The notes under the pieces: generated by a model | Database searches by the model: none | Told to the model about the DNA's origin: nothing | The model's input: only the letters and a program-made list of their open reading frames with translations | Origin: a virus | Lineage: Duplodnaviria > Caudoviricetes | Direction: 5' to 3' (one strand) | Virus record (IMG/VR): IMGVR_UViG_3300017722_005389 | DNA: 64,000 nucleotides | Shown here: positions 1-64,000 of the stretch, piece after piece | Position numbering within the stretch: position 1 is the stretch's first letter | Layout: each line of letters begins with the position of its first letter | Translations under genes and position numbers: made by a program

Positions 1-162
1 TACAAACTTATCAGTACTAACGGTATTGTTATCTCAGAACAAAATATTAATGCTAACAATCTCTCCTTAGAAACTAATTATATTCCAAATGGGTTGTATA
101 TTTTACTTCTGATGAAATCTGATAGTTCTTTTGAAACATACAAACTTTATATCAAAAATTAG
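1..162 (+). CDS. C-terminal fragment of a protein ending in a T9SS (Por) type A sorting-domain-like tail
   Basis: Frame 1 reads YKLISTNGIVISEQNINANNLSLETNYIPNGLYILLLMKSDSSFETYKLYIKN*, fitting the Y.L....G.V / L..GLYIL / TYKL.I pattern of Bacteroidota secretion tails; truncated by window edge. Confidence 0.65.
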   Translation, partial: YKLISTNGIVISEQNINANNLSLETNYIPNGLYILLLMKSDSSFETYKLYIKN

Positions 163-176
163 ATATTTATATAAAG

Positions 177-1325
177 ATGAAAAAAATAATCCTCACAGAA
201 AATCAATATAGGCTTCTTTTGAAAGAAGCATCAGGAGTTCCAAACAATATTATAAATGTTGCTTCACAAATATATAATCAATTAATTAAAGATTTAAAAA
301 ATGATGAACAATTGATCTATGATTTTAATAATACTAAATTTAAAATAAATAGAAATTTTGAAATAGGCGATGTTACTTTCAAAGACAGTTATATCAATTT
401 AATTTTAAGTGTAGGTGGTGATGAAATAACCCCATATCAATTTGGAACAAATCCAAAAGATTATCAATATTTTACTAATGATTTGAAACTTAAACCAAAA
501 AATGAAACCCTACCAATTATTGTTGATGTTGGTTTTATGGTTAGTACCGATACTACTGTAAAAGATTTCAAAAATCATTTGATATCCAATGAAACTGAAT
601 ATGTATCAACCATAGCACATGAAATAAAACACGCATATGATTTAATTAAAAATCCTAAGCCTAATATAGATTCTATGGCTAACTATTTAGCAAATACAAG
701 TATGTCAGCCTATGAGTTTGAAGAATTTTTTTATAACTTATATTATATAGAAAATGTTGAAAATTTGGTAAGACCCACAGAAATTATTACTCAAATTGAA
801 AAACTTGGAATAACTAAAAAAGATTTTTTATCATTCATAACCTCAAATAAAGTGGTGACTCAATTAAAAGAAATACAATCATTTAGTTTTGATGACTTAT
901 ATAATTCAATCTTAAAAGAAAGGTTGGAAAAAAATAAAAATAGAAGAGAATTAAATCACTACACTCTTGAATACACACCATTACCACCAAAAGAAGAATC
1001 TGAAATTGTTCAAGAATTAAATAATACCTTAGATAGAATATTCCAAATCCATAAAAGAAATAGAGTAGAAGGTTTCATAAATATTCTTGAAGAAATATTT
1101 GATACAAAAGAAATACCCGAAGAAATTAAGAAAAATGCAATAGAAAAATTTGAAAAGGATACCAATAAATTATTTGGTGGGAATTCAGCTAATTTTTATA
1201 GAGAAGCAGAAAAATTAATGAAAACTAAATCTACTGAAGTTTTACGAAAGATTTATGGATTATATGCTTTAACTAAAGACAATCCAGATAATGTAAAAAA
1301 TACCCAAAACATATTCAAAAGGTAA
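177..1325 (+). CDS. Leader-bearing putative virion/ejected protein, zincin-like metallopeptidase
   Basis: MKKIILTENQYRLLLKE leader; TIAHEIKH (HExxH); paralogous to 47115..48461 (EASGVPNNI vs EALGVPDNI; ENLVRPTE vs ENSVRTSE). Confidence 0.75.
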   Translation: MKKIILTENQYRLLLKEASGVPNNIINVASQIYNQLIKDLKNDEQLIYDFNNTKFKINRNFEIGDVTFKDSYINLILSVGGDEITPYQFGTNPKDYQYFTNDLKLKPKNETLPIIVDVGFMVSTDTTVKDFKNHLISNETEYVSTIAHEIKHAYDLIKNPKPNIDSMANYLANTSMSAYEFEEFFYNLYYIENVENLVRPTEIITQIEKLGITKKDFLSFITSNKVVTQLKEIQSFSFDDLYNSILKERLEKNKNRRELNHYTLEYTPLPPKEESEIVQELNNTLDRIFQIHKRNRVEGFINILEEIFDTKEIPEEIKKNAIEKFEKDTNKLFGGNSANFYREAEKLMKTKSTEVLRKIYGLYALTKDNPDNVKNTQNIFKR

Positions 1326-1336
1326 TTGAATAACAA

Positions 1337-1909
1337 ATGAAAAAAATAATCCTCACAGAGAATCAATATAGACTTCTTTTGAAAGAAAATGAAAAATCTC
1401 TTGAAAAATTTTATCAAGAAAATAATATCGATGAAGATGATCTTTCATATTTAGGTAAAGGTGATTTTGGTAAAGCTTATTCAATAGGAAATAGAAGAGT
1501 TCTAAAGATAACTTCCTCAAAAAATGAATTTGAAATTGCAAAAGAACTTAAAAATAATAATTCACCTGTATTTGATTCATTTGCAAAAATCTATAAGACT
1601 GAAATAATTGGTAGAGATATGTATATTATTTTAGAAGAATTAGATACAGATTCAAGTATACAAGATTTATATTATGAACTGCAAAATCTTTTAGATGAAC
1701 AAGGTCTTCCAATTCAATATCTTAGTTATTTAGATACAGATGAATTGAATATATCTAAAAAATTACAAAGTTTCATGGATGATATGGAAGATATCATAAG
1801 AGCTTATAGAACTTTAGGCATAGAAGCTTCTGATATAAGACCTGAGAATTTAGGTTATTCGGAAAACTTAAAATTGAAAGCATTTGATATAGATAATAAA
1901 CAAAGATGA
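1337..1909 (+). CDS. Leader-bearing protein kinase-like protein
   Basis: LGKGDFGKAY (Gly loop), VLKIT..E, YIILEEL, DIRPEN (catalytic loop), AFDID. Confidence 0.8.
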   Translation: MKKIILTENQYRLLLKENEKSLEKFYQENNIDEDDLSYLGKGDFGKAYSIGNRRVLKITSSKNEFEIAKELKNNNSPVFDSFAKIYKTEIIGRDMYIILEELDTDSSIQDLYYELQNLLDEQGLPIQYLSYLDTDELNISKKLQSFMDDMEDIIRAYRTLGIEASDIRPENLGYSENLKLKAFDIDNKQR

Positions 1910-2646
1910 AAAAAATAATCCTCACAGAAAATCAATATAGACTCCTTTTGAAAGAAGCAAAGGAAAATGTAATATACATTCCATATGACGATGATGACTA
2001 TGATGAACAAGAATCAAGCATAGATGAATACCAAGCTGCAGATGATGCCCTCAAAATTGCAAAAGAAACAGGTGTCAATATCCTAAGAGATAAAAATATC
2101 AAAGGAATACTTTATGATACTAATGAAAAAATTGTAGTAGGAGCACTATGGACTTCAGATGACTCAGATACATTCTCCTTCGATATAGCCATAACCCCAT
2201 CATACCAAAATCAAGGACTCTCATCTGAACTTATAAGTAATGCTATAGATGAATATAATAACCAAAAAAGTATGTATGATGAGATGGGAGAACCTTTCGG
2301 TATGGAAGTAGATGTTATAAATCCAAAGTTGGCGCAAATATTAACAAAACACTACGGATTTAAAACTATCAAAAATGTAAACGACACAAGAGTCTTAATG
2401 ACTATTAACGATCAAAAAGATGAAACCGTCAAGTGTAGTAACTGTGGTTGGGAATGGAAATTAAAAGATGGTGGCAAAAAACCATATTTATGTCATAAGT
2501 GTGGTCATGATAACTCAAAGGCAGAATTAACTGAAAGATGTTGGAAAGGTTACACTCAAAAAGGAATGAAAACAATGTTCGGAAAAAAATACCCTAATTG
2601 TGTTAAAAAAATAAATGATACAAGAACCCTAATAAACATCAAATGA
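1906..2646 (+). CDS. Leader-bearing GNAT acetyltransferase fused to Zn-ribbon and CWKGY micro-domains
   Basis: FDIAITPSYQNQGLSSELI (GNAT motif A); CSNC..CHKC; ERCWKGY..PNCVK. Confidence 0.7.
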   Translation: MKKIILTENQYRLLLKEAKENVIYIPYDDDDYDEQESSIDEYQAADDALKIAKETGVNILRDKNIKGILYDTNEKIVVGALWTSDDSDTFSFDIAITPSYQNQGLSSELISNAIDEYNNQKSMYDEMGEPFGMEVDVINPKLAQILTKHYGFKTIKNVNDTRVLMTINDQKDETVKCSNCGWEWKLKDGGKKPYLCHKCGHDNSKAELTERCWKGYTQKGMKTMFGKKYPNCVKKINDTRTLINIK

Positions 2647-3107
2647 AAAAAATAATCCTCACAGAAAATCAATATAACTTCCTTTTGAAAGAAAATAGAT
2701 CTGAATTATACTCCTATTTAGAATCTGTTAAAGATAATATTGCTAAAGCAGCTCAAAAAGTTTATGATAATTGGGAACAAGATGAAGAAGGTTATGATGA
2801 AGTTTATGGAGGCGGAGGTATCTGCGATGATATAGCTGACGCAATGTGCAATGTAATACAAGGATATGATTGCTTTCATTTATATAATGAACATGATTGC
2901 CATACTTCTATCTATGTTTACGATACTGAAAATAAGGAAATTTATAATGTAGACATCCCTCCGTATAAATATGAAAAAGGATATGGATATACCTGGGAAA
3001 AAATACAAGATGTAGAATTATCAAATAAAGATGTTCAAATAAATGATTTAACTTACGATGAATATATTGATGAAGACGGAGAACCTCTTGAATATCTTTT
3101 TAATTAA
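2643..3107 (+). CDS. Leader-bearing hypothetical protein
   Basis: Leader; acidic domain with GGGICDDIA motif. Confidence 0.8.
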   Translation: MKKIILTENQYNFLLKENRSELYSYLESVKDNIAKAAQKVYDNWEQDEEGYDEVYGGGGICDDIADAMCNVIQGYDCFHLYNEHDCHTSIYVYDTENKEIYNVDIPPYKYEKGYGYTWEKIQDVELSNKDVQINDLTYDEYIDEDGEPLEYLFN

Positions 3108-3230
3108 TACACTATCTCGTAATCCTAATGATGAAATATTTGACTTCTAATGAAGTTTATATACTTTCTAATGAAATGTATAAGGTTTCTAATGAAGTAC
3201 GCTTAAAATGCCTAAAGAATGAGAAATAGA

Positions 3231-3938
3231 ATGAAAAAAATAATCCTCACTGAAAATCAATACGAAAAATTAAAACATGATGCATCCTATTACGATGAAT
3301 CTAATACACGCATCCCTAAAGAAATAGAATTTAATAAGTTAGGCGTAGATGACGAACTTACTATATACTTCAAAGATAATGTTGATAAAGACACCATAAC
3401 CGAATTTCTTAAAGAATTTAACTCCGCAAGAAAAAAAATAGAAAATAGATTCAAACTCAAACTCGGTAGACAATATAAGGATCCAGATGCTCAATATAAT
3501 ATATTCTTTGGAAAAAATATTGTCTTCGATGATACATATAATGGATACAGCTCCGCAGAATACATAAGAGGCTATGCACAACATTCTCCCACAGACAGCT
3601 TCTACTTCAACCTACCTAAAGTCAAAGAACTTTACGATATGGCAAAAAAAGACTGGATACCAAACCCAAACTATAAAGCAAATAAATCAAGAAGCTATAA
3701 TATTAATAAAATAGAAGACATCATTATACACGAAATAGCACACGCCCTCTATTTCCAACAACCAACCTCCAAAAGAAAACAATGGGAAGAATACTTCAAT
3801 CAAGAAGGTTGGCAAAACGCCACATCATTTTATGGGCAAGAAAATGATCAAGAAATGTTTGCTGAAACCATTGTTGACCTCATTAATGGAGAATCTAATC
3901 AAGCAGTATCTGACCTTGTTGAAATATTTGACTTCTAA
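3231..3938 (+). CDS. Leader-bearing zincin-like metallopeptidase
   Basis: Start moved to MKKIILTENQY; IIHEIAH and downstream EMFAE. Confidence 0.75.
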   Translation: MKKIILTENQYEKLKHDASYYDESNTRIPKEIEFNKLGVDDELTIYFKDNVDKDTITEFLKEFNSARKKIENRFKLKLGRQYKDPDAQYNIFFGKNIVFDDTYNGYSSAEYIRGYAQHSPTDSFYFNLPKVKELYDMAKKDWIPNPNYKANKSRSYNINKIEDIIIHEIAHALYFQQPTSKRKQWEEYFNQEGWQNATSFYGQENDQEMFAETIVDLINGESNQAVSDLVEIFDF

Positions 3939-4002
3939 TGAAATCTATGAGGATATTTAAAATAGAATATAATAAATAAAAAATAAAATAAAAAAAACAA
4001 TT

Positions 4003-4638
4003 ATGAAAAAAGTAGTCAAATTAAATGAATCAGATCTTACTAAATTGGTAAGAAAAATTATTAAAGAAAATCTTATCAATGAAGGGATAAGAGCTTACCG
4101 TGATTTTACAGAATTAGTTCGTATGGGAGGATTTAGTTCATCAGAATATTATATAACAATCGACACAGAACCCTTCGTATTAAAATTTACATCTACAAAA
4201 AACCCAAGTGGTATATTTTATATGGGTGATAATGATTGTGCAGGATCAGCTAAAGTTGTTGACTATGCAGTAAATTTATTTTACTCTGAAGCAAATAAAG
4301 AATTACCTTCGGATCAATTACAACCATTTGCCAAAAACATTGTAAAAACAGTTGATCAATATGCAAAAAGAAATTCTTTAATTCAATTTAAAGACTTATA
4401 TAATAATATAAAAGCCATAAATAATCCAAAGGTAATCTATAAAGTTTCATTTTTTGAAAATAATCCTTCCTCATTATCAAATATGATGTCTATGGGAAAT
4501 TTTAAAGATGTGCTTTCAAATGAACAACAACATTATCTGATAGAACATTACTTCAAAAATACTATGATGCAAGTAGTCGGAAATGGTAAAACTTATAAAG
4601 TATACTCACTATGCTATAAATCTCATTCTCTTGAATAG
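4003..4638 (+). CDS. Leader-bearing hypothetical protein
   Basis: MKKVVKLNESDLTKLVRKIIKE..LINE leader. Confidence 0.8.
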   Translation: MKKVVKLNESDLTKLVRKIIKENLINEGIRAYRDFTELVRMGGFSSSEYYITIDTEPFVLKFTSTKNPSGIFYMGDNDCAGSAKVVDYAVNLFYSEANKELPSDQLQPFAKNIVKTVDQYAKRNSLIQFKDLYNNIKAINNPKVIYKVSFFENNPSSLSNMMSMGNFKDVLSNEQQHYLIEHYFKNTMMQVVGNGKTYKVYSLCYKSHSLE

Positions 4639-4707
4639 TACTCACTATGCTATAAATAAATTTTGGTAAATCTTAATCAGTAGATTCTATATCAAGTTGC
4701 AAAATAC

Positions 4708-4732
4708 AAAAGGGTTCAAAAGAACCCTTTTT
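4708..4732. terminator. Bidirectional intrinsic terminator
   Basis: aaaagggttc-aaaa-gaaccctttttt between convergent genes. Confidence 0.7.
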
Positions 4733-5477
4733 TGCTTCCTTTAGGTATATTATTGGAATTTCTATATTTAACCAAAAAATCATGCAAAGCTTTTATCTTT
4801 TCATAAGGAGTACTGTTACGATAAGCATTTAAATCTGTTGTAGACAACTCACTATCTAAAAGAAACAATTTTTCCCAATCTTTGAACACTCCCATATATT
4901 CAGGATGCTCCTCTACAAAATATTCAAAGGCTGGATAATTTATATCCCCTCCAACAAATATTTCAGAAGGATTTATTTTCGCATAGTTTATTGAACCATC
5001 CGAATCTATAATATTCTTAGCCTCTTGATATGCTCTTTCAAGCTCTTCTTTAGTATGTAAATTTAAATACGCAAATTCTAAGAATCTACTCAAAGGCTTA
5101 GTCAAAACAGAATTACCTAAAGCAGGTTTAATCAATTCTTCAAAAGATTCTAATGTTTTCTGTGCATTTCTTTTTCTCGTTAAAAGAATTAAATCTTGCC
5201 TGGTCTTTGTTATTAATTTATCTAAATTTTTAATGAATTCATCACTCTGATTCTTTCTATACCATTCATCAAATCCCTCTGGATCATCCATGAATTCATC
5301 TTGCTTACTGTTCCAATCAAAATTACTTTGATAATAATGACCGTACTCGTTTTTTAATGTATCTAATACTTCTTTGGGGAATGCATTAAAATTAACATCA
5401 AAATTTACATCCTCTCTTAAAACTTTCTGCGCATTCAACACACGAAGCTGCTTAACTATGAACTCTCTTAATAACAT
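4716..5477 (-). CDS. Leader-bearing hypothetical protein
   Basis: MLLREFIVKQLR..VLRE leader; 253 aa. Confidence 0.8.
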   Translation of the reverse strand: MLLREFIVKQLRVLNAQKVLREDVNFDVNFNAFPKEVLDTLKNEYGHYYQSNFDWNSKQDEFMDDPEGFDEWYRKNQSDEFIKNLDKLITKTRQDLILLTRKRNAQKTLESFEELIKPALGNSVLTKPLSRFLEFAYLNLHTKEELERAYQEAKNIIDSDGSINYAKINPSEIFVGGDINYPAFEYFVEEHPEYMGVFKDWEKLFLLDSELSTTDLNAYRNSTPYEKIKALHDFLVKYRNSNNIPKGSKKGFF

Positions 5478-5514
5478 ATGATTTTTTATATAAATATCTT
5501 AATTCTGTATTCTA

Positions 5515-6075
5515 TTACCCCCTTCCATAAAATGCTAATATTTTTTTTCGACCTAATTCAACATGTGCAGCCATTCTATGAGCACCATCACGAAATCTAC
5601 TATCAGTGTAAATTATTGGAGGCAACTCTTCACCACTTCTTATGATATCCATATATTCGTTAACCCTATCAAAATGCTCTAAATCTTCATAATCATCTGC
5701 TAATCTATATTTAGTAAAACTTTCAATTGTTGGAACATACATCAATTCATATTCACCTCTAAATTTACCTGTTGAATCATCCGCAAAATGCCCCATCCTT
5801 TCATATACTTCTGGCAAATCTTCAGCAGAAACAATTTCCCCTAATTTAACACCACCCCATTCAATTCTTTCATCTTCAGATATAGGCTCCACTTCAGGTT
5901 TTGGTGTCGATCTTAATAACGCTTCTAATTTAGGAATATTAGCAATTTCTTCAGGTGTGCCTTCACCGTAATATTTCAACCAGGCTAATTCAATAAATAA
6001 CTCATCGTACCCTTCATCATTAATTTCTTCATTCAATTGACGAAGCTGCTTAACTATGAACTCTCTTAACAACAT
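5515..6075 (-). CDS. Leader-bearing protein with ParB/sulfiredoxin-like domain
   Basis: ELPPII..DGAHRMAA....G...I..F at C-terminus. Confidence 0.65.
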   Translation of the reverse strand: MLLREFIVKQLRQLNEEINDEGYDELFIELAWLKYYGEGTPEEIANIPKLEALLRSTPKPEVEPISEDERIEWGGVKLGEIVSAEDLPEVYERMGHFADDSTGKFRGEYELMYVPTIESFTKYRLADDYEDLEHFDRVNEYMDIIRSGEELPPIIYTDSRFRDGAHRMAAHVELGRKKILAFYGRG

Positions 6076-6186
6076 ATGATTTTTATATAAATATTCTTTG
6101 GAGGAATAAAAAATTGTCTTGAGATAAGTTACATAAACATTGGTGTTACTTTATTTCATAAACCATTTAGACAAAAAAATCTTTCT

Positions 6187-7029
6187 TTATCCGTTAATAT
6201 ATCTATACAAATATGACACAAGCTTTGAACGCATCTTTATTGATAGTAATTCAAATCCGTTAAAATTATTCAATAAAAACTTGTAAGATGAATTGAAATC
6301 TTTAAGCTTTATTCTATTTCTTTTGACTTTACTTAACAACTCTGAAAAACTTGCCCAAACTTCAGAAGTTTGAGTGATATAGTCATTTCCATACCCATCA
6401 ACATAATCGATGCCTATTTTATTATTACTTCTATAATCATCAAACATGTGTCTTAATTCATGGGATAAATTATATATGTAAATGGGTATTAAATATTTTT
6501 GCACTATTTTTTTAACCTCTTCTTTTGTCAATTCACGATCATACTTCTTTTCTAATTTTCTAATACTGGCATATATTAAAGAATTTGTTTCTTGATGATT
6601 GTAATTAATTTTTATTGTGTTTGAATCAAATCCATATGCTAAATTACCATAGACATTAGAGGGCAATCTATTGGTAAAAATAACAATGCATTTTGTAATG
6701 TGTAAAAACTCTTCAAATTCATCATCAAACCCCTTTTCTGACCATTTGTTAAATATTGCATCACATTTTATTTTATAATCATCCTGTAAAATTTCTATAC
6801 CAGTACTATTTTCTAAATCATCCATGATATAATCAATTATTACACTCAAATCCAATTTAGATACTATTTCCTTAGATACTTCATATAAACTATTTTGACT
6901 GCTTAAAAATCCCTCATTAAGCATATTTTCACTATTTTTAACATTTTTTGAATACACCGAAATATCCTCAAATGAATTCTCATTCAAATATTCTATTATA
7001 GTTGCCTTTATAAACTCTCTTAACAACAT
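6187..7029 (-). CDS. Leader-bearing zincin-like metallopeptidase
   Basis: Start moved to MLLREF; LSHELRH and SEVWA. Confidence 0.7.
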   Translation of the reverse strand: MLLREFIKATIIEYLNENSFEDISVYSKNVKNSENMLNEGFLSSQNSLYEVSKEIVSKLDLSVIIDYIMDDLENSTGIEILQDDYKIKCDAIFNKWSEKGFDDEFEEFLHITKCIVIFTNRLPSNVYGNLAYGFDSNTIKINYNHQETNSLIYASIRKLEKKYDRELTKEEVKKIVQKYLIPIYIYNLSHELRHMFDDYRSNNKIGIDYVDGYGNDYITQTSEVWASFSELLSKVKRNRIKLKDFNSSYKFLLNNFNGFELLSIKMRSKLVSYLYRYING

Positions 7030-7120
7030 ATGATTTTTATATAAATATTCTTTGGAGGAATAAAAAAAGCGCATGTACATTTTAGTTACATATGCGCTTT
7101 GTGTTTATTTTTTAGGACAC

Positions 7121-7318
7121 TCAGAAATTATTATCACTATCGCTTTTAAGGTCTATAAATGGTAAAGACATTTCTACTAATTTAGGTATTGTATTACCAC
7201 CATCAAAAACCACATTATATTTTCCATCGTCAGACATCATCTTAATAAAATTGTTCTTTTCTTCTTCTTTTATTTCATGATAGACACCACAAAAAATTGT
7301 TGGTTTGTTGTTTTCCAT
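7121..7318 (-). CDS. Hypothetical protein
   Basis: ORF in co-oriented cluster. Confidence 0.6.
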   Translation of the reverse strand: MENNKPTIFCGVYHEIKEEEKNNFIKMMSDDGKYNVVFDGGNTIPKLVEMSLPFIDLKSDSDNNF

Positions 7319-7325
7319 ATAAGAT

Positions 7326-7856
7326 TTATTTTAAAAAATTATCAAGAAAGCTATCAACACCATCCGAATCAATGAGTTTAAATATTAAACTTTTGAATTT
7401 TAAAATTTCTTGATTAAATCTATCTTCTTTAAATTTAACAAATCTATCTAATTCTAATAGTAAATCTTCTCTCCAACTTTGAGGTTTTAATGTGAAAAAC
7501 TCATAAGAAGAACAACCATCACACAGAAAAAAATGATTATTCATACACTCATCTTTTATACAAGAACTCGTTCCACCAATACTATTTTCGACACATAATG
7601 TAGAAAAATTAGTCCATCCATAATAATCATCCTCATCTTTTTTCCAAAAATTTATTGGAACATAATCCATTACATAAATTTCTGAGCCATAGAATCTTAT
7701 ACAAAATATTTTATCCCCATTATTTAAGTCTGATAATTTTGTTTTTTCTTTTGATTTTATAACCTCTTTTTTTAATTCATCAATATGCTTCAATTGTAAA
7801 TCAATTTCATCTCTCATTTTTAAGAGTTCTTCTTTTTTTAAGTTTTCAATTTTCAT
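7326..7856 (-). CDS. Hypothetical protein
   Basis: 176-aa ORF. Confidence 0.75.
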   Translation of the reverse strand: MKIENLKKEELLKMRDEIDLQLKHIDELKKEVIKSKEKTKLSDLNNGDKIFCIRFYGSEIYVMDYVPINFWKKDEDDYYGWTNFSTLCVENSIGGTSSCIKDECMNNHFFLCDGCSSYEFFTLKPQSWREDLLLELDRFVKFKEDRFNQEILKFKSLIFKLIDSDGVDSFLDNFLK

Positions 7857-7867
7857 ATTTTATTTTT

Positions 7868-8071
7868 TTATTTTATGCTTCGCTCTTTCACAATAAAGTG
7901 TACAGGACACCATTCACTTTTTCTTTCTGATTCTGTTGTTTGTTCTTTCCATAATTTATCTGCTTCTTGTTCTGCATCAATTTTATTATAAAATAATAAT
8001 CCAATTGAATGTTCTTGACTAAATCTTCCATTCAGACCAATGACTTGTACTATTTCAAATATTTTTTCCAT
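7868..8071 (-). CDS. Hypothetical protein
   Basis: ORF in co-oriented cluster. Confidence 0.65.
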   Translation of the reverse strand: MEKIFEIVQVIGLNGRFSQEHSIGLLFYNKIDAEQEADKLWKEQTTESERKSEWCPVHFIVKERSIK

Positions 8072-8336
8072 ATTTTATTTTTTAAGTTGATTAAAAAAAT
8101 TTAAAATCTTCTCTAATTGCTTATCATCATTTGGATAGAACTCACCTTTTTTAAATTGCTCACCCTTCTCATATCCATATTTATCAGCAATATAAGCAAT
8201 GGCTACTTTCATTTTATAATCTTCGATAGATATCACATTTTTCATAATATTAACAAGGTTTTATTAATTTTGAAATAAAATAAGTTTCTTCGGAGAACTT
8301 GCGCAAACATTTGTGTTATAGGTAATAAAACAAAAA

Positions 8337-8567
8337 TTATTTGTTTTTCATTTGAGGATACCACTCATCCTTAAACGCAATATAATCTTGTAAAGTGTTC
8401 ATTTCATCAAGTTCAATCCTTGTAAATAAATCTTCAATTGCAAAATAAACAATTGTTGAATTATTAGGATTCATAGCATCTTGAATCAATCTCCACGATC
8501 TTAACACAAATTCTTTTTCCATAGGTATAATTTTTGTTTTACATACATATACCCAACCGTTATACAC
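8337..8567 (-). CDS. Hypothetical protein
   Basis: ORF; start may be the internal MEKEF. Confidence 0.55.
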   Translation of the reverse strand: MYNGWVYVCKTKIIPMEKEFVLRSWRLIQDAMNPNNSTIVYFAIEDLFTRIELDEMNTLQDYIAFKDEWYPQMKNK

Positions 8568-8582
8568 AATGCTACCAAAGTG

Positions 8583-8966
8583 CTAATATTTGAGTTCAAA
8601 GTTTTTAAAATCAATATTTATAATTTCAATATTATTAGGTTCAATATTTGAAAAATATCTAAATTCTTTTGGTTCAACCCCATTAATACCATCTTTATAC
8701 CAACCTTCACTTGAATTTATTTCATTCAGTTCCACATTTACTTTTAAAACAACAGCTTTATTAGTTTTAACCCAACCGTTTGTAAGCATTGTCTTTGAAA
8801 TAAATTCAATATCATTGGTTAAAAATATTGGTTGCATCCCATAATTTGATTTATATCTTTTATGAGCATCTTTTCTACAAAATCCCGTTTTACCAGAATT
8901 TATTTTTAACCCTTCTGTTAGTATTGAGGTTAGATATTTTTCTTTTGTTATGTGGTATAATTCCAT
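8583..8966 (-). CDS. ADP-ribosyltransferase-fold protein (KptA/DarT-like)
   Basis: LYHIT....L.SI...GL and PIFLT motifs. Confidence 0.55.
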   Translation of the reverse strand: MELYHITKEKYLTSILTEGLKINSGKTGFCRKDAHKRYKSNYGMQPIFLTNDIEFISKTMLTNGWVKTNKAVVLKVNVELNEINSSEGWYKDGINGVEPKEFRYFSNIEPNNIEIINIDFKNFELKY

Positions 8967-9122
8967 TATTGTATTTTTAAAAAGTGATAAAATAAAGAAT
9001 ATGTATCCATTCCATTATAGGAACCATATGACTTCTATATTAGTTCCAAAAGATGCAAATATTTTTCCCCAAATAAAAAAAAGCCACTTTCTTAAGAGGC
9101 TTTTTTGATTTTATGTGAAATG

Positions 9123-10124
9123 TTAAAGAGGATTTCTTACTAATCTTTGTAAATTATCTTTAATACTTAGTATTATATTTCGTATGGTACTAAGTTGCCC
9201 TTTAACCTGTTCAATTCCCATACTTTCATCAAGTTTATTAACATATCTATTTAAATCCATAATAAGTCTATCAAAATAATTATCAACTGCAGTAATTTTA
9301 AAACTATTTTCAAAAATATTCCTTTTTGATTTTTTATTTCGTGATAAATAACTTTCTGATAAAGGAAGATTTAAAATAGAAGCAATTGAATCTTCAATAG
9401 GAGCTAATATTTGATCAACTGAATTAGAAAACATTTTTTCTGTAATATTGTCATCAATATATTTGTACTTTAAAGTTTCAAAACTTCTATTGAATTGTCT
9501 TACATTATCTTTCATTTGTTGCAATTTAGCCCCTAATTCATTATTTTGTGATTTAGGCGTATTTTGCTGCTGAGGAACGTTATTTTGCTGCTGAGGAACG
9601 TTATTTTGCTGCTGAGGAGTATTATTTTGCTGCTGAGGATATAATGGTTCAACTATTGGTATTAAATCTAGCATTCGATCTATAGACATTTTAAAAGGCA
9701 AAAGTCCATATTGAAATTTTCTGATAAAGTTATCTAATTCATCATTATCCGAAATTTCATAAATTTTCTTTAAAACTGAAAAAACTTCCAATGTTGCTTC
9801 AAGGATTTTAGGAAGCCTAATTTTCAATATTGAAAGAGTATCTAAAGGAGAAGCTGAATTTGGTAATTCAACCTTAAACATGTTATAAACTGCACTAGAT
9901 AATGTACTGTATTTTTCAAAATAATTTTCGACTAAATTTGAAACCTTAGAAGTATCAGTATTATTTAAAAATCTCTTAAATTCAGTTTGAATTTCTATAG
10001 CGTTGTTATAGTTTCCTATGAGTACTTTAAATTCATTACGCATCTCTTCTTTTGGATCCCTTTCAACTTCCTCTTTAATAACTCTTCTTACTAATTTTTT
10101 TAATTCATTCAACTTGATTTTCAT
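9123..10124 (-). CDS. Leader-bearing helical protein with PQQQNN repeats
   Basis: MKIKLNELKKLVRRVIKE leader; 21-bp repeat at 9560-9638. Confidence 0.8.
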   Translation of the reverse strand: MKIKLNELKKLVRRVIKEEVERDPKEEMRNEFKVLIGNYNNAIEIQTEFKRFLNNTDTSKVSNLVENYFEKYSTLSSAVYNMFKVELPNSASPLDTLSILKIRLPKILEATLEVFSVLKKIYEISDNDELDNFIRKFQYGLLPFKMSIDRMLDLIPIVEPLYPQQQNNTPQQQNNVPQQQNNVPQQQNTPKSQNNELGAKLQQMKDNVRQFNRSFETLKYKYIDDNITEKMFSNSVDQILAPIEDSIASILNLPLSESYLSRNKKSKRNIFENSFKITAVDNYFDRLIMDLNRYVNKLDESMGIEQVKGQLSTIRNIILSIKDNLQRLVRNPL

Positions 10125-10225
10125 ATAACATTTTTTTTAGATTTATATTTTATTATAAATATATCACTTTGCCTAAAGTATAATCATATTTATTTTTATT
10201 TGAATCCAAATATGTTCCAGTTAAA

Positions 10226-11236
10226 TCAATCTCGTTCAGTTAATTTTATTTTATCTATAATATATTGTATTAACCGAATGGTTTCAGATGAAACATATTG
10301 ATAGTTACCAAAATTTTTATTATTAGAAGCATATTCATTTAAATCATCCTCCATTCCTTGCAAACGTTCTAAATATTTCTGTGAATACCCTTTAAGTAAA
10401 TGTATCCAATTATCATTACTTTTTAAAAAATTTGTTAACTCTTTTAAACCACTAACTATTTCATTTTTTTCCTCATTATCAATATCTTCTTCATAATCCA
10501 TTTCCAATATACTTACAGCATTTTGCAATTTAATCATTTTTTCTGAAAAATCTTTAATGCCATTAGTTTTTTCTTGTATTTTTTTATCTATATCTGGATA
10601 ATCTTCCAATAAATCATCGTCAAATTTTATTTTTGGATTTTTGTTTGAAAAATCTCTTGTAACAATATCTAGAATAATTCTTATTATCTTATTTTCATCA
10701 AATTTATTTCTTGTAATTGATACAATCATTGGATCAAAATAACCCTCAAAATAAATTGAATAAAATTCATTGTCATTTGCAATCTTTTCCCAAATATTTC
10801 GAGCTTGAGGTGTTGCTGATGGTGTTGAACTTGCCCACCCCAAAAATTTAATAAAACTCTTATAAATTAAATAACCCAAACCATATCCCCTCAACTCTTC
10901 AGGTATTCCATCTGAAAAATGAATCCTATTTTTTGGTAATCTTTCAGATGTAATAATAATATTACTTAATATTTTATTTTTATCTTTAATGTTTTTAAAA
11001 TGAGTATTAATAAATTCATCCGAAAAAATTACATGATAATCATCATAGATATAATCAGCTGTTATCTTTTCAAAAGATATTCCATCAATACCTGAAATTT
11101 TATGCCCCCTCTTTTCATAATTTGGTTTCATTGTATAATCTAAATAGGTATCGGTTAAATCAAGTCCCTCCTCAAATTCTACTGATAACTCTTGAACAAT
11201 TCTATTATATTGACTCTCAGTAATTATAATTTTCAT
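10226..11236 (-). CDS. Leader-bearing GNAT-like protein
   Basis: MKIIITESQY leader; ELRGYGLGYLIY and A.NIWEK motifs. Confidence 0.6.
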   Translation of the reverse strand: MKIIITESQYNRIVQELSVEFEEGLDLTDTYLDYTMKPNYEKRGHKISGIDGISFEKITADYIYDDYHVIFSDEFINTHFKNIKDKNKILSNIIITSERLPKNRIHFSDGIPEELRGYGLGYLIYKSFIKFLGWASSTPSATPQARNIWEKIANDNEFYSIYFEGYFDPMIVSITRNKFDENKIIRIILDIVTRDFSNKNPKIKFDDDLLEDYPDIDKKIQEKTNGIKDFSEKMIKLQNAVSILEMDYEEDIDNEEKNEIVSGLKELTNFLKSNDNWIHLLKGYSQKYLERLQGMEDDLNEYASNNKNFGNYQYVSSETIRLIQYIIDKIKLTERD

Positions 11237-11733
11237 AAATTAATTTTATTATAAATATATTATCCGCTCTAAAGCATAATAGAAAATTTTTATAGTCTTT
11301 TGATATATTTTTGATTCCTTTTGAAACATTTTTTATACTCTTTTGATATTTATTATACTTTCTAAAGAAATTATATACCTATTCTAAAATTCAGGAAGCA
11401 AAAAATTTTACAACTTTTTTTTTAATAGGGGTTTCAAAAACGCCCTTTTGATAAAAAAAAATACTTTTTTTGAAAATTCACAATTTCTTAAGAAATAATA
11501 TTTTGTTTTTTGAGGGTTTTACAAAACTTTCTTTTGTGGGTTTTTAAACTTTCTTTTGAAGGGGGTAGCTAAACTCCCTCCCCAGCTGGATTTGGACACT
11601 CTAAAGAAAATAAAAAACCCTCCAAAGAAGTATAAAAACTTTCTATTGGAGGATTAAAAAAAAATATTGTCCCAAATCAACTTTCAAAGGAAATGTCCCA
11701 CCTATTTCCAATGGACAACATAAAAAACTTTCT

Positions 11734-11955
11734 TTAGAAAATTATCATAGCTTTCTCTTGAAGTACTCTTTCGCTCATTGTTGCGAATTGAAGTGTCCCT
11801 TTTTCAAGAGCTGAGGCTTCATTAGGAGATAAGAGTTTCATCAGTTCAGGCTTCTGAATTCGGAATCTTTTGTATTTCTGACGTTTTTCGTTAATTTCGT
11901 AGAGATCAAACAGGTGGTTGTTCGAATAATTGACAATTTCGTATAATCTGTTCAT
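11734..11955 (-). CDS. Hypothetical protein
   Basis: Start moved to MNRLYE. Confidence 0.55.
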   Translation of the reverse strand: MNRLYEIVNYSNNHLFDLYEINEKRQKYKRFRIQKPELMKLLSPNEASALEKGTLQFATMSERVLQEKAMIIF

Positions 11956-12049
11956 AAAATTTTCTTTATTAATATACAATTTTCCAAAGAAAAATAAAAA
12001 ATTCCCAGAGAAATCATAAAAAATTTCTTTGGGAAGCAAAAAATGTCCT

Positions 12050-12420
12050 AATGTGTATACGAAATTTATATCATATCTCCAATATACGAAGATTCAAACG
12101 TCCCAGTCCAGGTTCAAAAGAACGTATATTCAATTTTCTTTTGAAAAAGATCAGGTTTCTCATGAAAATGTGAGTGTCCAAGGTCAAATTTCGGCTGTCC
12201 AGGGACCAGAAATGACCAAAAAGTGTCAAAAAACACGGTGTTTTACCAAAAAATACAACAAAAACGTTCAATTGGATGACCATAAATTGCATAAGTGATT
12301 GATTTCCAATGAAATATTAAATTTCAAAGGAAAAAAGTGTCAAAAAACACGGTGTTTTACCAAAAATGTTCAAATGAATCAGCCCTGAAACGTTCAAAAG
12401 AACGATCTCAGGGCTGAGGG
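12050..12420. repeat. Non-coding repeat locus with TATACG motifs and a duplicated 35-bp palindrome-containing unit
   Basis: aaaaagtgtcaaaaaacacggtgttttaccaaaaa at 12218-12252 and 12332-12366; aatatacgaagatt shared with 34026 and 39090. Confidence 0.7.
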
Positions 12421-12605
12421 AATTTAAAATTTTTCAAAAGGAAGTCTACTAAGCTTTCTTTTGAATAAAATGTTTGTTTAATTTTCTTAAAATGGACTGT
12501 AGCGAAGTCTACATTCTTCCAAACGACAATTTTTGTGGTACCTCTTTTGAAGGTATACGGATTTTTATCTGGTTTGAAACCCCAGGCTAGCAAAGTTTGC
12601 TTCAT
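12408..12605 (-). CDS. Hypothetical protein
   Basis: Start moved to MKQTLL. Confidence 0.5.
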   Translation of the reverse strand: MKQTLLAWGFKPDKNPYTFKRGTTKIVVWKNVDFATVHFKKIKQTFYSKESLVDFLLKNFKFPQP

Positions 12606-12956
12606 AAGATATACTAAAAATTTTCTAAAGGAGGTAATGTATATGTTCAATAGTAGCAATATACGTAAAGTACTGAACTTTGGCACTGATTGCGACCTGA
12701 GCCTTCACTCAGGGTACAGCAAAGGTGGGAAGCATTTTTGAGAAAACCAAATTTTTTTGGAACTTTAACAAAAAATATTTTTGGTATTAGAATATGTTCA
12801 ATATACGAAAATTTCGATTTAGTGTTGGGTTGGATTACAAACCCCCAACTTTACAGTTTAGCCTCCGATAGTATCAAAGGTACGACTTTCTTCTGACATT
12901 TCATAATTTTTCTTAAGAAAATTTCAGTTTCTTTATATTTATTTTAAAAGCAGGCA

Positions 12957-13793
12957 ATGAAAATAATTATAACTGAATCTCAACATAAATTTTTGATAAG
13001 CGAAAATTATGATCTAACCCCAGAAGAGATGGACCAGGTTAGGGAATTAGCTAGAAAAAGAGCTGTTCAAACATTAGAAAATTTGAAGAAAAATGTAGGT
13101 GAATTAACTCAAAGGATAGAGAGAATGGAAAATATTGATTATTCAAAAATACCTCCAGATGTTGCTGAAACACTTAAAGAAACCATGGATACTCTTTATA
13201 AGGAAACATCAAGAGATTTAAAATATAATAAAAAACAACTGGAGGAATTTGATCTGGAAGATTCTATTGAAAAACTTGTTAAATGGGATTTAAGTTCTGC
13301 AAACGGTATAAGTCATGAGTTCAGATATCAAAAATATAAGAAGGAGGCATTGAATCGTAAATTAACAAAAGAAGATATAATCAATTTATTTGTCACAGCT
13401 CTCGAAGGTGGATCCAATTATTGGTATTACGTAGGAAATTCTGATAAGATTAATAATACAGGCGAACCATCATCTGAAGAAATTGGTAAGTTTATATTGA
13501 ATGGTGGTGAAGTAATATTTTATGATAAAGAGCTCGTGGAAGAAATTTTGGGGAAAATGGATGATTCTTATTATCATATTCAAGGTGATATTGTGGATGA
13601 AAAATTATTCGCTGAAGATAAAGAGAAAGCATTATTGGGGCGTGTCGATATGGATTCAATTTTGAAAGGGATCAGTATTACTAAAGAAGATTACCCTGAA
13701 GTTTGGGAAAATATATTATTGGAACAATATGATGCAAATGATGCTGACGTCTTTCTGCAGTTGTGTGTGATGGGTGAAGTTGTATTTGGTTAA
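12957..13793 (+). CDS. Leader-bearing hypothetical protein
   Basis: MKIIITESQHKFLISE leader; C-terminal ALEGGSNYW...DADVFLQLCVMGEVVFG domain. Confidence 0.85.
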   Translation: MKIIITESQHKFLISENYDLTPEEMDQVRELARKRAVQTLENLKKNVGELTQRIERMENIDYSKIPPDVAETLKETMDTLYKETSRDLKYNKKQLEEFDLEDSIEKLVKWDLSSANGISHEFRYQKYKKEALNRKLTKEDIINLFVTALEGGSNYWYYVGNSDKINNTGEPSSEEIGKFILNGGEVIFYDKELVEEILGKMDDSYYHIQGDIVDEKLFAEDKEKALLGRVDMDSILKGISITKEDYPEVWENILLEQYDANDADVFLQLCVMGEVVFG

Positions 13794-13869
13794 AAAATTT
13801 CTAAAGAAAAAAAAACGCTTCCTTTTGGAAGCGTTTTGGTTTTTATGAAGAGTGGTTTTTGGCAGCTGT

Positions 13870-14190
13870 TTAAAATCTAAATCTAAATATCCCACTATTA
13901 AAAAGCTTTTTAACCTGTGGATTATATTTATTTGCTGGAGCATTTTTATATTGTGAAAAATCATCTTTGGTTAATTTTCTTCCCATTCGTTTTTCTAAAC
14001 AGTTCATACAAAGAGTATTTGATTCATTACCATATTCACTCCAGATGTCATCATTTACCATATACATATCGTAATCATAAGTACCACAATCCTTACAAGT
14101 GAATCTTTCAATCTCCTCTTGAGGTATATCGGTTTCTTCTTTGATAATTGCTTTTACAATTTGTCTGAGTTCGCTTAATTTGATTTTCAT
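13870..14190 (-). CDS. Leader-bearing Zn-finger protein
   Basis: CKDC...LCMNCLEKRMGR. Confidence 0.75.
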   Translation of the reverse strand: MKIKLSELRQIVKAIIKEETDIPQEEIERFTCKDCGTYDYDMYMVNDDIWSEYGNESNTLCMNCLEKRMGRKLTKDDFSQYKNAPANKYNPQVKKLFNSGIFRFRF

Positions 14191-14200
14191 AAAGATTTTT

Positions 14201-14914
14201 TTATCTTATTTCTTGGTGTTTGTATAGAGTGAGAGCAAGTTCCCAGTTGTTTTCTGCTATATCTATTAGTTTATCAATTGTTTCTTTGTCTTTTTTCACA
14301 CGTCTTAATTTTTTAAAGTAATAAGCCATCATTTCGCCTGGATCCGCTACAATAGTCAAATTACGTTCTCTTGCTTCTTTAAATTCAAATGCAGATTTTA
14401 TTACGTAATCAGAAAAAAAGTAATTTTTTACGCTTAATTTAACTTCCCCTGTTGTAAAGAAATATTTAGCTTCATTAGCAGTTAATTTATAGTAGGTTTC
14501 ATCAGAATTTTCAGATTTTATCAAATTATCTTCAAAAGTCCTAAGAATTTTATCATATGATAGTAGATCCCCACTAGGATTGAAAATACTATCAGTTGAG
14601 CGTTTAAATCCATTACTACCAACTTTTTCAGAATATATTTTTTCATATTCTTCTTTAGTTTTTATCTCATTTAATTCATCCCAAGAAATATTATTTAAAG
14701 GCATACCAAAATAAAAACCCCATTTTATTTCAACGCCATTTTTATTTACAAATACACCTATACCATCAGGTTTTCCTTTTTCAATATTTCCTGTAAATTT
14801 TCCTCCTTCATAAGGGAAATCTTTAAAAAAAAACTCATTCAATATTTTTTTGTTTTGTTCTTCTTTGATAATTGCTTTTACAATTTGTCTGAGTTCGCTT
14901 AATTTGATTTTCAT
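14201..14914 (-). CDS. Leader-bearing protein with a MORN-like segment
   Basis: Same leader DNA as 13870; YEGGKFTGNIEKGKPDGIG. Confidence 0.7.
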   Translation of the reverse strand: MKIKLSELRQIVKAIIKEEQNKKILNEFFFKDFPYEGGKFTGNIEKGKPDGIGVFVNKNGVEIKWGFYFGMPLNNISWDELNEIKTKEEYEKIYSEKVGSNGFKRSTDSIFNPSGDLLSYDKILRTFEDNLIKSENSDETYYKLTANEAKYFFTTGEVKLSVKNYFFSDYVIKSAFEFKEARERNLTIVADPGEMMAYYFKKLRRVKKDKETIDKLIDIAENNWELALTLYKHQEIR

Positions 14915-15033
14915 GAAATTTTATTATAAATATTCTCTAAAGAAAGTTTTAAAATTTCTTCAGAAAAATTTGGAAATGCCAAAAGAAAGTGAGACTTTTG
15001 TTCCCATTAAATCACTGTTAAAACATTTGACTT

Positions 15034-15291
15034 ATGAAATCTGAGATTATTGAAAATCTTTCTAAAGAAATCAGAGTACTTTCTTCTGATGAAGTTGAGG
15101 CTGAAAAAGCTGTTTTTATGTTAGAGCGCAGCATCATGGTTTTTAATATGGACTCCAATAAGGATGCTTTGGTTGAGTATGTTAAACGCCAGCTTGATAC
15201 ACACAGAAAAGGTGCAACCTGGTATGCAGAACATTATGTATTAGCTGGTGAATCATTTTTAAAATACGTTTCTCATGGCGAAAATATATAG
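15034..15291 (+). CDS. Hypothetical early protein
   Basis: ORF downstream of a tttg...gacttttg promoter-like site. Confidence 0.75.
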   Translation: MKSEIIENLSKEIRVLSSDEVEAEKAVFMLERSIMVFNMDSNKDALVEYVKRQLDTHRKGATWYAEHYVLAGESFLKYVSHGENI

Positions 15292-15646
15292 GGCATATTA
15301 TTACAGTGGCTGCAAAGATTGGAAAAAGCCTGAATGGAATCACCTGATGTACAGAGAAACCTTTCCAACTTTCAAGCAGGCAAAAAATGATGTCGATCGG
15401 ATCCTGATGTATGAAGGAAGAAAAGATATTGTTTCTGAAGAAATCGATGAGAAGAATGGAACTTATGAAATTCGCTATATCTGTGATGATGCCAGGAAGT
15501 TTCAGCATTACAAGAAAATCGAGATCCGTTGTGAAGAGGGTGTTGCTCCAAAGGCACCTAAAGCTTCTGAAGAAGTGAAAGTTGAGAAGCCAGAATCTAA
15601 ACCTCAAAAGAAAACTGAAACTTCCAAAGGGAAAAAAAAGAATTGA
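15275..15646 (+). CDS. Hypothetical protein with Lys-rich tail
   Basis: 123-aa ORF overlapping the upstream gene. Confidence 0.75.
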   Translation: MAKIYRAYYYSGCKDWKKPEWNHLMYRETFPTFKQAKNDVDRILMYEGRKDIVSEEIDEKNGTYEIRYICDDARKFQHYKKIEIRCEEGVAPKAPKASEEVKVEKPESKPQKKTETSKGKKKN

Positions 15647-15702
15647 AATATATCTAAAACTTTTTAATTAATTTTATTTTTAACTTTTTAAATTTTTAAC
15701 TT

Positions 15703-15957
15703 ATGAAAACGTATAGCTTAAAGTTTTCTGTCACAGAAACACACACTCTTGAACTTAAAAAAAAACCTACAAAAAAACAACTCGATACACTTAGAAAGAT
15801 GAGTACTGGAGAAATGTTAGCAGATAGTGTACGTGCTGAATTATCTGATCTGATATATTTAGAACTTGAGCATAGTGTAGAAGATGTTACCCCTGAAAAA
15901 TATCATTGGTTTGAACTTTGTGAAGGTGATGAAAAAACTTTAACTTATAAAGGATAA
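15703..15957 (+). CDS. Hypothetical protein
   Basis: 84-aa ORF. Confidence 0.7.
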   Translation: MKTYSLKFSVTETHTLELKKKPTKKQLDTLRKMSTGEMLADSVRAELSDLIYLELEHSVEDVTPEKYHWFELCEGDEKTLTYKG

Positions 15958-15963
15958 AACAAA

Positions 15964-16060
15964 AGTCCTGTGGCGGAATTGGTAGACGCACCGAAAGGTA
16001 GGAACGGTATGGAACCCGATTAAATAATCCTAATTACAGGTTCAAATCCTGTCAGGACCA
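15964..16060 (+). tRNA. tRNA-like RNA (Leu/Ser-type D arm, canonical T arm, aberrant anticodon arm; anticodon not assignable)
   Basis: TGGCGGAATTGGTAGACGC D arm, ACAGG-TTCAAAT-CCTGT T arm, GTCCTG/CAGGAC acceptor stem; about 45 nt between D and T arms. Confidence 0.7.
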
Positions 16061-16073
16061 CAAATTAATAAAT

Positions 16074-16271
16074 ATGAAAAATAAGATATTAACATTAATT
16101 TTCTTTTCATTAGGAGTTTTATGTTTTTATATTTTTGCATGTCAAATTGAATATGATAATTATTTCATTACAAGTTTATGGCTGCATATTTCTCAATTTT
16201 TCTTTTTTGGAGCCATATATTATTTTCATTTAACCTTTAAAGAAAATAAAAATCATGATAAAGAAAAATAA
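16074..16271 (+). CDS. Small membrane protein
   Basis: Two hydrophobic segments. Confidence 0.6.
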   Translation: MKNKILTLIFFSLGVLCFYIFACQIEYDNYFITSLWLHISQFFFFGAIYYFHLTFKENKNHDKEK

Positions 16272-16315
16272 TTTTATTTCTTCAGAAAATTATTTTAAAA
16301 TTTCTTTTGAAAAAA

Positions 16316-16348
16316 TTTGGAATTCTGAAGAAGGTTTACTACTTTTGT
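16316..16348 (+). promoter_or_regulatory. Bacteroidota housekeeping-sigma promoter
   Basis: tttg...tacttttg with about 20-nt spacing. Confidence 0.6.
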
Positions 16349-16382
16349 TACTACAAATTTGAATCATTAAAATTATAGCATT

Positions 16383-16577
16383 ATGGAAGAGTTAATTAAA
16401 ATCAAATCTGAAAACGGTATACAACTGACAGATCGAGAATTGGCTGTCAGATGGTGGGGGAGACGTTCTGAAGAAGAAAAGAAAGTTCTTTTAGAAACAT
16501 ATTTACCTTCTTATGAAATAAGCAGTGTAACCTATGAAACTATGTATTGGATCTGGTTGAAGCAACAAAAATTATAA
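16383..16577 (+). CDS. Hypothetical protein
   Basis: 64-aa ORF after promoter. Confidence 0.7.
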   Translation: MEELIKIKSENGIQLTDRELAVRWWGRRSEEEKKVLLETYLPSYEISSVTYETMYWIWLKQQKL

Positions 16578-16621
16578 TTTTTCAAACGAACTATATTATT
16601 TAATTTTTAAAAACAACAATT

Positions 16622-17503
16622 ATGGAAACCACAAATCTCGGTAATCAATTTGATACACTTCTTGGTGATATCAGCAAAGAAACACGTTCAGACATGATCC
16701 AGATCGACATCAGAAACATTGATGTCAACTGGGAAGAAAATGTTCGTCAGATTTATAACAACATTGAAGCATTATCAGAATCCATCAAGGAGCATGGATT
16801 GAAAGAGCCTCTGAAGTTGTCTCGCATCAAAGGGACCGACAGGTATCTTTTGGTGGATGGTCACAGAAGATACAAAGCAATCATGTTTCTTTTGGAGCAG
16901 GGGGTTCCAGTTTCCAGGGTGAAAGCTATTCTTGTGAACAATTCCCCAGAAGTTCGTCTTTCAGAGATGATCATCACAGGAGTTCAAAAGCAACCTTTGC
17001 ATCCTGTAGAACAAGCTGAAGCTTTCTTAAGACTGCAGAAATATGGATGGGATGTTAAGAAGATTGCATCTATGCTTTCTGAAGATGGCAAAAACAGGAC
17101 GAACCTTGTATACCGCTACTTGAAACTTGCCAATGCTCCTGAAGCGATCAAACAGAGATGTTTGAAGGGTGAGATTTCCCACGACACTGTTATCAAAATT
17201 ATTGAGGATACTGGAGCCGATTATGAAAAGGTTGTGGAGACAGTTGAAGATGCTGTTGCTGCCAACACCATTGTCACAGAGACTGGTGAGAAGGTCGTGA
17301 AGAAAGTTAAAACTCGTCAAGTGGAAGCTATTGTAAAACCAAAGAAAGCTGGTTTTATGGAGAAGCTCCGTTTGGCTTCTGATGAATTCTTCAACGAAGG
17401 AGAAGAAAACGACATCCTGGAGGAATTCATCAAGCTGGATAACACTGAAGCTTCTACAGAAGATATCAAAGCGTTCTTTAGAAATATTACTAGGAAATCC
17501 TAA
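16622..17503 (+). CDS. parB: ParB/Spo0J-like protein (ParB N-domain plus HTH)
   Basis: LSESIKEHGLKEPL, LVDGHRRYKA, LHPVEQAEAF, HTH-like segment with VYRYLKL. Confidence 0.85.
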   Translation: METTNLGNQFDTLLGDISKETRSDMIQIDIRNIDVNWEENVRQIYNNIEALSESIKEHGLKEPLKLSRIKGTDRYLLVDGHRRYKAIMFLLEQGVPVSRVKAILVNNSPEVRLSEMIITGVQKQPLHPVEQAEAFLRLQKYGWDVKKIASMLSEDGKNRTNLVYRYLKLANAPEAIKQRCLKGEISHDTVIKIIEDTGADYEKVVETVEDAVAANTIVTETGEKVVKKVKTRQVEAIVKPKKAGFMEKLRLASDEFFNEGEENDILEEFIKLDNTEASTEDIKAFFRNITRKS

Positions 17504-17553
17504 TTGTTGTTACCTGAACCCTCTTAGGAGGGTTCTTTTTAAATTGTATTTCT

Positions 17554-17748
17554 ATGGAACGCAAAATAAAATACTTTGGAATACTTGTAGTATTTCTATT
17601 GATACTTCAAATGCCAATTTTTTATAAAATTTCTAAGCTCCAATTAGGCTTCTGGATCGATTTGATAAGCTATCTATCATTAGCTTGTCATATGGCGATT
17701 TTTGCTATGGTTGCTATCGAGATAATAAAAAAAGAATTGGAACTTTAA
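17554..17748 (+). CDS. Small membrane protein
   Basis: Two hydrophobic helices. Confidence 0.6.
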   Translation: MERKIKYFGILVVFLLILQMPIFYKISKLQLGFWIDLISYLSLACHMAIFAMVAIEIIKKELEL

Positions 17749-17820
17749 AAAATAATTTAAAACAAATCCTTTTATTTTCATTTGAAAGTATATATATTTG
17801 TGGAATAAAATTTTTATAAT

Positions 17821-18063
17821 ATGAACCCTCCAAAGAAAAATTTACCAGATTCTTTAAAAAAATATTCCGAAGATTATTCTGAAGATGATCTGGATATATT
17901 CCTTCTATCTTTTATAGATGAGGATTATGAATTCAAAACCAGTAATGCCAATGATCCTGATATCTGGGATGGATTCAGTTACCCCGAAGAAGAATACTTT
18001 CTTCCTATGGAACCTTCAAACATTCAAGATAGCACAATACAGGTCAACCAAAGACCACTTTAA
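17821..18063 (+). CDS. Acidic hypothetical protein
   Basis: 80-aa acidic ORF. Confidence 0.6.
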   Translation: MNPPKKNLPDSLKKYSEDYSEDDLDIFLLSFIDEDYEFKTSNANDPDIWDGFSYPEEEYFLPMEPSNIQDSTIQVNQRPL

Positions 18064-18089
18064 ACCACATTTATTTTTAATACTTTCAA

Positions 18090-18248
18090 ATGAAAATTGC
18101 AATTTTTATTTTAGCACTCGGTATTTTCTTGGGAAGCTGCACAACTTGCAAAGAAAAATGCTGTACCGAAAAGGAAAAGCAGGACTCTACCAAAGTTGCT
18201 GTAGATACAGTTGTCGTTGACACTGTTTCCAAAGACTCAGCTAAGTAA
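18090..18248 (+). CDS. Small lipoprotein (not in ORF track)
   Basis: MKIAIFILALGIFLGS-C lipobox, 52 aa, followed by terminator gcttctgaa-gaaa-tttcagaagc-tttttt. Confidence 0.7.
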   Translation: MKIAIFILALGIFLGSCTTCKEKCCTEKEKQDSTKVAVDTVVVDTVSKDSAK

Positions 18249-18646
18249 TTTTAAGTTAAGCTTAACTCTGGCTTCTGAAGAAATTTCAGAAGCCTTTTTT
18301 TATTCTAAATTAATTTCCAACTTAATTAATTTTATTTGGCTTTCTTAAGAAACCACAAAACTTTCTTTGGGGTATTTCCCCTACAGTATATATTAAAAGT
18401 GTATGTGTTCTATATTATTCAATATAATATTCTTCTTTAGTTAATACTTTTGAGATTCTTTATATCTATATTATGAAACTCAAAAGTATTGATCTAAACA
18501 GTCTAAAACGAAGTAGTGATGGGGCTTTCAGCCTATTCTATGCTTTTTATATTAATTTTTAGCATTTTTTACAAAAAAAACAGGTGGACAACTTATGTTA
18601 TTCACCTGTTTGCGGTCGAGCCATTTATTTTAGATTTAAGACACTT

Positions 18647-19285
18647 TTATTTCTTAGGCTTGGTCTTAGTCCCACTTGGCTTAGTTTTTTCCTCCTGTCC
18701 AGCTTCAGGTTCATTCTGAAGGGATGTAGATTTGTCCAAGTAATTAAAAATTTGTTTTCTTTTGGATTTGATAAAGCTTGTGAGGATGGAATCAGATTTT
18801 CCATTGATGGCTGAGAAGTTCTCAAGGATTGATATGATGTATTCGGTCATAATATAGATGACCAGGATATTGTGTAGGGTATAGAAGAAGTACTCAGTAA
18901 TTTCCGAAAGAACATCTGGGTTGTCAACATAAGAAAGATAGAAGCTGTTGGTAACGAGTAATAGTCCAAGCCAAACAAAAATTTTAAGTCCGAATCTACT
19001 AAACTTTCTGCTGACGATTGGAATTCCTTTTACTACACTGGCACAAAGTCCTGTTATTAGTTCTAGGATTGCTGCAAAAATAAATCCAACGATAGCCATT
19101 GAAGATAGTCCAAGCCAAATTTCCAACGTAGCAAAGATGGAAAAGCTAAGGATCGAGAATGGGAGTGTGAATAGAAGTAACTTTGGGTGGACAAGAGAGT
19201 TAAAGAAGTCCGAAAGGTTTGCAAAGCCAAATTGGTGGACAAACAGATCGAGCTGGGATTCAATAATGGAGATGAGTGGTTTCAT
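18647..19285 (-). CDS. Putative holin
   Basis: Several TM helices; ELITGL.AS, SRKFSRFGLK, EY.ISILENF motifs of phage holin family 4-like proteins; TATTTAT motif upstream. Confidence 0.7.
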   Translation of the reverse strand: MKPLISIIESQLDLFVHQFGFANLSDFFNSLVHPKLLLFTLPFSILSFSIFATLEIWLGLSSMAIVGFIFAAILELITGLCASVVKGIPIVSRKFSRFGLKIFVWLGLLLVTNSFYLSYVDNPDVLSEITEYFFYTLHNILVIYIMTEYIISILENFSAINGKSDSILTSFIKSKRKQIFNYLDKSTSLQNEPEAGQEEKTKPSGTKTKPKK

Positions 19286-19404
19286 ATTTTTTATAAATAA
19301 ATATTCAATAAATATGATAGCAGTCAAGAATTTATGGGCTGTCCAAAAGAAAAAAAGGGTAATATCCTGAAGACATTACCCTTGGTTAGTTTAAGGTGGA
19401 CAAC

Positions 19405-19875
19405 TTAGAATAGATCTGCGTTTGAATATAAAAGTTCCGAGTCTTCTTTAGAAGGTTCAACAATTACAAAAGTGTCCAAGATTTTTTCAGAGATTTTTTT
19501 GATGAATGCTTCGACTGTTGTGAAGTAGATCTTTGATCCATTATGATTAGAGCATTCAATATGGATTCCATTATCTTTGTACAGTATTACGAATGAGCTT
19601 ATCTCCCTGTCCAAGTAAAGAGGTTCTCCTCCATTAGTCCCTTGAACTTTGTGGAACAAGTTATTTTTTAAATCTTCTGGCGTGTCCAGAAATACATTCA
19701 AGGGGGTACCTTTAGGATTTCTGTAGCCTTGTTGATGTACATAGTATAAGAAATCAATAACTTCACAATACGATTGATAGATCACTTCCTTCTTATAATT
19801 TTCCAAAGAAAGTTTATAATTTCTTTCGATGGTTTTTTGTTCCTTAAGAGTGTCAAAATAATTTTGATAATTCAT
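19405..19875 (-). CDS. Hypothetical early protein
   Basis: 156-aa ORF. Confidence 0.8.
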   Translation of the reverse strand: MNYQNYFDTLKEQKTIERNYKLSLENYKKEVIYQSYCEVIDFLYYVHQQGYRNPKGTPLNVFLDTPEDLKNNLFHKVQGTNGGEPLYLDREISSFVILYKDNGIHIECSNHNGSKIYFTTVEAFIKKISEKILDTFVIVEPSKEDSELLYSNADLF

Positions 19876-19893
19876 GTTGATTAAGTTTTAAGA

Positions 19894-20136
19894 TTAATGT
19901 TTACATCCTGCAGCGGACATAATCATAAATAATGTTACAAAAAGTATTAATTGGAACCATCTGACTCTTCTTGCGAATATAGTTTCAAGTCCATAGCAGA
20001 TTGAAAATCCGAAGCAGAATAAGGCTACTATTTCTCTAAATATAGGTTGGTCGCTGACTGCATCATAAATATCGAAAGCCCATACAAAGCTGATTGCCCA
20101 CCAAAAGATTGCTGTTATAACTTTGAAAACGAACAT
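19894..20136 (-). CDS. Small membrane protein
   Basis: Three hydrophobic segments; cassette promoter upstream. Confidence 0.75.
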   Translation of the reverse strand: MFVFKVITAIFWWAISFVWAFDIYDAVSDQPIFREIVALFCFGFSICYGLETIFARRVRWFQLILFVTLFMIMSAAGCKH

Positions 20137-20228
20137 AGCTTTAAATTTTAATAGTGAAATGATAGTAAAAATACAAAAGAAATTTCAAACTTCCAAAGAA
20201 ATTCAAAATTTCTTTTGGAAGTCCAATG

Positions 20229-20489
20229 TTAAAGATGAACAAAATTCTTGCAGTAGACGAAAAAAACCAAGTTTTTTATGCAGACTGAATCTGCTCTGTT
20301 GAGAGCTTGTTCAAGGTTATTATCGATAACTGCTTGAACAAAGCTTCCACCTAACAGAACTTTATCTCTTGTCATCATAATGGTTGCAGCAATATGGCAA
20401 ACATGGTATTCATCTTCTCCAATTGGCGCAGGTATGCCATTATAAAATTGTCCGAAAGCTTTTTCAGCTAATATATAATATTTTTCCAT
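20229..20489 (-). CDS. Hypothetical protein
   Basis: ORF, MMTRD..GGSFVQA motif. Confidence 0.7.
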   Translation of the reverse strand: MEKYYILAEKAFGQFYNGIPAPIGEDEYHVCHIAATIMMTRDKVLLGGSFVQAVIDNNLEQALNRADSVCIKNLVFFVYCKNFVHL

Positions 20490-20524
20490 AATAAAGTTAT
20501 TTTTGTACAATAAATCGATCAACT

Positions 20525-20716
20525 TTAGAAATTAGTTTTGAATTTATCATTCAACTGGTCGAAAAGGTCGTTGATTTTATCAACTTCTTTTTGGTAGTAA
20601 TCTTTCAACTCTTGGTGTTCAGCTTTGTCCATCTCATAGATATAAGTGTTCCTTAGAGTCAAAGTATTTGCCGTTAGGAGAACGAATTGTTCTTCTGTTA
20701 ATTTGAAATTTTTCAT
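20525..20716 (-). CDS. Hypothetical protein
   Basis: 63-aa ORF with shared leader. Confidence 0.7.
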   Translation of the reverse strand: MKNFKLTEEQFVLLTANTLTLRNTYIYEMDKAEHQELKDYYQKEVDKINDLFDQLNDKFKTNF

Positions 20717-20740
20717 AGTCTTTAAAGTTTTAATAGTAAT

Positions 20741-21244
20741 TTAAATATTGTTCTTAGATTCCAACCATTTTGAATATTCAAAATCTATGATGTCTTGCTT
20801 AACCTCATACACATTGTCATTGTAACGGTACAAATCATCTTCTTCTGACCAATAAATCAAGTCCAAAAATTCTTGTTCCACATAAGTTACGTTATATGTC
20901 CCATCGGCATAAACCTTTGCTGTTCCGTATACCTCACAGCTATCTTCATCAAACTCGGTTTCGGCATCCAAACCATATTCTCTACAGAGTATAGCCAAAT
21001 CTTCAAGATTAGGTGTCCACTTAGTCATATACCTTATTGAAAATTCTGTCCCATCAGCTATTTCATTTGGTTCATCTTTAACGATAAAACAGAAGTAACC
21101 ATTTTTTATATTCTCGCTGTGTATGGCTTGACCTTCATTGTATCTTTCTTCTGTGTAAGCAGCTTTGTTAATAGCATTGGTCAAAGCTTCGATTTTGTCC
21201 GAACTTCCTTTGAAAGAAGTAAAGTTGTTGCACCAATTCGGCAT
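20741..21244 (-). CDS. MPNWC-family (DUF1281/YubB ferredoxin-like) protein
   Basis: MPNWCNN start; MTKWTP motif. Confidence 0.65.
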   Translation of the reverse strand: MPNWCNNFTSFKGSSDKIEALTNAINKAAYTEERYNEGQAIHSENIKNGYFCFIVKDEPNEIADGTEFSIRYMTKWTPNLEDLAILCREYGLDAETEFDEDSCEVYGTAKVYADGTYNVTYVEQEFLDLIYWSEEDDLYRYNDNVYEVKQDIIDFEYSKWLESKNNI

Positions 21245-21311
21245 AAGTTTAAAGTTTTAATAGTGATTTAAAAATAAGAGCGTAAGCGATTAAAATTGTC
21301 CAACAAAAATA

Positions 21312-21356
21312 CAAAAGAAATCTTGAACTTCCAAATGAAATCCAAGATTTCTTTTG
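21312..21356 (-). promoter_or_regulatory. Cassette promoter inside a hairpin (representative copy)
   Basis: Minus strand TTTG + 20 nt + TATTTTTG; the spacer is the 3' arm of a 14-bp inverted repeat. Confidence 0.85.
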
Positions 21357-21388
21357 TGTAAACCCAAAATTTTTATTTTGAAATAATT

Positions 21389-21937
21389 TTATTTGTTTCT
21401 TTCGATTTCGGCATCGTACAGAACTTGCCATCTCAAAGGAATGTTTTTAATACAGACAAATTCCTCATCCTCCTCAAGTTGCATCTTATTATTCATTAAC
21501 TCAATCAGCGAGGTGTAATGATAGACAATGTCCAAACTCTCCTTCGGACAATTATTCTTTGTGTCCCAAGCGACAAAATCTTCTCTGAGGATGTTTGGCA
21601 GTTCTATTGGGGGAAACATATTATGCCAATTCTCTTTTACACAATAATCGCTGTCCATATCAAGCAAATGTTCAATGTCATTAGTTGCATAATGCATTCT
21701 ATTATATTCATCCATGTTCAAGTGAATCGAAATTCCCGAAAGTGTTTCGGCAGAACTATTGTGAATGATAGCGTGTAATTCACTCAACACTTTCTTTGCA
21801 CAATCCATTCGGTTTTGGATTTCAAGCAATTTGATTTCAAGAAGCACCATCTGTGCTAATACTTCTTTAGAGTGTACATCTTTGTTTGCATTTGGATTGG
21901 CAATCAACTCTCTGAGTTCTTTAAATTCTTTTAGCAT
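21389..21937 (-). CDS. Hypothetical protein
   Basis: 182-aa cassette gene. Confidence 0.8.
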   Translation of the reverse strand: MLKEFKELRELIANPNANKDVHSKEVLAQMVLLEIKLLEIQNRMDCAKKVLSELHAIIHNSSAETLSGISIHLNMDEYNRMHYATNDIEHLLDMDSDYCVKENWHNMFPPIELPNILREDFVAWDTKNNCPKESLDIVYHYTSLIELMNNKMQLEEDEEFVCIKNIPLRWQVLYDAEIERNK

Positions 21938-22043
21938 AATCTTTAAGTTTTAATAGTGAATAAGTGATTTAAAATTGTCCAACAAAAATACAAAAGAAAG
22001 TTGACATTTCCAAGAGAAGCATCAACTTTCTTTTGAAATAATA

Positions 22044-22283
22044 TTATTTTTTTTCTGTTCCGTATTCTTCAATATAATACGCCACATCATTCCAAGTTAT
22101 GCCATAACTTGCATCATGATGCTTAATCATATCCTCCAAAGCCTCTTGCGCTGCTTCTTTGTCTATGGTGTATGCCGAATCGTTATATTCTATAAAATCC
22201 TGCACAGACCACTTGATGGATTCTTTTTTGTACTGCTGAAATTCAGCCAGTAATTGCTCATACATTTCTTTGTAATTTTCCAT
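22044..22283 (-). CDS. Hypothetical protein
   Basis: 79-aa ORF. Confidence 0.75.
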   Translation of the reverse strand: MENYKEMYEQLLAEFQQYKKESIKWSVQDFIEYNDSAYTIDKEAAQEALEDMIKHHDASYGITWNDVAYYIEEYGTEKK

Positions 22284-22295
22284 AGCTGTTATAGT

Positions 22296-22502
22296 TTAAT
22301 AAATGTTTAATAATTCTTTTTCTACTGCATTGTAAAAGTTGATTTGGTTTACATTGTGCTTGTCTCCGTTAAACTTTTTTAGGTCTATCAAATACTTTCT
22401 TATCTGTCTTAAAAATTTCTCATTAGATTTGAAAGCATGCTTCTCTACCTCTATGAATTCTAAGACTCTTTTTTTAGTCGCATAATAAGTTACCTTTCTC
22501 AT
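22296..22502 (-). CDS. Hypothetical protein
   Basis: 68-aa ORF. Confidence 0.7.
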   Translation of the reverse strand: MRKVTYYATKKRVLEFIEVEKHAFKSNEKFLRQIRKYLIDLKKFNGDKHNVNQINFYNAVEKELLNIY

Positions 22503-22523
22503 AGCTGTTATAATTTAAAGTGA

Positions 22524-22736
22524 TTAAAACCAATCCAACTCAAGTAGTGAGATTTTACCCTCTAATATGCCTTGCATTGTCTCTTTGCTAACAATCGCAT
22601 TTACCCAACCACCGCAGGTTTCTGTGATGTCAAATTTGTCCTCAGACATTCTGTAAACATCACGAGTAATCAACCCGAATTTCCAATCAATAGAATGTCC
22701 AATTGGCAAGTTCATAATTTTTTCCATAGCTGTCAT
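22524..22736 (-). CDS. Hypothetical protein
   Basis: 70-aa cassette gene. Confidence 0.7.
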   Translation of the reverse strand: MTAMEKIMNLPIGHSIDWKFGLITRDVYRMSEDKFDITETCGGWVNAIVSKETMQGILEGKISLLELDWF

Positions 22737-22805
22737 AATAGTATAAATTTTAATTGTGAATTAATTGTAGTACAAAAATAGAAAATACTTTTCACATTTC
22801 ATAAT

Positions 22806-23111
22806 TTATTTTGAAATTTCTTTTGTAATAATTACTTTTTCAATAAATTTCCCATGTACGAAAATATCCCCCAATCCAACTTCATCTGTTGACAATACGG
22901 TTGCCAAGCAATATTCTAAGATTTCTTGTCTGTGTTCTCTTGCAATATCATCCTGCTCACCTTTCAAGCGATAAACAAACTCTCTTGGTTCATCTGCATC
23001 ATTTTCAAATGCGTGAATCAGTTTTGTGTTGACATCATAAAAGATATCAAAGGTGTTGTCATTGGTAGTGTTGTCAGCCAATTCAATTTGCTCTAAAAAT
23101 AATTCTAACAT
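22806..23111 (-). CDS. Hypothetical acidic protein
   Basis: 101-aa cassette gene. Confidence 0.75.
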   Translation of the reverse strand: MLELFLEQIELADNTTNDNTFDIFYDVNTKLIHAFENDADEPREFVYRLKGEQDDIAREHRQEILEYCLATVLSTDEVGLGDIFVHGKFIEKVIITKEISK

Positions 23112-23207
23112 AGCTGTAAGTGTTTAAATAGTGAATTAAAGATAGTGTAAAATTACAAAAGAAATCTCGAACTTCCAAATGAAATCCGAAATTTCTTTTG
23201 AAATAAA

Positions 23208-23660
23208 TTAAAATACTTTTGAGTAATCTTCTTTGTTAAAGAGTTTTATAATATCTCTCAATACATCTGTATAATTCTCAAGAGGAATGTTTATACTAAA
23301 TTCAACGTAACCATGCCCAGTACCATCCCCTAAAAAGTTTTTATCTGCTTTTGAGGTTTCTTTATACTTTTCATATAACTCTCCTAAGCTAATAAATTGA
23401 GTGCTTTCTCTATAACCTAATACTTTCATTTTAAACTTAACAGAATCCTTTGTAGCGTAAAATGAAGGCACTTCATATCTTTGACCTATTTTGCCTAAAT
23501 GAATAGTGCAATAGGAATTGTAGTCGTGTACTTCAACATTTATTCTAAATACATTTGAGAGGTCATTTGCTAATGTTTTTGCAAATGCTTTGTTTCTTTT
23601 AACGTTATCAATTTCGGTTCTTTCAGAATCCAACATTGCTTGAAGAAATAAGTTTTCCAT
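23208..23660 (-). CDS. Hypothetical protein, tandem paralog A
   Basis: MENLFLQAM..SERTEIDN shared with 23781. Confidence 0.85.
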   Translation of the reverse strand: MENLFLQAMLDSERTEIDNVKRNKAFAKTLANDLSNVFRINVEVHDYNSYCTIHLGKIGQRYEVPSFYATKDSVKFKMKVLGYRESTQFISLGELYEKYKETSKADKNFLGDGTGHGYVEFSINIPLENYTDVLRDIIKLFNKEDYSKVF

Positions 23661-23780
23661 AATAGTATAAATTTTAATAGTGAATTAAAGATAGTGTAAA
23701 ATTACAAAAGAAATCTTGAACTTCCAAATAAAATTCAAGATTTCTTTTGTGTAAACCCAAAATTTTTATTTTGAAATAAT

Positions 23781-24239
23781 TTAAAATACTTTGGCGTATC
23801 TATTTAATTTAAACAATGATAGAATATCCTTTAGAACATCATCATAATTCTGAAGGGGAATTTGTATTCTAAACGTAACGTTACCATGCCCACTTTTCTC
23901 ATTTAAGAAATTATTATCTGCTGTAGCTGAATCTTTATATTTCTCATATAAATCTCCTAACAGCCTTCCAAAAAGTTGCGACTCACCTCTATACCCCAAT
24001 ACATTCATATTGAATATGACACCATCTTTTTTAGCAATAAAGTATGGGCAATTAAATCTTTGACTCATTGTTCCAACATAAATTTGTGAAGAATCAATAG
24101 AATCACTGATTTGCAAATTTATTTGAAATACTTTCGAAAGGTCATTTGCTAATTTTCTTGCGAAATCTTTGTTTGCTTTAATGTTATCAATTTCAGTTCT
24201 TTCAGAAATTGGCATTGCTTGAAGAAATAAGTTTTCCAT
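23781..24239 (-). CDS. Hypothetical protein, tandem paralog B
   Basis: Colinear similarity to 23208 along its whole length. Confidence 0.85.
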   Translation of the reverse strand: MENLFLQAMPISERTEIDNIKANKDFARKLANDLSKVFQINLQISDSIDSSQIYVGTMSQRFNCPYFIAKKDGVIFNMNVLGYRGESQLFGRLLGDLYEKYKDSATADNNFLNEKSGHGNVTFRIQIPLQNYDDVLKDILSLFKLNRYAKVF

Positions 24240-24366
24240 AATAGTATAAATTTTAATAGTGAAATAAATAGAATGTAAAATTACAAAAGAAACTCCAAAC
24301 TTCCAAATAAAATTCAGAGTTTCTTTTGTGTAAACCCAAAATTTTTATTTTGAAATAATTTAAAAG

Positions 24367-24579
24367 TTACATTTCACGAACCCATTCATCAGCATCATCA
24401 TTTGAGATTCCGAATTTTCTACAGAGAATATCCACAATTATATCTTGTGTAATAAACTCTTCTTCGTCATCAGTATCCATACAATTTCTTACAATGCCTT
24501 CTTCTACAAGAGAGTCAACAATTTCAATAGCCAAATCTCTAACGTAATCCAAATCTTTCGGGAAGTTAATCGTTTCCAT
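24367..24579 (-). CDS. Hypothetical acidic protein
   Basis: Start moved to METINF. Confidence 0.75.
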   Translation of the reverse strand: METINFPKDLDYVRDLAIEIVDSLVEEGIVRNCMDTDDEEEFITQDIIVDILCRKFGISNDDADEWVREM

Positions 24580-24676
24580 AATCTTAATGTTTAAATAGTG
24601 AAATAATTTAATTGTAGTACAAAAATAGAAAATACTTTTCACATTTCATAATTTCTTTTGAAATAATTTTATTACA

Positions 24677-24910
24677 TTAACGAATTCCTTTATTCCATCG
24701 ACCTCGGAATAATCTGCCATTTTCTTTATCATTATTATTATAAGCATAAAACAAATCACCATAATGTGATGTAGATAATAAATCTACATTATCATAAACG
24801 GATAAATCCACCTCTTTTTCAGGGTAATACCAATCGGTATTATTTTTTAACCAACCCCAACATTCGATAGTTATTTTACCATTTTCCATAAAATCAGAAA
24901 AACTTTGCAT
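24677..24910 (-). CDS. Hypothetical protein
   Basis: 77-aa cassette gene. Confidence 0.7.
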   Translation of the reverse strand: MQSFSDFMENGKITIECWGWLKNNTDWYYPEKEVDLSVYDNVDLLSTSHYGDLFYAYNNNDKENGRLFRGRWNKGIR

Positions 24911-25011
24911 AAAATAAATTTTAATAAGTGAATTAAATATTTGACCCTACAAAGATATGCAAAGCAATTCACATTTCCAAATGAAATCCAAGATTTCTTT
25001 TGAAATAATTT

Positions 25012-25851
25012 TCAATAAATTTCATCTAAGTCGATTCCGTGAGTTTCATACCACCATTCTTTTGACTTATTAGAATGTTTATCCTTTAATCTGTTATATC
25101 GTTCCAAAATTTTGTTTTGGCGTTCAATTTCATTATTAAAAAACTCATGTTCTAATACTTCTCTACACTTGTATATTTCACGAAGTATTTTACGTAAAAC
25201 ATAACCTTGTTTTAGATTAGAGGGTATATAACCACTTTCTATAATTTTTAGAGCCGTATCTTTGAGTGTTTCAACTTTATCTATTTTTTTACCATTGACA
25301 AACATTTCAAGTCTTTCAAGCCCAAATCCAACATCAATACAATTATCAAGTGGGTTGACAATATTACCAATTTCAATACCATCAACAAAAAATTCTGTAC
25401 AATAACCTCCTATTTCACCATCGCTCCAATGACAGTTTTCATCGTCTACTATTACATCCTCAATGCCCAGTTGATTATAATATCCAAGCCACTCTTTTCT
25501 GTCACTATGAATTGTAACATAATCGGGTGTAATACCTATTTTTTTTAAGAATGTAACCCAAAAGATAATAGTATCTTCAATAGACATCTCTCTGAATGAG
25601 AATAACCCAATCATATTAAAATAGAGCAAATGGGATAAATCGCCTATTTCTTCAAAGTCATTCATTCGAATACAAGCTTGAACATTTGAAACAGTATTTT
25701 TATATTCGCTATCTTTGAATTGACATTTGAATTTTTGCATTCCTGCAGGGCAAAACAAAGTTGTATTGTCATAAGGATTTACTTTGTTTTCAATGCTAAA
25801 GAAGATATTTTTTTCTTCGCAAAATTTTTGGTATTCTTCAATAATATTCAT
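25012..25851 (-). CDS. alaS: Minimal alanyl-tRNA synthetase-like protein (catalytic core only)
   Basis: TLFCPAGMQKFK, QACIR, HLLYFNMIGLFSF, IEIGNIV, IDVGFGLERL, PSNLKQGYVLRKILR; 279 aa, no editing or C-Ala domains. Confidence 0.9.
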   Translation of the reverse strand: MNIIEEYQKFCEEKNIFFSIENKVNPYDNTTLFCPAGMQKFKCQFKDSEYKNTVSNVQACIRMNDFEEIGDLSHLLYFNMIGLFSFREMSIEDTIIFWVTFLKKIGITPDYVTIHSDRKEWLGYYNQLGIEDVIVDDENCHWSDGEIGGYCTEFFVDGIEIGNIVNPLDNCIDVGFGLERLEMFVNGKKIDKVETLKDTALKIIESGYIPSNLKQGYVLRKILREIYKCREVLEHEFFNNEIERQNKILERYNRLKDKHSNKSKEWWYETHGIDLDEIY

Positions 25852-25950
25852 AAAATAAAATTTAATAAGTGAATTAAATATTTGACCCTACAAAGATATG
25901 CAAAGCAATTCACATTTCCAAAAGAAATGCAAAATTATTTCAAAAGAATT

Positions 25951-26577
25951 TTAAATTCTTCCTCTGAAGTATTTAAGTTCCTCGTTATAGTTTATTTTCT
26001 TTCTAACGAAGTTTAAAATACTTTCCTTTGTAAGTTGCCCACTTGCATCACAAAGTGGATAATTTTGCGTTCTGATGATTTCAGAAGCTGGATATGGGTT
26101 GCCTTGATGATTTATGAATGCTGGCAGAAACGTTGACATTTCCAACCTGATAAAACTATTAAGCTTGACACCAGAAAACTTTTCATTTGCTTCCCAGATT
26201 GTTACAGCTGCTTTGGCTTGTTCAACATAATTCATTTGAAGCAACTCTTCTTTAGAAACCTTTAAAAGTTCTCTTGCGTGATCACCAAACATTATAAGTC
26301 CAGCAAAGCCACCACCATCAGCTTTTGGATCCATACCAGATTCACCCCACATTATAAGCAAACAGAATTTCCAATCCAATTTTCTGGCATCACCAAAAGA
26401 TTTCAATACTTTGACAAACTCTTCCCTTTCAACATCAGGAACCTTGCAAAGCAACTCTTTGACATCTGAGTGTTCAATTTCAATGGGAAGAGGTACCTTT
26501 ATTGAATGCGCATAATTTTTTGGCGCAGCAGCGATCAATGTAATACATAAAAAAATAGAAGTAAAAATTGTTTTCAT
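25951..26577 (-). CDS. Secreted lytic transglycosylase (SLT-like)
   Basis: Signal peptide; IMWGESGMDPKA...GLIMF. Confidence 0.7.
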   Translation of the reverse strand: MKTIFTSIFLCITLIAAAPKNYAHSIKVPLPIEIEHSDVKELLCKVPDVEREEFVKVLKSFGDARKLDWKFCLLIMWGESGMDPKADGGGFAGLIMFGDHARELLKVSKEELLQMNYVEQAKAAVTIWEANEKFSGVKLNSFIRLEMSTFLPAFINHQGNPYPASEIIRTQNYPLCDASGQLTKESILNFVRKKINYNEELKYFRGRI

Positions 26578-26595
26578 AATAAAATTGTTTTAAAT

Positions 26596-26628
26596 AAAAA
26601 AACCCTTGGGCTCACTACTTCCCAAGGG
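26596..26628 (-). terminator. Intrinsic terminator
   Basis: Minus: cccttggg-aagtagtgag-cccaaggg-ttttttt. Confidence 0.8.
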
Positions 26629-26675
26629 CAATTCACTATTAAACTATAAGAACTTTTTCTTTGGGAACTTATGAG

Positions 26676-26828
26676 TTATTCCCAGGAGCATTTTTGTTTT
26701 CGATTGTATTTTTTAGCGTTCTTATGGACTTTTTTAATCGCATAAAACCCATGCGGATGCTTCTCCAGATAGACTTCTCTTGCACCAGAACCGCAAGCTT
26801 TCTCAAGAATTTTATTTGATTTTTTCAT
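26676..26828 (-). CDS. Small basic protein (not in ORF track)
   Basis: MKKSNKILEKACGSGAREVYLEKHPHGFYAIKKVHKNAKKYNRKQKCSWE, 50 aa. Confidence 0.55.
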   Translation of the reverse strand: MKKSNKILEKACGSGAREVYLEKHPHGFYAIKKVHKNAKKYNRKQKCSWE

Positions 26829-26863
26829 AAGTGGCTGTATATCATATTATAAATAGTATCCAA

Positions 26864-27367
26864 CTATATAAAAAGTGTATCACCAACTTTGGTGCCAGAA
26901 AATAATCTGGCTTCAGAAACTATAAATTTTCTAAATTGGGTGCTTTGCATATAGTTAAATCTGATGTCATCTTTTATTTTTGTGAGGGGTCTTCTTGTGT
27001 CCTCTTTAGTAGATTCAGATATTTGTTCTTTGGATTCAAGGAACCCGAACAAGTACAACTTGTCATCCTTCTTTTGTAGTCCAACCCCGATATTTTCATA
27101 AGGGTCCTTCCAATTGGAGTCCTCAGAAGCTTTCTTAGGAAACATAATCTTCTGAAGAATTTCTTGTCTAGCTTCTTCATAAACCTGCTCTTCAAAAGAA
27201 AGGTTTGAAAGTGTATTGATGTCATGTCCAATGCATTCATAGACATTCTTCTTGATATCTATAAGGTATTGTGCTGATTCTCCTTTGGAGTTGGTGTATT
27301 CCATACAGATGCATCTTACATCTTCGGTCAACTCATTCCAGCGATTTGAAACTTCTGTTACTTGCAT
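26864..27367 (-). CDS. Hypothetical protein, paralog of 42629..43282
   Basis: YTNxxGE and DTR..LTK.KD..M.S..FR.F.V shared. Confidence 0.8.
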   Translation of the reverse strand: MQVTEVSNRWNELTEDVRCICMEYTNSKGESAQYLIDIKKNVYECIGHDINTLSNLSFEEQVYEEARQEILQKIMFPKKASEDSNWKDPYENIGVGLQKKDDKLYLFGFLESKEQISESTKEDTRRPLTKIKDDIRFNYMQSTQFRKFIVSEARLFSGTKVGDTLFI

Positions 27368-27480
27368 AATAAATATTTTAATTGCAAATGTACAACTTTA
27401 TTTTTTAAAAAAGAAGGGTTCAAAGGAAAAAATTTTAATTTTCTTAAGAACCCTCCGAAAACTCAAAATTATACTAATAC

Positions 27481-27798
27481 CTAAAGTACAAAACAAGGTA
27501 CTGAAACTATATGTCCAGCTTCATTTCTTACAACAGCTGGATGTCCAGTTGCAGGTGCAAGACAATCAGTTCTCCCTTGAAGCTTTGCAGCTGTCAGAAC
27601 CACTGCTGAAACTATAAAGAAAGTTCCCTCTGCTGAATCGGGCAGGTCTTGAACTGTCCCAAACACTTGGGAACAAATTCCGTTTTCTATTTCAGAGAAT
27701 GTCGCAGAAACTCTTGCAACAGTCCCAGATTTTACAAATACTGTCCCATCGTTGAAAACGATATCGTGTGGGGTGCAATTGATGAATGTAGCAGTCAT
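27481..27798 (-). CDS. Hypothetical protein
   Basis: INCTPHDI...IVSAVV motif; 105 aa. Confidence 0.8.
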   Translation of the reverse strand: MTATFINCTPHDIVFNDGTVFVKSGTVARVSATFSEIENGICSQVFGTVQDLPDSAEGTFFIVSAVVLTAAKLQGRTDCLAPATGHPAVVRNEAGHIVSVPCFVL

Positions 27799-27984
27799 AG
27801 TAGTAAAGATTTAAATGTTAATAAAATTTTTCAATGCTGCTTTGCCTGCAATGGGTTTAGTGTGAAAAAATACGGGCTTTAGGGTTTCCCACTCCCTTTT
27901 TTTTTATTTTATAAACAAAATCCCGATTTTTTCTTTGACTTCTTTATATTCACGAAATAGTCTTTTTAGTTTTAAAAAATAAAT

Positions 27985-28445
27985 TGGTGGCGTATTAATT
28001 ATTTCACGCCTTAACTCCCAATATCTATCAATTAGTTTATCCATTCAATTTTCTTTTTGCTTCAAACAAATCAAACATTTGCTCTCCAGTTAGCGATAAT
28101 GTAATCCTGCAGCCATCTGTATGAGTGCCTGTTATTTCATCTTCCCTCTGCACTCAGTTGTAATACTAAATAATGCTTGTATTTCTACACACTATTCATT
28201 AGAAGGTTTTCGTTTTATACCTCATAGATTACAACTGCTCACCCTTGGGAACTGATTAACTTACATACTCAAGGTTGTCATCCTTGTACTGTTCCTGAAG
28301 ACTTTACAGGTTTCACATTATGTAATTCATTCTGACTTGTGTAACAGTCTTATTAATCAGGTAGTTTCACATCTTAATAAGACATTCACTACTTTAAGTG
28401 AGTTGTGGTGCATTAAAAAGAGCAGTTTGTCTACATGCTCAGATA
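27985..28445 (-). ncRNA. Candidate large structured non-coding RNA (~460 nt)
   Basis: ORF-free; 10-bp stems 28347-56/28374-83 and 28155-64/28228-37; gagtgc/gcactc; caagg/ccttg; gagca/tgctc; GAAA loops on minus strand. Confidence 0.7.
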
Positions 28446-28531
28446 TACGCAGAATATCAATGCCTTTCTATGTTCTTTAATAAATTATTGCGCATTAAAA
28501 TTGCAGAACCTAATCTTTCAATTTTAGTGTG

Positions 28532-28570
28532 AAAAAAAAGGGGGCAAATGCCAAAGGGAAATCGCCCCCC
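28532..28570 (-). terminator. Intrinsic terminator-like hairpin
   Basis: Minus: gggggcga...ttgccccc-tttttttt. Confidence 0.65.
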
Positions 28571-28588
28571 ACTTCACTAATTAAAACA

Positions 28589-28915
28589 CTATATGGATGG
28601 AACTAAATTGCTTTTTAATACCTCTTGGATTCTTTCAACAACTTCCTTAGAATTTCCTCCAACATTCCAATGGGTTATTTTTGTTTTGGCTGTACCCTCT
28701 CTGCCAAGATAATTTTTGCCGTTCTTCCAATTATAGATGGTGGCAACAGTACCATCTTCGAATTGAATATACCATTCAGCATCGGTCTTATATCCCTCGT
28801 CTGATTGTGGTTTTCCGAAAATCTTTTTAAGTAAGCTGTACTCCGCATCAATGTAACCTTGAAAATGAGTTCCATTGACATCAATGTTTGACTTATTGTG
28901 TGTTACGAATTTCAT
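28589..28915 (-). CDS. Hypothetical phage protein
   Basis: Start moved to MKFVTH; KTDAEW..ATIYNWK..WNVGG motif. Confidence 0.8.
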   Translation of the reverse strand: MKFVTHNKSNIDVNGTHFQGYIDAEYSLLKKIFGKPQSDEGYKTDAEWYIQFEDGTVATIYNWKNGKNYLGREGTAKTKITHWNVGGNSKEVVERIQEVLKSNLVPSI

Positions 28916-29054
28916 AAGAAAATAAAATTTAATAGTGAGTGAATTAAACGACCTTACAAAGATACAACTTACATTTGGCATTTCAAAATTTTTCTTTAGA
29001 AAAAAACAAGGGCTTCAAAACTTTTTTTGCTTTCTAATGAAGCCCTTGTATATT

Positions 29055-29525
29055 TTACCAAGAAGAATGGTATTCAAAAGAAACTTCATAGTCATTCTCA
29101 AAGACACCCTCTATAGCTTCTGAAAGCATTTTTATTGTGTCTGCAACATCTTCGTAATAGTACGCTTTATACTCTGTATCACCGAAGAAGAAACCTGCGT
29201 GTGTGGGCAAATTTTCCTGACTGAAAGCATTATCTTTCTTTTCTAACACTTGCTCACAAAGGGCAATAAGTTTTTTTAGTTGGGTAATGGTTACTTCGTA
29301 AACTCCACAATCATCTTCGCCATCTTGAACGTTATCTACGAACCATTTGTGGATATGGTTTGCTTTGCGCCAGTATGCAGCACTTTCATGAATTTCCGAA
29401 ATCATTTTTGGTTTAATGTTAATGACATTGCCATTAACTTTGATTTCAACAGAAGCTTCAACATTACGGTGGTCATAATGCGCACCGATGTAAATCTTCT
29501 TTGTCAGATACATATCAAGTCCCAT
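29055..29525 (-). CDS. Conserved phage protein (MGLDMYL..YWRKANHIH family)
   Basis: MGLDMYL, YWRKANHIHKWF, LPT..GFFFG. Confidence 0.85.
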   Translation of the reverse strand: MGLDMYLTKKIYIGAHYDHRNVEASVEIKVNGNVINIKPKMISEIHESAAYWRKANHIHKWFVDNVQDGEDDCGVYEVTITQLKKLIALCEQVLEKKDNAFSQENLPTHAGFFFGDTEYKAYYYEDVADTIKMLSEAIEGVFENDYEVSFEYHSSW

Positions 29526-29633
29526 AATCTTTAAAGTTTTAAAATAGTGAATAAAATAATTGTACAACAAAATTACAAAAGAAAGTTGACATTTCCAAGA
29601 GAAGCATCAACTTTCTTTTGAAATAATTAAAAT

Positions 29634-29798
29634 TTAACAATCCATATCATTTACTTGGTTTCTAAAATACTCTGTGATGTCTATTAAGGCATCCACCAAT
29701 TCTTCTTCAGACATCAATGCGAATTCTTTCGCATCTTCAACTGTTTCGATTTCGTCTGAAGAAAAATCAAAAATTGCTTCAATAAGTTTCTTTCTCAT
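29634..29798 (-). CDS. Small acidic protein (not in ORF track)
   Basis: 54-aa ORF with own cassette promoter and leader. Confidence 0.6.
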   Translation of the reverse strand: MRKKLIEAIFDFSSDEIETVEDAKEFALMSEEELVDALIDITEYFRNQVNDMDC

Positions 29799-29889
29799 AA
29801 TAAAGTTTTAAAATAGTGAATGAAATAAAATAATTGTCCTACAAAAATAGAAAATACTTTTGGCATTTCCAAATTTTCTTTTGAAAGAA

Positions 29890-30162
29890 TTACAAATAAT
29901 ATTCAGTAATCAAATTGGTAGCGGTTTCTTCTATGTAAATATCGCTCATTGTATCTGTTGTATTGTACCAATAGTCATCATCATCGGTTTTGAGAAACCC
30001 TTGCACTATATCATTGTTATAGATTTCAGTAGCAATCTGTTCAATTGCTTCAACTGAAGCAATATTATCTAACGGCATTTCTTGATTAGATCTTGTAACT
30101 CTAATTCTTTCCCAGGTTCTTGCAACATGAACCAATACATAATTGAAAATTGTCCTATTCAT
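29890..30162 (-). CDS. Hypothetical protein
   Basis: Start moved to MNRTIF. Confidence 0.7.
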   Translation of the reverse strand: MNRTIFNYVLVHVARTWERIRVTRSNQEMPLDNIASVEAIEQIATEIYNNDIVQGFLKTDDDDYWYNTTDTMSDIYIEETATNLITEYYL

Positions 30163-30288
30163 AAATTTGGATTTTTGCAGGTTTATAACCATAGTTCATT
30201 ACTATCAAGCCAATTTCATTGTCAGCTTCCTTTTCAGTCAAAGGAACTCTGTTCAACTTGATGTTCTTATAAAACAAATTAAATGTTT

Positions 30289-30555
30289 TCATACAGTATT
30301 TATTCTTATGAGTTCTGTTTTAATAACAGAAGCAAGGTTATTAAGTTGTAAGACAACATCTAAAGGGTAATATTTATAAACGGCTTCACAAGATAAGGTT
30401 TCAAAAACATCGCCACTATAAATTTTTTCTTCTAATTCGTAATCTGTATCGACATACATTTCTCTCCCCTCTAAGAGTTTAATAACTCCTTCCAACAATA
30501 CATCTTTTGGAATTTCTGTTATTGAAATAACAGAAAAGCTTTCATTGGTAAACAT
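30289..30555 (-). CDS. Hypothetical protein
   Basis: 88-aa cassette gene. Confidence 0.75.
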   Translation of the reverse strand: MFTNESFSVISITEIPKDVLLEGVIKLLEGREMYVDTDYELEEKIYSGDVFETLSCEAVYKYYPLDVVLQLNNLASVIKTELIRINTV

Positions 30556-30650
30556 AATAGTATAATTTAATAGTGAAATAAATATAATGTAAAATTACAA
30601 AAGAAATCTCGAACTTCCAAATGAAATCCAAGATTTCTTTTGAAATAATT

Positions 30651-30860
30651 TTAATTGTTTTCTATGGTATCTAAGTAAATCATTTCATTGTTGACACAAA
30701 TATATTCTCTGTTATCGTTTCCAGTATCTGTGTACACCATTATATATCCAACTGGTGTTCCATTGAGAAACAATATAATATCTTCATTATTCTCGTCCAA
30801 GTAAGACAGCTGGGCATAGCTTGTGAAATCAAGTGTCAATTCATCTGTGTAAAATTCCAT
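30651..30860 (-). CDS. Hypothetical acidic protein
   Basis: 69-aa ORF with leader. Confidence 0.75.
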   Translation of the reverse strand: MEFYTDELTLDFTSYAQLSYLDENNEDIILFLNGTPVGYIMVYTDTGNDNREYICVNNEMIYLDTIENN

Positions 30861-30887
30861 AAGTATGATGTTTAATAGTGAGAAAAT

Positions 30888-31184
30888 TTATTGAAACTCG
30901 TAACCAACTTCGGTTACATAAAAATTAGAACCATCGAGGTTGTCATTTCTCATCTTTAACATATATATGTCAAAGTATCCAAAGGTACTTTCCTTTTCGC
31001 TGTTGAACATTATGTTCCAATCAGTTATAGTATTTGTCTCGTCATCCTCGTTGACGATTTCAGCTTCAATTTTTTCATCAAAGGCTTTTGACAAACTTTC
31101 TGTCAATGTTTTCATATTAAACCTTTGACCAACCAAAGATTCTAAAAAGTCTGCAATTTCTTTTTGCTTTTGAGTGAGAGCCAT
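30888..31184 (-). CDS. Hypothetical protein
   Basis: Start moved to MALTQK. Confidence 0.75.
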   Translation of the reverse strand: MALTQKQKEIADFLESLVGQRFNMKTLTESLSKAFDEKIEAEIVNEDDETNTITDWNIMFNSEKESTFGYFDIYMLKMRNDNLDGSNFYVTEVGYEFQ

Positions 31185-31302
31185 AGTGATAATGTTTAAT
31201 AGTGATTTAAAAATAAGAGCGTAAGCGATTAAAATTGTCCAACAAAAATACAAAAGAAAGTTGACATTTCCAAGAGAAGCATCAACTTTCTTTTGAAATA
31301 AT

Positions 31303-31476
31303 TTATTTTTCTTTCAAATCTTCATAGGTGGTTATTGAAGCAGTTACTCTTTCTATAAATAAATCTGCCCATTGGTTATCGTCCATCATGCCGATACCTT
31401 TTTGGTTTTGGTAATCTGCTAAGTCCTGCTGGATGTCATCAAGAATAGCTTTTAGCGTTTCAAAATTCATGTTCAT
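31303..31476 (-). CDS. Small protein (not in ORF track)
   Basis: 57-aa ORF with leader. Confidence 0.55.
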   Translation of the reverse strand: MNMNFETLKAILDDIQQDLADYQNQKGIGMMDDNQWADLFIERVTASITTYEDLKEK

Positions 31477-31509
31477 AATGTAAAATTTTATTAGTGAGTG
31501 AAATAATAT

Positions 31510-31746
31510 TTATTCTTCGTTAAACTCTGCATTATGCTCACAATCCGCATAAAAAAGGTCGGGACAATCAGATATTTCTAATGTGTGTTTGCAATACGCA
31601 CACTCAATTTCATTGTCCATTATATCGTGTAATAGAACCTCCCCACAATTCCCACACGTTACAATGTTAATATTTGCTAACGCTATAACTCTTTTTGATA
31701 GTTCAATTTGTTTTTCAACTAATTGTCTTTTTGTTACTTTTGTCAT
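31510..31746 (-). CDS. Zn-ribbon protein
   Basis: CGNC...CAYC; start moved to MTKVTK. Confidence 0.75.
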   Translation of the reverse strand: MTKVTKRQLVEKQIELSKRVIALANINIVTCGNCGEVLLHDIMDNEIECAYCKHTLEISDCPDLFYADCEHNAEFNEE

Positions 31747-31830
31747 AATTTTTAAAGTTTTATTAGTGAATAAAATAATGTCCAACAAAAATAGAAAATA
31801 CTTTTGGCATTTCAAAATTTATTTCCAACT

Positions 31831-32091
31831 TTATTTTGAAAGAATTAAATTTTTTATAGTCCCACTTCCAATGACATAAACGAATAAATCTTCAATGATC
31901 GTTTCTTCATCGGTCTCTGTCCTATTCAAGAGAATGAAATTGTTATCATCATCTTGATAGATGAAAGTTCCCTCTGTATCGCCATCGCTTTTCACAGACC
32001 AGACTGGGTTTCCTCCCCAGTTTGCTGAAGATCTCTGGACAACTCTTTTATAATGTTTGTCCAAGAACTTCTGTACGTTTTTGTGTAACAT
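31831..32091 (-). CDS. Hypothetical protein
   Basis: 86-aa ORF with leader. Confidence 0.75.
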   Translation of the reverse strand: MLHKNVQKFLDKHYKRVVQRSSANWGGNPVWSVKSDGDTEGTFIYQDDDNNFILLNRTETDEETIIEDLFVYVIGSGTIKNLILSK

Positions 32092-32157
32092 AGTTTTAAG
32101 TTTAATAGTGAAATAAAATGTCCAAATTCAAATTGAACTTTCTTTTGAAATAATTTT

Positions 32158-32310
32158 TTAGTACAAATAAACTTTAGTTCCTCGCAGAATTTCTCTGCCA
32201 CTTTCAATAATAAACAGTTTTGCTTCTTTTAAAGATTTTGCTTTAATCTCTTGTGTGCAAAATGAATCATTAGTGTTTGCTTTGCGTGTCCAAGCTTTGT
32301 AAGTTTTCAT
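32158..32310 (-). CDS. Small protein (not in ORF track)
   Basis: 50-aa ORF with cassette promoter. Confidence 0.5.
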   Translation of the reverse strand: MKTYKAWTRKANTNDSFCTQEIKAKSLKEAKLFIIESGREILRGTKVYLY

Positions 32311-32399
32311 AATATTAGTTTTATTTGTGAATAATAAGTATAAAGATAAAAAAGAAAGTTGACATTTCCAAGAGAAGCATCAACTTTCTTTTGAAATAA

Positions 32400-32675
32400 T
32401 TACAACCAAGTTTTTTTAGTTATTTTCTTTTTTCCATCTACTAATTCCCATCTTTCAAACCACTGACCCCATTCACCCCTGCGAGACCTTGTAATTTCTA
32501 CAGTATTATCCGTAGCATTGTCCAATAGTCTTTGCAGACTTTTCTTTAGGCTTTCATAAGTGTTAAAATGCCCTTGAGCTAAATGCTCTCCATAAGTTGA
32601 GTAATAATATATTAACCCAAGTCTTTCAGCAATATTTCTATTGCTTACTTTCAAACATACATAAGGTTGTCTCAT
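32400..32675 (-). CDS. Hypothetical protein
   Basis: 91-aa cassette gene. Confidence 0.75.
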   Translation of the reverse strand: MRQPYVCLKVSNRNIAERLGLIYYYSTYGEHLAQGHFNTYESLKKSLQRLLDNATDNTVEITRSRRGEWGQWFERWELVDGKKKITKKTWL

Positions 32676-32832
32676 ATCTATATAATTTAATAGCGATTAA
32701 ATTGTCCTACAAAAATAGTAAACACTTTTGGCATTTCCAAATTTTCTTTTGAAATAATTTCAGTTTCAAAAGATTTTTTTTGGTGCCCCTGGATCGATCT
32801 CCAGGGGCATTGTCCAAAATCTTACATTGCCC

Positions 32833-33759
32833 TTACATTGCCACCGACATTGCATCGTACATTGCCTTAGTCACAATGAAGCTATTGTCCGACTGATTTT
32901 TAGGAACTTTTTTCAAGTTCAACCCTAAGACTTGTTTTTCTTGCAAGAACGTCAAATCTGTTTCATCGCCATTTGCGACATCGTAACCTAAAAACGTTTC
33001 GGGGAATTGACCACCAAAAGAAGCTAAGTCAAAGACTACAGCTATTTTTTGTCCAATTGACAATGCATACATAGCTGTAGCTATATTGTTATGCTCATTG
33101 GTATTTGCATAGCTGAATGTAACATCATAATTGCTATGCTCATTGGCATTGTCCAATTGCTTTTGCATCTTAGTATAGTCATAGAATTGAACATCTGAAT
33201 GAATGTCCAATAATGACTGGCTATCAGTTTTAAACAAGTTAATGTTCAAATCTGATGTACCATTCAAACGAACAGCAAAGTTCTTATTTTGTGATGCAGA
33301 CAAAAACTTTGCAGCACTAATTTCGGCATTAAGCCAATCCATAAAAAAGTTTCGGTTAAAAAAGAATAACCAAGTTTTTTTCAGTCTTGCCCAAGTTATT
33401 TGGTTAATAACTTGTCCTTCAGTTAACATCATTGCCCTACCTGATTCAACAAGACAAGCTTGTTTGCAGCCTGATGTAGCTTGCGGACAAATATTGAAAC
33501 CTGACATATCTGCTGCTGCAAGATACATTACTAAGGTATTGTAATCTTTTTTCTCGCCTTTGACAATCTTAGCTGAACTATTTACGCCAGCAAGATACGA
33601 CAAACCTGTCATTTTTGTAGCCTTTGAACGGTTGACAAATTTTTTGCTTTCAACGTTTCGAAGCATTGTAATTACTTCTTTCATTTTTGAAAGATAGTCT
33701 GACTTAGATGCAGACACTTCTGCTACAGCACCTGCAATTTTTTTAAGGAAAGCTTTCAT
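32833..33759 (-). CDS. GP88-like (radical-SAM-related) phage protein
   Basis: NICPQATSGCKQACL, VRLNGTSDL, QFYDYTK, YDVTFS, NGDETDLTFL. Confidence 0.8.
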   Translation of the reverse strand: MKAFLKKIAGAVAEVSASKSDYLSKMKEVITMLRNVESKKFVNRSKATKMTGLSYLAGVNSSAKIVKGEKKDYNTLVMYLAAADMSGFNICPQATSGCKQACLVESGRAMMLTEGQVINQITWARLKKTWLFFFNRNFFMDWLNAEISAAKFLSASQNKNFAVRLNGTSDLNINLFKTDSQSLLDIHSDVQFYDYTKMQKQLDNANEHSNYDVTFSYANTNEHNNIATAMYALSIGQKIAVVFDLASFGGQFPETFLGYDVANGDETDLTFLQEKQVLGLNLKKVPKNQSDNSFIVTKAMYDAMSVAM

Positions 33760-33844
33760 AGTGTATGAAATTTAATAGTGAAACAATAATAAGTACAAAG
33801 ATAGTAAAAGATATTAGAACTACAAATAATTTCAAAAGAAAATT

Positions 33845-34165
33845 TAAAATATTTTTTGTAGTCGTAACTACCTTTGCAAATATCTTGAGACAAAGATATA
33901 ACAAGTTTTTCAAATAAAAAAATTTATTTTTACCTCAAAAGAACTTTTTTAATTTCCAAATTTTTTAACAATTTTAACTAAAAAAAATTCTGGCATTGTA
34001 ATATACGAAAACACGCTGGCAACGAAATATACGAAGATTTCAATCTGTTGCAGGTCTGGATTAATCCTACCTTCGAACTTCGTCTCAGAGATATGCACTA
34101 TCAATTAGCTGTTACAAAAGTATGCATAATAGCTGGCATTACAAAATATTTTTAGTTAAATTTTT
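33845..34165. repeat. ~300-bp regulatory module copy 1 (upstream of GP88-like gene)
   Basis: Colinear near-identity with 38855-39215. Confidence 0.85.
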
Positions 34166-34367
34166 AAATTATTTTAAAATAATTTTCAAAGGAAAGATCT
34201 TTGTTTCTTTTGAACCCAGATTTGCCTCTATTCGCTTAAAATTTGCCATCTGAGACACTTTCACTCCAGTCTGGATTAATACCTCGATCCAAATGTAAAA
34301 ACGTCTCAGATCGAATATACGACAAGCTGGTATAAGGAATAAAAAAACCCCTTTCGGGGTTCAGAAG

Positions 34368-34520
34368 TTATTTTGATATCTTTATTTGTCTGTCATAAAG
34401 ATAATCTTTATAAACAGCATATACATTGTAATCTTGCTCTTCTCTAACGAAGATTAACTTTTCATCTTCAGCTGGTGTGTAAGATTTTAAAACTTGCTTT
34501 GAACTCTTTTTCATAAACAT
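34368..34520 (-). CDS. Small hypothetical protein
   Basis: ORF ending before terminator aaaaaaaccc-ctttc-ggggtt. Confidence 0.55.
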   Translation of the reverse strand: MFMKKSSKQVLKSYTPAEDEKLIFVREEQDYNVYAVYKDYLYDRQIKISK

Positions 34521-34534
34521 AATTTTTAAAGTTA

Positions 34535-34726
34535 TTATATAAGTTCCCATTTAATTACTGAGTCACTCAGTATGTTTAATATTTGCCCAGCCTCAAATCT
34601 GTCAATTACCGCATACTGAATTGTCAAAGTTTCTTTATCTTTACCCAGTAAAGATTCAGAGGTTCTAAAGGTGCTACAAAAACTATTGAATAGTTTTTTG
34701 TTGTTTAATTTCATCTGTAGTGTCAT
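34535..34726 (-). CDS. Hypothetical protein
   Basis: 63-aa ORF with leader. Confidence 0.7.
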   Translation of the reverse strand: MTLQMKLNNKKLFNSFCSTFRTSESLLGKDKETLTIQYAVIDRFEAGQILNILSDSVIKWELI

Positions 34727-35119
34727 AAGTTAAAGTTTTAATAGTGATTTAATGAGTACAAATTACGATATTATTATTGACACTACCAAATTATTTTAGT
34801 TAAAATTTTAAAATAATTTTCAAAAGAAAAATCTTTGTTTCTTTTGAACCCAGGTCCAGATTGCCCAGATTGCCCAGATATAACTCTAATGATTAAAATT
34901 TTGCCATCTGAGACGCTTTTAGCTATTCAGTAACATCTTAGCCCAGACTGGTATAAAAGTGTCTTAGATCGAAGATTGTCACAAATTATTACTATAATTG
35001 GGACAAATTTAATGATCATTCGCAAAAAAAATAGACTACCAAAAGAAAATTATTGATCTACATTTGGTAGTCTATTATACTTATCGCAAAAAAAAAGCTA
35101 CCATAAAGGTAGCCTTAAT

Positions 35120-35287
35120 TTATCTTACAATGTATGCACTATCTTTGACAAACATTACCTTGAGCGTATCATCACCGCTCCATTGGTAGTTGTCTGGTGT
35201 TACAGCAGATGCAGATGCAGTTTCAAAATTTTGCAGCAGAAAATAAGCCACAACAACTAGTACTACTAATATCAGAAAATCTTTCAT
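35120..35287 (-). CDS. Small membrane-anchored protein (not in ORF track)
   Basis: MKDFLILVVLVVVAYFLLQ..., 55 aa, leader upstream. Confidence 0.6.
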   Translation of the reverse strand: MKDFLILVVLVVVAYFLLQNFETASASAVTPDNYQWSGDDTLKVMFVKDSAYIVR

Positions 35288-35567
35288 AAGTGTAAGTTTT
35301 AATAGTGAAGTAATTATCTTTGGCTTGATTTAACACAATTGGCTACGCTTGGTGCTTGATGAGCAATCTGTGAAGTTTCAAGTAATAGAACCTCTACAAG
35401 CATTCCATTTATGAACATTACAAGTTTTTCTTCATTTTTGGATTTCATTGGTAGTGAATTTAAATGGTAAATTAAATATAGTGTAAAATTACAAAAGAAA
35501 GTTGGCATTTCAAAATAAATTACCAACTTTCTTTTGTGTAAACCCAAAATTTTTCTTTTGAAATAAT

Positions 35568-35924
35568 TTAATTTATTCTGACACCATTTTTGAATGTAAC
35601 TATAAAGCAGTCTCTGAACATTGTTCGTCTGTAGTATGAATGCTTTATATAGGCATCAGCTAAATCTTCTGAAGGAATTAAAACTCTGTAGATTATTTTT
35701 CCATCTTTCAGACAAGCAGTCTCAAATTCATAGGCATCAATAACCTGTTCATGAAACTTAGGTTTCTGCATCAGCATTTCTAGGTTTGATGTTGAAGCTA
35801 TCTGTACTGCATATTGAATTTTATCGGGTACACAAGGAACTGTTTTGTTATCGGTGCTATCAATTGATTGCCCAAAAGAAAAAGTTGCTGTAACGACAAA
35901 TAATGCGATTAAAATCTTTTTCAT
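35568..35924 (-). CDS. Secreted SPOR-like peptidoglycan-binding protein
   Basis: Signal peptide; YAVQIAS, IYRVLI, DCFIVTFKNGVRI. Confidence 0.6.
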   Translation of the reverse strand: MKKILIALFVVTATFSFGQSIDSTDNKTVPCVPDKIQYAVQIASTSNLEMLMQKPKFHEQVIDAYEFETACLKDGKIIYRVLIPSEDLADAYIKHSYYRRTMFRDCFIVTFKNGVRIN

Positions 35925-35930
35925 AAAGTT

Positions 35931-36089
35931 TTATTTTGTGTTTGAAGTAATGATTTTTATTATAGCTAAAACGAATGCTGTCCTTTCAGACATTGTTTCT
36001 TTCAGTTTAGCAAACGTTCTGTCGAACTCAGATTGATTTTCTTTTGAAATTTCAATCTTATAATTGAGTTTTGATATGTTAACTTTCAT
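35931..36089 (-). CDS. Small hypothetical protein
   Basis: Start moved to MKVNIS. Confidence 0.55.
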   Translation of the reverse strand: MKVNISKLNYKIEISKENQSEFDRTFAKLKETMSERTAFVLAIIKIITSNTK

Positions 36090-36180
36090 TTTTAATAATG
36101 AGTGAATTAAATTAGAAAACAAAATTAAAAAAGAAAGTTGGCATTTCAAAATAAATTACCAACTTTCTTTTGAATGAATT

Positions 36181-36420
36181 TTATACCGCAATTAACCAAT
36201 CAGTAACACCCCAATTTACTGAACTTGTAACCGAATAACCTTTTCTCCTAAGTCTATCAGCTACGATAGGCATATACATAAATTCCTCTACAGACCAACC
36301 AAATGAGGGTGCATCTTTGCAAGTTGTAAAGGTAGTGGTTAAACTATTACCACTTAACCAACCTTCAATTCTGTTCTGTAGTTCAGTAATGAACTGCTCT
36401 TTTCTTTCTAATGCTGTCAT
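36181..36420 (-). CDS. Hypothetical protein
   Basis: 79-aa cassette gene. Confidence 0.75.
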   Translation of the reverse strand: MTALERKEQFITELQNRIEGWLSGNSLTTTFTTCKDAPSFGWSVEEFMYMPIVADRLRRKGYSVTSSVNWGVTDWLIAV

Positions 36421-36568
36421 AAGTTATAAAATTTTAATAGTGAGTGAAATAAAATAAGTGCGTAAGTGATTTAATTGACCTTACAAAGGTAAGGATTAGT
36501 TTTATTATTTCAAAAGAAAATTCAAACTTTCTTTCGTATACTTTGAATTTTCTTTTGAAATGTTTTTT

Positions 36569-36742
36569 TTATCTGTTGATATACTGAATTCTCTGGCTTA
36601 CTACCAGCATATTGATAAAGAATAATACACAAAAAAGAAGCGAATAAAATGTACCAAATAATATAGCTGCACACATAATGCTAACAGCAGCAGCAGCCGA
36701 AAATAAAATGATAACAATAGCTGAAATGAATTGAGTTTTCAT
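36569..36742 (-). CDS. Small membrane protein
   Basis: Start moved to MKTQF; two TM helices. Confidence 0.65.
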   Translation of the reverse strand: MKTQFISAIVIILFSAAAAVSIMCAAILFGTFYSLLFCVLFFINMLVVSQRIQYINR

Positions 36743-36803
36743 AGTAAAAGTTTTTAAAGTGAGTTTAATATTTGCAGTTGGCTGGATGCTACACCCAGAA
36801 TTT

Positions 36804-37073
36804 TCATTCAATTATATACCCTTTCATTTTTTTGGCACATTCATTTCCAATTGGAAACATTCCTTGTGTTTCAGCACCTGTCATTTCAAGACATTTTTCA
36901 TCAGTTATTGATGGATGAACAGCCAACCAATTTGTATTCATATGAACGTATTTTTTATCATTTGCTTTCATTGGTTTGCCACAACAAATGCACTGGTCTT
37001 CTGCCTGACCATATTTGTCCAAATTGCTGTCTAACATTGGGGAAACATAGAGTTCCTTTGTAATCTGTTCCAT
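36804..37073 (-). CDS. Zn-binding hypothetical protein
   Basis: CICCGK...FPIGNECAKK. Confidence 0.8.
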   Translation of the reverse strand: MEQITKELYVSPMLDSNLDKYGQAEDQCICCGKPMKANDKKYVHMNTNWLAVHPSITDEKCLEMTGAETQGMFPIGNECAKKMKGYIIE

Positions 37074-37135
37074 AATAGTAAATTTTTAAAGTGAGTTTAA
37101 TATTTGCAGTTGGTCGGATACTGCGCCCCGAATGA

Positions 37136-37393
37136 TTATTCTGTAAGTTGTGTTGGCATTTTAAACCAATCTGCTGGCTCATACGAGCCAATTATAATGT
37201 CAACACAATTGATTGTCACATAGAACGCATTACAATTGTCCAAATATGGGTCGGAATCAAAAAATTCCAACTTGTATTTGCCGTTATTGGTTTCAATAAC
37301 ATCAACAAACCCATAGGTTCTATTGTATTGAACCATAATGTTTTTTACATACTGCCAATCCGATTGGCTTGCTTTATAATCTGACTTTGCCAT
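37136..37393 (-). CDS. Hypothetical protein
   Basis: 85-aa cassette gene. Confidence 0.7.
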   Translation of the reverse strand: MAKSDYKASQSDWQYVKNIMVQYNRTYGFVDVIETNNGKYKLEFFDSDPYLDNCNAFYVTINCVDIIIGSYEPADWFKMPTQLTE

Positions 37394-37492
37394 AATTATC
37401 AATTTTTAATAGTGTCCAACAAAGGTAGTGATTAGTTCTGAATAATCATAATTATTTCAAAAGAAAATTCAAATTATTTTCTAAAGAAAAAA

Positions 37493-37744
37493 TCAGTTCA
37501 AGCTTGACATATACGATAGCTTATCCTGGCTGTGTCCAAGTCTGAAATAGACATCAGCTAAGAACAAAAACTTTTGTCTAAGTGCAGACTCACTATGTTC
37601 AAAAATTTCAGTCTCAAGTTCAATTGTCTCTGCAATTTCAGCTATCAGTTTCAAAGTTTCTGAAGCTATCTTTAGATCAGAAATTGTCGGCTTGTCCAAT
37701 AGCCTATTAAATAGATCGAAATTCATTTGAATTATTTTTCTCAT
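37493..37744 (-). CDS. Hypothetical protein
   Basis: Start moved to MRKIIQ. Confidence 0.6.
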   Translation of the reverse strand: MRKIIQMNFDLFNRLLDKPTISDLKIASETLKLIAEIAETIELETEIFEHSESALRQKFLFLADVYFRLGHSQDKLSYMSSLN

Positions 37745-37787
37745 ATGTATTTTTATTTGTGGGGGGCTTTCGCCCCCCGATGAATAA

Positions 37788-38771
37788 TTATTCTGCTTCT
37801 GCTTCGGTTGGTTCAACTGCTGTTGCCAATGAACGTCCAAGTATCAGTTCAACTGCTTTTTTTGCCTCGTTGACTGCCTTGAATATCCACTTAGGCTCAC
37901 TTTCAAGTTTCGATATCCAACCGTTCAGATATGCTTGAGAGTTTTGAACGTTCATTTGGATGCCTGACAACTCGCAAAGCATTCCTGCGCCTATTTCGGC
38001 TATCAGTTCTTCATAGCTGTACTGATGACTACCAAAGCGGTCAAATTGCGCTACACCTTGTCGGTTCAATTTGTCCATGTTACCAGTGCTATGCACCAAT
38101 TCATGGAATAGGGTTTGATAGTAAGCATCGGAACTTACAAATTGTCCAATACTCGGCATATACAATATGTTAAATTGTGGGCTGTATGCAGCACTATTCG
38201 ATTCAATGATTTTGGGGCAATTTGCATAGCCTTTCAAGATGCTTTCGCCATTGTCCAAAATTGGGTTGTTTTTCGCTTCGGGAATGTACTTAGACATATC
38301 CCAATTTAAATGGTCTATTGAAAATACCACAAACCCTTTTACAGTTGGAAAACTGTATGTCTTTTTTTCGCCATTGCTGTCCAAGATAGGATTGCCATTG
38401 GCATCTTTGCATTCCTTTGTTATCGGTGTTACTCGAATAAGGTGCAGACCTTTCGCACCCTTTTTAATTGGGAAAGGTACAGCAGCACCTTTGCTATCGA
38501 CATAACCGTTACCTTGCTTTTTGTAGCCAAGCTTTTTTGCAGCACCTGCAACTGTAGCATAGTGCGCTTGAACGCCATACATAGATGCATGGAGATTCGC
38601 CCAAAATGCATTTGAACCTGTGTATACGCTGTCATAAGCTACATTGCCTACAATAGATGTTATCCAAGGCTTTTGCCATCCGACAATCCCTTGTTTCAAA
38701 CCGTTAATGAATAGTTCTGTAATCTTAGCTTCAACAGAAGCTTCGACATTAGCATTTTTAGTGTACGCCAT
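37788..38771 (-). CDS. ardC: ArdC-like antirestriction protein (ssDNA-binding domain plus zincin domain)
   Basis: WQKPW, YTGSNA, YYQTLFHELVHSTG, YSYEELIAEIGA, YLNGW. Confidence 0.9.
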   Translation of the reverse strand: MAYTKNANVEASVEAKITELFINGLKQGIVGWQKPWITSIVGNVAYDSVYTGSNAFWANLHASMYGVQAHYATVAGAAKKLGYKKQGNGYVDSKGAAVPFPIKKGAKGLHLIRVTPITKECKDANGNPILDSNGEKKTYSFPTVKGFVVFSIDHLNWDMSKYIPEAKNNPILDNGESILKGYANCPKIIESNSAAYSPQFNILYMPSIGQFVSSDAYYQTLFHELVHSTGNMDKLNRQGVAQFDRFGSHQYSYEELIAEIGAGMLCELSGIQMNVQNSQAYLNGWISKLESEPKWIFKAVNEAKKAVELILGRSLATAVEPTEAEAE

Positions 38772-38854
38772 AATAGTGAGTTTAAAAGTGAAATAATAAG
38801 TACAAAAATATGCAAAAGTTTTGAAACGGCAAAATTTTAAATGTTAAATTTTTA

Positions 38855-39215
38855 AAATATTTTTTGTAGCCGTAACTACCTTTGCAAATATCTTGAGACA
38901 AAGATATAACAAGTTTTTTAATTATTCAAATTTATTTTTACCTCAAAAGAACTTTTTTAAATTCCAAATTTTTTAACAATTTTAACTAAAAAAAATTCTG
39001 GCATTGTAATATACAACATATACGACAAATTGTATAATATACGACGTATACGACAAATTGTAATATACGAGATATACGACAGATTATATAATATACGAAG
39101 ATTTCAATCTGAGGTAGGTTTGGATTAATCCTACCTTCGAATTTACTCTCAGAGATATGCTCTATCAATTAGCTATACAAAGGTATGCATAATAGTTGAC
39201 ATTTCAAAATTATTT
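38855..39215. repeat. ~300-bp regulatory module copy 2 (upstream of ardC) with expanded ATATACG array
   Basis: Matches 33845-34165; about 7 TATACG-type motifs at 39005-39100. Confidence 0.85.
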
Positions 39216-39517
39216 CAAAAGAAAATTTAAAATATTTTCAAAATAAAATGATCAAAAAATTTGGATATATCAAATTTCCGCCTGTGCCATTTTCTCTCAA
39301 AAGATGACTCTATATATCAAAAGAAAATAAAGTTTCTTCTGAGGGCAAATCTGAGCGTTCTGAGGGGTAAATCTGAGGCTATCTTAGGGTAAATCTGAGG
39401 CTATCTGAATCTAAACTGATAGCCAGATTTTGATATACGACATATACGACATATACGAAAAATTGATAGCCAGATTTTGATATACGACAAACTGATATAA
39501 GCATAAAAAAAAGTCCC

Positions 39518-39760
39518 TTATAGGGACTCAAATTCAGAAGGGGTTATACTATAAGCTTCAGGTGAATACCATCCTGCTGTAACGTAATTCCAATTGTAAT
39601 TTTTAGTTTTTGCGTCAGTATGAATATGTATGCTACCATATTTATTTATTCCGTTAAATATGGCATTAGTGCATTTTACATCTGAGCAATAATAATTACC
39701 CTCTTTTTTAATGCTTTCTACATTAACTCTTTGCCCGATTTTAAAATTTGTGTGTTCCAT
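39518..39760 (-). CDS. Hypothetical protein (repeat-array cassette 1)
   Basis: 80-aa ORF. Confidence 0.75.
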   Translation of the reverse strand: MEHTNFKIGQRVNVESIKKEGNYYCSDVKCTNAIFNGINKYGSIHIHTDAKTKNYNWNYVTAGWYSPEAYSITPSEFESL

Positions 39761-40104
39761 AAGAAGTAAATTTAATAGTGATAAATAATTGACCTTACAA
39801 AAGTATACTTTATCTTGATATTATTATAACTTTTTTTACTTTATTTTCAAAAATAAAAAATTTAACTAAATTTATTTGGAAATATCAAATCTCCATTCTG
39901 GGGCATTATTTTTCAAAAGTCAACATAGTGTCCAACTGATGACATAAAATGGCTCAAAACCCGGTTTTTGTGGCTTCTGAAGGCATCTGAACGTTCTGAA
40001 TGCATCTGATAACCCCGATGAATGATATACTAAAAAATTACCTATAGGCAATAAAAAAACCCCGAAAGGGGTTTTTGTTCATTGTGTAAAGTTTTTTATA
40101 AATT

Positions 40105-40344
40105 TTATAGTTCAATTAAAATTGTTTTTCCAACTTCAAACAAATGCTCAAAGCCTTTTTTGTCCATGTCGGTATAAACACCGCAATGAAATGTACTGCC
40201 TAATCCGTTACGGCAAATCATAGTGCCGTAGATTATTTTAGAATCTGCACTTACTTCGATGTGAGTTTCTTGTAAGTTTTTAGATTCTTCTGTATCCCAA
40301 TACTGAGCTAATAAAGCTAATTTTAAATCATTGATAGTTTTCAT
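40105..40344 (-). CDS. Hypothetical protein (cassette 2)
   Basis: 79-aa ORF. Confidence 0.75.
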   Translation of the reverse strand: MKTINDLKLALLAQYWDTEESKNLQETHIEVSADSKIIYGTMICRNGLGSTFHCGVYTDMDKKGFEHLFEVGKTILIEL

Positions 40345-40675
40345 TGAATAGTAGTGTTTAAAGTGAATTAAATAATTTACCTTACAAAGGTATACTTTGT
40401 TTTTATATTATTATAATTTTTTTTGCTTTATTTTCAAAAATAAAAAATTTAACTAAATTTATTTTGAAATATCAAATTTCGATTCTGGGGCATTGTTTTT
40501 CCTTAGAAGGTATAAGATGTCCAAATGTCAATAAAATGCTCTCTGAGGGCAAATCTGAGTGTTCTGAATGCATCTGAACGTTCTAATGACATCTGATAAC
40601 CCCAATAAATGATATACTAAAAAATTACCTATAGGCAATAAAAAAACCCCTTTCGGGGTTTCTGTTTTGATAAAT

Positions 40676-41002
40676 TTAATCGTTTTTGAAGATTTTAGAA
40701 AATAATTGGTCAATACCAAATCCTAATACTTGATGTTTTGTACCATTCATTTCAAAATGACATTCAATCTCGATGCCATATATTGTTTTACCTGTACCCA
40801 CACAAACTAATGTATCGCCAAAATCTGCTTTATTTGGAAGATACAATTCATAGCTTTGACTACCATAATAGCCATCGTGATAGGTGTACCCACCCCCACC
40901 AGTTGATAGGGCTAATACTTGCTGGCTGTTACGAATTTTAATTTTTGTTCCATAGTAATTGATATAATAATCAACAGATTTTAAAGATTTTTGCGTTGTC
41001 AT
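40676..41002 (-). CDS. Hypothetical protein (cassette 3)
   Basis: 108-aa ORF. Confidence 0.8.
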   Translation of the reverse strand: MTTQKSLKSVDYYINYYGTKIKIRNSQQVLALSTGGGGYTYHDGYYGSQSYELYLPNKADFGDTLVCVGTGKTIYGIEIECHFEMNGTKHQVLGFGIDQLFSKIFKND

Positions 41003-41319
41003 AATAGTAGTGTTTAAAGTGAATTAAATTATTGACCTTACAAAGGTATACTTTGTTTTTATATTATTATAACTTTTTTTACTTTATTTTCAAAAATAAA
41101 AATTTTAACTAAATTTATTTGGAAATATCAAATTTCGATTCTGGGGCATTATTTTTCTTCAGAAGGTATAAGATGTCCAAATGCCAATAAAATGCTTTCT
41201 GAGGGCAAATCTGAACGTTCTGAAGGCATCTGAACGTTCTGAAGGTATCTGATAACCCCGATGAATGATATACGACAATTTGATATAGGGACAAAAAAAA
41301 TCCCCTTTCGGGGACTTTT

Positions 41320-41619
41320 TTAAAAAAAAGAAATTTCAATTTCTTTTTTTTGTGTTATTAACTCATATCGGCTCTCGCCAACATATTTGCGAGAAACGAT
41401 ATGTTTATTTTTTTGTATGTAAAATGTTCCCTTTATAATTAATACATCGCCCTTTGGCGATGCTTTCCAATGGATAATGTCAGTTACAGTTACTGACACC
41501 ATTGTTATTTGCCTATTATAAGTTATAGGTACAATAATTCTGTCACCTATGGTGTTTGGGCAATAATCGTACGTTAAGTTAGTTAGGCAGTTGTTTCTAA
41601 CAATTGTTACCTTTTTCAT
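41320..41619 (-). CDS. Hypothetical protein (cassette 4)
   Basis: 99-aa ORF. Confidence 0.75.
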   Translation of the reverse strand: MKKVTIVRNNCLTNLTYDYCPNTIGDRIIVPITYNRQITMVSVTVTDIIHWKASPKGDVLIIKGTFYIQKNKHIVSRKYVGESRYELITQKKEIEISFF

Positions 41620-41956
41620 AATAGTAGTGTTTAAAGTGAATTAAATTAATGACCTTACAAAGGTATACTTTATCTTGATATTATTATAATTTTTTTTGCT
41701 TTATTTTCAAAAATAAAAAATTTAACTAAATTTATTTGGAAATATCAAATCTCCATTCTGGGGCATTATTTTTCTTTAGAAGGTATATGACATCCAAAAG
41801 ATAATAAAATGCACTCAGAGGGCAAATCTGAGTGTTCTGAATGCATCTGAGTGTTCTGAATGCATCTGAGTGTTCTGAATGCATCGGATAACCCCAATAA
41901 ATGATATACTAAAAAATTACCTATAGGCAATAAAAAAACCCCTTTCGGGGTTTCTG

Positions 41957-42286
41957 TTATATTGCCCAAACACCACCGCAACCACAATTAGATTCTTCGG
42001 GTTCTTTGCGATTCCCACAATCGCAGTATATCAAATCTTCGTAGGCTTTTTCAGCCTCGAATAATGCACTTTCGGTGGCATAGCCTTTGCGAGAATAACC
42101 ATCCCAACCTTTGAGTTTAGAACTCAATTGCGAGAGGTTTTTTTCCGCTTGTTGCAACTTTGTAAGTTGCGTTGGTTGTGTTGGCATTTTGAACCAATCC
42201 TGCTTTAGCAACCAATCCTGATACCATTTAGGGGTATTAGAAAAATTTTCGCCTTTGTACTTTCCGAATTTAAGAATGAAGTTCAT
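41957..42286 (-). CDS. DUF3820-like N-terminus plus Cys-rich tail (cassette 5)
   Basis: LKFGKYKG....TPKWY.DWL; CDCG..CGCG. Confidence 0.7.
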   Translation of the reverse strand: MNFILKFGKYKGENFSNTPKWYQDWLLKQDWFKMPTQPTQLTKLQQAEKNLSQLSSKLKGWDGYSRKGYATESALFEAEKAYEDLIYCDCGNRKEPEESNCGCGGVWAI

Positions 42287-42628
42287 AATAGTAGTGTTTA
42301 AAGTGAATTAAATTAATGACCTTACAAAGATATACTTTGTTTTTATATTATTATAATTTTTTCTACTTTATTTTCAAAAATAAAAAATTTAACTAAATTT
42401 ATTTGGAAATATCAAATTTCGATTCTGGAGCATTGTTTTTCCTTAGAAGGTATAAGATGTCCAAATGCCAATAAAATGCTTTCTGAGGGCAAATCTGAGC
42501 GTTCTGTAGGCATCTGAGTGTAAATCTGTCCGACATTCAATTGCCCGATAGATAATATGCTACATTGCTTTATGGTATACTAAAAAATGTCCAATGGGCA
42601 AAAAAAAAGCCCCTTTCGGGGCTGTTGG

Positions 42629-43282
42629 TTATTCGTTTACTACAATGGTTTCACCCATTGCTTTCAGCGTATGTATCGCTGAAACTTTGAATTGGCGGAA
42701 TTTACCGCTTTTCATTTTAGACCTTAATATGTCTTTCGCTTTAGTTAATGCATACCTTGTGTCGGTTTTTTCAGTTTCGCTTTCGGTGACTACAACTTTG
42801 TCCCGAACTTGAAACCCGAACACAAAATATTCGTTTGTTGTCGGGTTGAACTTGAACCCATTGTCCAAGATTTCATAGGCAGATTTTTGCCCTTTGCTTC
42901 TGTTGTAGGCTGTTTGAACATCTTTAGCAGTGCAGTTTATGTCAGCTTTAGTGCCAATTCCCGAAAGGAATTGAACAACCAATCCTGCAATATGCGTGAA
43001 ATCTGCATCCGCTTTAAAATGGCGCAAATAATCAGCAATTTTGAATGCTTTTAATAGCTCAACACGAGCCGTTTCAAGCAGCATATCTTTGTCGCTGAAA
43101 TTTAGCGACATAAGATAATTGAAATCGTCAGATTTAGCCTTTTCAAGGCTGTAACCGACATTTATCAGTTGGTTTTGAACTTCGCCAAGTTCATTTGTGT
43201 AGCCATTGATAGCTACAAAACTTGTACCTTTAATTTGGCTTAGTGTAGCCTTAACAGTTTCAAAAGACATTACATTTGTCAT
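42629..43282 (-). CDS. Hypothetical protein (cassette 6), paralog of 26864..27367
   Basis: Shared motifs with 26864. Confidence 0.85.
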   Translation of the reverse strand: MTNVMSFETVKATLSQIKGTSFVAINGYTNELGEVQNQLINVGYSLEKAKSDDFNYLMSLNFSDKDMLLETARVELLKAFKIADYLRHFKADADFTHIAGLVVQFLSGIGTKADINCTAKDVQTAYNRSKGQKSAYEILDNGFKFNPTTNEYFVFGFQVRDKVVVTESETEKTDTRYALTKAKDILRSKMKSGKFRQFKVSAIHTLKAMGETIVVNE

Positions 43283-43545
43283 AATAGTAGTGTTTAAAGT
43301 GAATTAAATAATTGACCTTACAAAGGTCTTATTTTATTTTATATTATTATAATTTTTTCTACTTTATTTTCAAAAATAAAAAATTTAACATAAAAAATTT
43401 GGAAATATCAAATTTCGATTCTGAAGCGTTATTTTTCAAAAGTCAACATAGTGTCCAACTAATGACATAAAATGGCTCAAAACCCGGTTTTTGTGGCTTC
43501 TGAAGGCATATAAGGTTCTTTAGAAAATCAATATTTTTTCTTTAG

Positions 43546-43825
43546 AAGGTGTCCGATATACTAAAGTTTTATTATATACGAATGTGTCCAATGTACGTTG
43601 TATACGTTATATACGAATGTGTCCAATGTACGCTGTATACGTTATATGCGAATGTGTCCAATGTACGCTGTATACGTTATATACGAAGGTGTCCGATATA
43701 CTAAAGTTTTATTATATACGAATGTGTCCAATGTACGTTGTATACGTTATATACGAATGTGTCCAATGTACGCTGTATACGTTATATACGAATGTGTCCA
43801 ATGTACGTTGTATACGTTATATACA
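43546..43825. repeat. Eight 35-bp tandem units in a BAAA-BAAA higher-order arrangement
   Basis: A = aatgtgtccaatgtacg(t/c)tgtatacgttatatacg; B = aaggtgtccgatatactaaagttttattatatacg. Confidence 0.95.
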
Positions 43826-44225
43826 CAGCTACCTACTATATACGACATATACGCAAGTATGTACAATATACGTTATATACGAAAATTTGCCCATACCATA
43901 TACAAGATATACAACAACACCTACCATATACGTCATATACGCAGTACCTACTATATACGTTATATACGTAAGTACCTACTATATACGTCATATACGCAGT
44001 ACCTACCATATACGTTATATACGACAGTACCTACTATATACGTTATATACGAAGCCCCTACCATATACGTTATATACGCAGTACCTACCATATATAACAT
44101 ATACGAAAGTATAGCCCTACCATATACGAAAATATACCCCTACCATATACGAAAATACCCCTCCCCTCCATATACGACATCTCCCCCTACCCATATACGA
44201 AACCCCCCTCCTGACCTGTATACGA
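43826..44225. repeat. Degenerate ~27-29 bp array of cctac(c/t)atatacgttatatacg grading into C-run repeats
   Basis: Direct reading; paired ATATACG 9 nt apart. Confidence 0.9.
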
Positions 44226-44284
44226 AATCTGGTCATGGATCAGCCGACCTGCTAAAAAAATTTTTTTCAAAATTTTCAAATTCC

Positions 44285-44440
44285 CCAAAGAAAGCAATCT
44301 TATCTTCCAAAGAAAGCAATCTTATCTTCCAAAGAAAGCAATCCTATCTTCCAAAGAAATTAAAATGTTTCCAAAGAAAGCAAAATGTTTCCAAAGAAAG
44401 TAAAATGTTTCCAAAGAAAGTAAAATGTTTCCAAAGAAAT
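44285..44440. repeat. ccaaagaaa 22-bp (x3) and 20-bp (x4-5) tandem repeats
   Basis: Direct reading. Confidence 0.9.
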
Positions 44441-44490
44441 TAATCATATTGTCGCAAAAATGTACAATATTTGCGACAGATAAAAACCTG

Positions 44491-44572
44491 AAATATCGTT
44501 GGAATGGGCGATAAATGAAAATATCGTTGCGATGGGTGATATATGAAAATATCGTTGCGATGGGTGATATAT
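44491..44572. repeat. Three ~28-bp tandem repeats gaaaatatcgttgcgatgggtgatatat
   Basis: Direct reading; first copy degenerate. Confidence 0.85.
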
Positions 44573-44652
44573 GTTTATTTCAAAAATGGGTCAGTGTCAA
44601 AAATTTTTTTTTGGTGAAATTTTGGTTTTTGGGGTATATTTATGATAAAATA

Positions 44653-45537
44653 ATGGATAATAGAAAATTATTAGATGAATCGAGAATAAATCAGAGGATG
44701 TTTCATTTGATGGAAAGTGGTTTCTTTGGAAAAAAACTTCTTAAGGAGGATGAGAGTCCTTATGATGATAATGATTTAGATAGCATGTCAAACTTAATAT
44801 TAAGTTGGGATAAGGTTAACATTGATATTGTTTTCACTATGCTTGAGGCTTATCCATTAGTTTTAGAAGAGTTTTTTAAACGTAGTGAATTTGAGGAACT
44901 AGAGCCATTTTTAAGGGAAAATCATTTAAGTTTTACTAAAGAAGATTTATATGAGTTTTCGGATGTCTATCATGTAAATATGTTTAACAATAAAGAAATC
45001 ACTGAGATACCTAAAAGTCTATTAAATTTACCAGAATTAGGTATAATAACTATTGCAAAATGTGGGCTAAAGAGTATACCTGTTGAGATTGGTAAATGTA
45101 AAATAAGAGAATTAGATTTGCGTGGAAATGATATTACTGATATACCTGATTCTCTTACAGATATAACTACATTAGACTATTTGGATTTGAGTCATAATAA
45201 AATTAGTTATTTGCCAGAATCGATTGGTAATTTGGTAGGATTGTTATATTTGGATGTGAGTAATAATAATCTTCACGATTTGCCTGACAGCATTGTTAAA
45301 TTAGATAAATTAGAACATTTTGATGTAGAAAATAATTACAGAATAAATTTGCCACGTGAGTATTGGGCGATATTCAATCAGACTATGGAGGATATATTTA
45401 GCGATGGGATGAGTTATCAAGAGTTGTTTCATAAGTTTAAGAATAGTGCTATTATGAGGTTTGATTCATTGAGGGATGGTGACAAGCGTAAGATATTGGA
45501 GGCGTTGTATGAGTATTGGAATTTGTATAAAAAATAA
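44653..45537 (+). CDS. Leader-bearing leucine-rich-repeat protein
   Basis: Start moved to MDNRK; HLMESGFFGK leader; LxxLxLxxNxL repeats (LDLRGNDITDIP, LDLSHNKISYLP, LDVSNNNLHDLP). Confidence 0.85.
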   Translation: MDNRKLLDESRINQRMFHLMESGFFGKKLLKEDESPYDDNDLDSMSNLILSWDKVNIDIVFTMLEAYPLVLEEFFKRSEFEELEPFLRENHLSFTKEDLYEFSDVYHVNMFNNKEITEIPKSLLNLPELGIITIAKCGLKSIPVEIGKCKIRELDLRGNDITDIPDSLTDITTLDYLDLSHNKISYLPESIGNLVGLLYLDVSNNNLHDLPDSIVKLDKLEHFDVENNYRINLPREYWAIFNQTMEDIFSDGMSYQELFHKFKNSAIMRFDSLRDGDKRKILEALYEYWNLYKK

Positions 45538-45549
45538 GTAAAATAATAT

Positions 45550-46308
45550 ATGAGAATAATTATTACGGAAGAGCAATATGGTTTTATAACTTCATATAAA
45601 AATATTACTGAAAATACTTTATTAAAAAATGTTGTTAGGAGATATGAATCTTTAATAAAGAAAAAGGGTGTTGGTATTTTAGGTAAATTGGAGGAATCTG
45701 ATTTAGAAAATCCAAATAAATATGAAGACGAAATAAATACAATTATTGAATTATATTATGATTTAGAAGATGCTTATAACTATGATGATGATTTTGATTA
45801 TAAACAAGGTCAATCTGAGTTATTTTCTAAATTAAAAGATAACATTGTATATAAGATGTGGTTTAATTATAAAAATGCTATGGAGCGTAACAGACCTGAT
45901 TCTGCGTTATCGTTAGATAGGTTTGCGAATTATTTAAATTCAGGTACGTTATTATTATTTGAAAATAATGAAAGTTACATTATTGGTAAATATTCAAATG
46001 GATTTTTTAAACCATCACATTTTGCACCTAAGAGTATAAGAGAGGGTATTGAGATAATAAAGGAATTAATTAAGTATGACAATATAGTTTTTACTGTAAC
46101 AGATGATTTAAAAGATATGTTAGATAAATTGGGGGCATATTCAAATGATAATCTTGTTATTTCGATGATATTTAGGGATATGCTTGTTAAAAAGCATGTG
46201 GTTCTAACGAATCCTTATATAATGGCACAGGTATTAAATGGATTGATGAATAATGAGTATAAAGACATATCAGATTTTGAAAATATAACTTATGAAGATT
46301 TAAAATAA
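45550..46308 (+). CDS. Leader-bearing hypothetical protein
   Basis: MRIIITEEQY leader. Confidence 0.8.
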   Translation: MRIIITEEQYGFITSYKNITENTLLKNVVRRYESLIKKKGVGILGKLEESDLENPNKYEDEINTIIELYYDLEDAYNYDDDFDYKQGQSELFSKLKDNIVYKMWFNYKNAMERNRPDSALSLDRFANYLNSGTLLLFENNESYIIGKYSNGFFKPSHFAPKSIREGIEIIKELIKYDNIVFTVTDDLKDMLDKLGAYSNDNLVISMIFRDMLVKKHVVLTNPYIMAQVLNGLMNNEYKDISDFENITYEDLK

Positions 46309-46316
46309 ATTAATAT

Positions 46317-47102
46317 ATGAGTAAGATAATAATAACGGAGGGTCAGTTAAGTTTTCTTTTTGAGGGTGTCAATGAGCAGGGGGAGCTTCGCAGGTTGGTT
46401 GAGGAGGTTATAGATAAATTTTCAAAAGAAAACTTATCTGTTGTCAAGAGGGTTAAGAGGCAGATAGATTCGGGTCTTCATTTTGATGGTTATTTTAACA
46501 GTGACTATATCAGTTTGGTTGAAATTACAAATGGGGGGTTATATGATTTGTTGGGAGATTTCATCAAGAATTCTTCGGTTAATATAGTTTTTTATGAAGA
46601 TCAAAACAAGCGTAGGAAGGGGTATTATGATGGTAATGTTAAAATAAAATATAATAAAGATTTTGAGGATAGTTTGGTATATCAGGTTGGGTTTTACGAG
46701 AAGGCTGATGATATTAGTTCATCGGAAGCTGAACAGATTCTTAAGAAGGCTATGGGAATTTCCTTTAGGAGTACATTGATTCATGAGTTGCAGCATGCTT
46801 ATGATGCTTATAGGAGTGGTGGGAAGTATAGATCAGACAGGAGGAGTGTTGCTTATTATAACAAAAGGGGTGAAAAGGATATGAGTGATGAGGAGTATCA
46901 AGTATATTTAAGATTACCACATGAGTATTGGGCAAGGTTCAGTGAGACGATGGCGGATATATTTAGAAATAGGATGAGTTTTGAGGATTTGCTTGATAAG
47001 TTTAAGAAGAGTGCTATTATGAGGTTTGATTCATTGAGGGATGGTGACAAGCGTAGGATATTGAAGGCGTTGTATGGGTATTGGGATTTGCATAAAAAAT
47101 AA
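46317..47102 (+). CDS. Leader-bearing zincin-like metallopeptidase
   Basis: LIHELQHAYD...HEYWARFSE. Confidence 0.75.
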   Translation: MSKIIITEGQLSFLFEGVNEQGELRRLVEEVIDKFSKENLSVVKRVKRQIDSGLHFDGYFNSDYISLVEITNGGLYDLLGDFIKNSSVNIVFYEDQNKRRKGYYDGNVKIKYNKDFEDSLVYQVGFYEKADDISSSEAEQILKKAMGISFRSTLIHELQHAYDAYRSGGKYRSDRRSVAYYNKRGEKDMSDEEYQVYLRLPHEYWARFSETMADIFRNRMSFEDLLDKFKKSAIMRFDSLRDGDKRRILKALYGYWDLHKK

Positions 47103-47114
47103 GTAAAATAATAT

Positions 47115-48461
47115 ATGAGAACAATAAATGAGGCATTAGGGGTTCCAGATAACATTTTAAAGTTAGGTGAGCAGTTGTATAATGAGATATTGGATATTAT
47201 CAAGAATGAGAAAAACTTTGATAATATTATGAAACGTGTGTATACTGTCAGGGGTGGTATTATAGGAGATGTAAACTTTAAGAGTATTGACATATCATTT
47301 AATATAGATATTGAATCGAATCCAGGTTATTTTGATGATAATGAGATGTTTTCGTATCGTGGCATGTCATATAAACCTAATGATTATAAAATTGAATCTT
47401 CTAAAGATGAAAAAGAATATTTTAAAAAATATGAGCAGAATGATATAAGTATTGATATTATATTAAATTTCAAATTAGATGAGACTTTTGTTGAAGGTTT
47501 TAAAAAGTATCTTCCATCTAAATTATATGAGTTTATATCGAGTGATAAATCTGAATTTGTTACAGACTTGACACATGAATTGATGCATGGATATGATTTT
47601 TACAAGGCTAATGTAAAAAATATAAAAAGTAAAATGGATTACGATTCAGCCAGAGAATCTATATCAATGGTTAATAGCATCAGACCTTTGGATGAATTAT
47701 TTTTTATGATGTATTATTTTCACAGTATTGAAAATTCTGTCAGGACATCTGAGTTGGCTGCAGAAATAAAACAAAGTGGTATAAAGCAGGATGAGTTTTT
47801 GAAAAAATTTAAAGAGACAACTGTTTACAAGTATATTCAAAGGGTTAAAAGTATTTCTTTTGAAAGTATTATGAAACGTTTGAGTACTGATTCTTACATG
47901 CAAATATTTTTTAATACTTTAAAGGCTAATGGGATGTCTGATGATAAATTGGTGAGAATGTCTGATGCAGCAATTGTAGATGCATTCATGAATTGGTTTT
48001 ATGATATTATAAAGAAGAATAAATCTAGTAGTATGAAAGATTACCTTTTAGGTGATGAGCAAAAACTTTCAGACAAGCAGCAGAAATATTTTGATGATTA
48101 CATAAGAAATCTTAACAAGCATAAGGATTACAAAGATTTCTTCAAAAGTGAGATAGGCATTCTCAAGAAAAATGCGGATAATCTTCTTAGGAAGATTTCT
48201 GGTGTTTACGCATATATACCATTGATGAATTCGGAGCGAGTTGATTTGGATGATCAGGTTCGAATGTTGGCAAAGATGGTTAACAAGGGGGACAGGGGAA
48301 GTATTGAGATTGCTTCGCAGATTGCTGATGGCATAGGTATTGATTTTAACAAGTATGTCATAGGAAGGTATTTCAAGAGTTCTTTAGCAGTCAACAAACT
48401 TTCTTTGGATGTATCGGGTCTTATCCAGTATTTTAAGAAAAGAAGAAATAATAATATATGA
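47115..48461 (+). CDS. Zincin-like protein, paralog of 177..1325
   Basis: MRTINE short leader; LTHELMH. Confidence 0.75.
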   Translation: MRTINEALGVPDNILKLGEQLYNEILDIIKNEKNFDNIMKRVYTVRGGIIGDVNFKSIDISFNIDIESNPGYFDDNEMFSYRGMSYKPNDYKIESSKDEKEYFKKYEQNDISIDIILNFKLDETFVEGFKKYLPSKLYEFISSDKSEFVTDLTHELMHGYDFYKANVKNIKSKMDYDSARESISMVNSIRPLDELFFMMYYFHSIENSVRTSELAAEIKQSGIKQDEFLKKFKETTVYKYIQRVKSISFESIMKRLSTDSYMQIFFNTLKANGMSDDKLVRMSDAAIVDAFMNWFYDIIKKNKSSSMKDYLLGDEQKLSDKQQKYFDDYIRNLNKHKDYKDFFKSEIGILKKNADNLLRKISGVYAYIPLMNSERVDLDDQVRMLAKMVNKGDRGSIEIASQIADGIGIDFNKYVIGRYFKSSLAVNKLSLDVSGLIQYFKKRRNNNI

Positions 48462-48979
48462 GAACAATAATAATAACGGAGGGTCAGTTTAGGTTTCTTA
48501 AGGAGGTTGAGAATATTTCAGATGGGAAATATGAGGCTATATTTGTAGCAGGGTTTGAGACAGGATATGGAACTGATAAGCAGTTACAATATTTTAAAAA
48601 TGGGTTTGGTGTGAACAGGAATGTTGCTGTTTTCAAGTTTGACATGACACCTTTCAATCAAAAGCAGAGTATTTCGGATGTTTTGGCTTCAAATCCAAAG
48701 ATACCTGTATTTTTATTTAGTGCTGGTGCTCAGAATGCGGAATTTTTATCTTCAAATGGAAATATAGATCGTAACAAGTTGTATATTATACAGCCTAATG
48801 GTACGAGGGATGCTGTTAAGAAAAGTGTTGATGCAGCTGTGAATAATAACGTGCCAGCTAAAAATGTTTTTGTTGGGTCTGCGCCTAATGTTGGGAAGGA
48901 CATTGTTCAAGGGGCAACACCGACTGTATCAAAAGATCATTTTCAATCTTTGACAGAAGTTGCATCTAAATTTGCTTAA
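48458..48979 (+). CDS. Leader-bearing alpha/beta-hydrolase-like protein
   Basis: IFVAG; PVFLFSAGA nucleophile-elbow-like; paralogous to C-terminus of 49004. Confidence 0.6.
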   Translation: MRTIIITEGQFRFLKEVENISDGKYEAIFVAGFETGYGTDKQLQYFKNGFGVNRNVAVFKFDMTPFNQKQSISDVLASNPKIPVFLFSAGAQNAEFLSSNGNIDRNKLYIIQPNGTRDAVKKSVDAAVNNNVPAKNVFVGSAPNVGKDIVQGATPTVSKDHFQSLTEVASKFA

Positions 48980-49003
48980 GATAAGATATTTATAAATAAA
49001 AAG

Positions 49004-49897
49004 ATGATAAACGAATCAAAATTAAACTCAAAGATGTTTCATTTGATGGAAAGTGGTTTCTTTGGGAAGCAAGTTTTGAATGAGGCTGAAGAGATAAAGC
49101 AGGGTGCTTATGGGGATCCGTATCAATATAAGAGGGTTGAAACTCCTGATGGCATCAAATATATGTATGCTAAAAAGGGGAATGACAATTGGGTTGAACA
49201 AATTTACAAAGTTGGAATTGATAGTATCAAAAAATTGATATTTCCAAAGGATTTGGAAGGTTCTTCAGAAAAAACAAGTGCTTCTTCAGAAAAAACAAGT
49301 GCTTCTTCAGAAAAAACAAGTGCTTCTTCAGAAAAAAAAGATGCTTCTTCAGAAAAAAAGAGTGCTTCTCCAGAAACAAAGGCTTCTTCAGAAAAATCTT
49401 CTTTTGCAAGCAAATTTATGAGCAGTGGAACTTACGATGCCATATTTGTAGCAGGTGACAAAACACGTATTCCCATTCCAAGTCAATTACAATATTTTAA
49501 GAATGGGTTTGGCAAGGATAGGAATGTTGCAGCATTTGATTCTAATGCAGGTTGTGTTCCATTTGGACACAAACAGACAATTGAGCAAGTGTTGGCTGAA
49601 AATCCTAAGATACCTGTATTTTTGTATAGTTTAGGTGCAATATATGTAGACAGGGTTGCTTCAAATGGTAATGCGGATGTTCGAAAGATATTTGTAATTG
49701 AGCCTTATTATGGAAGGGGGCAACATGTTAAAGATAATATAGATGTAGCTATTGGTATGGGTGTCAAGCCTAGCCAAATTTATGTTGGAGGATATGCTGA
49801 TGTAGGATTAGGTGTTGTTAAAGGTGCTACACCTACTAAATCTAATAATCACTCTTTAGCTGTAACAGAAGTTGCTGAAATACATAAGAATGCGTAA
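49004..49897 (+). CDS. Leader + GDPYQYK module + SSEKTSA repeats + alpha/beta-hydrolase-like domain
   Basis: PVFLYSLGA; 21-bp tandem repeat 49261-49400. Confidence 0.7.
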   Translation: MINESKLNSKMFHLMESGFFGKQVLNEAEEIKQGAYGDPYQYKRVETPDGIKYMYAKKGNDNWVEQIYKVGIDSIKKLIFPKDLEGSSEKTSASSEKTSASSEKTSASSEKKDASSEKKSASPETKASSEKSSFASKFMSSGTYDAIFVAGDKTRIPIPSQLQYFKNGFGKDRNVAAFDSNAGCVPFGHKQTIEQVLAENPKIPVFLYSLGAIYVDRVASNGNADVRKIFVIEPYYGRGQHVKDNIDVAIGMGVKPSQIYVGGYADVGLGVVKGATPTKSNNHSLAVTEVAEIHKNA

Positions 49898-49965
49898 TTA
49901 AAGCATAAGAATGCGTAATTAAAGCATGAAAATACATAAATTAAAGATATTTATAAATAAAAAAA

Positions 49966-50976
49966 ATGATAAACGAATCAAAATTAAACAACAAGATGCT
50001 CCATTTGATGGAAAGCGGTTTCTTTGGGAAGGGACTTTTAAAGGAACAAGAAGAAGTGAAACAAGGAGGTCAGGGAGATCCATACCAGTATAAAAAAGTT
50101 AAGAATACTGATGGAACTGTGAAATATTTTTATGCTAAAAAGGGTAATACTAATTGGGTTGAACAAAAATATAAAGAAGGTATTGATAGTATTAAAAAAT
50201 ATTATTTTCCAGATGAAGGAAATACTTCTACGGAAACAAAACCTGAAACAAAACCTGAAACAAAACCTGAAACAAAACCTGAAACAAAACCTGAAACAAA
50301 TGGGCAAGAAGTGATTAAACAAGGAGGTCAGGGTGATCCCTACCAATATAAAAGAGTTCAAAATACAGATGGTAGTGTAAAATATTTTTATGCTAAAAAG
50401 GGTGATACTAATTGGACTGAACAAAAAGATCCAACAGGTATTAGTGATATTCAAAAATATTATTTTACAGATGATTTTAAAGGTTCTACTGGAGCAAAAA
50501 CTGATGCAGGTGTAAAAGATAATACAGGTGTAAAAGATAATACAGGTGTAAAAGATAATACTGCTAATACAAATGCTGAAATGGACAGTAAAGAATTGGC
50601 TAGAAGGCAAAAGAGTTTTTATGCTGGGTTATCTAAAATTAGTTTGGCAGCAAATAATTTCACTTATAAAAAGGGTAATTTTGAGATAAATGATATTACA
50701 ACAAGCACCCCTAGTATACGTTTTAGGGATTATAATGGTAAATATATGGATGAGACTAAAATAGAGATAGATCCTGAGTTTATAAAAATAGCAAAAGCTA
50801 AAGGGTTTAGTGAAAGAGGATGTTGGGTATATAGGGCAATTGAAGATGTAGAGGGTGAATATAAATATGCCAAAAAAGGATTATATCTTTTCAAATGTGG
50901 ATCTGGCTCTTATCCATATAGATATAACATGTCAATAGATGAGTTGAAAAAAATATCATATGTATATTCAAAATAA
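49966..50976 (+). CDS. Leader + two GDPYQYK modules + ETKP and GVKDNT repeats + unknown C-domain
   Basis: Internal duplication visible in protein and DNA. Confidence 0.8.
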   Translation: MINESKLNNKMLHLMESGFFGKGLLKEQEEVKQGGQGDPYQYKKVKNTDGTVKYFYAKKGNTNWVEQKYKEGIDSIKKYYFPDEGNTSTETKPETKPETKPETKPETKPETNGQEVIKQGGQGDPYQYKRVQNTDGSVKYFYAKKGDTNWTEQKDPTGISDIQKYYFTDDFKGSTGAKTDAGVKDNTGVKDNTGVKDNTANTNAEMDSKELARRQKSFYAGLSKISLAANNFTYKKGNFEINDITTSTPSIRFRDYNGKYMDETKIEIDPEFIKIAKAKGFSERGCWVYRAIEDVEGEYKYAKKGLYLFKCGSGSYPYRYNMSIDELKKISYVYSK

Positions 50977-51083
50977 AATATATAAAATAAATAAAAAAAA
51001 AATCTTCAGAAAGCAATAAATTTTCCGAAGATTTTTTTTTATCTTTGTAGAATTGTTTAACTTTTAAAAAAAAAAATATAATT

Positions 51084-51296
51084 ATGGAAGATGAATTTTC
51101 TTTACGTTTATTTATTGGATTATTTGCTGCAGATGTTGATATTTTTTTGCTTCAGAATAAAGAGCAAACTGCTGATAATGACAAAGAGTTTTTCACCAGA
51201 GATGAGATAAGATCTCAATTGAAAGCTACGGTTTCAAAATTTGCGAACGTGATGCAGCATTTAGGATATAATCTTGATAAACCATTACTCAAATGA
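51084..51296 (+). CDS. Hypothetical protein
   Basis: 70-aa ORF after a tatctttg -7 box. Confidence 0.7.
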   Translation: MEDEFSLRLFIGLFAADVDIFLLQNKEQTADNDKEFFTRDEIRSQLKATVSKFANVMQHLGYNLDKPLLK

Positions 51297-52138
51297 AATA
51301 TTATTTATTTTTACTATTATTATTTTACAATTGCACGTTTGTAGCTTCTTCGGAACCACAGATTTCATCAGAATTTGAAAAAATTTCTGAAGAACCCAAC
51401 AATGGTATTCAGTTGAGGGTTTTATCTTGGAACATCCAGAATTTTGGAGAAAGCAAGATGAAGAATGACAGCATAATGCATTATATAGCGGAGGTTATAA
51501 ATTCTTATGATATTGTTGTGATTCAGGAGATATCAACGAGTATTTATGGGGCTAAAGCTGTTGCAAAGTTGGATGGCATATTGGACAGGATGGGAAGTAA
51601 TTGGGATTATGCTATTTCGGATCCAACTGAAGGTGTTGGAACTGAGCGGTATGCTTATATTTTCAAGCCAAGCAGAATTCAATTGAAAAAGGCATTTCTT
51701 GAGAAGGTTTTTGAAACTTCTATAGAGAGGGAGCCTTATTTGGGAATTTTTGAATTCAAGGGAAGTTTATATAACTTCTATAACATCCATTTGGTTCCAG
51801 AGGGCAAAAATCCTGAGAAGGAGGTAAGTGTCTTATGTATGTTAAGTGGTTTTAAGGGAAAGTATATTGTTCTTGGGGATTTCAATCTTTCTGAAAAGCA
51901 TCGTTCATTTGATTGTCTTAAGAAGACTTATAAGGCTTCATTTGAGAATGAGAAGACTTCTTTGAAGATGGAGGTTAAAGATGGTGAATATTTGAACAAG
52001 GAGTATGACAATGCTTTTATTTCTTCAGAGGTTACATTGATTTCTAAAGGGGTTGTGCATTTTTACAAGGATTTTAATAATATAAAATCTGCGAGAGCTG
52101 TTTCAGATCATTGTCCTATATTTATAACTATAAAATAA
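51293..52138 (+). CDS. Exported DNase I-like endonuclease/exonuclease/phosphatase
   Basis: SWNIQNF, DIVVIQEI, ERYAYIF, REPY, HL, GDFN, SDHCPI; hydrophobic N-terminus. Confidence 0.9.
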   Translation: MKYYLFLLLLFYNCTFVASSEPQISSEFEKISEEPNNGIQLRVLSWNIQNFGESKMKNDSIMHYIAEVINSYDIVVIQEISTSIYGAKAVAKLDGILDRMGSNWDYAISDPTEGVGTERYAYIFKPSRIQLKKAFLEKVFETSIEREPYLGIFEFKGSLYNFYNIHLVPEGKNPEKEVSVLCMLSGFKGKYIVLGDFNLSEKHRSFDCLKKTYKASFENEKTSLKMEVKDGEYLNKEYDNAFISSEVTLISKGVVHFYKDFNNIKSARAVSDHCPIFITIK

Positions 52139-52212
52139 TTGAACAAAAATATATGTTTTTGTATGTATAATTGAACATTATGAAAAATTCCCAGATTGCT
52201 CTGGGAATTTTT

Positions 52213-53067
52213 TTATGGTACGATGTTTAGAATATTTCCAACGATGAATAAATCTCCGCTTAAAAGTCCATCTGCTTGGGCTGCTGCAAGGTCTACATAA
52301 GTTTTTAGACCTGATATGTTCAATCTGACAGGTTGAGTTGCATCTGTCGGGTCTGCATAAATATTGAATCCTGCAGTGTAGGTTTGAGCGATGTTATTAG
52401 CATACATGCTTACAATTTTAACACCAGCTGCGTCTTGCATATCAATACCTATTTCAGTTTGAGCTGTAAGGTCATTAACTTTTAATGAAGTTTCAGTAGC
52501 GGATAAAGATAAAATTGAAGTCTGACCTGATATGTTGTCTTCAAAACTAATTCCTGATGAAACAGTATCTAAACTTATACTTGTATTTATACTTCCAACA
52601 GAAGTATTAAAAAATATGTTATCATATTCTATTGAAATTTGACTGTTATCTGATGCAAGATCTTCCACACGCATTTCTATACTGCCCACAGCCATTGCTA
52701 TATTTAAATAATACGTTCCATCGAAAATTGATTTGATGTATGAAGGGAAAAATGTTGAACCATCTCCTCCGAATGCTGGCACATTTGAATTAAAAGCAAA
52801 ATCTTCATAATAAGTTCCAGATACAGGGTCTTTATAATAAACTCCAGGTGCTTCTACAGTAGTTGTAAATGGAAATTCATAATAATCTGAATCAAAAGTT
52901 TTAAATTTTGTTCCATAATTATATCCAAATTCGTCTGTAAACAGTGTCATCATATTCCACATATCTTCTATAGAAAATTTGCCATTTATACCATTGGTTT
53001 GGGTATAAAGTTCTGTGGTACCTGTTGGTGGTGACAGTGGAAAATTATTTGGTTTTATTCCTGCCAT
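52213..53067 (-). CDS. Putative structural/tail accessory protein with shared N-terminal adaptor
   Basis: IKPNNFP..GTTELYTQTNG..KFSI shared with 57532/58101/58646; beta-rich body. Confidence 0.65.
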   Translation of the reverse strand: MAGIKPNNFPLSPPTGTTELYTQTNGINGKFSIEDMWNMMTLFTDEFGYNYGTKFKTFDSDYYEFPFTTTVEAPGVYYKDPVSGTYYEDFAFNSNVPAFGGDGSTFFPSYIKSIFDGTYYLNIAMAVGSIEMRVEDLASDNSQISIEYDNIFFNTSVGSINTSISLDTVSSGISFEDNISGQTSILSLSATETSLKVNDLTAQTEIGIDMQDAAGVKIVSMYANNIAQTYTAGFNIYADPTDATQPVRLNISGLKTYVDLAAAQADGLLSGDLFIVGNILNIVP

Positions 53068-53069
53068 AA

Positions 53070-53312
53070 TTAAGAATTTATAATATTTATTGCGTTTTCT
53101 GCAGAAGCTATTTCTGAGTTCACTTTTTGAGTTAGAAATGCCAATTGTTGTTGTCTTTGTTGTACAACATTATTCAAAAATTTGATTACATCTTCTTTTT
53201 TCATTGTTTTATGAGTGAAAGTGGTTTCACCTATAATTGATTTTTTGGAAGTATCTTTGGTTTCTAAAGTAATGTTATCTCCTTGTGTTTCTACAATTTT
53301 ATATTCTATCAT
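53070..53312 (-). CDS. Hypothetical protein
   Basis: 80-aa ORF. Confidence 0.7.
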   Translation of the reverse strand: MIEYKIVETQGDNITLETKDTSKKSIIGETTFTHKTMKKEDVIKFLNNVVQQRQQQLAFLTQKVNSEIASAENAINIINS

Positions 53313-53327
53313 AATTTTAATTTTTTG

Positions 53328-53561
53328 TTATTTTGTTTTATTACAAGAATCAATATAGTCTTTTAGTTTCTCAATTTCTTTTTCTGACATTGTTTTTAAT
53401 TTTTTTTTGGAGATTCCATGAGCCAATGCATCTTCTGCCCAATCATATTTAAGTTTTGCTTCGTTTTTTCCGAGTGAGATTGGATCATTATCATCTTCAC
53501 TTTTTTCCATTTCTTCTTTGATGATTGTTTTTACCAATCTTTTAAAATTTTGCAGGTTCAT
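53328..53561 (-). CDS. Leader-bearing small protein
   Basis: FKRLVKTIIKEE leader. Confidence 0.7.
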   Translation of the reverse strand: MNLQNFKRLVKTIIKEEMEKSEDDNDPISLGKNEAKLKYDWAEDALAHGISKKKLKTMSEKEIEKLKDYIDSCNKTK

Positions 53562-53579
53562 AAATAGATTTTTTAATAT

Positions 53580-53900
53580 TTAGTTGTTTAATTTTTCTTC
53601 AGAAGGTATTTCTGGTTCTTTAGGAAGTATTTCGGTTTCTTCAGGAAGTAAATCTTTTGCTTTTGATTTTCTGTATCCGAGAAGTCCTACACCTATACCA
53701 ACGAAAATGATACTTTGAGTTACCACATCGATATCTTTTGCCAGGAACATTTTATCAATGCATCCTAAGAAGAAGCATAGTGTTCCTACGGAGCATATCA
53801 AAATTCCCATAACGCCTGAAGCTGAGGTTTTTCCATCAGAGTTAGATGTCATTTGAGCGAATGAGAATTTGTTTATCATTTCGTTAAATTTCTTTTTCAT
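53580..53900 (-). CDS. Two-TM membrane protein
   Basis: TSNSDGKTSASG then two hydrophobic helices. Confidence 0.75.
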   Translation of the reverse strand: MKKKFNEMINKFSFAQMTSNSDGKTSASGVMGILICSVGTLCFFLGCIDKMFLAKDIDVVTQSIIFVGIGVGLLGYRKSKAKDLLPEETEILPKEPEIPSEEKLNN

Positions 53901-53955
53901 TGGTTTTTTATTTATAAATATTCCATATTTCTCTTATATTTATAAAAAAGACAAA

Positions 53956-55749
53956 ATGATTTTACCGATTGAGCAAAAAAGAGATGAAATAATTGAAAAA
54001 ATTCAAAAGAACCAAATAACAATCATAAGCACCCCCACTGGATCGGGAAAAACCATGATGGTTCCGAAGTATGCGTATGATTTGCTTGGGAAGCAGATTT
54101 TTTGTACTGTACCGAGGCGGATACTTGCGACTGAAGCGATGAACAGTGCGAATGACATACATGGTGAGGAGTTTGCAGGATATATTCATGGAGAAGGAAC
54201 GTTTAATAAAGAAGCCCCAGTTTGTTATATAACTGAGGGTTCTTTTATTATGAGGAATATGGCTGATAAGTTGACTGTTGGTTCTGTGGTATGTTTTGAC
54301 GAAGTTCATGAGCAGGGCAAGATTCTTGAGACATTGCTTTATGCTGCCATTGGGTATGCTGAAAAGGGTTTGAAGATTGTTTTAATGTCTGCGACTTTGG
54401 ATATTCCTAAATACAAGGGTTATTATGAAAAGCGAGGTCTTTCTGTTGGGGTTGTATCGCTTCCACCTGCGGAGAAATTGTTTGATATTTCTTATGAAAT
54501 CACGGCTTCTCCAGAGAAGTCTGTTGCAGAGGCTGCGAAGGCTGGTGGCAGGGTTTTGGTTGGTCTTTCTGGCAAAGAGGAGATTGAGCGATTTCAGAGG
54601 GATGTTGTTCGAACTTTCAAGGGAAAGATTTTTCAGATTCATGGGGAGGTTGAGATTGAGGAACAGGAGGAGGCTTTGGCGTGTTTGGAGCCATGTGTTT
54701 ATCTTTGCACGAACATGGTCCAATCTGGTATAACCATCAAGGGTTTGACACATGGGTATTTTGATGGATTTGGGAAGAGGATAGAGATGGAGAAGGGTGA
54801 GAACAAGCTTGTGAAATATAAGTTGTCTAAAAGTGAAATGAAGCAATGGTATGGCAGGTTGGGCAGGTTATGTGCTGGGACAATTTTTATAACGAATAAA
54901 AAGGATATTGAGTTAGAAGGTAGGGATGAGATGCCAACGCCAGAAATTTTAAGAACTTCTTTGGAGGATATCATTCTTTATTTTGCATATATGGGATTAG
55001 ATTTATCTGAATGTGTACTATTAAATAAGCCTCCAAAAGAAAACATAAGACTTTCTGTGGAGGTTTTGAAAAAATTGGGATGTGCTGATGTTTCAGGCAA
55101 AGTTATTTCGTATGGATTGGCTGTGATTTCTGAAGGGGCTGGTGTTCGGGGTGGAATTGCTGCTATAAAGGGAAGATTTTTGAGTTTGGAGAATTTGGCT
55201 AAAAAGGTTGCTTTGGTATCAAGTTACAAATCATTTTTCAGCAAGAATGGTGAGATGACAACACCTTTGAATATTATAACAAAGTTTATTGGGGATGATT
55301 TGTATGAGAAGTACAAGCATTCTGATTTGTTGTTGCAAGTTGGGGTTGTGGAATATTTTATCAAGAAGTATTCTGTTATCAATGATAAGAGGACTGGTTA
55401 TGTTATACCTGAGCTTGAGTTGGAATTGTTCAAGCAAGAGTGTGACAATGCTTTTATTTTTAGAAGAACCTTACAAAACATCATATATAATTTTTATAAG
55501 ATTGATAGGTTGACTGTTAATGGTTCTGAGGAGATTGAAAATATTGATCTGGTGATAAAGGCTATGTATGCTGATTGTATAACTGATGCGTTCTTTGGTA
55601 AGGCATATGATGGAAAGAATTTCAGAAAAATTGTGCATAATTCAAAGGCTGTTCAACTTCTTAGGAAGAACGCTGTTGGCAATTTTGTATGTCTTGAGGA
55701 CAAAAGGAACAAGAATATTTTTCTTTTGGAGAATGTAACATATATATAA
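53956..55749 (+). CDS. HrpA-like DEAH-box RNA helicase
   Basis: Start moved to MILPI; PTGSGKT, DEVHE, MSATLD, TNMVQSGITI, QWYGRLGR. Confidence 0.9.
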   Translation: MILPIEQKRDEIIEKIQKNQITIISTPTGSGKTMMVPKYAYDLLGKQIFCTVPRRILATEAMNSANDIHGEEFAGYIHGEGTFNKEAPVCYITEGSFIMRNMADKLTVGSVVCFDEVHEQGKILETLLYAAIGYAEKGLKIVLMSATLDIPKYKGYYEKRGLSVGVVSLPPAEKLFDISYEITASPEKSVAEAAKAGGRVLVGLSGKEEIERFQRDVVRTFKGKIFQIHGEVEIEEQEEALACLEPCVYLCTNMVQSGITIKGLTHGYFDGFGKRIEMEKGENKLVKYKLSKSEMKQWYGRLGRLCAGTIFITNKKDIELEGRDEMPTPEILRTSLEDIILYFAYMGLDLSECVLLNKPPKENIRLSVEVLKKLGCADVSGKVISYGLAVISEGAGVRGGIAAIKGRFLSLENLAKKVALVSSYKSFFSKNGEMTTPLNIITKFIGDDLYEKYKHSDLLLQVGVVEYFIKKYSVINDKRTGYVIPELELELFKQECDNAFIFRRTLQNIIYNFYKIDRLTVNGSEEIENIDLVIKAMYADCITDAFFGKAYDGKNFRKIVHNSKAVQLLRKNAVGNFVCLEDKRNKNIFLLENVTYI

Positions 55750-55776
55750 TTTTAAGACTATTTATAGATAAAAAAT

Positions 55777-57528
55777 ATGAAAATAAGATTAACTGAATCG
55801 CAGTATATTGATTTTTTAAATGAAAAAAAATTAAGATTCTTAAGAAAAAACGGTTGCAATACTTGCAATAAAAAAAGTGGATTATTAGCAGAAATGTACT
55901 TACAAGAAGATTTAAAGGTAGGTAAAGGTGTTGTTTGTTTGAATCAAAATGATGTTGCAGAATATATAAATTCTGTTAGGCTGGGTGCAGTAAAAATTGC
56001 TGATAAATACAAACAGTTTCTCGATATTATTAATTTTAATAAATTACAAGGTAAAACATTTACTACAGCAAATCCATTTATACATGGAAAATCTAAATTA
56101 TTTTTCGATGATGAAGGAGGTGTACAAACAGAAAATAAACGTATTACTCAATTAAAAAAAGAATTAGATGAATTATATACAGAGTATCGAAAGGCTATAA
56201 CTTCAAAAAGTGGTTCTGCAGATAACATAGCTAATAAAATAAAGAAAAGGCTTGGAAATCTTTTAGATATATATGAAGGTTTAGAGGTTGATATAGAAAA
56301 TTTTAGAAAGAATTTATTAGTTGAGCCAAGAACTATTATCAGTAAGAATGAAAAAATGATGAAATCTGGGGGCAAGAACGATGTAGTTGTAAATACAGGT
56401 ATTCCAGCTGTTGGAGCTATTGTATTTAATACAGCAGCTAATGAATTTCAAATGGTTGAGACTTGTCCTGGTAGGGGTACTTGTGTTAATTTCTGTTATG
56501 CATTGACAAGTAATTATACTCGTTTTATGGGTACTTATGATGTTATGATAAGAAGGTTGAATTTAATGATTAATAACCCTAAAAAATATGAAGATAAATT
56601 ATTTAATGAATTATATAATTTAGCTAAAAATAAAAATGCTTTTTTATATAAGGCTGAACTTAATGATGTTGTGAGAAACTTCATTTCAAAAGGAAAAAAA
56701 CAATTAAATAATCTAAAAAATCAAAATCCTGAATTGAGTTTTGATGAAATTTTTGATTTCAAAAAAATAGGATTAGGAAAGGAATTTGAAGAATATATGA
56801 CAGCTTATTTAATTGAAAAAAAGAGGGTAGTGTTAAGATGGAATGATTCAGGAGACTTTTTTAATGAAACTTATCAAGTATTAGCATCAAATGTATTAAA
56901 GCGATTAAGAGATTTGGATGTGTATATTGTCAGTACGACTTATACCAAGATTGCAGATGTTAGTGCAGATGTTAAAAAATTGTTTAGTAAAGAAATGGAT
57001 TTTGCAATTTATTCTATAGGTGGTGCAAGTAAAGTTGAAACTAAGAAGTTTAATGCTGCAACTGAAACTAATAGACCTATTAAAAAGGCTATAAGTCCTC
57101 AAGGTGATATATTTATAAATCCTATAACAAAAGAACCGTATGATTATCTTTTTTCAGATTTAAATTATATCTTAGATATAAGAAAACAAAAGGAACCAAA
57201 TAATAAGATATATACTGCTATAGCTAAAACTTATTTTAAAACTGAATATAATCCAAAGGATCATATACAATCAAGTAAAATTAAAAATGAAATAGAGTCA
57301 TTAATTCCATCTGTAAGAGAGGAATTTAAAGAGCAAATGAAGGAATACTTAAAAAGAGAATATAATGAATCTGTTAGTTTTTTTGATATTGTTTTTCTTG
57401 ATGAATTAAAAAATAATCCAAAGAAACAATATGGTGAAAAAAGATATTATGTTATAGTTCCAAAAGGATCTGGGGATGATGCAACCATATACAGCACTAC
57501 TAAATGGATATTGAATTTATTACACTAA
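55777..57528 (+). CDS. Leader-bearing GP88-like (radical-SAM-related) protein
   Basis: MKIRLTESQY leader; TCPGRGTCVNFCYA; LRWNDSGDFF; TYTK. Confidence 0.75.
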   Translation: MKIRLTESQYIDFLNEKKLRFLRKNGCNTCNKKSGLLAEMYLQEDLKVGKGVVCLNQNDVAEYINSVRLGAVKIADKYKQFLDIINFNKLQGKTFTTANPFIHGKSKLFFDDEGGVQTENKRITQLKKELDELYTEYRKAITSKSGSADNIANKIKKRLGNLLDIYEGLEVDIENFRKNLLVEPRTIISKNEKMMKSGGKNDVVVNTGIPAVGAIVFNTAANEFQMVETCPGRGTCVNFCYALTSNYTRFMGTYDVMIRRLNLMINNPKKYEDKLFNELYNLAKNKNAFLYKAELNDVVRNFISKGKKQLNNLKNQNPELSFDEIFDFKKIGLGKEFEEYMTAYLIEKKRVVLRWNDSGDFFNETYQVLASNVLKRLRDLDVYIVSTTYTKIADVSADVKKLFSKEMDFAIYSIGGASKVETKKFNAATETNRPIKKAISPQGDIFINPITKEPYDYLFSDLNYILDIRKQKEPNNKIYTAIAKTYFKTEYNPKDHIQSSKIKNEIESLIPSVREEFKEQMKEYLKREYNESVSFFDIVFLDELKNNPKKQYGEKRYYVIVPKGSGDDATIYSTTKWILNLLH

Positions 57529-57531
57529 TTT

Positions 57532-58104
57532 ATGTCAAATCAAAGACCGAATACATTTCAACTTCTTCAGAACATTGATGGTTCTGAAGAAGTTTATACG
57601 CAAAATAACGGAATCAGTGAAAAATTCACTGTTGATCAGGTAAAAACGTATATTCTTCAGAACGTTGATGTTTGGGAGTATAAGGAGTTTATTTTGACAC
57701 CATCAGATTTGGCACAAATTTCAACAGTAAAGTTTCAGCTTCTTGATGAGAATGATTTGGGTTCTGATGAGTATTATGAGATTGGCAGAATAATATTTGA
57801 ATCAATTATTAATGAGGCAAATAATATTCCTAATGATGCAGGAAAACCTCTTTATTTGGTATATAAACAAAATCCGACAATACCTTACACTGATCCTCAT
57901 CCAAACAATGCTTTTGTCGATGATTTACCATCCACTTTGATAGGTTGTAGTTTACCTGTGGTATTTAATTATTACATGAACAAATCTTTTAGAGAATTTA
58001 CGCCAAATATGGGATTATATTTAGATTCTCAACTTAATGGAGGTGGCGGTACAGTTCAATATAAAATAAAAATTTATTACAAGAGGAGACCTATTAACTC
58101 ATGA
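57532..58104 (+). CDS. Adaptor-family paralog 1
   Basis: IDGSEEVYTQ N-terminus; YLDS..Y.IKIYYK C-terminus. Confidence 0.8.
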   Translation: MSNQRPNTFQLLQNIDGSEEVYTQNNGISEKFTVDQVKTYILQNVDVWEYKEFILTPSDLAQISTVKFQLLDENDLGSDEYYEIGRIIFESIINEANNIPNDAGKPLYLVYKQNPTIPYTDPHPNNAFVDDLPSTLIGCSLPVVFNYYMNKSFREFTPNMGLYLDSQLNGGGGTVQYKIKIYYKRRPINS

Positions 58105-58643
58105 GTATAAAAAGACCTACAGATTTTCCTGTGAAACCATTTATTGATGGTTCTGAAGAAATTTATACCCAGACTGGTGGAATTAATTATAAATTTACAG
58201 TCAATGATGTGGCTTCTTTAGTGTTACAAGGAGTTAACCAGTGGTTATATAAGGAAGTTATACCTAGTAGCTCTGAATGGGAGAGTGTAGATGTATCACC
58301 AATACAGCTTTTAGATGAAAGTTTGTTGGCTCCTAATGAATTTTATGAAGTTAACAGGATTATATGTGAGGTTATTGTCGGGGCAGTTTCAGGTCTTGAT
58401 AAATCTCCTATATATTTTTTATATAAACAAAATGCTTTAATCCCTTTAAATACTTCAAGTACTATTGGAGCAATTGATAGTACATTTTATGAATCAACCG
58501 TTAATGCTGTTAATGTTTATTATATGGAAGAGATTCCTGGATTGTTTCAAAAAGGAGATGGATTATATTTACAATCATTTATTGATGCAGTTCCTAATGA
58601 TTCAGTTTACACATTTAAGATTTATTATAGAATAAGCAGTTAA
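58101..58643 (+). CDS. Adaptor-family paralog 2
   Basis: IDGSEEIYTQ; LYLQS..FKIYYR. Confidence 0.8.
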   Translation: MSIKRPTDFPVKPFIDGSEEIYTQTGGINYKFTVNDVASLVLQGVNQWLYKEVIPSSSEWESVDVSPIQLLDESLLAPNEFYEVNRIICEVIVGAVSGLDKSPIYFLYKQNALIPLNTSSTIGAIDSTFYESTVNAVNVYYMEEIPGLFQKGDGLYLQSFIDAVPNDSVYTFKIYYRISS

Positions 58644-58645
58644 TT

Positions 58646-59167
58646 ATGGCAAATGTAAAACCTAATGAGTTTCCAATGAAACCATTTATTGATGGTTCTG
58701 AAGAAGTATATACCCAAACGCCAAGTGGCAATTACAAATACACTCTTTCAACAGCAATTGACTATATTTCCATTGGAGTTGATAAATGGGAGTCTATGGA
58801 ATTAGTTTTAACCCCCTCAAATATGGGAGTTAGTATAAATATTTTGGATGAAAATTTATTGGGTGTTAATGAATACTATGAGATTCATAAGGTGGTTATT
58901 ATGTATGATTTTGGCACAATAGCATATGATCAAAACTCATCAATTCGTTTTAGATTTTTGGATAATATAAATGCATATATTTACAACTTTTTTTCACTAC
59001 CAAAAACTTTTTTTGAAGAGCCAAATAGTTTTGTATCTTATTTTCATACTCAAAATGACCATGACCCATATTCTAGGAATACAGGTTTTTATTTGGAAGG
59101 CACCGATAGTTTATCAATCGGTGATGGTACTATAACAATTAGGGTTTATTACAAGATAAATTCTTAA
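58646..59167 (+). CDS. Adaptor-family paralog 3
   Basis: IDGSEEVYTQ; FYLEG..IRVYYK. Confidence 0.8.
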   Translation: MANVKPNEFPMKPFIDGSEEVYTQTPSGNYKYTLSTAIDYISIGVDKWESMELVLTPSNMGVSINILDENLLGVNEYYEIHKVVIMYDFGTIAYDQNSSIRFRFLDNINAYIYNFFSLPKTFFEEPNSFVSYFHTQNDHDPYSRNTGFYLEGTDSLSIGDGTITIRVYYKINS

Positions 59168-59691
59168 GAAATCCTATTATATTCTCTAAAACTATGAGGA
59201 TATTCGTTATAATCATCTGCTTCATAAGATTTTTCATAAGAAATCTCCCATTCATCCCAATTTACTGGTAAATATGCATCTGGATTTTCAATTTCGCCTT
59301 GCATTTCGGTTATAAACAGCTTATCGCATAAATTTATACCTTGTTCATACAAATTTTGACCTCCAATGATGTAAATATTCTTCTTTAGAAGGGTTGTACT
59401 ATATAAACAGTTTATCAAATCATGAAAAAGCAAAGTATTTTTAGCATTATAGTTTTTATCTTCAGAAATTATGCAATTTACTCTAAAAGGATTGGCTTTT
59501 CTTTGATTTCTATCCTGATTTTCAAAAGTAAATTCGTCCATAATGACAATTGATCGCTGGGTTTTAGATCTTTCGCTTTTTGTATGCAATTTTGTCAAAA
59601 ATGGGAACAAATTATCTTTAAAAGTGGCACCATTTTTATCAATTCTTGTGAAAATCGATATAAATGGCTTTTGTCGAGGGGTTTCCTTCAT
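59164..59691 (-). CDS. Divergent dihydrofolate-reductase-fold protein
   Basis: IVIM..T.E, R.N.IIS, IYIIGGQNLY, DKLFITE, DAYLP; substrate-side motifs degenerate. Confidence 0.7.
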   Translation of the reverse strand: MKETPRQKPFISIFTRIDKNGATFKDNLFPFLTKLHTKSERSKTQRSIVIMDEFTFENQDRNQRKANPFRVNCIISEDKNYNAKNTLLFHDLINCLYSTTLLKKNIYIIGGQNLYEQGINLCDKLFITEMQGEIENPDAYLPVNWDEWEISYEKSYEADDYNEYPHSFREYNRIS

Positions 59692-59695
59692 TATT

Positions 59696-59950
59696 TTATT
59701 TGGTTTTTATGGATTTCAACAGAAATTTATCTTGTTCTACTGAAATTTCGTTCATTTTCATTTGTAATGAGGTAAATGTTGACAAAAGTTCCATTTTATA
59801 GGTGGATTTTTTGTCATCATCAGGGGTTTCTTCGATTTTTTTAAGAATATTGTGGCAATTTTCGCTTAAATTCCAGTATTCTTCGTCTAAATTTTTAAAA
59901 TTTTCGTTAAAAGTCTCGAAATTTCTTTGGAGTGTTGATATTTTGTCCAT
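59696..59950 (-). CDS. Coiled-coil hypothetical protein
   Basis: 84-aa ORF. Confidence 0.65.
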   Translation of the reverse strand: MDKISTLQRNFETFNENFKNLDEEYWNLSENCHNILKKIEETPDDDKKSTYKMELLSTFTSLQMKMNEISVEQDKFLLKSIKTK

Positions 59951-61265
59951 TTGATTGCATTAGATTCTTAAGAAGCTCCTTCATTTCATATGGAGGGGCA
60001 TCTGTTACGTCATTATTATTAGTAGGAGAACCTTTTATCCATGTAGAAAGTTCATATATATCGTCAAAATCTATTTCATCTTCATTATTCCTAATTCTTT
60101 CGCTCCATTTCTCCCAAACACCCTTTCCATAGTTAAAAATATCTCTTAAAAAGTCTAAAATTTCCTTATTTTTTATTTTTTTTATATCTTTTATGTTAAA
60201 ATGTTCACTATTATAACTATAAAAGTAGTTTTCTAAGTTTCTAAAGAGGTTTGAAAGCTTGTTTTGGACTAATTTTAACTTCTCAAGAGTGATTATATAG
60301 TAGATTTTATCTAAATTTAACGATTTTACTGAATAAATGTTTGCAATATGCTTAAGATTTTTGCCTATAATCTTCTTTGAATTGATTGCTTCTGTGTGAT
60401 CAGTTGTCACTTTTAACACTTTATTACCTCCAATATCGTAAGCATGACCGAATAGACCCCCACCTAAATGCTTATAAGAAGTGATCCCAAGCTTATCGAA
60501 GATTTTATCCATGAAATCATACCCTTTATTTTCTTCATTTATGTTAAAGTCTTCAGGATCTTCATCAAAAGAATCAAAATAATTTCCAAAGCCGATATCA
60601 AAAATTGCTAAATCCCCATTAGGTTTCAATCCCCAATTAGAAACATTTAATATTTCGCCAGTATCTATATTATTTTCGCTTAATTCATCAATCATTGAAA
60701 GCATTTGATTGAATAACCATTCAAATTGCTTGTTTTTCAATGGAGGGATTTGTATATCGTCTATAGTACCATGTTCATAATAATGATGCATGATTTCTGC
60801 TAAAGACATTTTTTGTTCAGAGTACTCTAAAAGTTTTTTTTTTGAAGGGTTGTAATTTTCAAATATTTGAGGATTAATTCTTCCAAATTTTCTCATCATA
60901 ACACCTGCAAAAGAATTTGCTTCATTTTCATGAGGGCTTCCATCCTCTCCAGAGAGGTTTGTAAGCTCTCCATTGAGATCTTGTTGAACGTGTTTAAGTT
61001 CATGTGCTATACTTCTTAAAATGTCTCCTATATGCCTATTTTTAACATATACACAAAGGGATTTATCGGAAGGTTTATAATGTGCAAAGGTTGAGAGTTC
61101 ACCATCCCTTTTAGTTTTTAATTTTATAGCAAGTTTCTGCTTTATATTAAGTTGTTCTTTGCAAGAACTTATAAATTTCTTCATAAGTTCAAATTTTTCA
61201 TCGGTAATATATGGGTGTGAATCTGGAAGATTGCTGTATTGTTGTTCAGTTATAAGAATTTTCAT
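59907..61265 (-). CDS. Leader + zincin + kinase-like halves in reversed order
   Basis: IAHELKH..ENEANSFAG; SNWG..AIFDIG; HLGGGLFGHAY..VLKVT..E. Confidence 0.7.
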   Translation of the reverse strand: MKILITEQQYSNLPDSHPYITDEKFELMKKFISSCKEQLNIKQKLAIKLKTKRDGELSTFAHYKPSDKSLCVYVKNRHIGDILRSIAHELKHVQQDLNGELTNLSGEDGSPHENEANSFAGVMMRKFGRINPQIFENYNPSKKKLLEYSEQKMSLAEIMHHYYEHGTIDDIQIPPLKNKQFEWLFNQMLSMIDELSENNIDTGEILNVSNWGLKPNGDLAIFDIGFGNYFDSFDEDPEDFNINEENKGYDFMDKIFDKLGITSYKHLGGGLFGHAYDIGGNKVLKVTTDHTEAINSKKIIGKNLKHIANIYSVKSLNLDKIYYIITLEKLKLVQNKLSNLFRNLENYFYSYNSEHFNIKDIKKIKNKEILDFLRDIFNYGKGVWEKWSERIRNNEDEIDFDDIYELSTWIKGSPTNNNDVTDAPPYEMKELLKNLMQSNGQNINTPKKFRDF

Positions 61266-61295
61266 GAATAATCTTTAACTATAAATATATTCTTG

Positions 61296-61655
61296 TTATT
61301 CAAAAATCAAATGCCTACCATTTTCTTGAAATACAACTGAATGTAAAATATTGTTAGTAAAATGAAGTATAATCCATTTTCCCCATTCAGGGGTTTCTTT
61401 TTCGTACATAAATAATTTATATATACCATTGATTTGTCTATGGTAAATTTTGCCTATTTTTTCTTTTATAATGGTATTTTTAAATATCACTGTGATTTCT
61501 GTTGTATCAGAATTTATTGTAATTTTAGAATGAATTCTTTTTACTTTTTCTTCATCCCCATATATTTTAGTCATTAATTTTGATTCAAAAGAAAATTGTG
61601 CTTTAACTAAATTGGACATTCCAATTAATATAAAAATAACAAGTAGATTTTTCAT
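61296..61655 (-). CDS. Secreted hypothetical protein
   Basis: Signal peptide ending VKA-Q. Confidence 0.7.
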   Translation of the reverse strand: MKNLLVIFILIGMSNLVKAQFSFESKLMTKIYGDEEKVKRIHSKITINSDTTEITVIFKNTIIKEKIGKIYHRQINGIYKLFMYEKETPEWGKWIILHFTNNILHSVVFQENGRHLIFE

Positions 61656-61705
61656 AGATTTTATTTTTTTTATGGTTTATGAGTATTTATTAGTAAATAA
61701 GTATT

Positions 61706-62155
61706 ATGAATAATAAAAATAATAAATTAAATTACATTAAAAATCTTATTCGAGAACAAGTGCAACTTGAATTTAAAAGGAAAAATAATTTTTTAAATGA
61801 GCAAGAGTTGGGAAATAATGAAATAGAACTAGTTTTTAATTCATCAGAAAATGGTGGTAGTTTTTTTATTAAAGATGTTAGTAAAAGGCAGAACCTTTTG
61901 TCAAAATATAAATATCTTAATTTGACAGGTTTTAGAAGATTCAAAGGTGATAATACTGTTGGAACACCTAATTTGATCGAATTTGTTATAAATTTAAATG
62001 ATTATAAATATAAAGTAACTAAAAACGATTTTGTTGTGAGTTATAATGATCAAACTAAAACAATAAATGTCGATTTTAAAAATCTGTCAGTAGGAGGTGT
62101 TATAAATTTGATCACTCCTAAAGGTATGAAAGTTCGACATGATATGCGTTATTAA
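61706..62155 (+). CDS. Leader-like hypothetical protein
   Basis: IKNLIRE..FLNE. Confidence 0.7.
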   Translation: MNNKNNKLNYIKNLIREQVQLEFKRKNNFLNEQELGNNEIELVFNSSENGGSFFIKDVSKRQNLLSKYKYLNLTGFRRFKGDNTVGTPNLIEFVINLNDYKYKVTKNDFVVSYNDQTKTINVDFKNLSVGGVINLITPKGMKVRHDMRY

Positions 62156-62160
62156 GATTA

Positions 62161-63303
62161 TTAAATAATCAATTTTTTCTTTAGAATTTTTTCTATATTC
62201 TTTATTTGTTTATAAGAAATAACTATAAGTTTATAACCATTATTCTTTGCAAAAAGTTTCTTTATTTTATCATTTTCTTTTTGAATTTTGAATTTATCTT
62301 CTCCACCGAAGATTTCTATAGCTTCATAATGTTGTTTTCCATTGAATTCTATTAAGGTTTTTAAAGAAGAAATATAAAAATCAAAAGAAAGCTGAAGGAT
62401 GTTTCTGCATTTTTTAAATTTCTTTTGGGATGTAAATTTTATTTTATTAAAATTTAGATATTCTCTTATGATTATTTCACCTTTAGATTCTTTACATTTT
62501 GGACATCCTTGCCCTGATGTATGTGAATGTGCTCTTTGGGTGAAATAACCATGTTTTTTACATTTTATTTTTATTTTATCATTTGATCCTTTATATTCAA
62601 CTTTTGAATAATCGTATTTATTCTTATGTTTTTCTTTACATTTTTTTAAGAAGTAATCAAGCTCATTTATCAGTTTACCTCTTGAAATATTAATTGCGCA
62701 TTTCGGGCAGTCAGATTTTCTCAAATGATCAACAGCTCTTTGTTCAAATTCACCATGTTTTTTACATATAATTTTAATTTTAGATCTAACTCCTTTATAA
62801 TTCACCAAGGAATAATCATATGTTTCACCATGAATTTCTTTTGCTTTTTTTATGAAGCTTTTTGTATCTAATCTATAAGTATTTTTTTCTTTTTGGATTT
62901 TACATTTTTTCCCTCTATCAATATATCTGCATTTTGGGCAATTGAACCCTGAAGCATGTATTCTCGGAAGTTGTTCGAACTCTCCATGTGATGGGCATAT
63001 TATTTTTACTTTTATATTATTATTTTTATAATCCACCAAGGAATAATCATATTTGTTACCATGAACTTCTTTTGATTTTTTAATAAATCCTTCAGTATCA
63101 TTTTTGCTTGTATGGCTACATTTGGGACACCCTGCAGGATTTTTTCTAATATGAGATTGAGCCGTAGTTTCAAAAATACCATGTTCTTTACAAATTATTT
63201 TCATAGGTATTTTAGAATTTATATAATTAGCTAAAGAATAATCATACCTATCCCCATGTATTTCAGTTGCCTTTTGAATAAATCTTTCTGTAGTGTATTT
63301 CAT
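62161..63303 (-). CDS. DUF723-repeat Zn-ribbon protein with C-terminal PD-(D/E)XK/Vsr-like nuclease (homing-endonuclease-like)
   Basis: Four HGxxYDYS..IICxxHG..CPKC repeats; FDFYI..LIEFNGKQHY. Confidence 0.85.
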   Translation of the reverse strand: MKYTTERFIQKATEIHGDRYDYSLANYINSKIPMKIICKEHGIFETTAQSHIRKNPAGCPKCSHTSKNDTEGFIKKSKEVHGNKYDYSLVDYKNNNIKVKIICPSHGEFEQLPRIHASGFNCPKCRYIDRGKKCKIQKEKNTYRLDTKSFIKKAKEIHGETYDYSLVNYKGVRSKIKIICKKHGEFEQRAVDHLRKSDCPKCAINISRGKLINELDYFLKKCKEKHKNKYDYSKVEYKGSNDKIKIKCKKHGYFTQRAHSHTSGQGCPKCKESKGEIIIREYLNFNKIKFTSQKKFKKCRNILQLSFDFYISSLKTLIEFNGKQHYEAIEIFGGEDKFKIQKENDKIKKLFAKNNGYKLIVISYKQIKNIEKILKKKLII

Positions 63304-64000
63304 TTCAAATACTTTCTTTTATATAGCCACAATGCACAATTTTTAGGTTCGGCTCTGTCGATATTTTTTAAAAATTCAATGTTGAAAGGATCCACAGCTT
63401 TATTTTTACTATAGACTTTAGCTAATTCTCCCCAAATATCTCTATAAAGTAGATTAAATTCTGGGTGGAATCTATGATACAATGATTTTTTATAAAAATA
63501 AGTTGGATAATACTTTTCTTCTTCCGAAGGAACATCTGGAATTTCCAATGGTTCTAATACAGGTTCTCCATGTTGACCTAAAAATCCTATTTCTTCTATG
63601 AGCAGATGTCCCATATAGGTTTCATAACAATAGAAATTCCTGCCTTTATCATTTGTCAGATACATTAATGTTGTACCTGGTTTGTAATCTTTTAGCCATT
63701 GAAGGGTTAAAGTATTTCTTTGGATAATTTTTTCACCGACATTTTGTTTTGTTGTGATTTTCTTATCAAGTTCAATAATATTTTCAATAACACTTTCGAT
63801 TTGGAAGTAATAGATTTTGATATTTTTGCTGATACCTGATTTTAGAATTCTATCTATACGTCCGTTTCTTTGAGTGATTTTGGATGGGTTCCATTTCTGG
63901 TCAAAATGTATAAGGATGTTTGCGTTGTGTAAGCTTACGCCTTCAGATAACACATCTGTTGCAGCGAGGACATTTATATCGAATAACTCTGAAGAATCAT
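63300..64000 (-). CDS. C-terminal part of an SF2 (SNF2-like) helicase, truncated by window
   Basis: Frame stays open to window edge: INVLAATDVLSEGVSL..WNPSKITQRNGRIDR. Confidence 0.85.
   Translation of the reverse strand, partial: DSSELFDINVLAATDVLSEGVSLHNANILIHFDQKWNPSKITQRNGRIDRILKSGISKNIKIYYFQIESVIENIIELDKKITTKQNVGEKIIQRNTLTLQWLKDYKPGTTLMYLTNDKGRNFYCYETYMGHLLIEEIGFLGQHGEPVLEPLEIPDVPSEEEKYYPTYFYKKSLYHRFHPEFNLLYRDIWGELAKVYSKNKAVDPFNIEFLKNIDRAEPKNCALWLYKRKYLK

Follow-up and report, generated by a model that had tools for sequence, protein, structure and literature searches.

Shared N-terminal leader peptides on otherwise unrelated genes of an uncultured jumbo phage: candidate propeptides for capsid targeting in T4-type head assembly

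In phage T4, a capsid-targeting sequence (CTS) at the N-terminus of IPI–III and Alt is removed by gp21; its 10 residues suffice for packaging, and the CTS may be a general loading route for diverse proteins (PMC9026906, PMC3012670). Because these T4 reviews already state it, the concept of capsid targeting is not new. The phiKZ-like giant phages SPN3US, phiKZ and 201phi2-1 carry propeptides on ejection or inner-body proteins, with some 50 head-internal proteins in SPN3US, and some of their diverged paralogues are on record as having identical N-termini (PMC5694885). At the DNA level, the PeSL (promoter-stem-loop) cassettes in hyperplastic regions of T4-type phages are short repeated gene-start blocks that appear to mediate the modular shuffling of ORFans (PMC2839356).

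The locus described here, a window of 64,000 nucleotides from an uncultured freshwater jumbo phage, resembles the T4 case in that about two dozen otherwise unrelated genes begin with a few common peptides ending in hydrophobic-x-Glu. Unlike the 10-residue CTS, these leaders, which are known from sequence alone, measure 16–32 residues and form at least four classes; tagged genes number 25–50 per genome in leader-bearing phages, versus 4–5 in T4, the typical cargo is a larger protein, enzyme-like or built of repeats, where T4 has small basic ones, and their hosts are probably Bacteroidota. With the T4 CTS they have only the general form in common and no similarity in sequence, and the class A and class B patterns are absent from the T4 genome; the relation is therefore one of analogy or very distant kinship. 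With the phiKZ-like propeptides, the proposed system would share cleavage after the Glu of a three-residue motif and a large number of head-internal proteins, but those propeptides mostly exceed 100 residues and use the motif A/S/G-x-E, and a short portable leader family has not been described for those phages.

All 25 start sites first proposed are genuine ORF starts, and 23–24 of them carry one of the four predicted leader families, the shortfall being ORF 47115, which has only a stub, and the doubtful ORF 61706. The leader closes with [LIVMF]-x-E at residue 16–32 in 23 of the 25, the exceptions being ORFs 3231 and 59907; this bears out the (L/I)xE ending originally proposed, if not the tag length of about 17 residues. 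Leaders are absent from the middle of the window (15–44 kb).

Class A follows M-K-(K)-I-I-[IL]-T-E-x-Q-[YLFH]-x-x-[LI]-x-x-E. On the plus strand it heads an HExxH...E protein of 382 residues (177..1325; leader at nucleotides 177–227, ending L-K-E17, with TATTTATA 5 nt 5′ of the ATG), an operon-internal ORFan of 190 residues with a GxGxxG motif (1337..1909; leader 1337–1387, L-K-E17), a 246-residue protein (1906..2646; leader 1906–1956) whose match to GNAT, a predicted payload, is weak and below the Pfam cut-off, an acidic ORFan of 154 residues (2643..3107; leader 2643–2693), and a cargo with HEIAH (3231..3938) whose leader (3231–3263) stops after Q-Y and has no hydrophobic-x-E at the usual place. 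Further plus-strand members are a 278-residue ORFan (12957..13793; leader 12957–13004, I-S-E16), a 252-residue ORFan kept in the relative G001 (45550..46308), in which the first hydrophobic-x-E past the core is I-T-E21, a cargo with HELQH (46317..47102; leader 46317–46364, L-F-E16), a small alpha/beta domain (48458..48979; leader 48458–48505, L-K-E16), and a GP88-domain protein beside three tail-fibre-like paralogues (55777..57528; leader 55777–55824, L-N-E16, with TATTTATA upstream). The minus strand contributes a 336-residue ORFan (10226..11236; leader 11189–11236, V-Q-E16, again with TATTTATA upstream) and a cargo with HELKH (59907..61265), which has only the class A core (61227–61265) and lacks hydrophobic-x-E where it normally falls.

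Class B (M-K-I-K-L-x-E-L...I-I-K-E and relatives) comprises a basic ORFan of 211 residues on the plus strand (4003..4638; class B-type leader 4003–4068, I-K-E22) and, on the minus strand, a 333-residue protein (9123..10124; leader 10071–10124, I-K-E18), a 106-residue protein with two CxxC pairs (13870..14190; leader 14137–14190, I-K-E18), a 237-residue ORFan preceded by TATTTATA (14201..14914; leader 14861–14914), and a 77-residue protein (53328..53561; class B-type leader 53514–53561, I-K-E16). The start of ORF 61706 (61706..62155, plus strand, ending I-R-E17) is class B-like only loosely. Class C, MLLREF...LNE, is confined to three minus-strand genes: 4716..5477 (leader 5412–5477, with hydrophobic-x-E at residues 5 and 22 and TATTTATA upstream), 5515..6075 (leader 6028–6075, L-N-E16), and 6187..7029, a cargo with HELRH (leader 6979–7029, L-N-E17). 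The last does bear the leader foreseen for it, on a true start at 7029 rather than 7080, with TATTTAT 11 nt before. Class D, ...HLMESGFFGK..L.E, lies on the plus strand and heads a leucine-rich-repeat (LRR) protein (44653..45537; leader 44653–44748, L-K-E32), a protein in which a middle module and a Ser/Glu/Lys-rich linker precede an alpha/beta domain as in ORF 48458 (49004..49897; leader 49004–49084, L-N-E27), and a paralogue of its N-terminal half (49966..50976; leader 49966–50046, L-K-E27). ORF 47115 (47115..48461, plus strand) has the HExxH...E domain of ORF 177 behind a minimal leader, the six-residue stub M-R-T-I-N-E (I-N-E6), which precedes the conserved domain start.

The boundary of the module is directly visible in the DNA. 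Five class A paralogues (177–3231) have 51 near-identical nucleotides in common, which end at the E17 codon and give way to divergence; genes 13870 and 14201 share their first 57 nt; and the T4 genome reads the same way, ipII and ipIII having 30 nt in common up to E10. In class C the near-identity between paralogues includes the upstream motif: gene 5515..6075 and the gene starting at 5477 have almost the same promoter-like motif and first 36 coding nucleotides. Such near-identity within a genome might suggest a DNA- or RNA-level cassette of promoter, translation start region and first codons, spread by recombination as PeSL cassettes are and encoding a functionless peptide. Recombinational shuffling at regulatory cassettes is documented for T4-type phages (PMC2839356), some related phages encode the ribosomal protein bS21 (PMC9723584), and TATTTATA stands 5–16 nt before the ATG that heads leader transcription units. 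The same motif also precedes protease, scaffold, terminase and fibre-like genes in the relatives G001 and G005, which may point to late expression of leader genes along with head genes, although its relaxed form TATTTA[TA], frequent in this AT-rich DNA, occurs upstream of 25% of all G005 genes. The repeated block here is the leader, sometimes with TATTTATA; it is coding and kept as peptide, whereas PeSLs are non-coding early promoters and terminators. Against a mere cassette, some leaders are operon-internal and have no promoter motif, Met-less copies occur inside longer proteins, and amino acids are kept across phages while codons vary. In class B the conserved Arg residues are encoded by both AGR and CGN codons, and selection therefore acts on the peptide. 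A functionless cassette is thus very improbable.

Conservation across viruses points to the same boundary. Among 119 independent IMG/VR proteins of class A, 56% have a hydrophobic-x-E end 9–10 residues past the invariant Thr, compared with a rate of 2.3% for any other position in these proteins; taken over five positions, the fixed spacing holds in 56–60% of examples where 11% would be expected. On the other side, some 40% of leaders in class A have no Glu at the usual position. In 143 IMG/VR examples of class B, positions 13–22, left free in the search pattern, are 70–99% conserved, E22 is present in 130 (91%), and conservation collapses at residue 23. The N-terminal position is equally plain: when every stop-to-stop frame was scanned in the window and in three relatives, class A HMM matches fell almost only 1–2 residues past the first Met, and the class B profile matched representatives of 10,746 protein clusters, nearly always at residue 1; of the best 150, 143 have the motif inside the first 20 residues. 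Judged from sequence, the leaders are real, portable modules.

The class B consensus is amphipathic with heptad-like spacing, and internal second leader copies without Met occur inside some longer proteins. Both features would fit an uncleaved, sometimes repeated docking or oligomerisation helix that joins late proteins to a partner other than the prohead core, for instance the tail or baseplate, a complex in the membrane or some phage structure within the cell. Two cargoes lean the same way and could indicate a tail or lysis role rather than capsid loading, namely a T4-lysozyme-type enzyme in G005 and the GP88 protein adjoining the fibre-like genes. Yet the true tail-fibre-like paralogues carry a different, longer common N-terminus, and a docking helix would leave unexplained why conservation stops at the Glu of hydrophobic-x-Glu, a motif kept at the capsid maturation site, and why T4 ipII and ipIII offer a parallel. 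We consider this reading unlikely.

What the leaders carry is diverse. Among the payloads originally named, the LRR (3e-19) and GP88 (1.5e-13) assignments are solid. HExxH is present in six window ORFs, with an invariant HExxH...E in one family, the name peptidase being taken from the motif; the alpha/beta hydrolase has an alpha/beta model with just a weak resemblance to cutinase; the basis for kinases is one glycine-loop motif; and the sole ParB-like ORF (16622) carries no leader, contrary to expectation. Most cargoes are ORFans without a detectable family, as might be expected if the tagged genes were one large paralogous family that kept its N-terminus while the remainder diverged. Against this, the cargoes span folds and families with no kinship to one another (LRR, lysozyme, GP88, HExxH, the small alpha/beta domain), DNA identity ends abruptly at one codon, and the same cargo family occurs under different leader classes and under none, so that common descent of the whole set is extremely improbable. 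The alpha/beta domain family follows class D or class A leaders, and members of the HExxH family are headed by class A, class B′ or other leaders or by stubs of 3–6 residues, always with ...x-E before the conserved domain start. Leader and cargo are, on the evidence of these pairings, separable, the same cargo family having different leaders or almost none.

Structure prediction adds two further points. In the model of ORF 48458 the leader is a detached helix (residues 8–18) followed by a disordered linker (18–22). A tagged HExxH family has a confidently predicted fold that resembles nothing solved, and in the predicted model the invariant Glu of the HExxH family borders the folded part, and may therefore be conserved for the domain's own sake. 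Among 45 leader proteins there was no match to replication or transcription enzyme families.

Variable effectors on a constant part that enters the virion are also a feature of MuF-toxin fusions and of polyvalent proteins with MPTase or ArdC domains, in which a large structural domain provides that constant part and one giant protein contains the fused effectors. Variable effector domains joined to a constant part are common to both arrangements, but here a peptide of 16–32 residues heads many separate genes, and no MuF or similar domain was detected among the 45 leader proteins, which sets them apart from the MuF-type polymorphic toxins and polyvalent proteins. A neighbouring locus in a relative encodes an ArdC-N + MPTase-PolyVal protein.

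The head module belonging to the window lies some 170 kb away, and the evidence for a head assembly connection was read from relatives that are about 70% identical or less. The search for a gp21-like protease gene, proposed as a check, succeeded there: Peptidase_S77, the T4 gp21-type prohead protease, is encoded in the syntenic relative G001, where the head genes are ordered as in T4. It also occurs in 20 of the 34 large contigs that bear leaders, and in 7 of 8 leader-bearing genomes of at least 90% completeness. Capsid proteins of the lineage (n=120) have [LIMV]-x-E at the column aligned with the T4 gp23 L-T-E/A maturation site, with Glu at the cleavage-site column in 117 of 118, and scaffold candidates contain hydrophobic-x-E at about twice the average density. 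A short, transferable peptide that heads many unrelated proteins could be some other address or timer, for instance a degradation tag recognised by a protease of host or phage, or a signal for export or localisation in the infected cell, and Glu-directed cleavage could serve activation or turnover outside the capsid. The leader nonetheless lacks a hydrophobic core or signal-peptidase motif, the true signal peptides of these genomes (e.g., ORF 51293) look different, and the link to S77-encoding genomes and the capsid cleavage motif would go unexplained, which makes such a role quite improbable.

Because the leaders are widespread, the relatives encode the S77 protease and the capsid keeps [LIMV]-x-E, the leaders are best explained as propeptides that would target proteins to the capsid during T4-type head assembly and then be cleaved off; we put the probability of this reading at roughly 55%. 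Binding, packaging, cleavage and injection are steps that we infer. The leader, as a short amphipathic helix, would bind the prohead scaffolding core and so enclose any protein bearing it. The gp21-type protease would then cut after the hydrophobic-x-Glu that ends the leader, with an earlier L/I-T-E perhaps a second cut site, and the cut would free the cargo within the head for ejection with the DNA. Near-identical leader DNA between paralogues may provide a recombination handle by which cargoes are swapped and new ones recruited. Against capsid loading stands the number of tagged genes, 25–50 in each genome, which would leave room for only a few copies of most cargoes.

Leaders extend well beyond the window, as an HMM survey of relatives, also among the proposed checks, confirmed. 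Degenerate pattern searches of IMG/VR gave at least 120 matches each for classes A and B. The leaders are specific to viruses: 185,579 prokaryote genomes yielded only 7 matches, all on MAG contigs. The pattern search gave no leader matches in T4, immuto, Mel-JY01 or LR756508. We found no description in the literature of the class B leader, which heads more than 10,000 protein clusters; the leader sequences, their count per genome and their spread are new. Still more broadly, and at a little short of even odds, a few conserved peptides (consensus M-K-I-I-I-T-E-S-Q-Y..L..E and M-K-K-I-I-R-L-T-E-S-D-L-T-R-I-V-K-R-V-I-x-E) may serve a large clade of uncultured T4-type Bacteroidota phages as universal tags for capsid loading, marking 10–15% of each genome (25–50 genes, some of them two-cargo polyproteins) for packaging, cleavage and injection.

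If the tags act otherwise, a 22-residue peptide kept on more than 10,000 protein clusters still calls for an explanation. If they are indeed capsid-loading tags, the injected effector set of thousands of uncultured phages would be readable straight from sequence, and the set so listed would probably abound in functions for anti-defence and host takeover, and in folds that have no known relatives. The tags might also serve as packaging handles for engineered Bacteroidota phages. Recombination at the tag would be a route of cargo exchange, and the T4 capsid-targeting device would prove to be a widespread, evolvable cargo system rather than a coliphage peculiarity.

All 25 starts named in the original prediction, which held that some 25 unrelated enzymes carry capsid-targeting-like N-termini ending in (L/I)xE and are packaged, matured and injected, proved to be genuine ORF starts, and the four leader classes were confirmed. 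Class A, M-K-(K)-I-I-[IL]-T-E-x-Q-[YLFH]-x-x-[LI]-x-x-E, heads 12 window ORFs; class B (M-K-I-K-L-x-E-L...I-I-K-E and variants) heads five, with one more doubtful; class C (MLLREF...LNE) and class D (...HLMESGFFGK..L.E) head three each; and ORF 47115, named like the others by its window coordinate, has only a six-residue stub. In 23 of the 25 ORFs the leader terminates with hydrophobic-x-E at residue 16-32, and a further hydrophobic-x-E lies at residue 4-9 in nearly all. Leader genes are clustered in two islands (0-15 kb and 44.6-62 kb), on either side of a leader-free block of small ORFs. Between leader genes, positions 51293-52138 encode a leaderless protein of the endonuclease/exonuclease/phosphatase family whose N-terminus resembles a signal peptide. 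Three paralogues of 173-190 aa at 57532-59167 share an N-terminus (...N-F-P...D-G-S-E-E-x-Y-T-Q) that is unlike the leaders and is common to three fibre-like proteins of 636-890 aa in a related contig, G001 (24966-32277 and 66355-68001); the paralogues look like short versions on a common attachment domain.

The leader behaves as a separable module. From the ATG through the E17 codon, the five class A paralogues at 177-3231 are almost identical over 51 nt, and at the very next base all resemblance ends; genes 13870 and 14201 have 57 nt in common, and the class C genes also share their upstream motif. The T4 genome, taken as a control, has the same arrangement: identity between ipII and ipIII runs for 30 nucleotides, as far as codon E10 of the capsid targeting sequence (CTS), beyond which the two diverge; the pair alt and alt.-1 does likewise. 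It is conceivable that the tagged genes are instead a single diverged family, a rival to be weighed against these abrupt boundaries and against the homologues of the ORF 49004 cargo, in which either a class D or a class A leader precedes the same C-terminal domain, sometimes with a middle module, for example a peptidoglycan-binding domain. In the proteins at 49004-49897 and 49966-50976 and in homologues P0002-P0009, modules are joined by long Ser/Thr/Glu/Lys-rich repeats (S-S-E-K-x-x-x units) whose length differs among strains. Among the 35 homologues of ORF 177, some begin with class A leaders, some with a related type (L-I-K-K-I-L-K-E-E) and the rest with other leaders or with stubs 3-6 residues long, and in 35/35 a Glu precedes the start of the conserved domain. 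AlphaFold models the leader of ORF 48458 as a helix of its own (residues 8-18), which a disordered linker connects to a confidently predicted domain. An uncleaved docking helix is another rival reading of the leaders.

Beyond the window, the leaders are very widespread. A degenerate DNA pattern for the class A core gave at least 120 matches in IMG/VR, all of them ORF starts among the matches listed; position 12, which the pattern leaves free, is L or I in 120 of the 129 examples listed, and hydrophobic-x-E peaks 9-10 residues past the Thr in the listed proteins (56%, against a background of 2.3% per position in the remainder of those proteins). Neither the exact class A DNA nor the class D pattern had a match in IMG/VR. 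The class B pattern likewise gave at least 120 matches there, and in the 143 distinct examples listed positions 13-22, likewise left free, spell (T)-R-I-V-K-R-V-I-x-E, with E22 in 130 of the 143 and a variable column next to it. A class B profile built from 60 leaders and searched against 1.84 billion cluster representatives matched 10,746 proteins at E <=0.001 and 1,039 at <=1e-10, the core falling inside the first 20 residues in 143 of the best 150 matches. In 185,579 prokaryote species genomes the pattern had only 7 matches, all on MAG contigs, and it had none in T4, Flavobacterium phage immuto, Microcystis phage Mel-JY01 or the 484-kb phage LR756508. Contigs assigned to gut or rumen Prevotella bins (L302, L304) carry a class B variant, L-T-E-S-D-L-H-x-I-[IV]-K-E-S, so the leader family extends beyond freshwater phages.

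These matches also bear on a third rival, that the leader is an expression or recombination cassette. Near-identity of the leader DNA within a genome would suit such a cassette, but the codons vary: conserved class B Arg residues are encoded by AGR as well as CGN, and only 56% of sequence pairs use one codon for an identical residue, which places the peptide itself under selection. Moreover, some two dozen of the 60 best profile matches have a second, internal copy, often without Met; this two-leader arrangement, met in many database proteins (P0171-P0221), suggests polyproteins of the form leader-cargo-leader-cargo. Of all the rivals, the cassette is the most weakened.

When 45 tagged proteins of the window and of G005, a near-complete relative, were searched against Pfam and PHROGs, the families matched were LRR, T4-type lysozyme, GP88, DUF6576 and, weakly, GNAT; none was a family of replication or transcription enzymes. 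The LRR and GP88 cargoes originally proposed were thus borne out and the GNAT one was found at low strength, the kinase proposal is supported by a single glycine-loop motif, and no leader-bearing ParB ORF was found. For the proposed HExxH peptidases, the motif itself stood, occurring in six window cargoes and, as H-E-x-x-H...E, invariantly in the virus-only family of ORFs 177 and 47115 (177-1325 and 47115-48461), but a PDB fold search with the confident family model (pLDDT 89) gave no convincing solved relative (Z <=5.0). Considering the invariant motif and a confident model without such a relative, this family may represent a novel type of zinc peptidase. The supposed alpha/beta hydrolase does have a small alpha/beta domain, but its model resembles cutinase only weakly (TM 0.41-0.45) and had no convincing PDB match (best E 4.5e-3).

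The window DNA, with a G+C content of 26-33%, had no nucleotide match among cultured phages by megablast, nor did a full leader protein or three short leaders (megablast/tblastn). Its proteins have identical counterparts on short lake-metagenome contigs, and ENA contigs (271 and 276 kb) encode counterparts of 95% and 63% identity; the longest contig in the cluster containing one window protein is 271,677 bp. The closest whole-searchable record, G001 (IMG/VR, 125.6 kb, estimated 46% complete), matches the window's helicase at 70% identity, shows synteny with window 44-62 kb and carries a repeat mini-gene array. G005 (281 kb) has 32-33 tagged ORFs, which fall into three classes and lie mainly at 0-14 and 219-281 kb. 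A further contig, G021 (L145-L158; 268.7 kb, rated 100% complete), was discarded as a reference: its portal, protease and capsid genes each occur twice, in one immuto-like and one G005-like head module, and it is probably a chimeric assembly from two phages. On G019, the contig behind L094, a gene for ribosomal protein bS21 (110318-110470) adjoins the prohead protease, which places this leader-bearing genome with the freshwater bS21-encoding phages of Bacteroidota (PMC9723584); G001 and G005 have no bS21 gene.

Evidence for T4-type head assembly comes from these relatives; the window's own capsid gene was absent among the 120 capsid homologues listed. The gene order in G001 is that of T4: terminase, portal, two small genes, the gp21-type prohead protease (Peptidase_S77), a scaffold candidate and a gp23-type capsid protein. 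The gp21-like protease gene sought from the outset was thus located in G001 and other leader-bearing relatives, though not in the window; large leader-bearing contigs encode Peptidase_S77 in 12/21 cases (class A set) and 8/13 (class B set), and in 7/8 of those at least 90% complete. The G001 protease gene (L013:1318-3174, - strand; G001 38390-40246) encodes 618 aa rather than the usual ~240, its S77 match being split into halves by a coding insertion of ~1 kb that may be an intein or a homing-endonuclease insert. T4 gp23 is cleaved after L-T-E, and the aligned column reads I-L-N-E, L-I-N-E, I-V-S-E or L-V-T-E in G001, G005, immuto and G021; among the 120 lineage capsid proteins listed it is [LIMV]-x-E, with E in 117/118. 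Hydrophobic-x-E density is about twice the mean in scaffold candidates and in genes at the gp67/68 position, and the relatives' proteases keep L-I-E or L-V-E near the N-terminus, as does T4 gp21 (PMC9026906).

The leader genes may also share their timing with this module. TATTTATA lies 5-16 nt upstream of the ATG at the head of leader transcription units, and leader genes without it stand directly behind another leader gene or a motif-bearing gene. It also precedes the genes for the protease, scaffold candidate, terminase and fibre-like proteins in G001 and for the protease and sheath in G005, and a relaxed form lies upstream of 50% of genes in the G001 structural region vs 8% in the small-ORF block. 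Since the relaxed motif is frequent in this AT-rich DNA, we grade TATTTATA as a likely late promoter and no firmer.

Judged from sequence, the leaders are best explained as an expanded and diversified T4-style system of capsid targeting and cleavage. In T4, ten CTS residues are enough to package foreign proteins, cleavage is governed by residues 8 and 10, and T-even phages have internal proteins that vary outside the CTS (PMC9026906, PMC3012670); the concept of capsid targeting is therefore already known. Some other kind of address tag is a further rival, which would also account for a shared N-terminus on unrelated cargoes; the hydrophobic-x-E ending, recurring at the capsid site of the relatives, is what the targeting and cleavage reading would lead one to expect. 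What is new is the leader sequences, found in no paper in our literature search, together with how many of them each genome carries, the enzyme-like character of the cargoes and the very broad distribution. The cultured, T4-like Flavobacterium phage vB_FspM_immuto (MW353176, L175-L183) has shared N-terminal leader families of its own ending in hydrophobic-x-E: MENFDLKKF...LKE on four ORFs (1803, 103762, 117587, 118588) and MKKSQL..I.E on three (102250, 102836, 113144), with further leader ORFs at 25470 and 111631, and two small ORFs of its head module (123311 and 125197) begin like two of these families. Immuto thus offers an experimental system ready for testing the capsid-targeting idea.

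Follow-up and report, generated by a model that had tools for sequence, protein, structure and literature searches.

The intergenic cassette array of an uncultured freshwater jumbo phage is real and well supported as a counterpart of the promoter-early stem-loop (PeSL) cassettes of T4-type phages, representing a variation on the PeSL design and not a new kind of element. It lies in the window (the whole 64,000-nucleotide stretch of viral DNA analyzed here). We consider it likely that the array is a series of PeSL-like composite regulatory cassettes of a Bacteroidota jumbo phage, in which a hairpin overlapping a promoter may terminate or attenuate read-through transcription and recombination takes place between the units.

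The whole early-gene array occupies positions 19405-43282 on the minus strand and comprises approximately 55 small genes, mostly ORFans, and the intergenic space among these small early ORFs is filled by the repeated units (12 canonical and several degenerate copies). About 24 putative promoters of Bacteroidota type lie in the array, with the hairpin present in roughly half, and ordinary GC-rich terminators also occur within it. A conserved leader, AATTCACTATTAAA, is found approximately 20 nt ahead of the ATG in minus-strand array genes. None of the 54 array genes analyzed has a Shine-Dalgarno-like 4-mer, and their start codons are preceded by an excess of A at -13/-12/-11, -6 and -3. Both features suggest a Bacteroidota-type host, and the phage probably infects a member of the Bacteroidota. 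The window had no match in the INPHARED phage collection by megablast and tblastn. At the Rfam gathering score the hairpins matched no family, the sole match being tRNA-like (15964-16060), and no description of such cassettes in Bacteroidota phages was found in the literature searched.

Each repeated unit, approximately 100 nt long, spans the gap between the stop codon of an early gene and the ATG of its downstream neighbor, with an anatomy common to all 12 window copies. From 5' to 3', an A-tract (CAAAAGAAA) precedes a variable inner stem of 7 bp and a loop that bears the -33 motif TTTGGAA; the complementary arm follows, then a U-tract (TTTCTTTTG), a -7 box and a leader. The -7 box, TAwyTTT[G/A], directly adjoins the U-tract, and the leader from this box to the ATG (29-59 nt) contains a Bacteroidota-type translation initiation region without a Shine-Dalgarno sequence. 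The 3' arm of the hairpin is also the spacer between the -33 and -7 elements. The loop motif, TTTGGAA or TTTTGAA, is located 19-20 nt upstream of the TAnnTTT(G/A) box, and the geometry given in the earlier note holds in these terms, except that the four copies of the GTTGA class carry CTTGG in the loop and not TTTG. The pattern TTTG-N19-20-TAnnTTT(G/A) has 33 matches in the window versus 11.1 +/- 3.6 expected (about three times the number in shuffles), 21 of which fall within 20.1-39.2 kb on the minus strand, and about 12 promoters in the array have the TTTG-N19-20-TAnnTTTG geometry with no hairpin.

Among 67 distinct copies, the spacing is fixed and the same residues recur every time: T33, G36 and A37 of the loop, and T56, A57 and T60-62 of the box. 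The nn positions of the TAnnTTT box are never G, in agreement with the revised -7 consensus TAHHTTTG of F. johnsoniae (PMC6847099), whereas the last box position is A in half of the copies, in contrast to the nearly invariant G of the consensus. The -33 element has been reported to be weak in F. johnsoniae. Taken as a candidate promoter, the element fits the Bacteroidota -33/-7 type and not the sigma-70 type; a sigma-70 reading, TTTACA-N18-TAAAAT, fits only two to three copies and has inconsistent spacing in the others.

A regex scan and a stricter pattern yielded exactly 12 canonical hairpins of 44-45 nt between 20174 and 36172, together with several variants, where at least 12 minus-strand inverted repeats with this promoter-spacer arm had been claimed before. 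Every canonical hairpin is intergenic, lies between minus-strand genes and has a fixed orientation. The first element (20166-20217) combines a hairpin at 20217-20174, with the inner stem TTTTGAA/TTTGAAA, and an abutting -7 box, TATTTTTA (20173-20166), ahead of an ATG at 20136. The TCTTGG class is found at 21304-21356 (hairpin 21356-21312, box TATTTTTG, ATG 21244) and, with one U-G pair, at 30590-30642 (hairpin 30642-30598, box TAATTTTA, ATG 30555). The GTTGA class occurs at 21983-22035 (hairpin 22035-21991, box TATTTTTG, ATG 21937), 29568-29620 (hairpin 29620-29576, box TAATTTTG, ATG 29525), 31243-31295 (hairpin 31295-31251, box TATTTTTG, ATG 31184) and, with the closing C-G pair lost, 32341-32393 (hairpin 32393-32349, box TATCTTTA, ATG 32310). 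Two copies belong to the GTTGG class, at 35484-35536 (hairpin 35536-35492, box TAATTTTA, ATG 35448) and 36120-36172 (hairpin 36172-36128, box TAATTTTG, ATG 36089). The remaining copies, all with the box TAATTTTA, are of the TTTCGG class with one U-G pair (23148-23200; hairpin 23200-23156, ATG 23111), the TCTTGA class (23697-23749; hairpin 23749-23705, ATG 23660) and the CTCTGA class with two G-U pairs (24276-24328; hairpin 24328-24284, ATG 24239). The ATG at 23660 opens the first of two tandem paralogues. The hairpins at 21991-22035, 29576-29620 and 31251-31295 are identical, as noted earlier, and the reported identity of 21264-21320 with 31203-31259 actually extends over 65 nt.

Several variants of this layout are present. 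At 36484-36556 on the minus strand, a 16-bp hairpin (36556-36512) lies upstream of a promoter, and the TTTG at its 3' end, located 19 nt before TACCTTTG, may act as the -33 element. At 24950-25005 on the same strand, a chimeric cassette joins a TCTTGG-class 5' arm and loop, at the loop TTTGGAA, to another promoter spacer with the box TATCTTTG, so that the hairpin is broken and the promoter geometry is intact; a diverged copy is found at 25891-25945. Degenerate or half copies occur at about 22777, 24624, 24961, 25890, 29846, 31790 and 32111. Elsewhere in the window, on the plus strand at 50993-51050, an A-run, a stem and a T-run are immediately followed by TATCTTTG, which reproduces the same layout.

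All 12 canonical copies were predicted to fold, with minimum free energies (MFE) of -17.5 to -26 kcal/mol (z-scores of -5.7 to -8.4) that were unmatched by any of 200 shuffles, and have stems of 16-21 bp, loops of 4-13 nt and only 3-5 G-C pairs per stem. For covariation, 87 copies representing 46 distinct hairpins were aligned, drawn from the window and from six related IMG/VR contigs; because the element is nearly palindromic, the alignment was restricted to sense-strand matches. Variation spares the outer 9 bp, and the inner 7 bp show covariation, with at least 15 stem variants. Paired cells account for 97.1% of the total versus 86.3 +/- 0.7% in shuffles, changes on both sides were found at 8 of 16 pairs (138 cells), and the covariation score is 0.356 versus at most 0.065 with the 3' partners slid, all of which bears out the previously proposed covariation of the arms. 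Non-Watson-Crick pairs are mostly G-U on the sense (transcribed) strand, by 50:4 when cells are counted and by 20:4 for collapsed events (p=0.0015), the G-T-tolerant strand being the non-template strand. The mismatches singled out before in the copies at 23156, 24284 and 30598 are indeed U-G or G-U on the minus strand, and the suggestion that this bias reflects selection on RNA structure agrees with the event counts. Covariation and G-U asymmetry fit selection on a sense-strand hairpin combined with a putative Bacteroidota -33/-7 promoter, implying that a single 45-nt stretch can satisfy the constraints of a promoter and of a hairpin at once.

In the proposed mechanism, host sigma-A RNA polymerase would start approximately 5 nt beyond the -7 box, so that the hairpin would be absent from the transcript of its own promoter and would be transcribed only by read-through from the upstream gene. 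The read-through RNA would then fold as an A-tract/stem/U-tract intrinsic terminator or attenuator, the upstream RNA would end within or just before the -7 box of the next promoter, and such termination would insulate neighboring cassettes. Terminator activity is predicted from sequence features: fixed outer A/U-tract pairs with covarying inner pairs are the pattern expected of an intrinsic terminator, and a T-rich tail follows the hairpin in every copy. The U-tract, however, overlaps both the promoter spacer and the -7 box, so that its conservation is confounded with theirs. A simple terminator rule, which finds 24 sites in the window versus 7.7 +/- 3.1 in shuffles, recognizes 7 of the 12 copies. 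On the other hand, a 16-21-bp stem that holds only 3-5 G-C pairs is both long and weak by the standards of terminators. Near-perfect helices of 20-21 bp, longer than typical terminator stems, approach a minimal RNase III substrate, and the hairpins might instead be intercistronic processing or stability elements of polycistronic early RNAs (for instance RNase III cleavage sites like those in the early region of T7, or stems that protect 3' ends) that overlap the promoter incidentally. Selection for G-U pairs on the sense strand would suit any RNA role, and the ordinary GC-rich terminators elsewhere in the array also favor this possibility. However, the outer arms are kept as A-tract and U-tract in sequence and not in pairing alone, the T-rich tail is always present, and a comparable arrangement of hairpin, T-run and -7 box is present at 50993, which makes a processing role unlikely.

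A further possibility is that the inverted repeat acts as DNA, either as an operator through which a dimeric regulator of phage or host origin would switch off the early promoters, or as an extruded hairpin or cruciform promoter for an N4-like phage RNA polymerase. The element overlaps the promoter, its outer half-sites (TTTCAAAAGAAA / TTTCTTTTGAAA) are invariant, its loop TTTGGAA is conserved, and jumbo phages often encode their own RNA polymerases. Nevertheless, covariation in the inner 7 bp is unrestricted and would not be required by a protein that reads sequence, the 20:4 excess of G-U over A-C is on the non-template strand versus the template strand in N4, and promoters with the same boxes exist that have no hairpin. 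A DNA-level role is thus considered quite improbable. Still less credible is a selfish or hitch-hiking palindrome (REP- or MITE-like), spread by gene conversion and devoid of any regulatory role, with boxes that merely reflect AT-rich composition. Many copies are near-identical and mosaic, as would be expected of such an element, but their strictly intergenic position, fixed orientation and consistent distance to the downstream ATG, the invariance of loop and box positions, the threefold excess of the promoter pattern over shuffles and the maintenance of pairing through double changes all argue against it.

The composite-cassette reading also holds that homologous recombination and gene conversion between units, or between shorter leader repeats, would delete, insert, swap or reorder whole ORFs and leave regulation unbroken; as the units of approximately 100 nt are repeated, ordinary homologous recombination could account for such exchange. 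This part of the explanation is demonstrated at the level of genome comparison. An exact-pattern scan of IMG/VR placed multi-copy arrays only in this lineage (six contigs), and about 20 other contigs with single or double matches were treated as chance. A gene-order comparison between strains of the kind proposed earlier showed that relatives at 85-96% nucleotide identity differ by ORF-sized indels with edges at cassette borders and are distinguished by gains, losses, swaps and reordering of whole ORFs; cassette orders differ across four genomes, and gene order is permuted in relative C, which is more distant. Of the indel or replacement events between the window and relative A, 9 of 12 have an end no more than 60 nt away from a hairpin, as do 8 of 12 between the window and relative B. 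At an insertion hot spot (20175-20233), 885, 1195 or 1986 nt are inserted in relatives. In relative A, the cassette at 30590-30642 is duplicated (121 nt) around an extra ORF, and a hairpin of another class sits at the junction orthologous to 21304-21356. Identical flanks also enclose chimeric hairpins and a converted cassette. An apparent swap of only the inner stem at 21312-21356 proved to be a gene-conversion tract of approximately 90 nt from a 21991-type cassette, extending from the outer arm to near the ATG.

The idea that the repeats serve as recombination homology was thus upheld for strain variation with edges at cassettes, but not for the hairpins in particular. Adjacency breaks are not enriched at hairpin junctions (6 of 12 versus 26 of 41 other junctions; Fisher p=0.5, and p=1.0 in a second test), and several deletions use leader repeats of 16-21 nt and not the hairpin, indicating that the homology is the whole regulatory cassette and that short leader repeats serve equally well. 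Crossover zones vary among leader, loop, outer arm and first codons. There is only a slight chance that the hairpins are more than passive homology and are targeted by a structure-directed process, either template switching where the sense-strand hairpin is extruded in replication or the action of a dedicated nuclease or recombinase; if so, the conserved outer arms would be a universal joint through which co-infecting jumbo phages capture and exchange cassettes, a promoter-carrying analogue of attC. Least probable of all are dedicated, structure-recognized recombination sites of the integron attC type for cassette capture or excision by a phage recombinase, since the one-directional array, conserved outer boxes, variable yet paired inner structure, strand-asymmetric pairing and the hot spot at 20175-20233 are set against variable crossovers, breaks not enriched at hairpins, a promoter in each cassette and the lack of any integrase or recombinase domain among the window ORFs scanned.

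Although no new category of system is opened by the array, it extends the PeSL principle (insulated, self-contained cassettes shuffled via their own regulatory repeats) to another bacterial phylum, another promoter grammar and a jumbo phage. The dataset is unusually clean: its 46 distinct hairpins covary strongly and show a strand-specific excess of G-U pairs, and it includes chimeric copies and four genomes that differ in cassette order. The cassette may provide a compact promoter/terminator part for Flavobacteriia/Bacteroidota genetics, as well as a candidate marker of early genes, probably for host takeover or anti-defense, in uncultured phages.

PeSL cassettes have been described in the T4-type phages RB49/phi1, PST/T4 and nt-1/KVP40 (Arbiol et al. 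2010, PMC2839356; Comeau et al. 2014, PMC4122927). The most common position of the stem-loop in RB49/phi1 is between the -35 and -10 boxes or overlapping the latter (PMC2839356), and the fused hairpin/promoter layout is consequently not new. The earlier proposal of a Bacteroidota equivalent of PeSLs therefore stands with regard to composite anatomy and shuffling, with less novelty in the layout. Both systems combine a promoter for the host primary sigma factor (putative here) with a stem-loop that contains G-T pairs and lies mostly between the two promoter boxes; in both, units sit between small non-essential early ORFs of a hyperplastic region (with gene content varying between relatives here), ORFs adjoining the units have been inserted, deleted or replaced between close relatives, and degraded half units occur. 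They differ in host phylum and phage lineage and share no sequence homology. The promoter here appears to be of the Bacteroidota -33/-7 type (TTTG / TAnnTTTG) and that of PeSLs of the sigma-70 type, the translation region here has no Shine-Dalgarno sequence, and the AT-rich stem, at 16-21 bp, exceeds that of PeSLs in length and has an invariant A-tract and U-tract where PeSLs have GGGG..CCCC. Terminator activity, which is only predicted here, and mini-circles have been demonstrated for PeSLs. Intrinsic (Rho-independent) terminators with an upstream A-tract share the A-tract, stem, short loop and U-rich tail, with tracts constrained in sequence and the stem in structure, but here a promoter element is conserved in the loop, the U-rich tail also serves as the -7 box, and G-C pairs are few. 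In integrons, attC sites have a GTTRRRY core, promoter-less cassettes, a nearby IntI tyrosine recombinase and a fixed crossover point, whereas here the outer boxes are CAAAAGAAA/TTTCTTTTG, crossovers are variable and the ORFs scanned contain no recombinase domain. Early-promoter hairpins of N4, which a virion RNA polymerase reads, have stems of 5-7 bp and loops of 3 nt on the template strand, whereas the stems here are 16-21 bp, the loops 4-13 nt and the G-T-tolerant strand is the non-template one.

The window is AT-rich (GC about 30%). Between 43.3 and 19.4 kb, about 55 short genes lie on the minus strand, uninterrupted by any on the plus strand. Few of their products could be recognised, including an Api92-like domain (20741-21244), an alanyl-tRNA synthetase (AlaRS)-like protein (25012-25851), GP88 (32833-33759) and an ArdC-like anti-restriction protein (37788-38771), all encoded on the minus strand; the remainder are ORFans. 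The AlaRS-like protein (279 aa) is a catalytic core only, which matches the N-terminal catalytic part of the class II enzyme (PF01411, E=1.3e-20), and its gene has a promoter cassette of its own. No known-phage counterpart of the window was matched in INPHARED, and no integrase was found among the window ORFs scanned. The protein encoded by 21389-21937 recurs in identical form in JGI samples 3300022407 and 3300027642, and contig sizes suggest an uncultured jumbo phage from fresh water.

Twelve canonical hairpin cassettes are present in this array, at the positions proposed in the earlier note. On the minus strand, each comprises CAAAAGAAA, a variable arm of 7 nt, a loop in which TTTGGAA, TTTTGAA or CTTGGAA occurs, a second arm complementary to the first, TTTCTTTT(G/T) and, abutting the latter without a gap, a TA-w-y-TTT-(G/A) box, with the ORF starting 29-59 nt downstream of the box. 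All 12 copies fold into stems of 16-21 bp (MFE -17.5 to -26 kcal/mol, z-scores -5.7 to -8.4). The identities reported between certain copies proved exact, and the mismatches in the copies named are indeed wobble pairs on the minus strand only.

Six contigs from the lineage of the window (relatives A-F) were gathered by a protein-seeded scan and a pattern scan of IMG/VR. Nucleotide identity is 85-96% for A (32.9 kb), B (25 kb), D, E and F, and C (125.6 kb) is more distantly related. In the pattern scan of IMG/VR, multiple copies of the exact hairpin pattern were confined to this lineage. A covariance model trained on the 12 window copies yielded 87 sense-strand copies (67 distinct rows and 46 distinct hairpins). 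In the resulting alignment, which was fitted to the model yet is nearly gap-free, standard pairs occupy 97.1% of cells, compared with 86.3 ± 0.7% when the 3' letters are shuffled. Changes on both sides were found in 8 of the 16 stem pairs (138 cells), and the covariation score was 0.356, whereas sliding the partners by 1-3 columns gave no more than 0.065. The nine outer pairs, between an A-tract and a U-tract, are essentially invariant, and the seven inner pairs occur in at least 15 distinct complementary forms. On the transcribed strand, the non-Watson-Crick cells comprise 50 G-U and 4 A-C, or 20:4 as distinct events (binomial p=0.0015), and the A-C cells include at least one (relative A, index 22206) in an evidently chimeric hairpin. 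AT pressure fails to predict the G-U excess, because it would raise C-to-T changes (giving G-U) and G-to-A changes (giving A-C) alike. We take the sense-strand hairpin, most simply as RNA, to be under selection, a proposal of the earlier note that both the covariation and the G-U asymmetry on the transcribed strand support.

With regard to the promoter, T33, G36 and A37 of the loop and T56, A57 and T60-62 of the box are invariant among the 67 distinct copies, T34 deviates in one of them, and G is never present at the two 'n' positions of the box. This composition fits the Bacteroidota -7 element TAnnTTTG and its TAHHTTTG refinement (PMC6847099). Counting against the match, the final letter of the box is A in half of the copies, whereas the consensus has a nearly invariant G; a further caveat is that the -33 element is reportedly weak in Flavobacterium johnsoniae (PMC6847099). 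The window has 33 matches to TTTG-N18-21-TAnnTTT(G/A) (11.1 ± 3.6 expected), 21 of which are on the minus strand within 20.1-39.2 kb. Approximately 12 of these minus-strand matches (such as those at 24950, 25891, 28957, 29842, 31786 and 32710) are hairpin-less with the same spacing, and the hairpin is therefore an addition to the promoter rather than a component of it. At 24950 and 25891, a hairpin 5' arm and loop are joined at TTTGGAA to a foreign spacer, leaving the hairpin disrupted and the promoter geometry intact.

Given the G at -5, transcription would start about 5 nt beyond the -7 box, and therefore the hairpin would be present only in read-through RNA of the upstream gene. We infer that it may act as an intrinsic terminator of this RNA, in which case the 3' ends of upstream transcripts would fall within TTTCTTTTG or the TAnnTTT box. 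The main rival is that the hairpin serves as an RNase III or RNA-stability element; the stems are long and AT-rich for a terminator, and the T-rich tail is inseparable from the requirements of the promoter. In favour of termination, the tracts are fixed in sequence and the stem only in pairing, as expected of intrinsic terminators, and a simple terminator rule detects 7 of the 12 copies and yields 24 sites, compared with 7.7 ± 3.1 in shuffles. Moreover, an ordinary GC-rich terminator lies directly before the hairpin-less promoter at 28.9 kb. Outside the array, TATCTTTG comes directly after an A-run, a stem of 10 bp and a T-run (50993-51050, plus strand), and the next ATG is at 51085, so that the terminator-abutting-promoter layout of the array recurs at 50993-51090 (plus strand) with an unrelated hairpin. 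Of the interpretation given in the earlier note, the anatomy of the element, selection on its structure and gene shuffling are borne out, and termination is a probable reading.

The gene-family strings of the window and its relatives differ extensively. Relatives A and B each have cassettes absent from the window, and vice versa, and relative C is permuted, partly reading w29, w31, w33, w30 where the window gene families run w29, w30, w31, w32, w33. In A and B, other DNA replaces the segment with the AlaRS-like gene and a neighbouring 77-aa gene, and the tandem paralogous genes 23208-23660 and 23781-24239 (minus strand; 150 and 152 aa; repeats D8/D10, 72-88% identity), each with one hairpin cassette, are represented by a single copy. 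In the nucleotide alignments, the edges of the blocks coincide with gene borders, lying a few nt inside the ORF at one end and 12-37 nt ahead of the hairpin at the other; therefore, the exchanged unit is the ORF and the conserved flank the regulatory cassette. Depending on the genome, 20175-20233 contains 0, 885, 1195 or 1986 additional nt, and relative A has an additional ORF flanked by two cassettes like that at 30598, with 121 nt duplicated. Genes 20741-21244, 22296-22502 and 30888-31184 are lost in relatives; the first two deletions are bounded by 16-21-nt repeats in leaders or start regions, not by hairpins, and the third leaves an abutting junction 15 nt beyond the hairpin, with zero repeat overlap.

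The hairpin class of orthologous genes also differs between genomes, and every combination of upstream-flank type, hairpin class and downstream type is seen. Chimeric hairpins were found, such as one in relative A with a TCTTGG 5' arm and a GTCAAC 3' arm, and at the junction of A orthologous to 21312-21356 a tract of about 90 nt has been converted to the cassette type of 21991 between identical flanks. On the other hand, adjacency breaks show no excess at hairpin junctions (6/12 versus 26/41 other junctions, p=0.5), and in relative B they are not commoner there either (7/12 versus 17/29). The cassette repeats act as homology, as had been suggested, with no demonstrable special role of the hairpin in recombination.

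A 646-nt segment without a convincing ORF (27877-28522; 544-nt intergenic gap) is missing in relatives A and B, where its flanks overlap by 21 nt; it has zero Rfam matches. A 150-nt direct repeat (33843-33992 and 38851-39000, 95% identity) lies in regions of about 600 nt upstream of the GP88 and ArdC genes, which appear to have a long regulatory region in common. At 15964-16060 (plus strand), an Rfam tRNA model match (37.3 bits) suggests a tRNA-like RNA whose anticodon region is non-standard; ARAGORN made zero tRNA calls in the whole window.

A Shine-Dalgarno-like 4-mer was present in 0 of 54 array genes, and A is enriched at -13/-12/-11, -6 and -3 of their starts. Because this translation-initiation signature is the one described for F. 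johnsoniae (PMC6847099), we can coherently infer a Bacteroidota host for the phage. The leader motif (AATT)CACTATTAAA (up to 2 mismatches) is found in 32 of the 54 array genes (19400-43300, minus strand), in most of them 19-22 nt before the start codon, and its carriers include genes without a promoter of their own. It is likely a standardised Bacteroidota-type translation initiation region; less probably, it would be a promoter for a phage RNA polymerase. At 26596-26680 (minus strand), upstream of gene 25951-26577, TTTAATAGTGAATT, which is the early leader motif in reverse complement, stands just before a GC-rich terminator, a site from which a small RNA antisense to many of the early leaders might arise. 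A second, hairpin-less cassette family with six repeats (39500-43400, minus strand) has a near-consensus sigma-70-type promoter, TTGAAA-N16-TATAAT (11/12 matches; 39850, 40437, 41093, 41710, 42377 and 43373), and in the five intergenic cassettes inspected a TAyyTTTG box and the leader variant CACTTTAAACACTACTATT come after it. Such a sigma-70-type promoter is unexpected for a Bacteroidota host.

No report of such cassettes in Bacteroidota phages was found in the literature searched, and Rfam has no family matching the array hairpins. The promoter-early stem-loop (PeSL) cassettes of T4-type phages have the same parts and evolutionary behaviour. In RB49 and phi1, the PeSL stem-loop lies mostly between -35 and -10 or overlaps the -10 box (PMC2839356), and G-T pairs have been noted in PeSL stem-loops as well (PMC2839356; PMC4122927). 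The two elements are not homologous, the window cassettes differing in their Bacteroidota promoter and translation grammar, their AT-rich A/U-tract stem and their phage lineage. Judged from its sequence, the array is a PeSL-type design in variant form.

What the first reader, a model, noticed from the sequence alone, without database searches (positions are those of the whole stretch)
25012..25851. Stand-alone 279-aa mini-AlaRS in an early cassette
Seen: class II motifs 1-3 of AlaRS and the start of the helical domain, with its own early promoter. Established: cellular AlaRS is about 870 aa; fragments shorter than roughly 460 aa lose efficient tRNA charging but can still activate alanine; the editing domain lies further C-terminal. 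Inference: unlikely to be a plain housekeeping replacement. It may charge non-standard acceptors (cleaved tRNAs, tRNA mimics, proteins), mischarge Ser/Gly, or make Ap4A-type signals during takeover.
Basis: partly seen in the sequence, partly recalled or inferred. Interest (0 to 1): 0.7.

Follow-up and report, generated by a model that had tools for sequence, protein, structure and literature searches.

The report
Condensed 279-aa alanyl-tRNA synthetase of phages
A jumbo-phage gene encodes a 279-residue, internally shortened alanyl-tRNA synthetase with an intact active site and a trimmed tRNA-reading domain; it belongs to a large uncharacterised family in huge phages and Rhizobium, and if it charges tRNA it would be far smaller than any AlaRS shown to do so.

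Summary
The ORF is real: 25012-25851, minus strand, 279 aa, Pfam tRNA-synt_2c at 1.3e-20. It is not a truncated AlaRS. All 279 residues superpose on E. coli AlaRS residues 2-409 (Z 23.8), with about 120 residues of internal loops and helices deleted. No editing or C-Ala domain is present.

Ten adenylation and alanine-pocket residues are invariant in 145 family members. The loop that reads G3:U70 (E. coli D400-T-x-G403) is largely kept.

The family has about 1000 proteins of 275-300 aa, forms one clade and has no fused or longer forms. It occurs in huge phages, where it is the only AlaRS homolog in five genomes of 482-635 kb. It also occurs as a stand-alone gene in Rhizobiaceae, which RefSeq labels 'alanine--tRNA ligase-related protein'.

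In phages it often sits inside co-oriented tRNA arrays, and tRNA-Ala is enriched beside it. Those tRNA-Ala genes keep G3:U70 and A73.

Best reading (about 0.55): a minimal, editing-free AlaRS that charges tRNA-Ala through the acceptor stem. This is untested biochemically.

Many homologs, though not the window's, carry a conserved 6-codon leader ending in an Ala codon, out of frame with the enzyme. This suggests recoding.

The scan noted this same stretch before, and a 209-aa AlaRS-like fragment in another genome.

The parts
25012..25851 (-). Whole ORF of the condensed AlaRS (279 aa plus stop), protein P0001
   Evidence: AF2 model pLDDT 92.9, pTM 0.86; all 279 residues align to E. coli AlaRS 2-409, Z 23.8, rmsd 3.8
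25282..25851 (-). Class II catalytic core (residues 1 to about 190), shortened by loop deletions relative to E. coli (GGKH 72-75; 187-206; 216-233)
   Evidence: HisRS and GlyQ structures also match this part only (Z up to 15.8)
25594..25680 (-). Motif 2 region (residues 58-86) with the invariant Arg62 (E. coli R69 in the literature, R70 counting Met1)
   Evidence: R invariant in 145/145
25303..25341 (-). Motif 3 / alanine pocket (residues 171-183, CIDVGFGLERLEM): Asp173 = E. coli D235, Gly175 = G237, plus the motif-3 Arg180
   Evidence: all invariant in 145/145
25015..25281 (-). Trimmed tRNA-recognition (Mid/ATL) domain, residues 191-279, four helices. E. coli segments 258-284, 334-358, 381-389 and 411-461 are absent
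   Evidence: only AlaRS structures cover this part
25180..25224 (-). PSNLKQGYVLRKILR helix (residues 210-224); Asn212 = E. coli N303, the major-groove reader of U70
   Evidence: role of N303 from PMC6055181
25033..25056 (-). WWYETHGI loop (residues 266-273), equivalent to E. coli 397-404. Glu269 stands at D400; Thr270 and Gly272 correspond to T401 and G403
   Evidence: D/E in 133/145, T in 141/145, G in 143/145; role from PMC6055181
25891..25922 (-). Promoter-like site TTTG-N20-TATCTTTG (Bacteroidota-type -33/-7), 40 nt upstream of the ATG
   Evidence: 20 matches in the window against 3.2 expected, mostly on the coding strand of the minus-strand gene block
24950..24981 (-). Identical promoter-like site of the next cassette (77-aa ORF 24677-24910); it marks the 3' boundary of the AlaRS cassette
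   Evidence: identical 28-mer at 24940-24967 and 25881-25908

Best explanation
The gene encodes a minimal, monomeric, editing-free alanyl-tRNA synthetase. The class II core makes alanyl-adenylate from alanine and ATP. [quoted passage not shown] It keeps the first recognition helix and the loop that reads the G3:U70 minor groove in E. coli. The enzyme would then alanylate host and/or phage tRNA-Ala during infection, without proofreading. Shown here: homology, fold, invariance of the active site, retention of the recognition loop, absence of other AlaRS parts, and genomic linkage to tRNA-Ala genes in relatives. Inferred: that tRNA is the acceptor, that G3:U70 is read, and that expression is early from a host-type promoter.
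For: (1) Active site. R69, W170, E183, E209, N212, V214, D235, G237, G239 and the motif-3 Arg (E. coli literature numbering) are each invariant in 145/145 family members, 73 phage and 72 cellular (mapping). (2) Fold. The AF2 model has pLDDT 92.9. All 279 residues align to E. coli AlaRS 2-409 (Z 23.8) and to A. fulgidus AlaRS 60-458 from the tRNA complex (Z 19.1). GlyQ and HisRS cover only residues 1 to about 205. (3) tRNA-reading elements. At E. coli D400 the family has D or E in 133/145, T401 is kept in 141/145 and G403 in 143/145. PMC6055181 shows D400 is the positive G3:U70 reader and that the Y399/G403 backbone contacts U70. N303 is only a negative determinant there, and N303A is more active. 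(4) E. coli 368N cannot charge tRNA and residues 369-442 are needed (PMC11392972). The mini form reaches the equivalent of residue 410. (5) Genomic linkage. Of 51 de-duplicated phage loci, 28 have tRNA genes within 10 kb and 20 within 1.5 kb. 264 of 271 flanking tRNAs are co-oriented with the gene. tRNA-Ala is 14/73 of tRNAs within 1.5 kb against 13/198 farther away (Fisher OR 3.4, p 0.005). 25 of 27 well-formed phage tRNA-Ala have G3:U70 and A73, against 2 of 261 other tRNAs with G3:U70. In the 634-kb phage LR745206.1, the only tRNA-Ala found among its tRNA genes lies 402 nt downstream of the gene; 61 tRNA matches were found and the main arrays were typed. (6) In five huge-phage genomes (four rated 97-100% complete) the mini form is the only PF01411 match. 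(7) Precedents. TuAlaRS (461 aa, no editing or C-Ala) charges tRNA-Ala and a microhelix and rescues yeast (PMC10036535). AlaRS needs no dimer, and a 4-bp G3:U70 tetraloop is a substrate (PMC8583063).
Against: No biochemical data exist. The protein lacks the equivalents of E. coli 411-442, part of the smallest E. coli fragment reported active (442N, PMC11392972). It also lacks the GGKH loop after motif 2, whose Lys73 was, from my memory of older cross-linking work, near the tRNA 3' end. The window itself has no tRNA gene in 64 kb, and 31 of 51 phage clusters have none within 1.5 kb. The D400 position is N, S, G, A, Q or T in about 10% of phage members. Rhizobiaceae keep the gene alongside a canonical alaS, where a second, non-editing AlaRS is not obviously useful. 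That leaves room for a different acceptor.
Confidence: 0.55

Rival explanations
1. An alanine-adenylating ligase that has kept the AlaRS scaffold but transfers alanine to a non-tRNA acceptor (small molecule, carrier or other protein, cell-wall or nucleic-acid modification). Known parallels, from my own knowledge, are synthetase paralogs such as EpmA/PoxA, AsnA and the amino acid:carrier-protein ligases.
For: Active-site invariance only demands adenylation. The cellular copies are stand-alone genes among metabolic and transport genes in Rhizobium, alongside a normal alaS. The window has no tRNA genes. About 170 residues of the smallest experimentally active E. coli fragment are missing.
Against: The AlaRS-specific tRNA-recognition helix and the D400-T-x-G loop are conserved, which a non-tRNA enzyme would not need. 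The gene lies within co-oriented tRNA arrays with tRNA-Ala enriched beside it. No conserved neighbouring carrier or partner gene appears in 160 loci.
Confidence: 0.2
2. It charges tRNA-Ala, but only together with a separately encoded tRNA-binding protein that replaces C-Ala, such as a GatB/YqeY-domain protein (a split or trans-assisted synthetase).
For: In locus L010 a 239-aa GatB_Yqey protein overlaps the start of the homolog by 4 nt, with PTH2 and MiaE-like genes nearby. GatB_Yqey proteins occur in 3-4 of 5 huge-phage genomes.
Against: The adjacency was seen in one locus only. In the five genomes the GatB_Yqey genes lie far from the mini-AlaRS. No window neighbour recurs in any other locus. 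No tRNA_SAD (editing) domain is present in the five genomes, and no longer or fused forms were found in the protein database. TuAlaRS and E. coli 442N need no such helper.
Confidence: 0.1
3. An Ala-tRNA-Ala-dependent aminoacyl transferase of the AcmF type, which uses charged tRNA as donor rather than making it.
For: AcmF is also a truncated AlaRS-like protein with only the aminoacylation and tRNA-recognition domains (PMC12945691). Linkage to tRNA-Ala genes would fit a tRNA-dependent enzyme as well.
Against: AcmF has lost most ATP- and alanine-activation residues (N to Q, D to E). Here the equivalent Asn and Asp and all ATP-binding residues are invariant in 145/145. There is no biosynthetic cluster context.
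Confidence: 0.05

Closest known systems
Tupanvirus mini-AlaRS (TuAlaRS, 461 aa; PMC10036535)
   Same: Virus-encoded and stand-alone. It has catalytic plus tRNA-recognition domains only, with no editing or C-Ala domain, and motifs 1-3 are kept. In many family members, as in TuAlaRS, the canonical N/D G:U-reading pair is replaced.
   Different: The window protein is 182 residues shorter, through internal deletions and loss of the C-terminal helices of the recognition domain. It is of the bacterial/phage lineage, not eukaryote-derived. It forms its own clade with a long stem. No activity data exist.
E. coli AlaRS N-terminal fragments (368N inactive on tRNA; 442N/461N active; cited in PMC11392972)
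   Same: Same fold over E. coli residues 2-409 (Z 23.8), same active-site residues, and the D400 loop is present as in 442N.
   Different: It is a natural protein, not an engineered one. It lacks about 120 internal residues and the equivalents of 411-442, including the GGKH loop.
Nanoarchaeum equitans AlaRS-alpha (split AlaRS; PMC11392972)
   Same: A small natural AlaRS piece able (weakly) to alanylate tRNA and minihelices by acceptor-end recognition.
   Different: AlaRS-alpha corresponds to E. coli 368N, lacks the D400 loop, and works with a beta subunit. No beta-like or editing-domain gene was found in five huge-phage genomes.
AcmF, AlaRS-like aminoacyl transferase of ascamycin biosynthesis (PMC12945691)
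   Same: A truncated AlaRS-like architecture (aminoacylation plus tRNA-recognition domains).
   Different: AcmF has lost its adenylation residues and uses Ala-tRNA as donor. This family keeps every adenylation residue.
Bacterial GlyRS alpha subunit (GlyQ, about 290 aa)
   Same: Similar size, and the class II core most closely related to AlaRS (bioRxiv 10.1101/2023.05.29.542759).
   Different: GlyQ matches only residues 1 to about 205 (Z up to 15.6, against 24 for AlaRS). There was no hit to the GlyQ Pfam family in the scan. GlyQ needs GlyS for tRNA binding.

Membership tests
Class II AlaRS catalytic core (Pfam PF01411 tRNA-synt_2c) | Score above the Pfam gathering threshold | tested here: met
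   73.9 bits against a cut-off of 30.3, E 1.3e-20
Class II AlaRS catalytic core (Pfam PF01411 tRNA-synt_2c) | ATP and alanine pocket residues (E. coli R69, W170, E183, E209, N212, V214, D235, G237, motif-3 Arg) | tested here: met
   All present in P0001 and invariant in 145/145 family members
Canonical full-length AlaRS (NCBIfam TIGR00344 equivalog) | Equivalog score at or above 457 bits | tested here: not met
   74 bits
Canonical full-length AlaRS (NCBIfam TIGR00344 equivalog) | Editing (tRNA_SAD) and C-Ala domains in the same polypeptide | tested here: not met
   The protein ends at the equivalent of E. coli residue 410. No longer forms exist. No PF07973 match in five related huge-phage genomes.
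Functional aminoacylation unit of AlaRS (as in E. coli 442N or TuAlaRS) | tRNA-recognition domain containing the G3:U70-reading loop (E. coli Y399-D400-T-x-G403) | tested here: met
   WWYETHGI aligns with LYDTYGFP. The family has D/E in 133/145, T in 141/145 and G in 143/145.
Functional aminoacylation unit of AlaRS (as in E. coli 442N or TuAlaRS) | Complete recognition domain (E. coli 250-442), including the C-terminal helices | tested here: not met
   E. coli 258-284, 334-358, 381-389 and everything after 410 have no counterpart
Functional aminoacylation unit of AlaRS (as in E. coli 442N or TuAlaRS) | Alanylation of tRNA-Ala or a microhelix | not testable with these tools
   Needs enzyme assays or complementation
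AcmF-type Ala-tRNA-dependent transferase | Loss of adenylation residues (N to Q, D to E; PMC12945691) | tested here: not met
   Asn163 and Asp173 are retained and invariant
Bacterial GlyRS alpha subunit (GlyQ) | Best sequence and fold match is to GlyQ over its whole length | tested here: not met
   No GlyQ family in the Pfam scan at E up to 1. GlyQ chains give Z up to 15.6 over about 170 residues, against AlaRS Z 24 over 279.
Split AlaRS (N. equitans alpha/beta) | A separately encoded second AlaRS piece in the same genome | tested here: not met
   Only one PF01411 locus and no tRNA_SAD match in each of five huge-phage genomes. The window's own full genome was not available.

The most novel reading that the evidence does not exclude
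The family is the smallest natural synthetase that still charges a tRNA: about 280 aa, catalytic core plus a minimal acceptor-stem latch. In the many members that carry the leader, its synthesis is switched on by shortage of its own product. A strongly SD-driven 6-codon leader (M-S/T-x-R-D-A-stop, or M-S/T-x-L-N-A-I/M-stop) pauses at an invariant Ala codon. The P-site tRNA-Asp/Asn then slips -1 (G|GAC to GGA, A|AAC to AAA) into the enzyme's frame. This would be an Ala-tRNA-Ala-sensing programmed frameshift, analogous in logic to prfB and antizyme.
Probability: 0.2. Interest if true: 0.9.

Novelty: new variant of a known kind. Interest (0 to 1): 0.66.

Why it matters
AlaRS is the textbook case of tRNA recognition through the acceptor stem alone (the 'operational RNA code'). 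How small a synthetase can be and still charge RNA is a long-standing question, so far addressed with engineered fragments, urzymes and one 461-aa viral enzyme. Here nature offers a family of about 280 aa under strong purifying selection. It has about 1000 members in huge phages and in cultivable, genetically tractable Rhizobium, so the question becomes directly testable. If the enzyme is active, it shows which roughly 40% of the minimal E. coli aminoacylation unit is dispensable. It would also give a compact orthogonal-pair scaffold. It would explain how huge phages that carry tRNA-Ala genes keep them charged without proofreading. If it is not a tRNA-charging enzyme, it is a new alanine-transferring activity conserved from phages to rhizobia. 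The conserved out-of-frame leader ending in an Ala codon is a separate candidate for a new recoding or autoregulation device.

Tried and rejected
1. Simple truncation or pseudogene: rejected. The length is conserved in about 1000 homologs, there are no longer or fused forms at E up to 1e-20, and the model is high-confidence and compact.

2. Conserved adjacent partner: none. No neighbour of the window gene recurs in 160 loci. Rhizobium neighbours are conserved only among close species, in 10-19 of 66 loci.

3. Co-variation between the enzyme's G:U-reading residues and linked tRNAs. Three loci (L058, L069, L106) pair N303 to H and D400 to N with a nearby 88-nt 'tRNA-Ala(AGC)' bearing U3:A70. Other members with D400 to N, S or G sit beside ordinary G3:U70 tRNA-Ala genes, so there is no general rule.

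4. Termination-reinitiation as the sole explanation of the leader uORF: insufficient. The junction codon is CTG, TTG or ATA in most copies. It is CTA, TTA or GTA in at least 8 intact phage or cellular copies with no start nearby.

5. The megablast search of the neighbourhood against phage records found nothing. PHROGs gave only unnamed families.

The phage's own tRNA set and expression timing therefore could not be examined.

8. Ap4A synthesis and protein acylation have no sequence signature that could be tested.

Full report
OBSERVATION. The ORF at 25012-25851 (minus strand, ATG start, 279 aa, protein P0001) exists exactly as reported. It matches Pfam tRNA-synt_2c (PF01411) at E 1.3e-20, 73.9 bits against a cut-off of 30.3. 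It scores only 74 bits on the full-length AlaRS equivalog TIGR00344, whose cut-off is 457. The best solved relatives by sequence are the catalytic fragments of A. aeolicus and E. coli AlaRS. They match in three collinear stretches: motifs 1-2, motif 3 (IDVGFGLER), and the helix PSNLKQGYVLRKILR.

ANATOMY. The C-terminal block WWYETHGI aligns with E. coli LYDTYGFP (397-404). An AlphaFold2 model built on 50 family members is confident (pLDDT 92.9, pTM 0.86).

Foldseek places the model on the E. coli AlaRS catalytic fragment (E 3e-15, TM 0.78 on the query) with an alignment spanning about 400 columns. VIA-align puts all 279 residues on E. coli residues 2-409 (Z 23.8, rmsd 3.8) and on A. fulgidus AlaRS 60-458 from the tRNA complex (Z 19.1). 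HisRS and GlyQ cover only the core, residues 1 to about 205 (Z up to 15.8).

Relative to E. coli, the protein lacks several segments: GGKH 72-75, 187-206, 216-233, 258-284, 334-358, 381-389, and everything after 410. That is 170 residues of the 461-residue fragment. So this is a condensed aminoacylation unit, made of the core plus a four-helix remnant of the tRNA-recognition (Mid/'ATL') domain. It is not an N-terminal truncation.

ACTIVE SITE AND tRNA-READING RESIDUES. In 145 family sequences (73 from viral contigs, 72 from genomes), ten positions are each invariant. They are the equivalents of E. coli R69, W170, E183, E209, N212, V214, D235, G237 and G239, plus the motif-3 Arg.

At the position of E. 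coli D400 the family has Asp in 125 and Glu in 8 of 145; the window protein has Glu269. T401 is kept in 141/145 and G403 in 143/145. N303 is Asn in 97/145, including the window protein.

Chong et al. (PMC6055181) showed that D400 is the positive reader of G3:U70. They also showed that the Y399/D400/G403 backbone holds the U70 ribose. N303 only repels G3:C70 competitors, and N303A is more active. According to PMC11392972, E. coli 368N cannot charge tRNA, residues 369-442 are needed, and 442N is the smallest active E. coli fragment. The mini form keeps the critical loop but not the equivalents of 411-442.

THE FAMILY. A length-matched search found 977 relatives. The best 120 are 190-311 aa long (most 274-300) and at least 58% identical, on contigs up to 687 kb. 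An exhaustive HMMER search of 1.84 billion cluster representatives gave 45 clusters at E up to 1e-30, almost all 275-330 aa. Full-length AlaRS appear only from about 1e-15. No longer or fused form exists at E up to 1e-20.

In a maximum-likelihood tree the family is one clade (SH-aLRT 100, stem length 1.5), apart from canonical AlaRS and from 400-576-aa 'mid-size' AlaRS. The published natural mini-AlaRS, TuAlaRS, has 461 aa (PMC10036535). I found no paper describing a form of about 280 aa.

WHERE IT OCCURS. The window's protein is found on JGI metagenome contigs up to 272 kb. The best GenBank phage hit is the 634,780-bp 'uncultured phage' LR745206.1, at 57% identity and the same length. Eighty IMG/VR viral loci carry homologs, on contigs up to 608 kb.

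The window context is phage-like: GP88-family proteins, an ArdC-N/zincin protein, a ParB-like protein, a DEAD helicase and a holin. Its promoter-like motifs are of the Bacteroidota type. Its nearest relative is a 3.4-kb contig binned as Flavobacterium. A Bacteroidota host is therefore likely, though this is inference.

Unexpectedly, 221 stretches in species-representative bacterial genomes also encode the family. They are mostly Rhizobium, Neorhizobium, Phyllobacterium, Inquilinus and Caulobacteraceae, on chromosomes and plasmids. 89 Rhizobium plasmids in PLSDB carry it, annotated 'alanine--tRNA ligase-related protein'.

There it sits among ordinary genes (sialidase-like, Fe-ADH, PdxA, ABC transporter, AraC regulator; a RES/Xre toxin-antitoxin pair is adjacent in one plasmid). 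It is not in a prophage, and no neighbour is conserved beyond close species. In the tree the Rhizobiaceae clade is nested within phage sequences. That suggests, but does not prove, capture from a phage.

LINK TO tRNA-Ala. In LR745206.1 the gene lies within a tRNA array. A tRNA-Gly(GCC) lies 184 nt downstream and a tRNA-Ala(UGC) 402 nt downstream. That tRNA-Ala is the only one found among the tRNAs typed in this record. It has G1:C72, G2:C71, G3:U70 and A73.

86 phage loci were reduced to 51 clusters at 90% protein identity. Of these, 28 have tRNA genes within 10 kb and 20 within 1.5 kb, and 9 of those 20 include a tRNA-Ala. 264 of 271 flanking tRNAs are on the gene's strand. tRNA-Ala is 14/73 of the tRNAs within 1.5 kb against 13/198 beyond (Fisher OR 3.4, p 0.005).

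25 of 27 well-paired tRNA-Ala have G3:U70 plus A73, against 2 of 261 other tRNAs with G3:U70. Loci are not fully independent, so the p-value is indicative only.

In five huge-phage genomes (482-635 kb, four rated 97-100% complete), the mini form is the sole PF01411 match and no tRNA_SAD editing domain is present. The window itself has no tRNA gene in its 64 kb.

MECHANISM. The most economical reading is a bona fide but minimal AlaRS. It would adenylate alanine in an unchanged pocket, dock the acceptor stem through the retained helix and D400-type loop, and transfer alanine to A76. It would have no proofreading, so Ser- and Gly-tRNA-Ala would have to be cleared by host factors or tolerated during a short infection.

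AlaRS is suited to such reduction. It needs no dimer, ignores the anticodon, and accepts a 4-bp G3:U70 tetraloop (PMC8583063). I put this reading at about 0.55.

The rivals are as follows. A non-tRNA acceptor is supported mainly by the cellular copies that coexist with alaS (0.2). A trans tRNA-binding helper rests on a GatB_Yqey gene overlapping the homolog's start in one locus, L010; such genes are not adjacent elsewhere (0.1). An AcmF-like transferase is disfavoured because AcmF lost the adenylation residues that are invariant here (0.05).

PROMOTER AND CASSETTE. Forty nt upstream of the ATG lies TTTG-N20-TATCTTTG (25891-25922, minus strand). The identical element precedes the next small gene (24950-24981). 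The two copies share an identical 28-mer core.

The pattern TTTG-N19-21-TAnnTTTG occurs 20 times in the window against 3.2 expected, mostly on the minus strand in the 21-39 kb gene block. Long hairpin terminator-like repeats separate neighbouring cassettes. This supports 'own promoter'. Because the motif is of host type, early expression is plausible, but it was not tested.

A SECOND FINDING IN RELATIVES. 73 of 75 cellular copies and at least 11 phage copies from both deep clades lack any in-frame ATG, GTG or TTG before the motif-1 region. Instead, a strong SD (AGGAGG) is followed at 5 nt by an ATG in another frame. That ATG opens a 4-7-codon ORF, M-S/T-x-R-D-A-stop or M-S/T-x-L-N-A-(I/M)-stop, whose stop overlaps the enzyme's frame.

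Synonymous changes in leader codon 2 (TCA, TCC, TCG) are non-synonymous in the enzyme's frame. The leader frame is therefore the translated one upstream. RefSeq starts the Rhizobium protein at the CTG that overlaps the TGA.

Reinitiation would explain the CTG, TTG and ATA junctions. It does not explain the intact copies with CTA, TTA or GTA junctions and no nearby start; L114 was checked directly.

Three features hold throughout. An Ala codon (GCN) always follows the Asp/Asn codon. The base before that codon co-varies with it (G|GAC, A|AAC). The next enzyme-frame codon is always CGC.

These features fit a -1 slip of the P-site tRNA while the Ala codon waits in the A site. That would make synthesis respond to Ala-tRNA-Ala supply. 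This is inference only, and the window's own gene has a plain ATG and no leader.

VERDICT. Its preference for exotic functions is not supported by the new evidence, though it is not excluded either.

The family is annotated in RefSeq only as a 'related protein' and appears uncharacterised. I class it as a new, much smaller variant of a known kind (AlaRS / viral mini-AlaRS), with interest 0.66.

Noticed in passing
L127:4973-5009, L171:4973-5009, L114:9953-9988 and about 80 other homolog loci (not in the window): A conserved leader: SD-ATG opens a 4-7-codon ORF (M-S/T-x-R-D-A-stop, or ..L-N-A-I/M-stop) out of frame with the mini-AlaRS, which has no canonical in-frame start. Junction codons are CTG, TTG or ATA, but also CTA, TTA and GTA. 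The covariation G|GAC versus A|AAC, the invariant Ala codon and the invariant CGC suggest a -1 frameshift or another recoding event rather than plain reinitiation.
   Followed up: partly
window 23156-23200, 23705-23749, 24283-24329 and 21-39 kb generally: Repeated long hairpins (20 bp, terminator-like) directly followed by TTTG..TAnnTTTG promoter-like boxes separate many small minus-strand genes. This forms an array of monocistronic cassettes.
   Followed up: partly
L007:4380-5012: A 537-kb phage contig that carries a mini-AlaRS homolog also encodes a 210-aa protein with HisRS / class IIa core Pfam hits. This may be a second miniaturised synthetase-like gene.
   Followed up: no
L010:9285-10004 and 12316-12678, 14699-15235: In one 354-kb contig a GatB_Yqey-domain protein overlaps the start of the mini-AlaRS homolog by 4 nt. 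PTH2 (peptidyl-tRNA hydrolase) and a faint MiaE-like gene lie within 5 kb, forming a small translation-related cluster.
   Followed up: partly
L058:9341-9428 (also L069, L106): An 88-nt tRNA-like gene called tRNA-Ala(AGC), with U3:A70 and A73, lies about 575 nt upstream of mini-AlaRS variants that have His at N303 and Asn at D400. It could be an unusual pair or a mis-called tRNA.
   Followed up: partly
L121 (two genes 536 and 637 nt upstream of the homolog); also L018:1108-1181: Two amber-suppressor-like tRNA(CUA) genes lie next to the homolog in L121. Separately, a tRNA with a 4-base anticodon call occurs in LR745206.1 (L018). These may be signs of stop-codon recoding in related huge phages.
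   Followed up: no
window 37788-38771 (-): ArdC-N plus zincin-like metallopeptidase (MPTase-PolyVal): an anti-restriction-type protein in the same minus-strand block.
   Followed up: no
L203:2923-3833: In Rhizobium leguminosarum plasmid pRLN4 a RES-family NAD+ phosphorylase / Xre antitoxin pair lies immediately upstream of, and divergent from, the mini-AlaRS homolog.
   Followed up: no
window 23208-23660 and 23781-24239 (-): Two adjacent paralogous 150/152-aa ORFs with near-identical N-termini (MENLFLQAM..) and no Pfam match, each in its own hairpin-promoter cassette.
   Followed up: no

Follow-up and report, generated by a model that had tools for sequence, protein, structure and literature searches.

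How might a large lytic phage silence its early genes in a host whose ribosomes are not guided by the Shine-Dalgarno element? What is understood of early-gene shut-off in large lytic phages comes mainly from T4 in E. coli, in which proteins that recognise the Shine-Dalgarno region bring it about. Phages of Bacteroidota tag their early genes with leader motifs of their own, and their host group, to our knowledge, uses no Shine-Dalgarno pairing. The locus considered here brings an RNA into this discussion. Within a stretch of 64,000 nucleotides of DNA (the window) from an uncultured, large Bacteroidota phage, the early-gene leader is found once in reverse, directly in front of a terminator (26596-26860). 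A first-pass annotation took this arrangement for a candidate antisense RNA. From our analysis, such an RNA could pair with early messages and block the access of ribosomes to them, a reading that we give a probability of roughly one in three (0.35); its casting as a 'master silencer' of the early regulon is offered as a hypothesis.

The window is A+T-rich (25-36% G+C), and between about 20 and 44 kb almost every gene lies on the minus strand, with repeated hairpin-promoter-leader units between the genes. These units are of the PeSL (promoter-early stem-loop) kind known from T4-type phages, where they are mobile regulatory cassettes (Arbiol et al., 2010; PMC2839356). The 14-mer AATTCACTATTAAA with up to two mismatches is matched 23 times in the window against 5.1 matches expected, a count that none of 100 shuffles reached, and 18 of the 23 fall in the 20-39 kb part of the minus strand. 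At the level of the 11-mer core TCACTATTAAA (at most one mismatch), about 30 minus-strand genes carry the motif 8-13 nt upstream of the ATG. In most of these leaders a host-type TAnnTTTG box lies 8-37 nt upstream, at no fixed distance, while others have no box; at the internal genes 30881, 31497, 35308 and 20739 the motif comes right after the preceding stop codon, with no promoter and no terminator. Because the distance to the ATG is fixed, the distance to the -7 box varies, and promoterless internal genes have the motif as well, TCACTATTAAA is best read as acting at the RNA level. By its placement it is a start-codon-linked 5'UTR element inside early transcripts, located where a ribosome-binding site would be. 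A second class of five leaders (40356-43292, minus strand) reads TTAATTCACTTTAAACACTACTATT-ATG, with CACTACT 3-5 nt before the start codon.

Late and virion-type genes lack the early leader motif. They have another box, aTATTTATA(a/t)aaaa, 9-14 nt before the ATG, with about 14 gene-proximal copies in the window, and so short a distance implies that late messages would have very short 5'UTRs or none. Such late-type boxes precede ATG codons at, for example, 164, 5496, 6093, 7047, 10161, 11257 and 14932, and further examples are found at 48987, 49948, 53920, 53937, 55759 and 61287. The copies that read TATTTATAAATA are perfect palindromes.

The sole exact copy of AATTCACTATTAAA on the plus strand of the window is at 26630-26643. 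The minus-strand RNA of this element, here called the anti-leader, reads UUUAAUAGUGAAUU and is the exact complement of the early-leader 14-mer. Other plus-strand near-matches (13892, 15012, 25130 and 60205) have 1 mismatch in 11, for which chance suffices, and a self-BLAST of the interval returned no further repeat. The first-pass annotation had described the element as the only clear reversed copy of the leader, complementary to many early mRNAs, and in this it was right: one exact plus-strand copy stands apart from near-matches at chance level, and all 14 positions pair with a motif whose core occurs about 30 times on the minus strand before an ATG. Its proposed extension to about 17 bp also holds, as the leader at 30555 offers a 17-nt pairing with one G-U. 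The anti-leader lies on the transcribed strand between a stop codon and a hairpin, and the claim that a strong terminator directly follows it is confirmed by a gap of 1 nt, a hairpin of -15.6 kcal/mol and a run of seven U residues.

A second inverted near-copy of the leader core was considered at 13892-13902 (plus strand; minus-strand RNA UUUAAUAGUGG). With 1 mismatch, compatible with G-U pairing, it falls in the last codons of a minus-strand gene (14190-13870), and a bidirectional-looking terminator (~13810-13850) follows about 45 nt downstream. Although this arrangement echoes that of 26630-26643, a second anti-leader was rejected here, as 1 mismatch in 11 is at chance level (about 3 expected per strand). 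The gene with a late-type box at 19299 was checked for a like arrangement; it has a terminator and no anti-leader.

As the leader in this copy faces the plus strand, a plus-strand transcript that uses it would make it an inverted relic, as the first-pass annotation had pointed out. Such a transcript finds no support. A plus-strand coding reading (a 52-aa ORF with TTG start or a 24-aa ORF with ATG start) was rejected, with pN/pS of 0.5-2.4, a frame shift in L007 and loss of the ATG in L008 and L009. A pattern scan for the host-type promoter TAnnTTTG on the plus strand found none within 560 nt upstream of the inverted leader, and no terminator-like site was seen on that strand within 2.6 kb downstream, the nearest being at 29250. 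Searches for known relatives of the element were likewise negative: Rfam over 26400-27000 gave two sub-threshold matches at chance level (E 0.34 and 0.45), with no C4 or other family, and the region has no DNA or protein match in the phage GenBank collection.

On the minus strand, the anti-leader is preceded by two small genes. A pattern scan upstream of the first gene found two candidate host-type promoters with a Bacteroidota -7 box (27385..27471, minus): TAATTTTG at 27471-27464, with TTTG in the -33 zone, and TACATTTG at 27392-27385, which the relative L007 has too. Judging from their position, these are likely the start of the unit that ends at the 26596 terminator. The first gene in the ORF list (26864..27367, minus) codes for a protein of 167 aa with 51 homologues and without a Pfam or PHROG match, and it has no TCACTATTAAA leader. 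It is followed by the gene of a 50-aa basic protein (26676..26828, minus), conserved in relatives at 50-54 aa. In a comparison of six sequences, the pN/pS of this ORF is 0.16 in its own frame versus 0.5-2.4 in the other five, so the basic peptide that the first-pass annotation had read from the transcript is the product of a real gene. Gene-calling programs predict it in L007, L008, L009 and L017, and two relatives of intermediate distance, beside P0010 and P0011, have an ORF of 54 aa at the equivalent position. The protein has no Pfam or PHROG match, and a protein-atlas look-up returned unnamed small-protein clusters only.

The 35-nt spacer before the 50-aa ORF contains a box resembling the late promoter, TATTTATAATATG (26843..26855, minus), 21 nt before the ATG. 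With TATTTATAAT at 26855-26846, the spacing is longer than 9-14 nt and the A-run is absent. The box reads TATTTATT in L007, L008 and L017, and the same variant is also found before the homologue of the downstream 208-aa gene in L046. Its function as a late promoter is uncertain, the bare 8-mer being at chance frequency in A+T-rich DNA.

Downstream of the 50-aa gene, the minus-strand 3'UTR begins with a variable stretch, continues with an 18-nt block (26667-26650) and, after a linker that also varies, reaches the anti-leader (26643-26630) and the hairpin. The last of these is an intrinsic terminator (26596..26629, minus) that begins 1 nt past the anti-leader and runs from GCCCUUGGG through a 10-nt loop (AAGUAGUGAG) to CCCAAGGGU and U7 (26629-26596), with a GC-rich stem of 9 bp. 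A consensus terminator scan missed it, as its loop limit was 8 nt versus the 10 nt of this loop. The first-pass annotation had also pointed to the loop, whose AGUAGUG complements CACUACU of the second leader class. This complementarity is real for the five leaders at 40.3-43.3 kb and is not conserved in relatives: across the window and its relatives the loop reads AAGUAGUGAG, AGAUAGUGAG, ..GAC or ..GAA, and UAGUGA alone is constant. In L008 and L017 an A-to-G change in the 3' arm retains a G-U pair.

The 18-nt block UUCCCAAAGAAAAAGUUC (26650..26667, minus) is unchanged in seven sequences of close relatives and absent in a distant group. Its UUCCCAA can pair with UUGGGAA of the terminator 5' arm. 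When the 3'UTR is folded in isolation, this alternative fold has the minimum free energy (MFE; -18.8 kcal/mol); once the flanks are extended slightly, the MFE structure is the terminator form. The alternative helix shows no covariation in relatives. The block resembles the CAAAAGAAAGTT arms of PeSL hairpins; from this likeness and its pairing, it could represent the decayed remnant of a PeSL arm, or else an anti-terminator. A direct comparison with PeSL cassettes was otherwise negative: between 26577 and 27384 there is no minus-strand TAnnTTTG, the hairpin is unrelated to PeSL arms of the CAAAAGAAA type, and the leader is inverted.

The close relatives (class 1) comprise three IMG/VR contigs, four Logan contigs and one JGI contig, with 208-aa homologues 70-92% identical to that of the window, and all of them retain the 167-aa gene, the small ORF, the anti-leader, the hairpin and the 208-aa gene. 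The 12-nt core UUUAAUAGUGAA is invariant in the seven distinct class-1 sequences, with indels directly on either flank, and this answers the first-pass annotation's question of seed conservation. About 12 of the ~49 columns between the stop codon and the hairpin are variable in these seven sequences, and the 18-mer and the 12-mer are the two blocks without variation; a given block of 12 columns would escape every variable column with p ~0.02, and the pS of the neighbouring ORF across the seven is 0.17. The reversed ATG is lost in L008 and L009, in which the core UUUAAUAGUGAA stays.

The distant group (class 2: L010-L016, L022, L045 and L047) has 208-aa homologues 50-62% identical to that of the window. 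These loci lack the 50-aa ORF; another gene, encoding ~114 aa and equipped with an early PeSL promoter of its own, stands upstream. The carrier units of both groups have no leader motif at their own starts. Nevertheless, the class-2 3'UTR carries UUUUUUUAGUGAAUAAUUUU, with the complement AAATTATTCACTAAAAAAA; the class-2 leaders, TCAAATTATTCAC[T/A]AA at 15-16 nt before the ATG, match the complement of this inverted copy (AAATTATTCACTAAAAA). It is followed by a homologous hairpin, with a predicted stem of 12 bp and U8, and, 14 nt upstream of the 208-aa homologue's ATG, by a canonical TATTTATA box. Between CCCTTGGG/CCCAAGGG of the window and CCCCTGAA/TTCAGGGG of the distant group, the hairpin arms differ by three double changes that keep the pairing. 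The contig to which L022 belongs spans 125 kb; it contains three forward copies of the exact 11-mer, and the element described here is its single reverse copy. Since both groups keep an inverted copy before the terminator of the same gene despite replaced surroundings, the sequences point to selection or active homogenisation of the element rather than chance.

What the two groups say about the seed itself is less clear-cut. Each group's element scores 2-3 bits better on its own leader matrix than on that of the other group, a covariation of leader and anti-leader that is weak because the leader consensus is nearly identical in both. The class-2 intergenic module, loop and promoter included, is ~95% identical as against 65% for the flanking protein, and conservation is thus not specific to the seed; in class 1 the module is 99% identical versus 91% (aa) for the flanking gene. 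In part, the cause of this conservation may be that the regulatory module is mobile or homogenised, and not that the seed is under selection. Of two other loci with the downstream gene, L046 (56%) has the terminator and a TATTTATT box with no clear anti-leader, and in L018 (49%) the whole arrangement is absent. A separate observation concerns the class-2 contig L014, where a non-coding stretch of ~200 nt between two PeSL promoters (2125-2340) has a tRNA-like start (GGTCAGGTGGCGGAATGGTAGACGC...). ARAGORN found no tRNA in it; the stretch may be an insertion-bearing tRNA or a structured RNA of another kind.

The gene behind the terminator is shared by both groups. Its ATG lies 20 nt past the terminator (25951..26577, minus), and the 208-aa product has an N-terminal hydrophobic, signal-like helix and a predicted lytic-transglycosylase-like fold. 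The gene has no early leader. In class 1, no promoter of its own can be recognised, and the single late-type box in the vicinity is that before the 50-aa ORF; in class 2 the 208-aa gene has its own box. The residues E79-S80 are invariant in the family, and the AlphaFold model is good (pLDDT 82). The top Foldseek matches are all lytic transglycosylases (9udh, MltF, phiKZ gp144, Slt70 and MltE), with weak scores (best E 1.9e-3); 9udh, a phage enzyme, aligns with a TM-score of 0.69 by target. A PDB sequence search with the family profile gave no match, and Pfam detected nothing. The modelled fold suggests that the protein may be a secreted enzyme of the endolysin type embedded in the early region, in which case the terminator would insulate the gene of a secreted cell-wall-degrading enzyme from early transcription. 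Directly downstream, at 25012-25851 (minus), lies a stand-alone catalytic fragment of alanyl-tRNA synthetase (279 aa; Pfam tRNA-synt_2c, E 1e-20). This region does not align in the closest relatives L001-L003, and the fragment looks like a cassette specific to this phage.

The pairing that the anti-leader would have to make was then compared with what chance provides. In windows from -40 to +6 of 61 early starts, the 34-nt segment before the terminator is predicted to form a duplex of -12 kcal/mol or better with 32, as against 3.6 for shuffles and 4.5 for random native 34-mers. At -14 kcal/mol or better, 19 early start windows remain versus 1-2 in the controls. This prediction against the early leaders had been proposed in the first-pass annotation, and the enrichment (32 of 61 against about 4 in the controls) bears out its expectation. 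The strongest predicted duplexes, at -18.2 to -18.7 kcal/mol, are those with the genes that start at 32091, 32675 and 30555; overall, the predicted duplexes are A/U-rich with 12-17 bp. In predicted folds the seed is only moderately accessible (mean unpaired probability 0.42-0.45), with its 5' half open and its 3' half paired in the alternative structure; the class-2 seed is mostly open.

The mechanism that we favor would start from the interval as the tail of a small minus-strand unit made up of the 167-aa gene, the 50-aa gene, the 3'UTR and the terminator. The RNA would end at the hairpin, and either the terminated RNA or a 3' fragment protected by the hairpin would accumulate. Its UUUAAUAGUGAA(UU) would pair in vivo with many early messages, in the region from -24 to -10. 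Because the host group does without Shine-Dalgarno pairing, occupation of this region would hinder ribosome loading, and the early messages would be dampened. Late messages would escape, since their TATTTATA box lies only 9-14 nt before the ATG and the motif is absent. Such an RNA would take the role of an RNA counterpart of the general shut-off of early messages in T4 by RegB and RegA. We robustly infer that one and the same cell transcribes both partners, the leaders of the early messages and the anti-leader at the 3' end of a message from the same strand. The class-2 carrier starts at an early promoter, and the anti-leader would there be made alongside about 30 leader species; the stoichiometry would be unfavourable unless the 3' fragment were much stabler. 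An extended version, which we consider a long shot, would make this a late RNA of dual function: driven by the TATTTATA-type box at 26855, it would encode the 50-aa protein, shut off about 30 early messages and gate read-through into the gene of the cell-wall enzyme.

No known system matches this proposal in every part, and several share some of it. Mechanistically, phage antisense RNAs such as c4 of P1 appear, by analogy, to be the closest. The c4 antisense RNA from the immI region of phages P1 and P7 blocks a message of its own phage at the ribosome-binding region (Citron and Schuster, 1990, as cited in PMC8198154). The likeness is that of a phage RNA pairing in trans with the ribosome-binding region of its own phage's message, which is here proposed. 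The c4 RNA is a dedicated, processed RNA with a fold of its own and one target operon in the immunity circuit of a temperate phage. The candidate discussed here, in contrast, belongs to a T4-like phage of the virulent type and forms the 3'UTR of an mRNA that codes for a protein; its target motif precedes about 30 genes, and Rfam gave no match for it.

Another comparison is with sRNAs derived from 3'UTRs. In CpxQ, SroC and DapZ of enterobacteria, the seed lies directly upstream of the intrinsic terminator of an mRNA, and these RNAs act with Hfq or ProQ. The elements in common are a coding gene, a conserved seed and a terminator hairpin that would protect a 3' fragment. The difference lies in the partner, as CpxQ, SroC and DapZ use Hfq or ProQ in Proteobacteria; we know of no Hfq in Bacteroidota. 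In function, the closer comparison is with T4, where the endoribonuclease RegB and the translational repressor RegA inactivate early messages and the RegB site is GGAG in initiation regions (PMC3014915). In our case, too, early messages are proposed to be generally inactivated by way of a short sequence that their initiation regions have in common. However, RegB and RegA are proteins, whereas we propose an RNA, and the common sequence here is not a Shine-Dalgarno element. Lastly, the PeSL cassettes resemble the locus in its surrounding repeated terminator-promoter-leader units, in a module that is more conserved than its flanking genes and in the change of gene content at its edge. They differ in that the unit at 26596 has an unlike, GC-rich hairpin, no host-type promoter and a reversed leader.

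The likeness to PeSL cassettes leads to a different account of the same facts, namely that the anti-leader is a functionless leftover of a reversed leader-ATG cassette junction, kept by recombination or gene conversion with the ~30 sense copies or carried along in a spreading module. In both groups the inverted copy resembles a whole leader up to a reversed ATG abutting the upstream stop codon; in class 2, TCAC and this ATG are separated by the canonical 23 nt, and in class 1 the distance is canonical once the 18-nt block is subtracted. The upstream genes of the two groups differ exactly up to this junction, and L046 and L018 do without the element. In both classes, the module is more conserved than its flanks (99% vs 91% aa and ~95% vs 65% aa), and intergenic regions that are more conserved than flanking genes are the hallmark of mobile regulatory cassettes of T4-type phages (PMC2839356). 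A module of terminator and promoter could accordingly spread between co-infecting phages as PeSL cassettes do. Yet a neutral copy should have decayed over the split of the groups, during which three of eight hairpin pairs changed, half of the loop became different and the ATG spacer was replaced. The variable positions and indels of class 1 flank the 12-mer and none falls inside it, and the core outlives the reversed ATG in L008 and L009. Moreover, gene conversion between inverted repeats of 12-30 nt would be expected to be inefficient and to carry a risk of inversion. With these points on its two sides, a functionless leftover is in our judgment somewhat unlikely.

Two further accounts keep a function for the element and place it elsewhere. 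In one of them, TCACTATTAAA is also, or instead, a signal in the DNA, for example a middle-type promoter or a protein site, and the inverted copy would act on the plus strand, either through a cis-antisense transcript against the upstream genes or through convergent transcription that keeps early polymerases off the cell-wall-enzyme gene. Spacing from the ATG is similar for TCACTATTAAA (8-13 nt) and for the late box TATTTATA (9-14 nt), presumably a promoter; the element sits where insulation of a lytic-transglycosylase-like gene would matter, and conservation independent of orientation fits a DNA site. However, the motif is also found at internal genes after stop codons and shortly downstream of complete host-type promoters, for which a translation signal fits better, and behind the inverted copy the plus strand has neither a conserved ORF nor, within 2.6 kb, a terminator-like site. 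We therefore regard a DNA signal as improbable. The remaining account is a cis attenuator of the 208-aa gene in class 1, in which UUCCCAAAGAAAAAGUUC and the anti-leader would form an anti-terminator helix with the terminator 5' arm, and either a ribosome at the stop codon of the 50-aa gene, 8 nt upstream, or a leader RNA on the loop would decide between termination and read-through. Class 1 has no recognisable promoter between the terminator and the 208-aa gene, and read-through is thus needed there, whereas class 2 has a late box and lacks the 18-nt block; the invariance of this block and the MFE fold of the isolated 3'UTR are in keeping with such a switch. The sub-threshold resemblance to the His leader model (E 0.45) carries no evidential weight. 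Against an attenuator, covariation is absent, the outer stem CUCAU:GUGAG is broken in L007, L008 and L009, slightly longer flanks favor the terminator form, and the class-2 inverted leader copy is left unexplained; this account, too, is improbable in our estimate.

Should the anti-leader RNA act on the early messages as we propose, an RNA with an exact complement of the leader would be a simple off-switch for a whole regulon, and its existence would be an indirect sign that the leader must be single-stranded to work. If the dual-function version were true, an RNA would stand in for RegB and RegA in this phage, whose host does without Shine-Dalgarno pairing. Even if the element were a mere cassette scar, it would mark a precise boundary of gene exchange beside an insulated gene of the lysis type.
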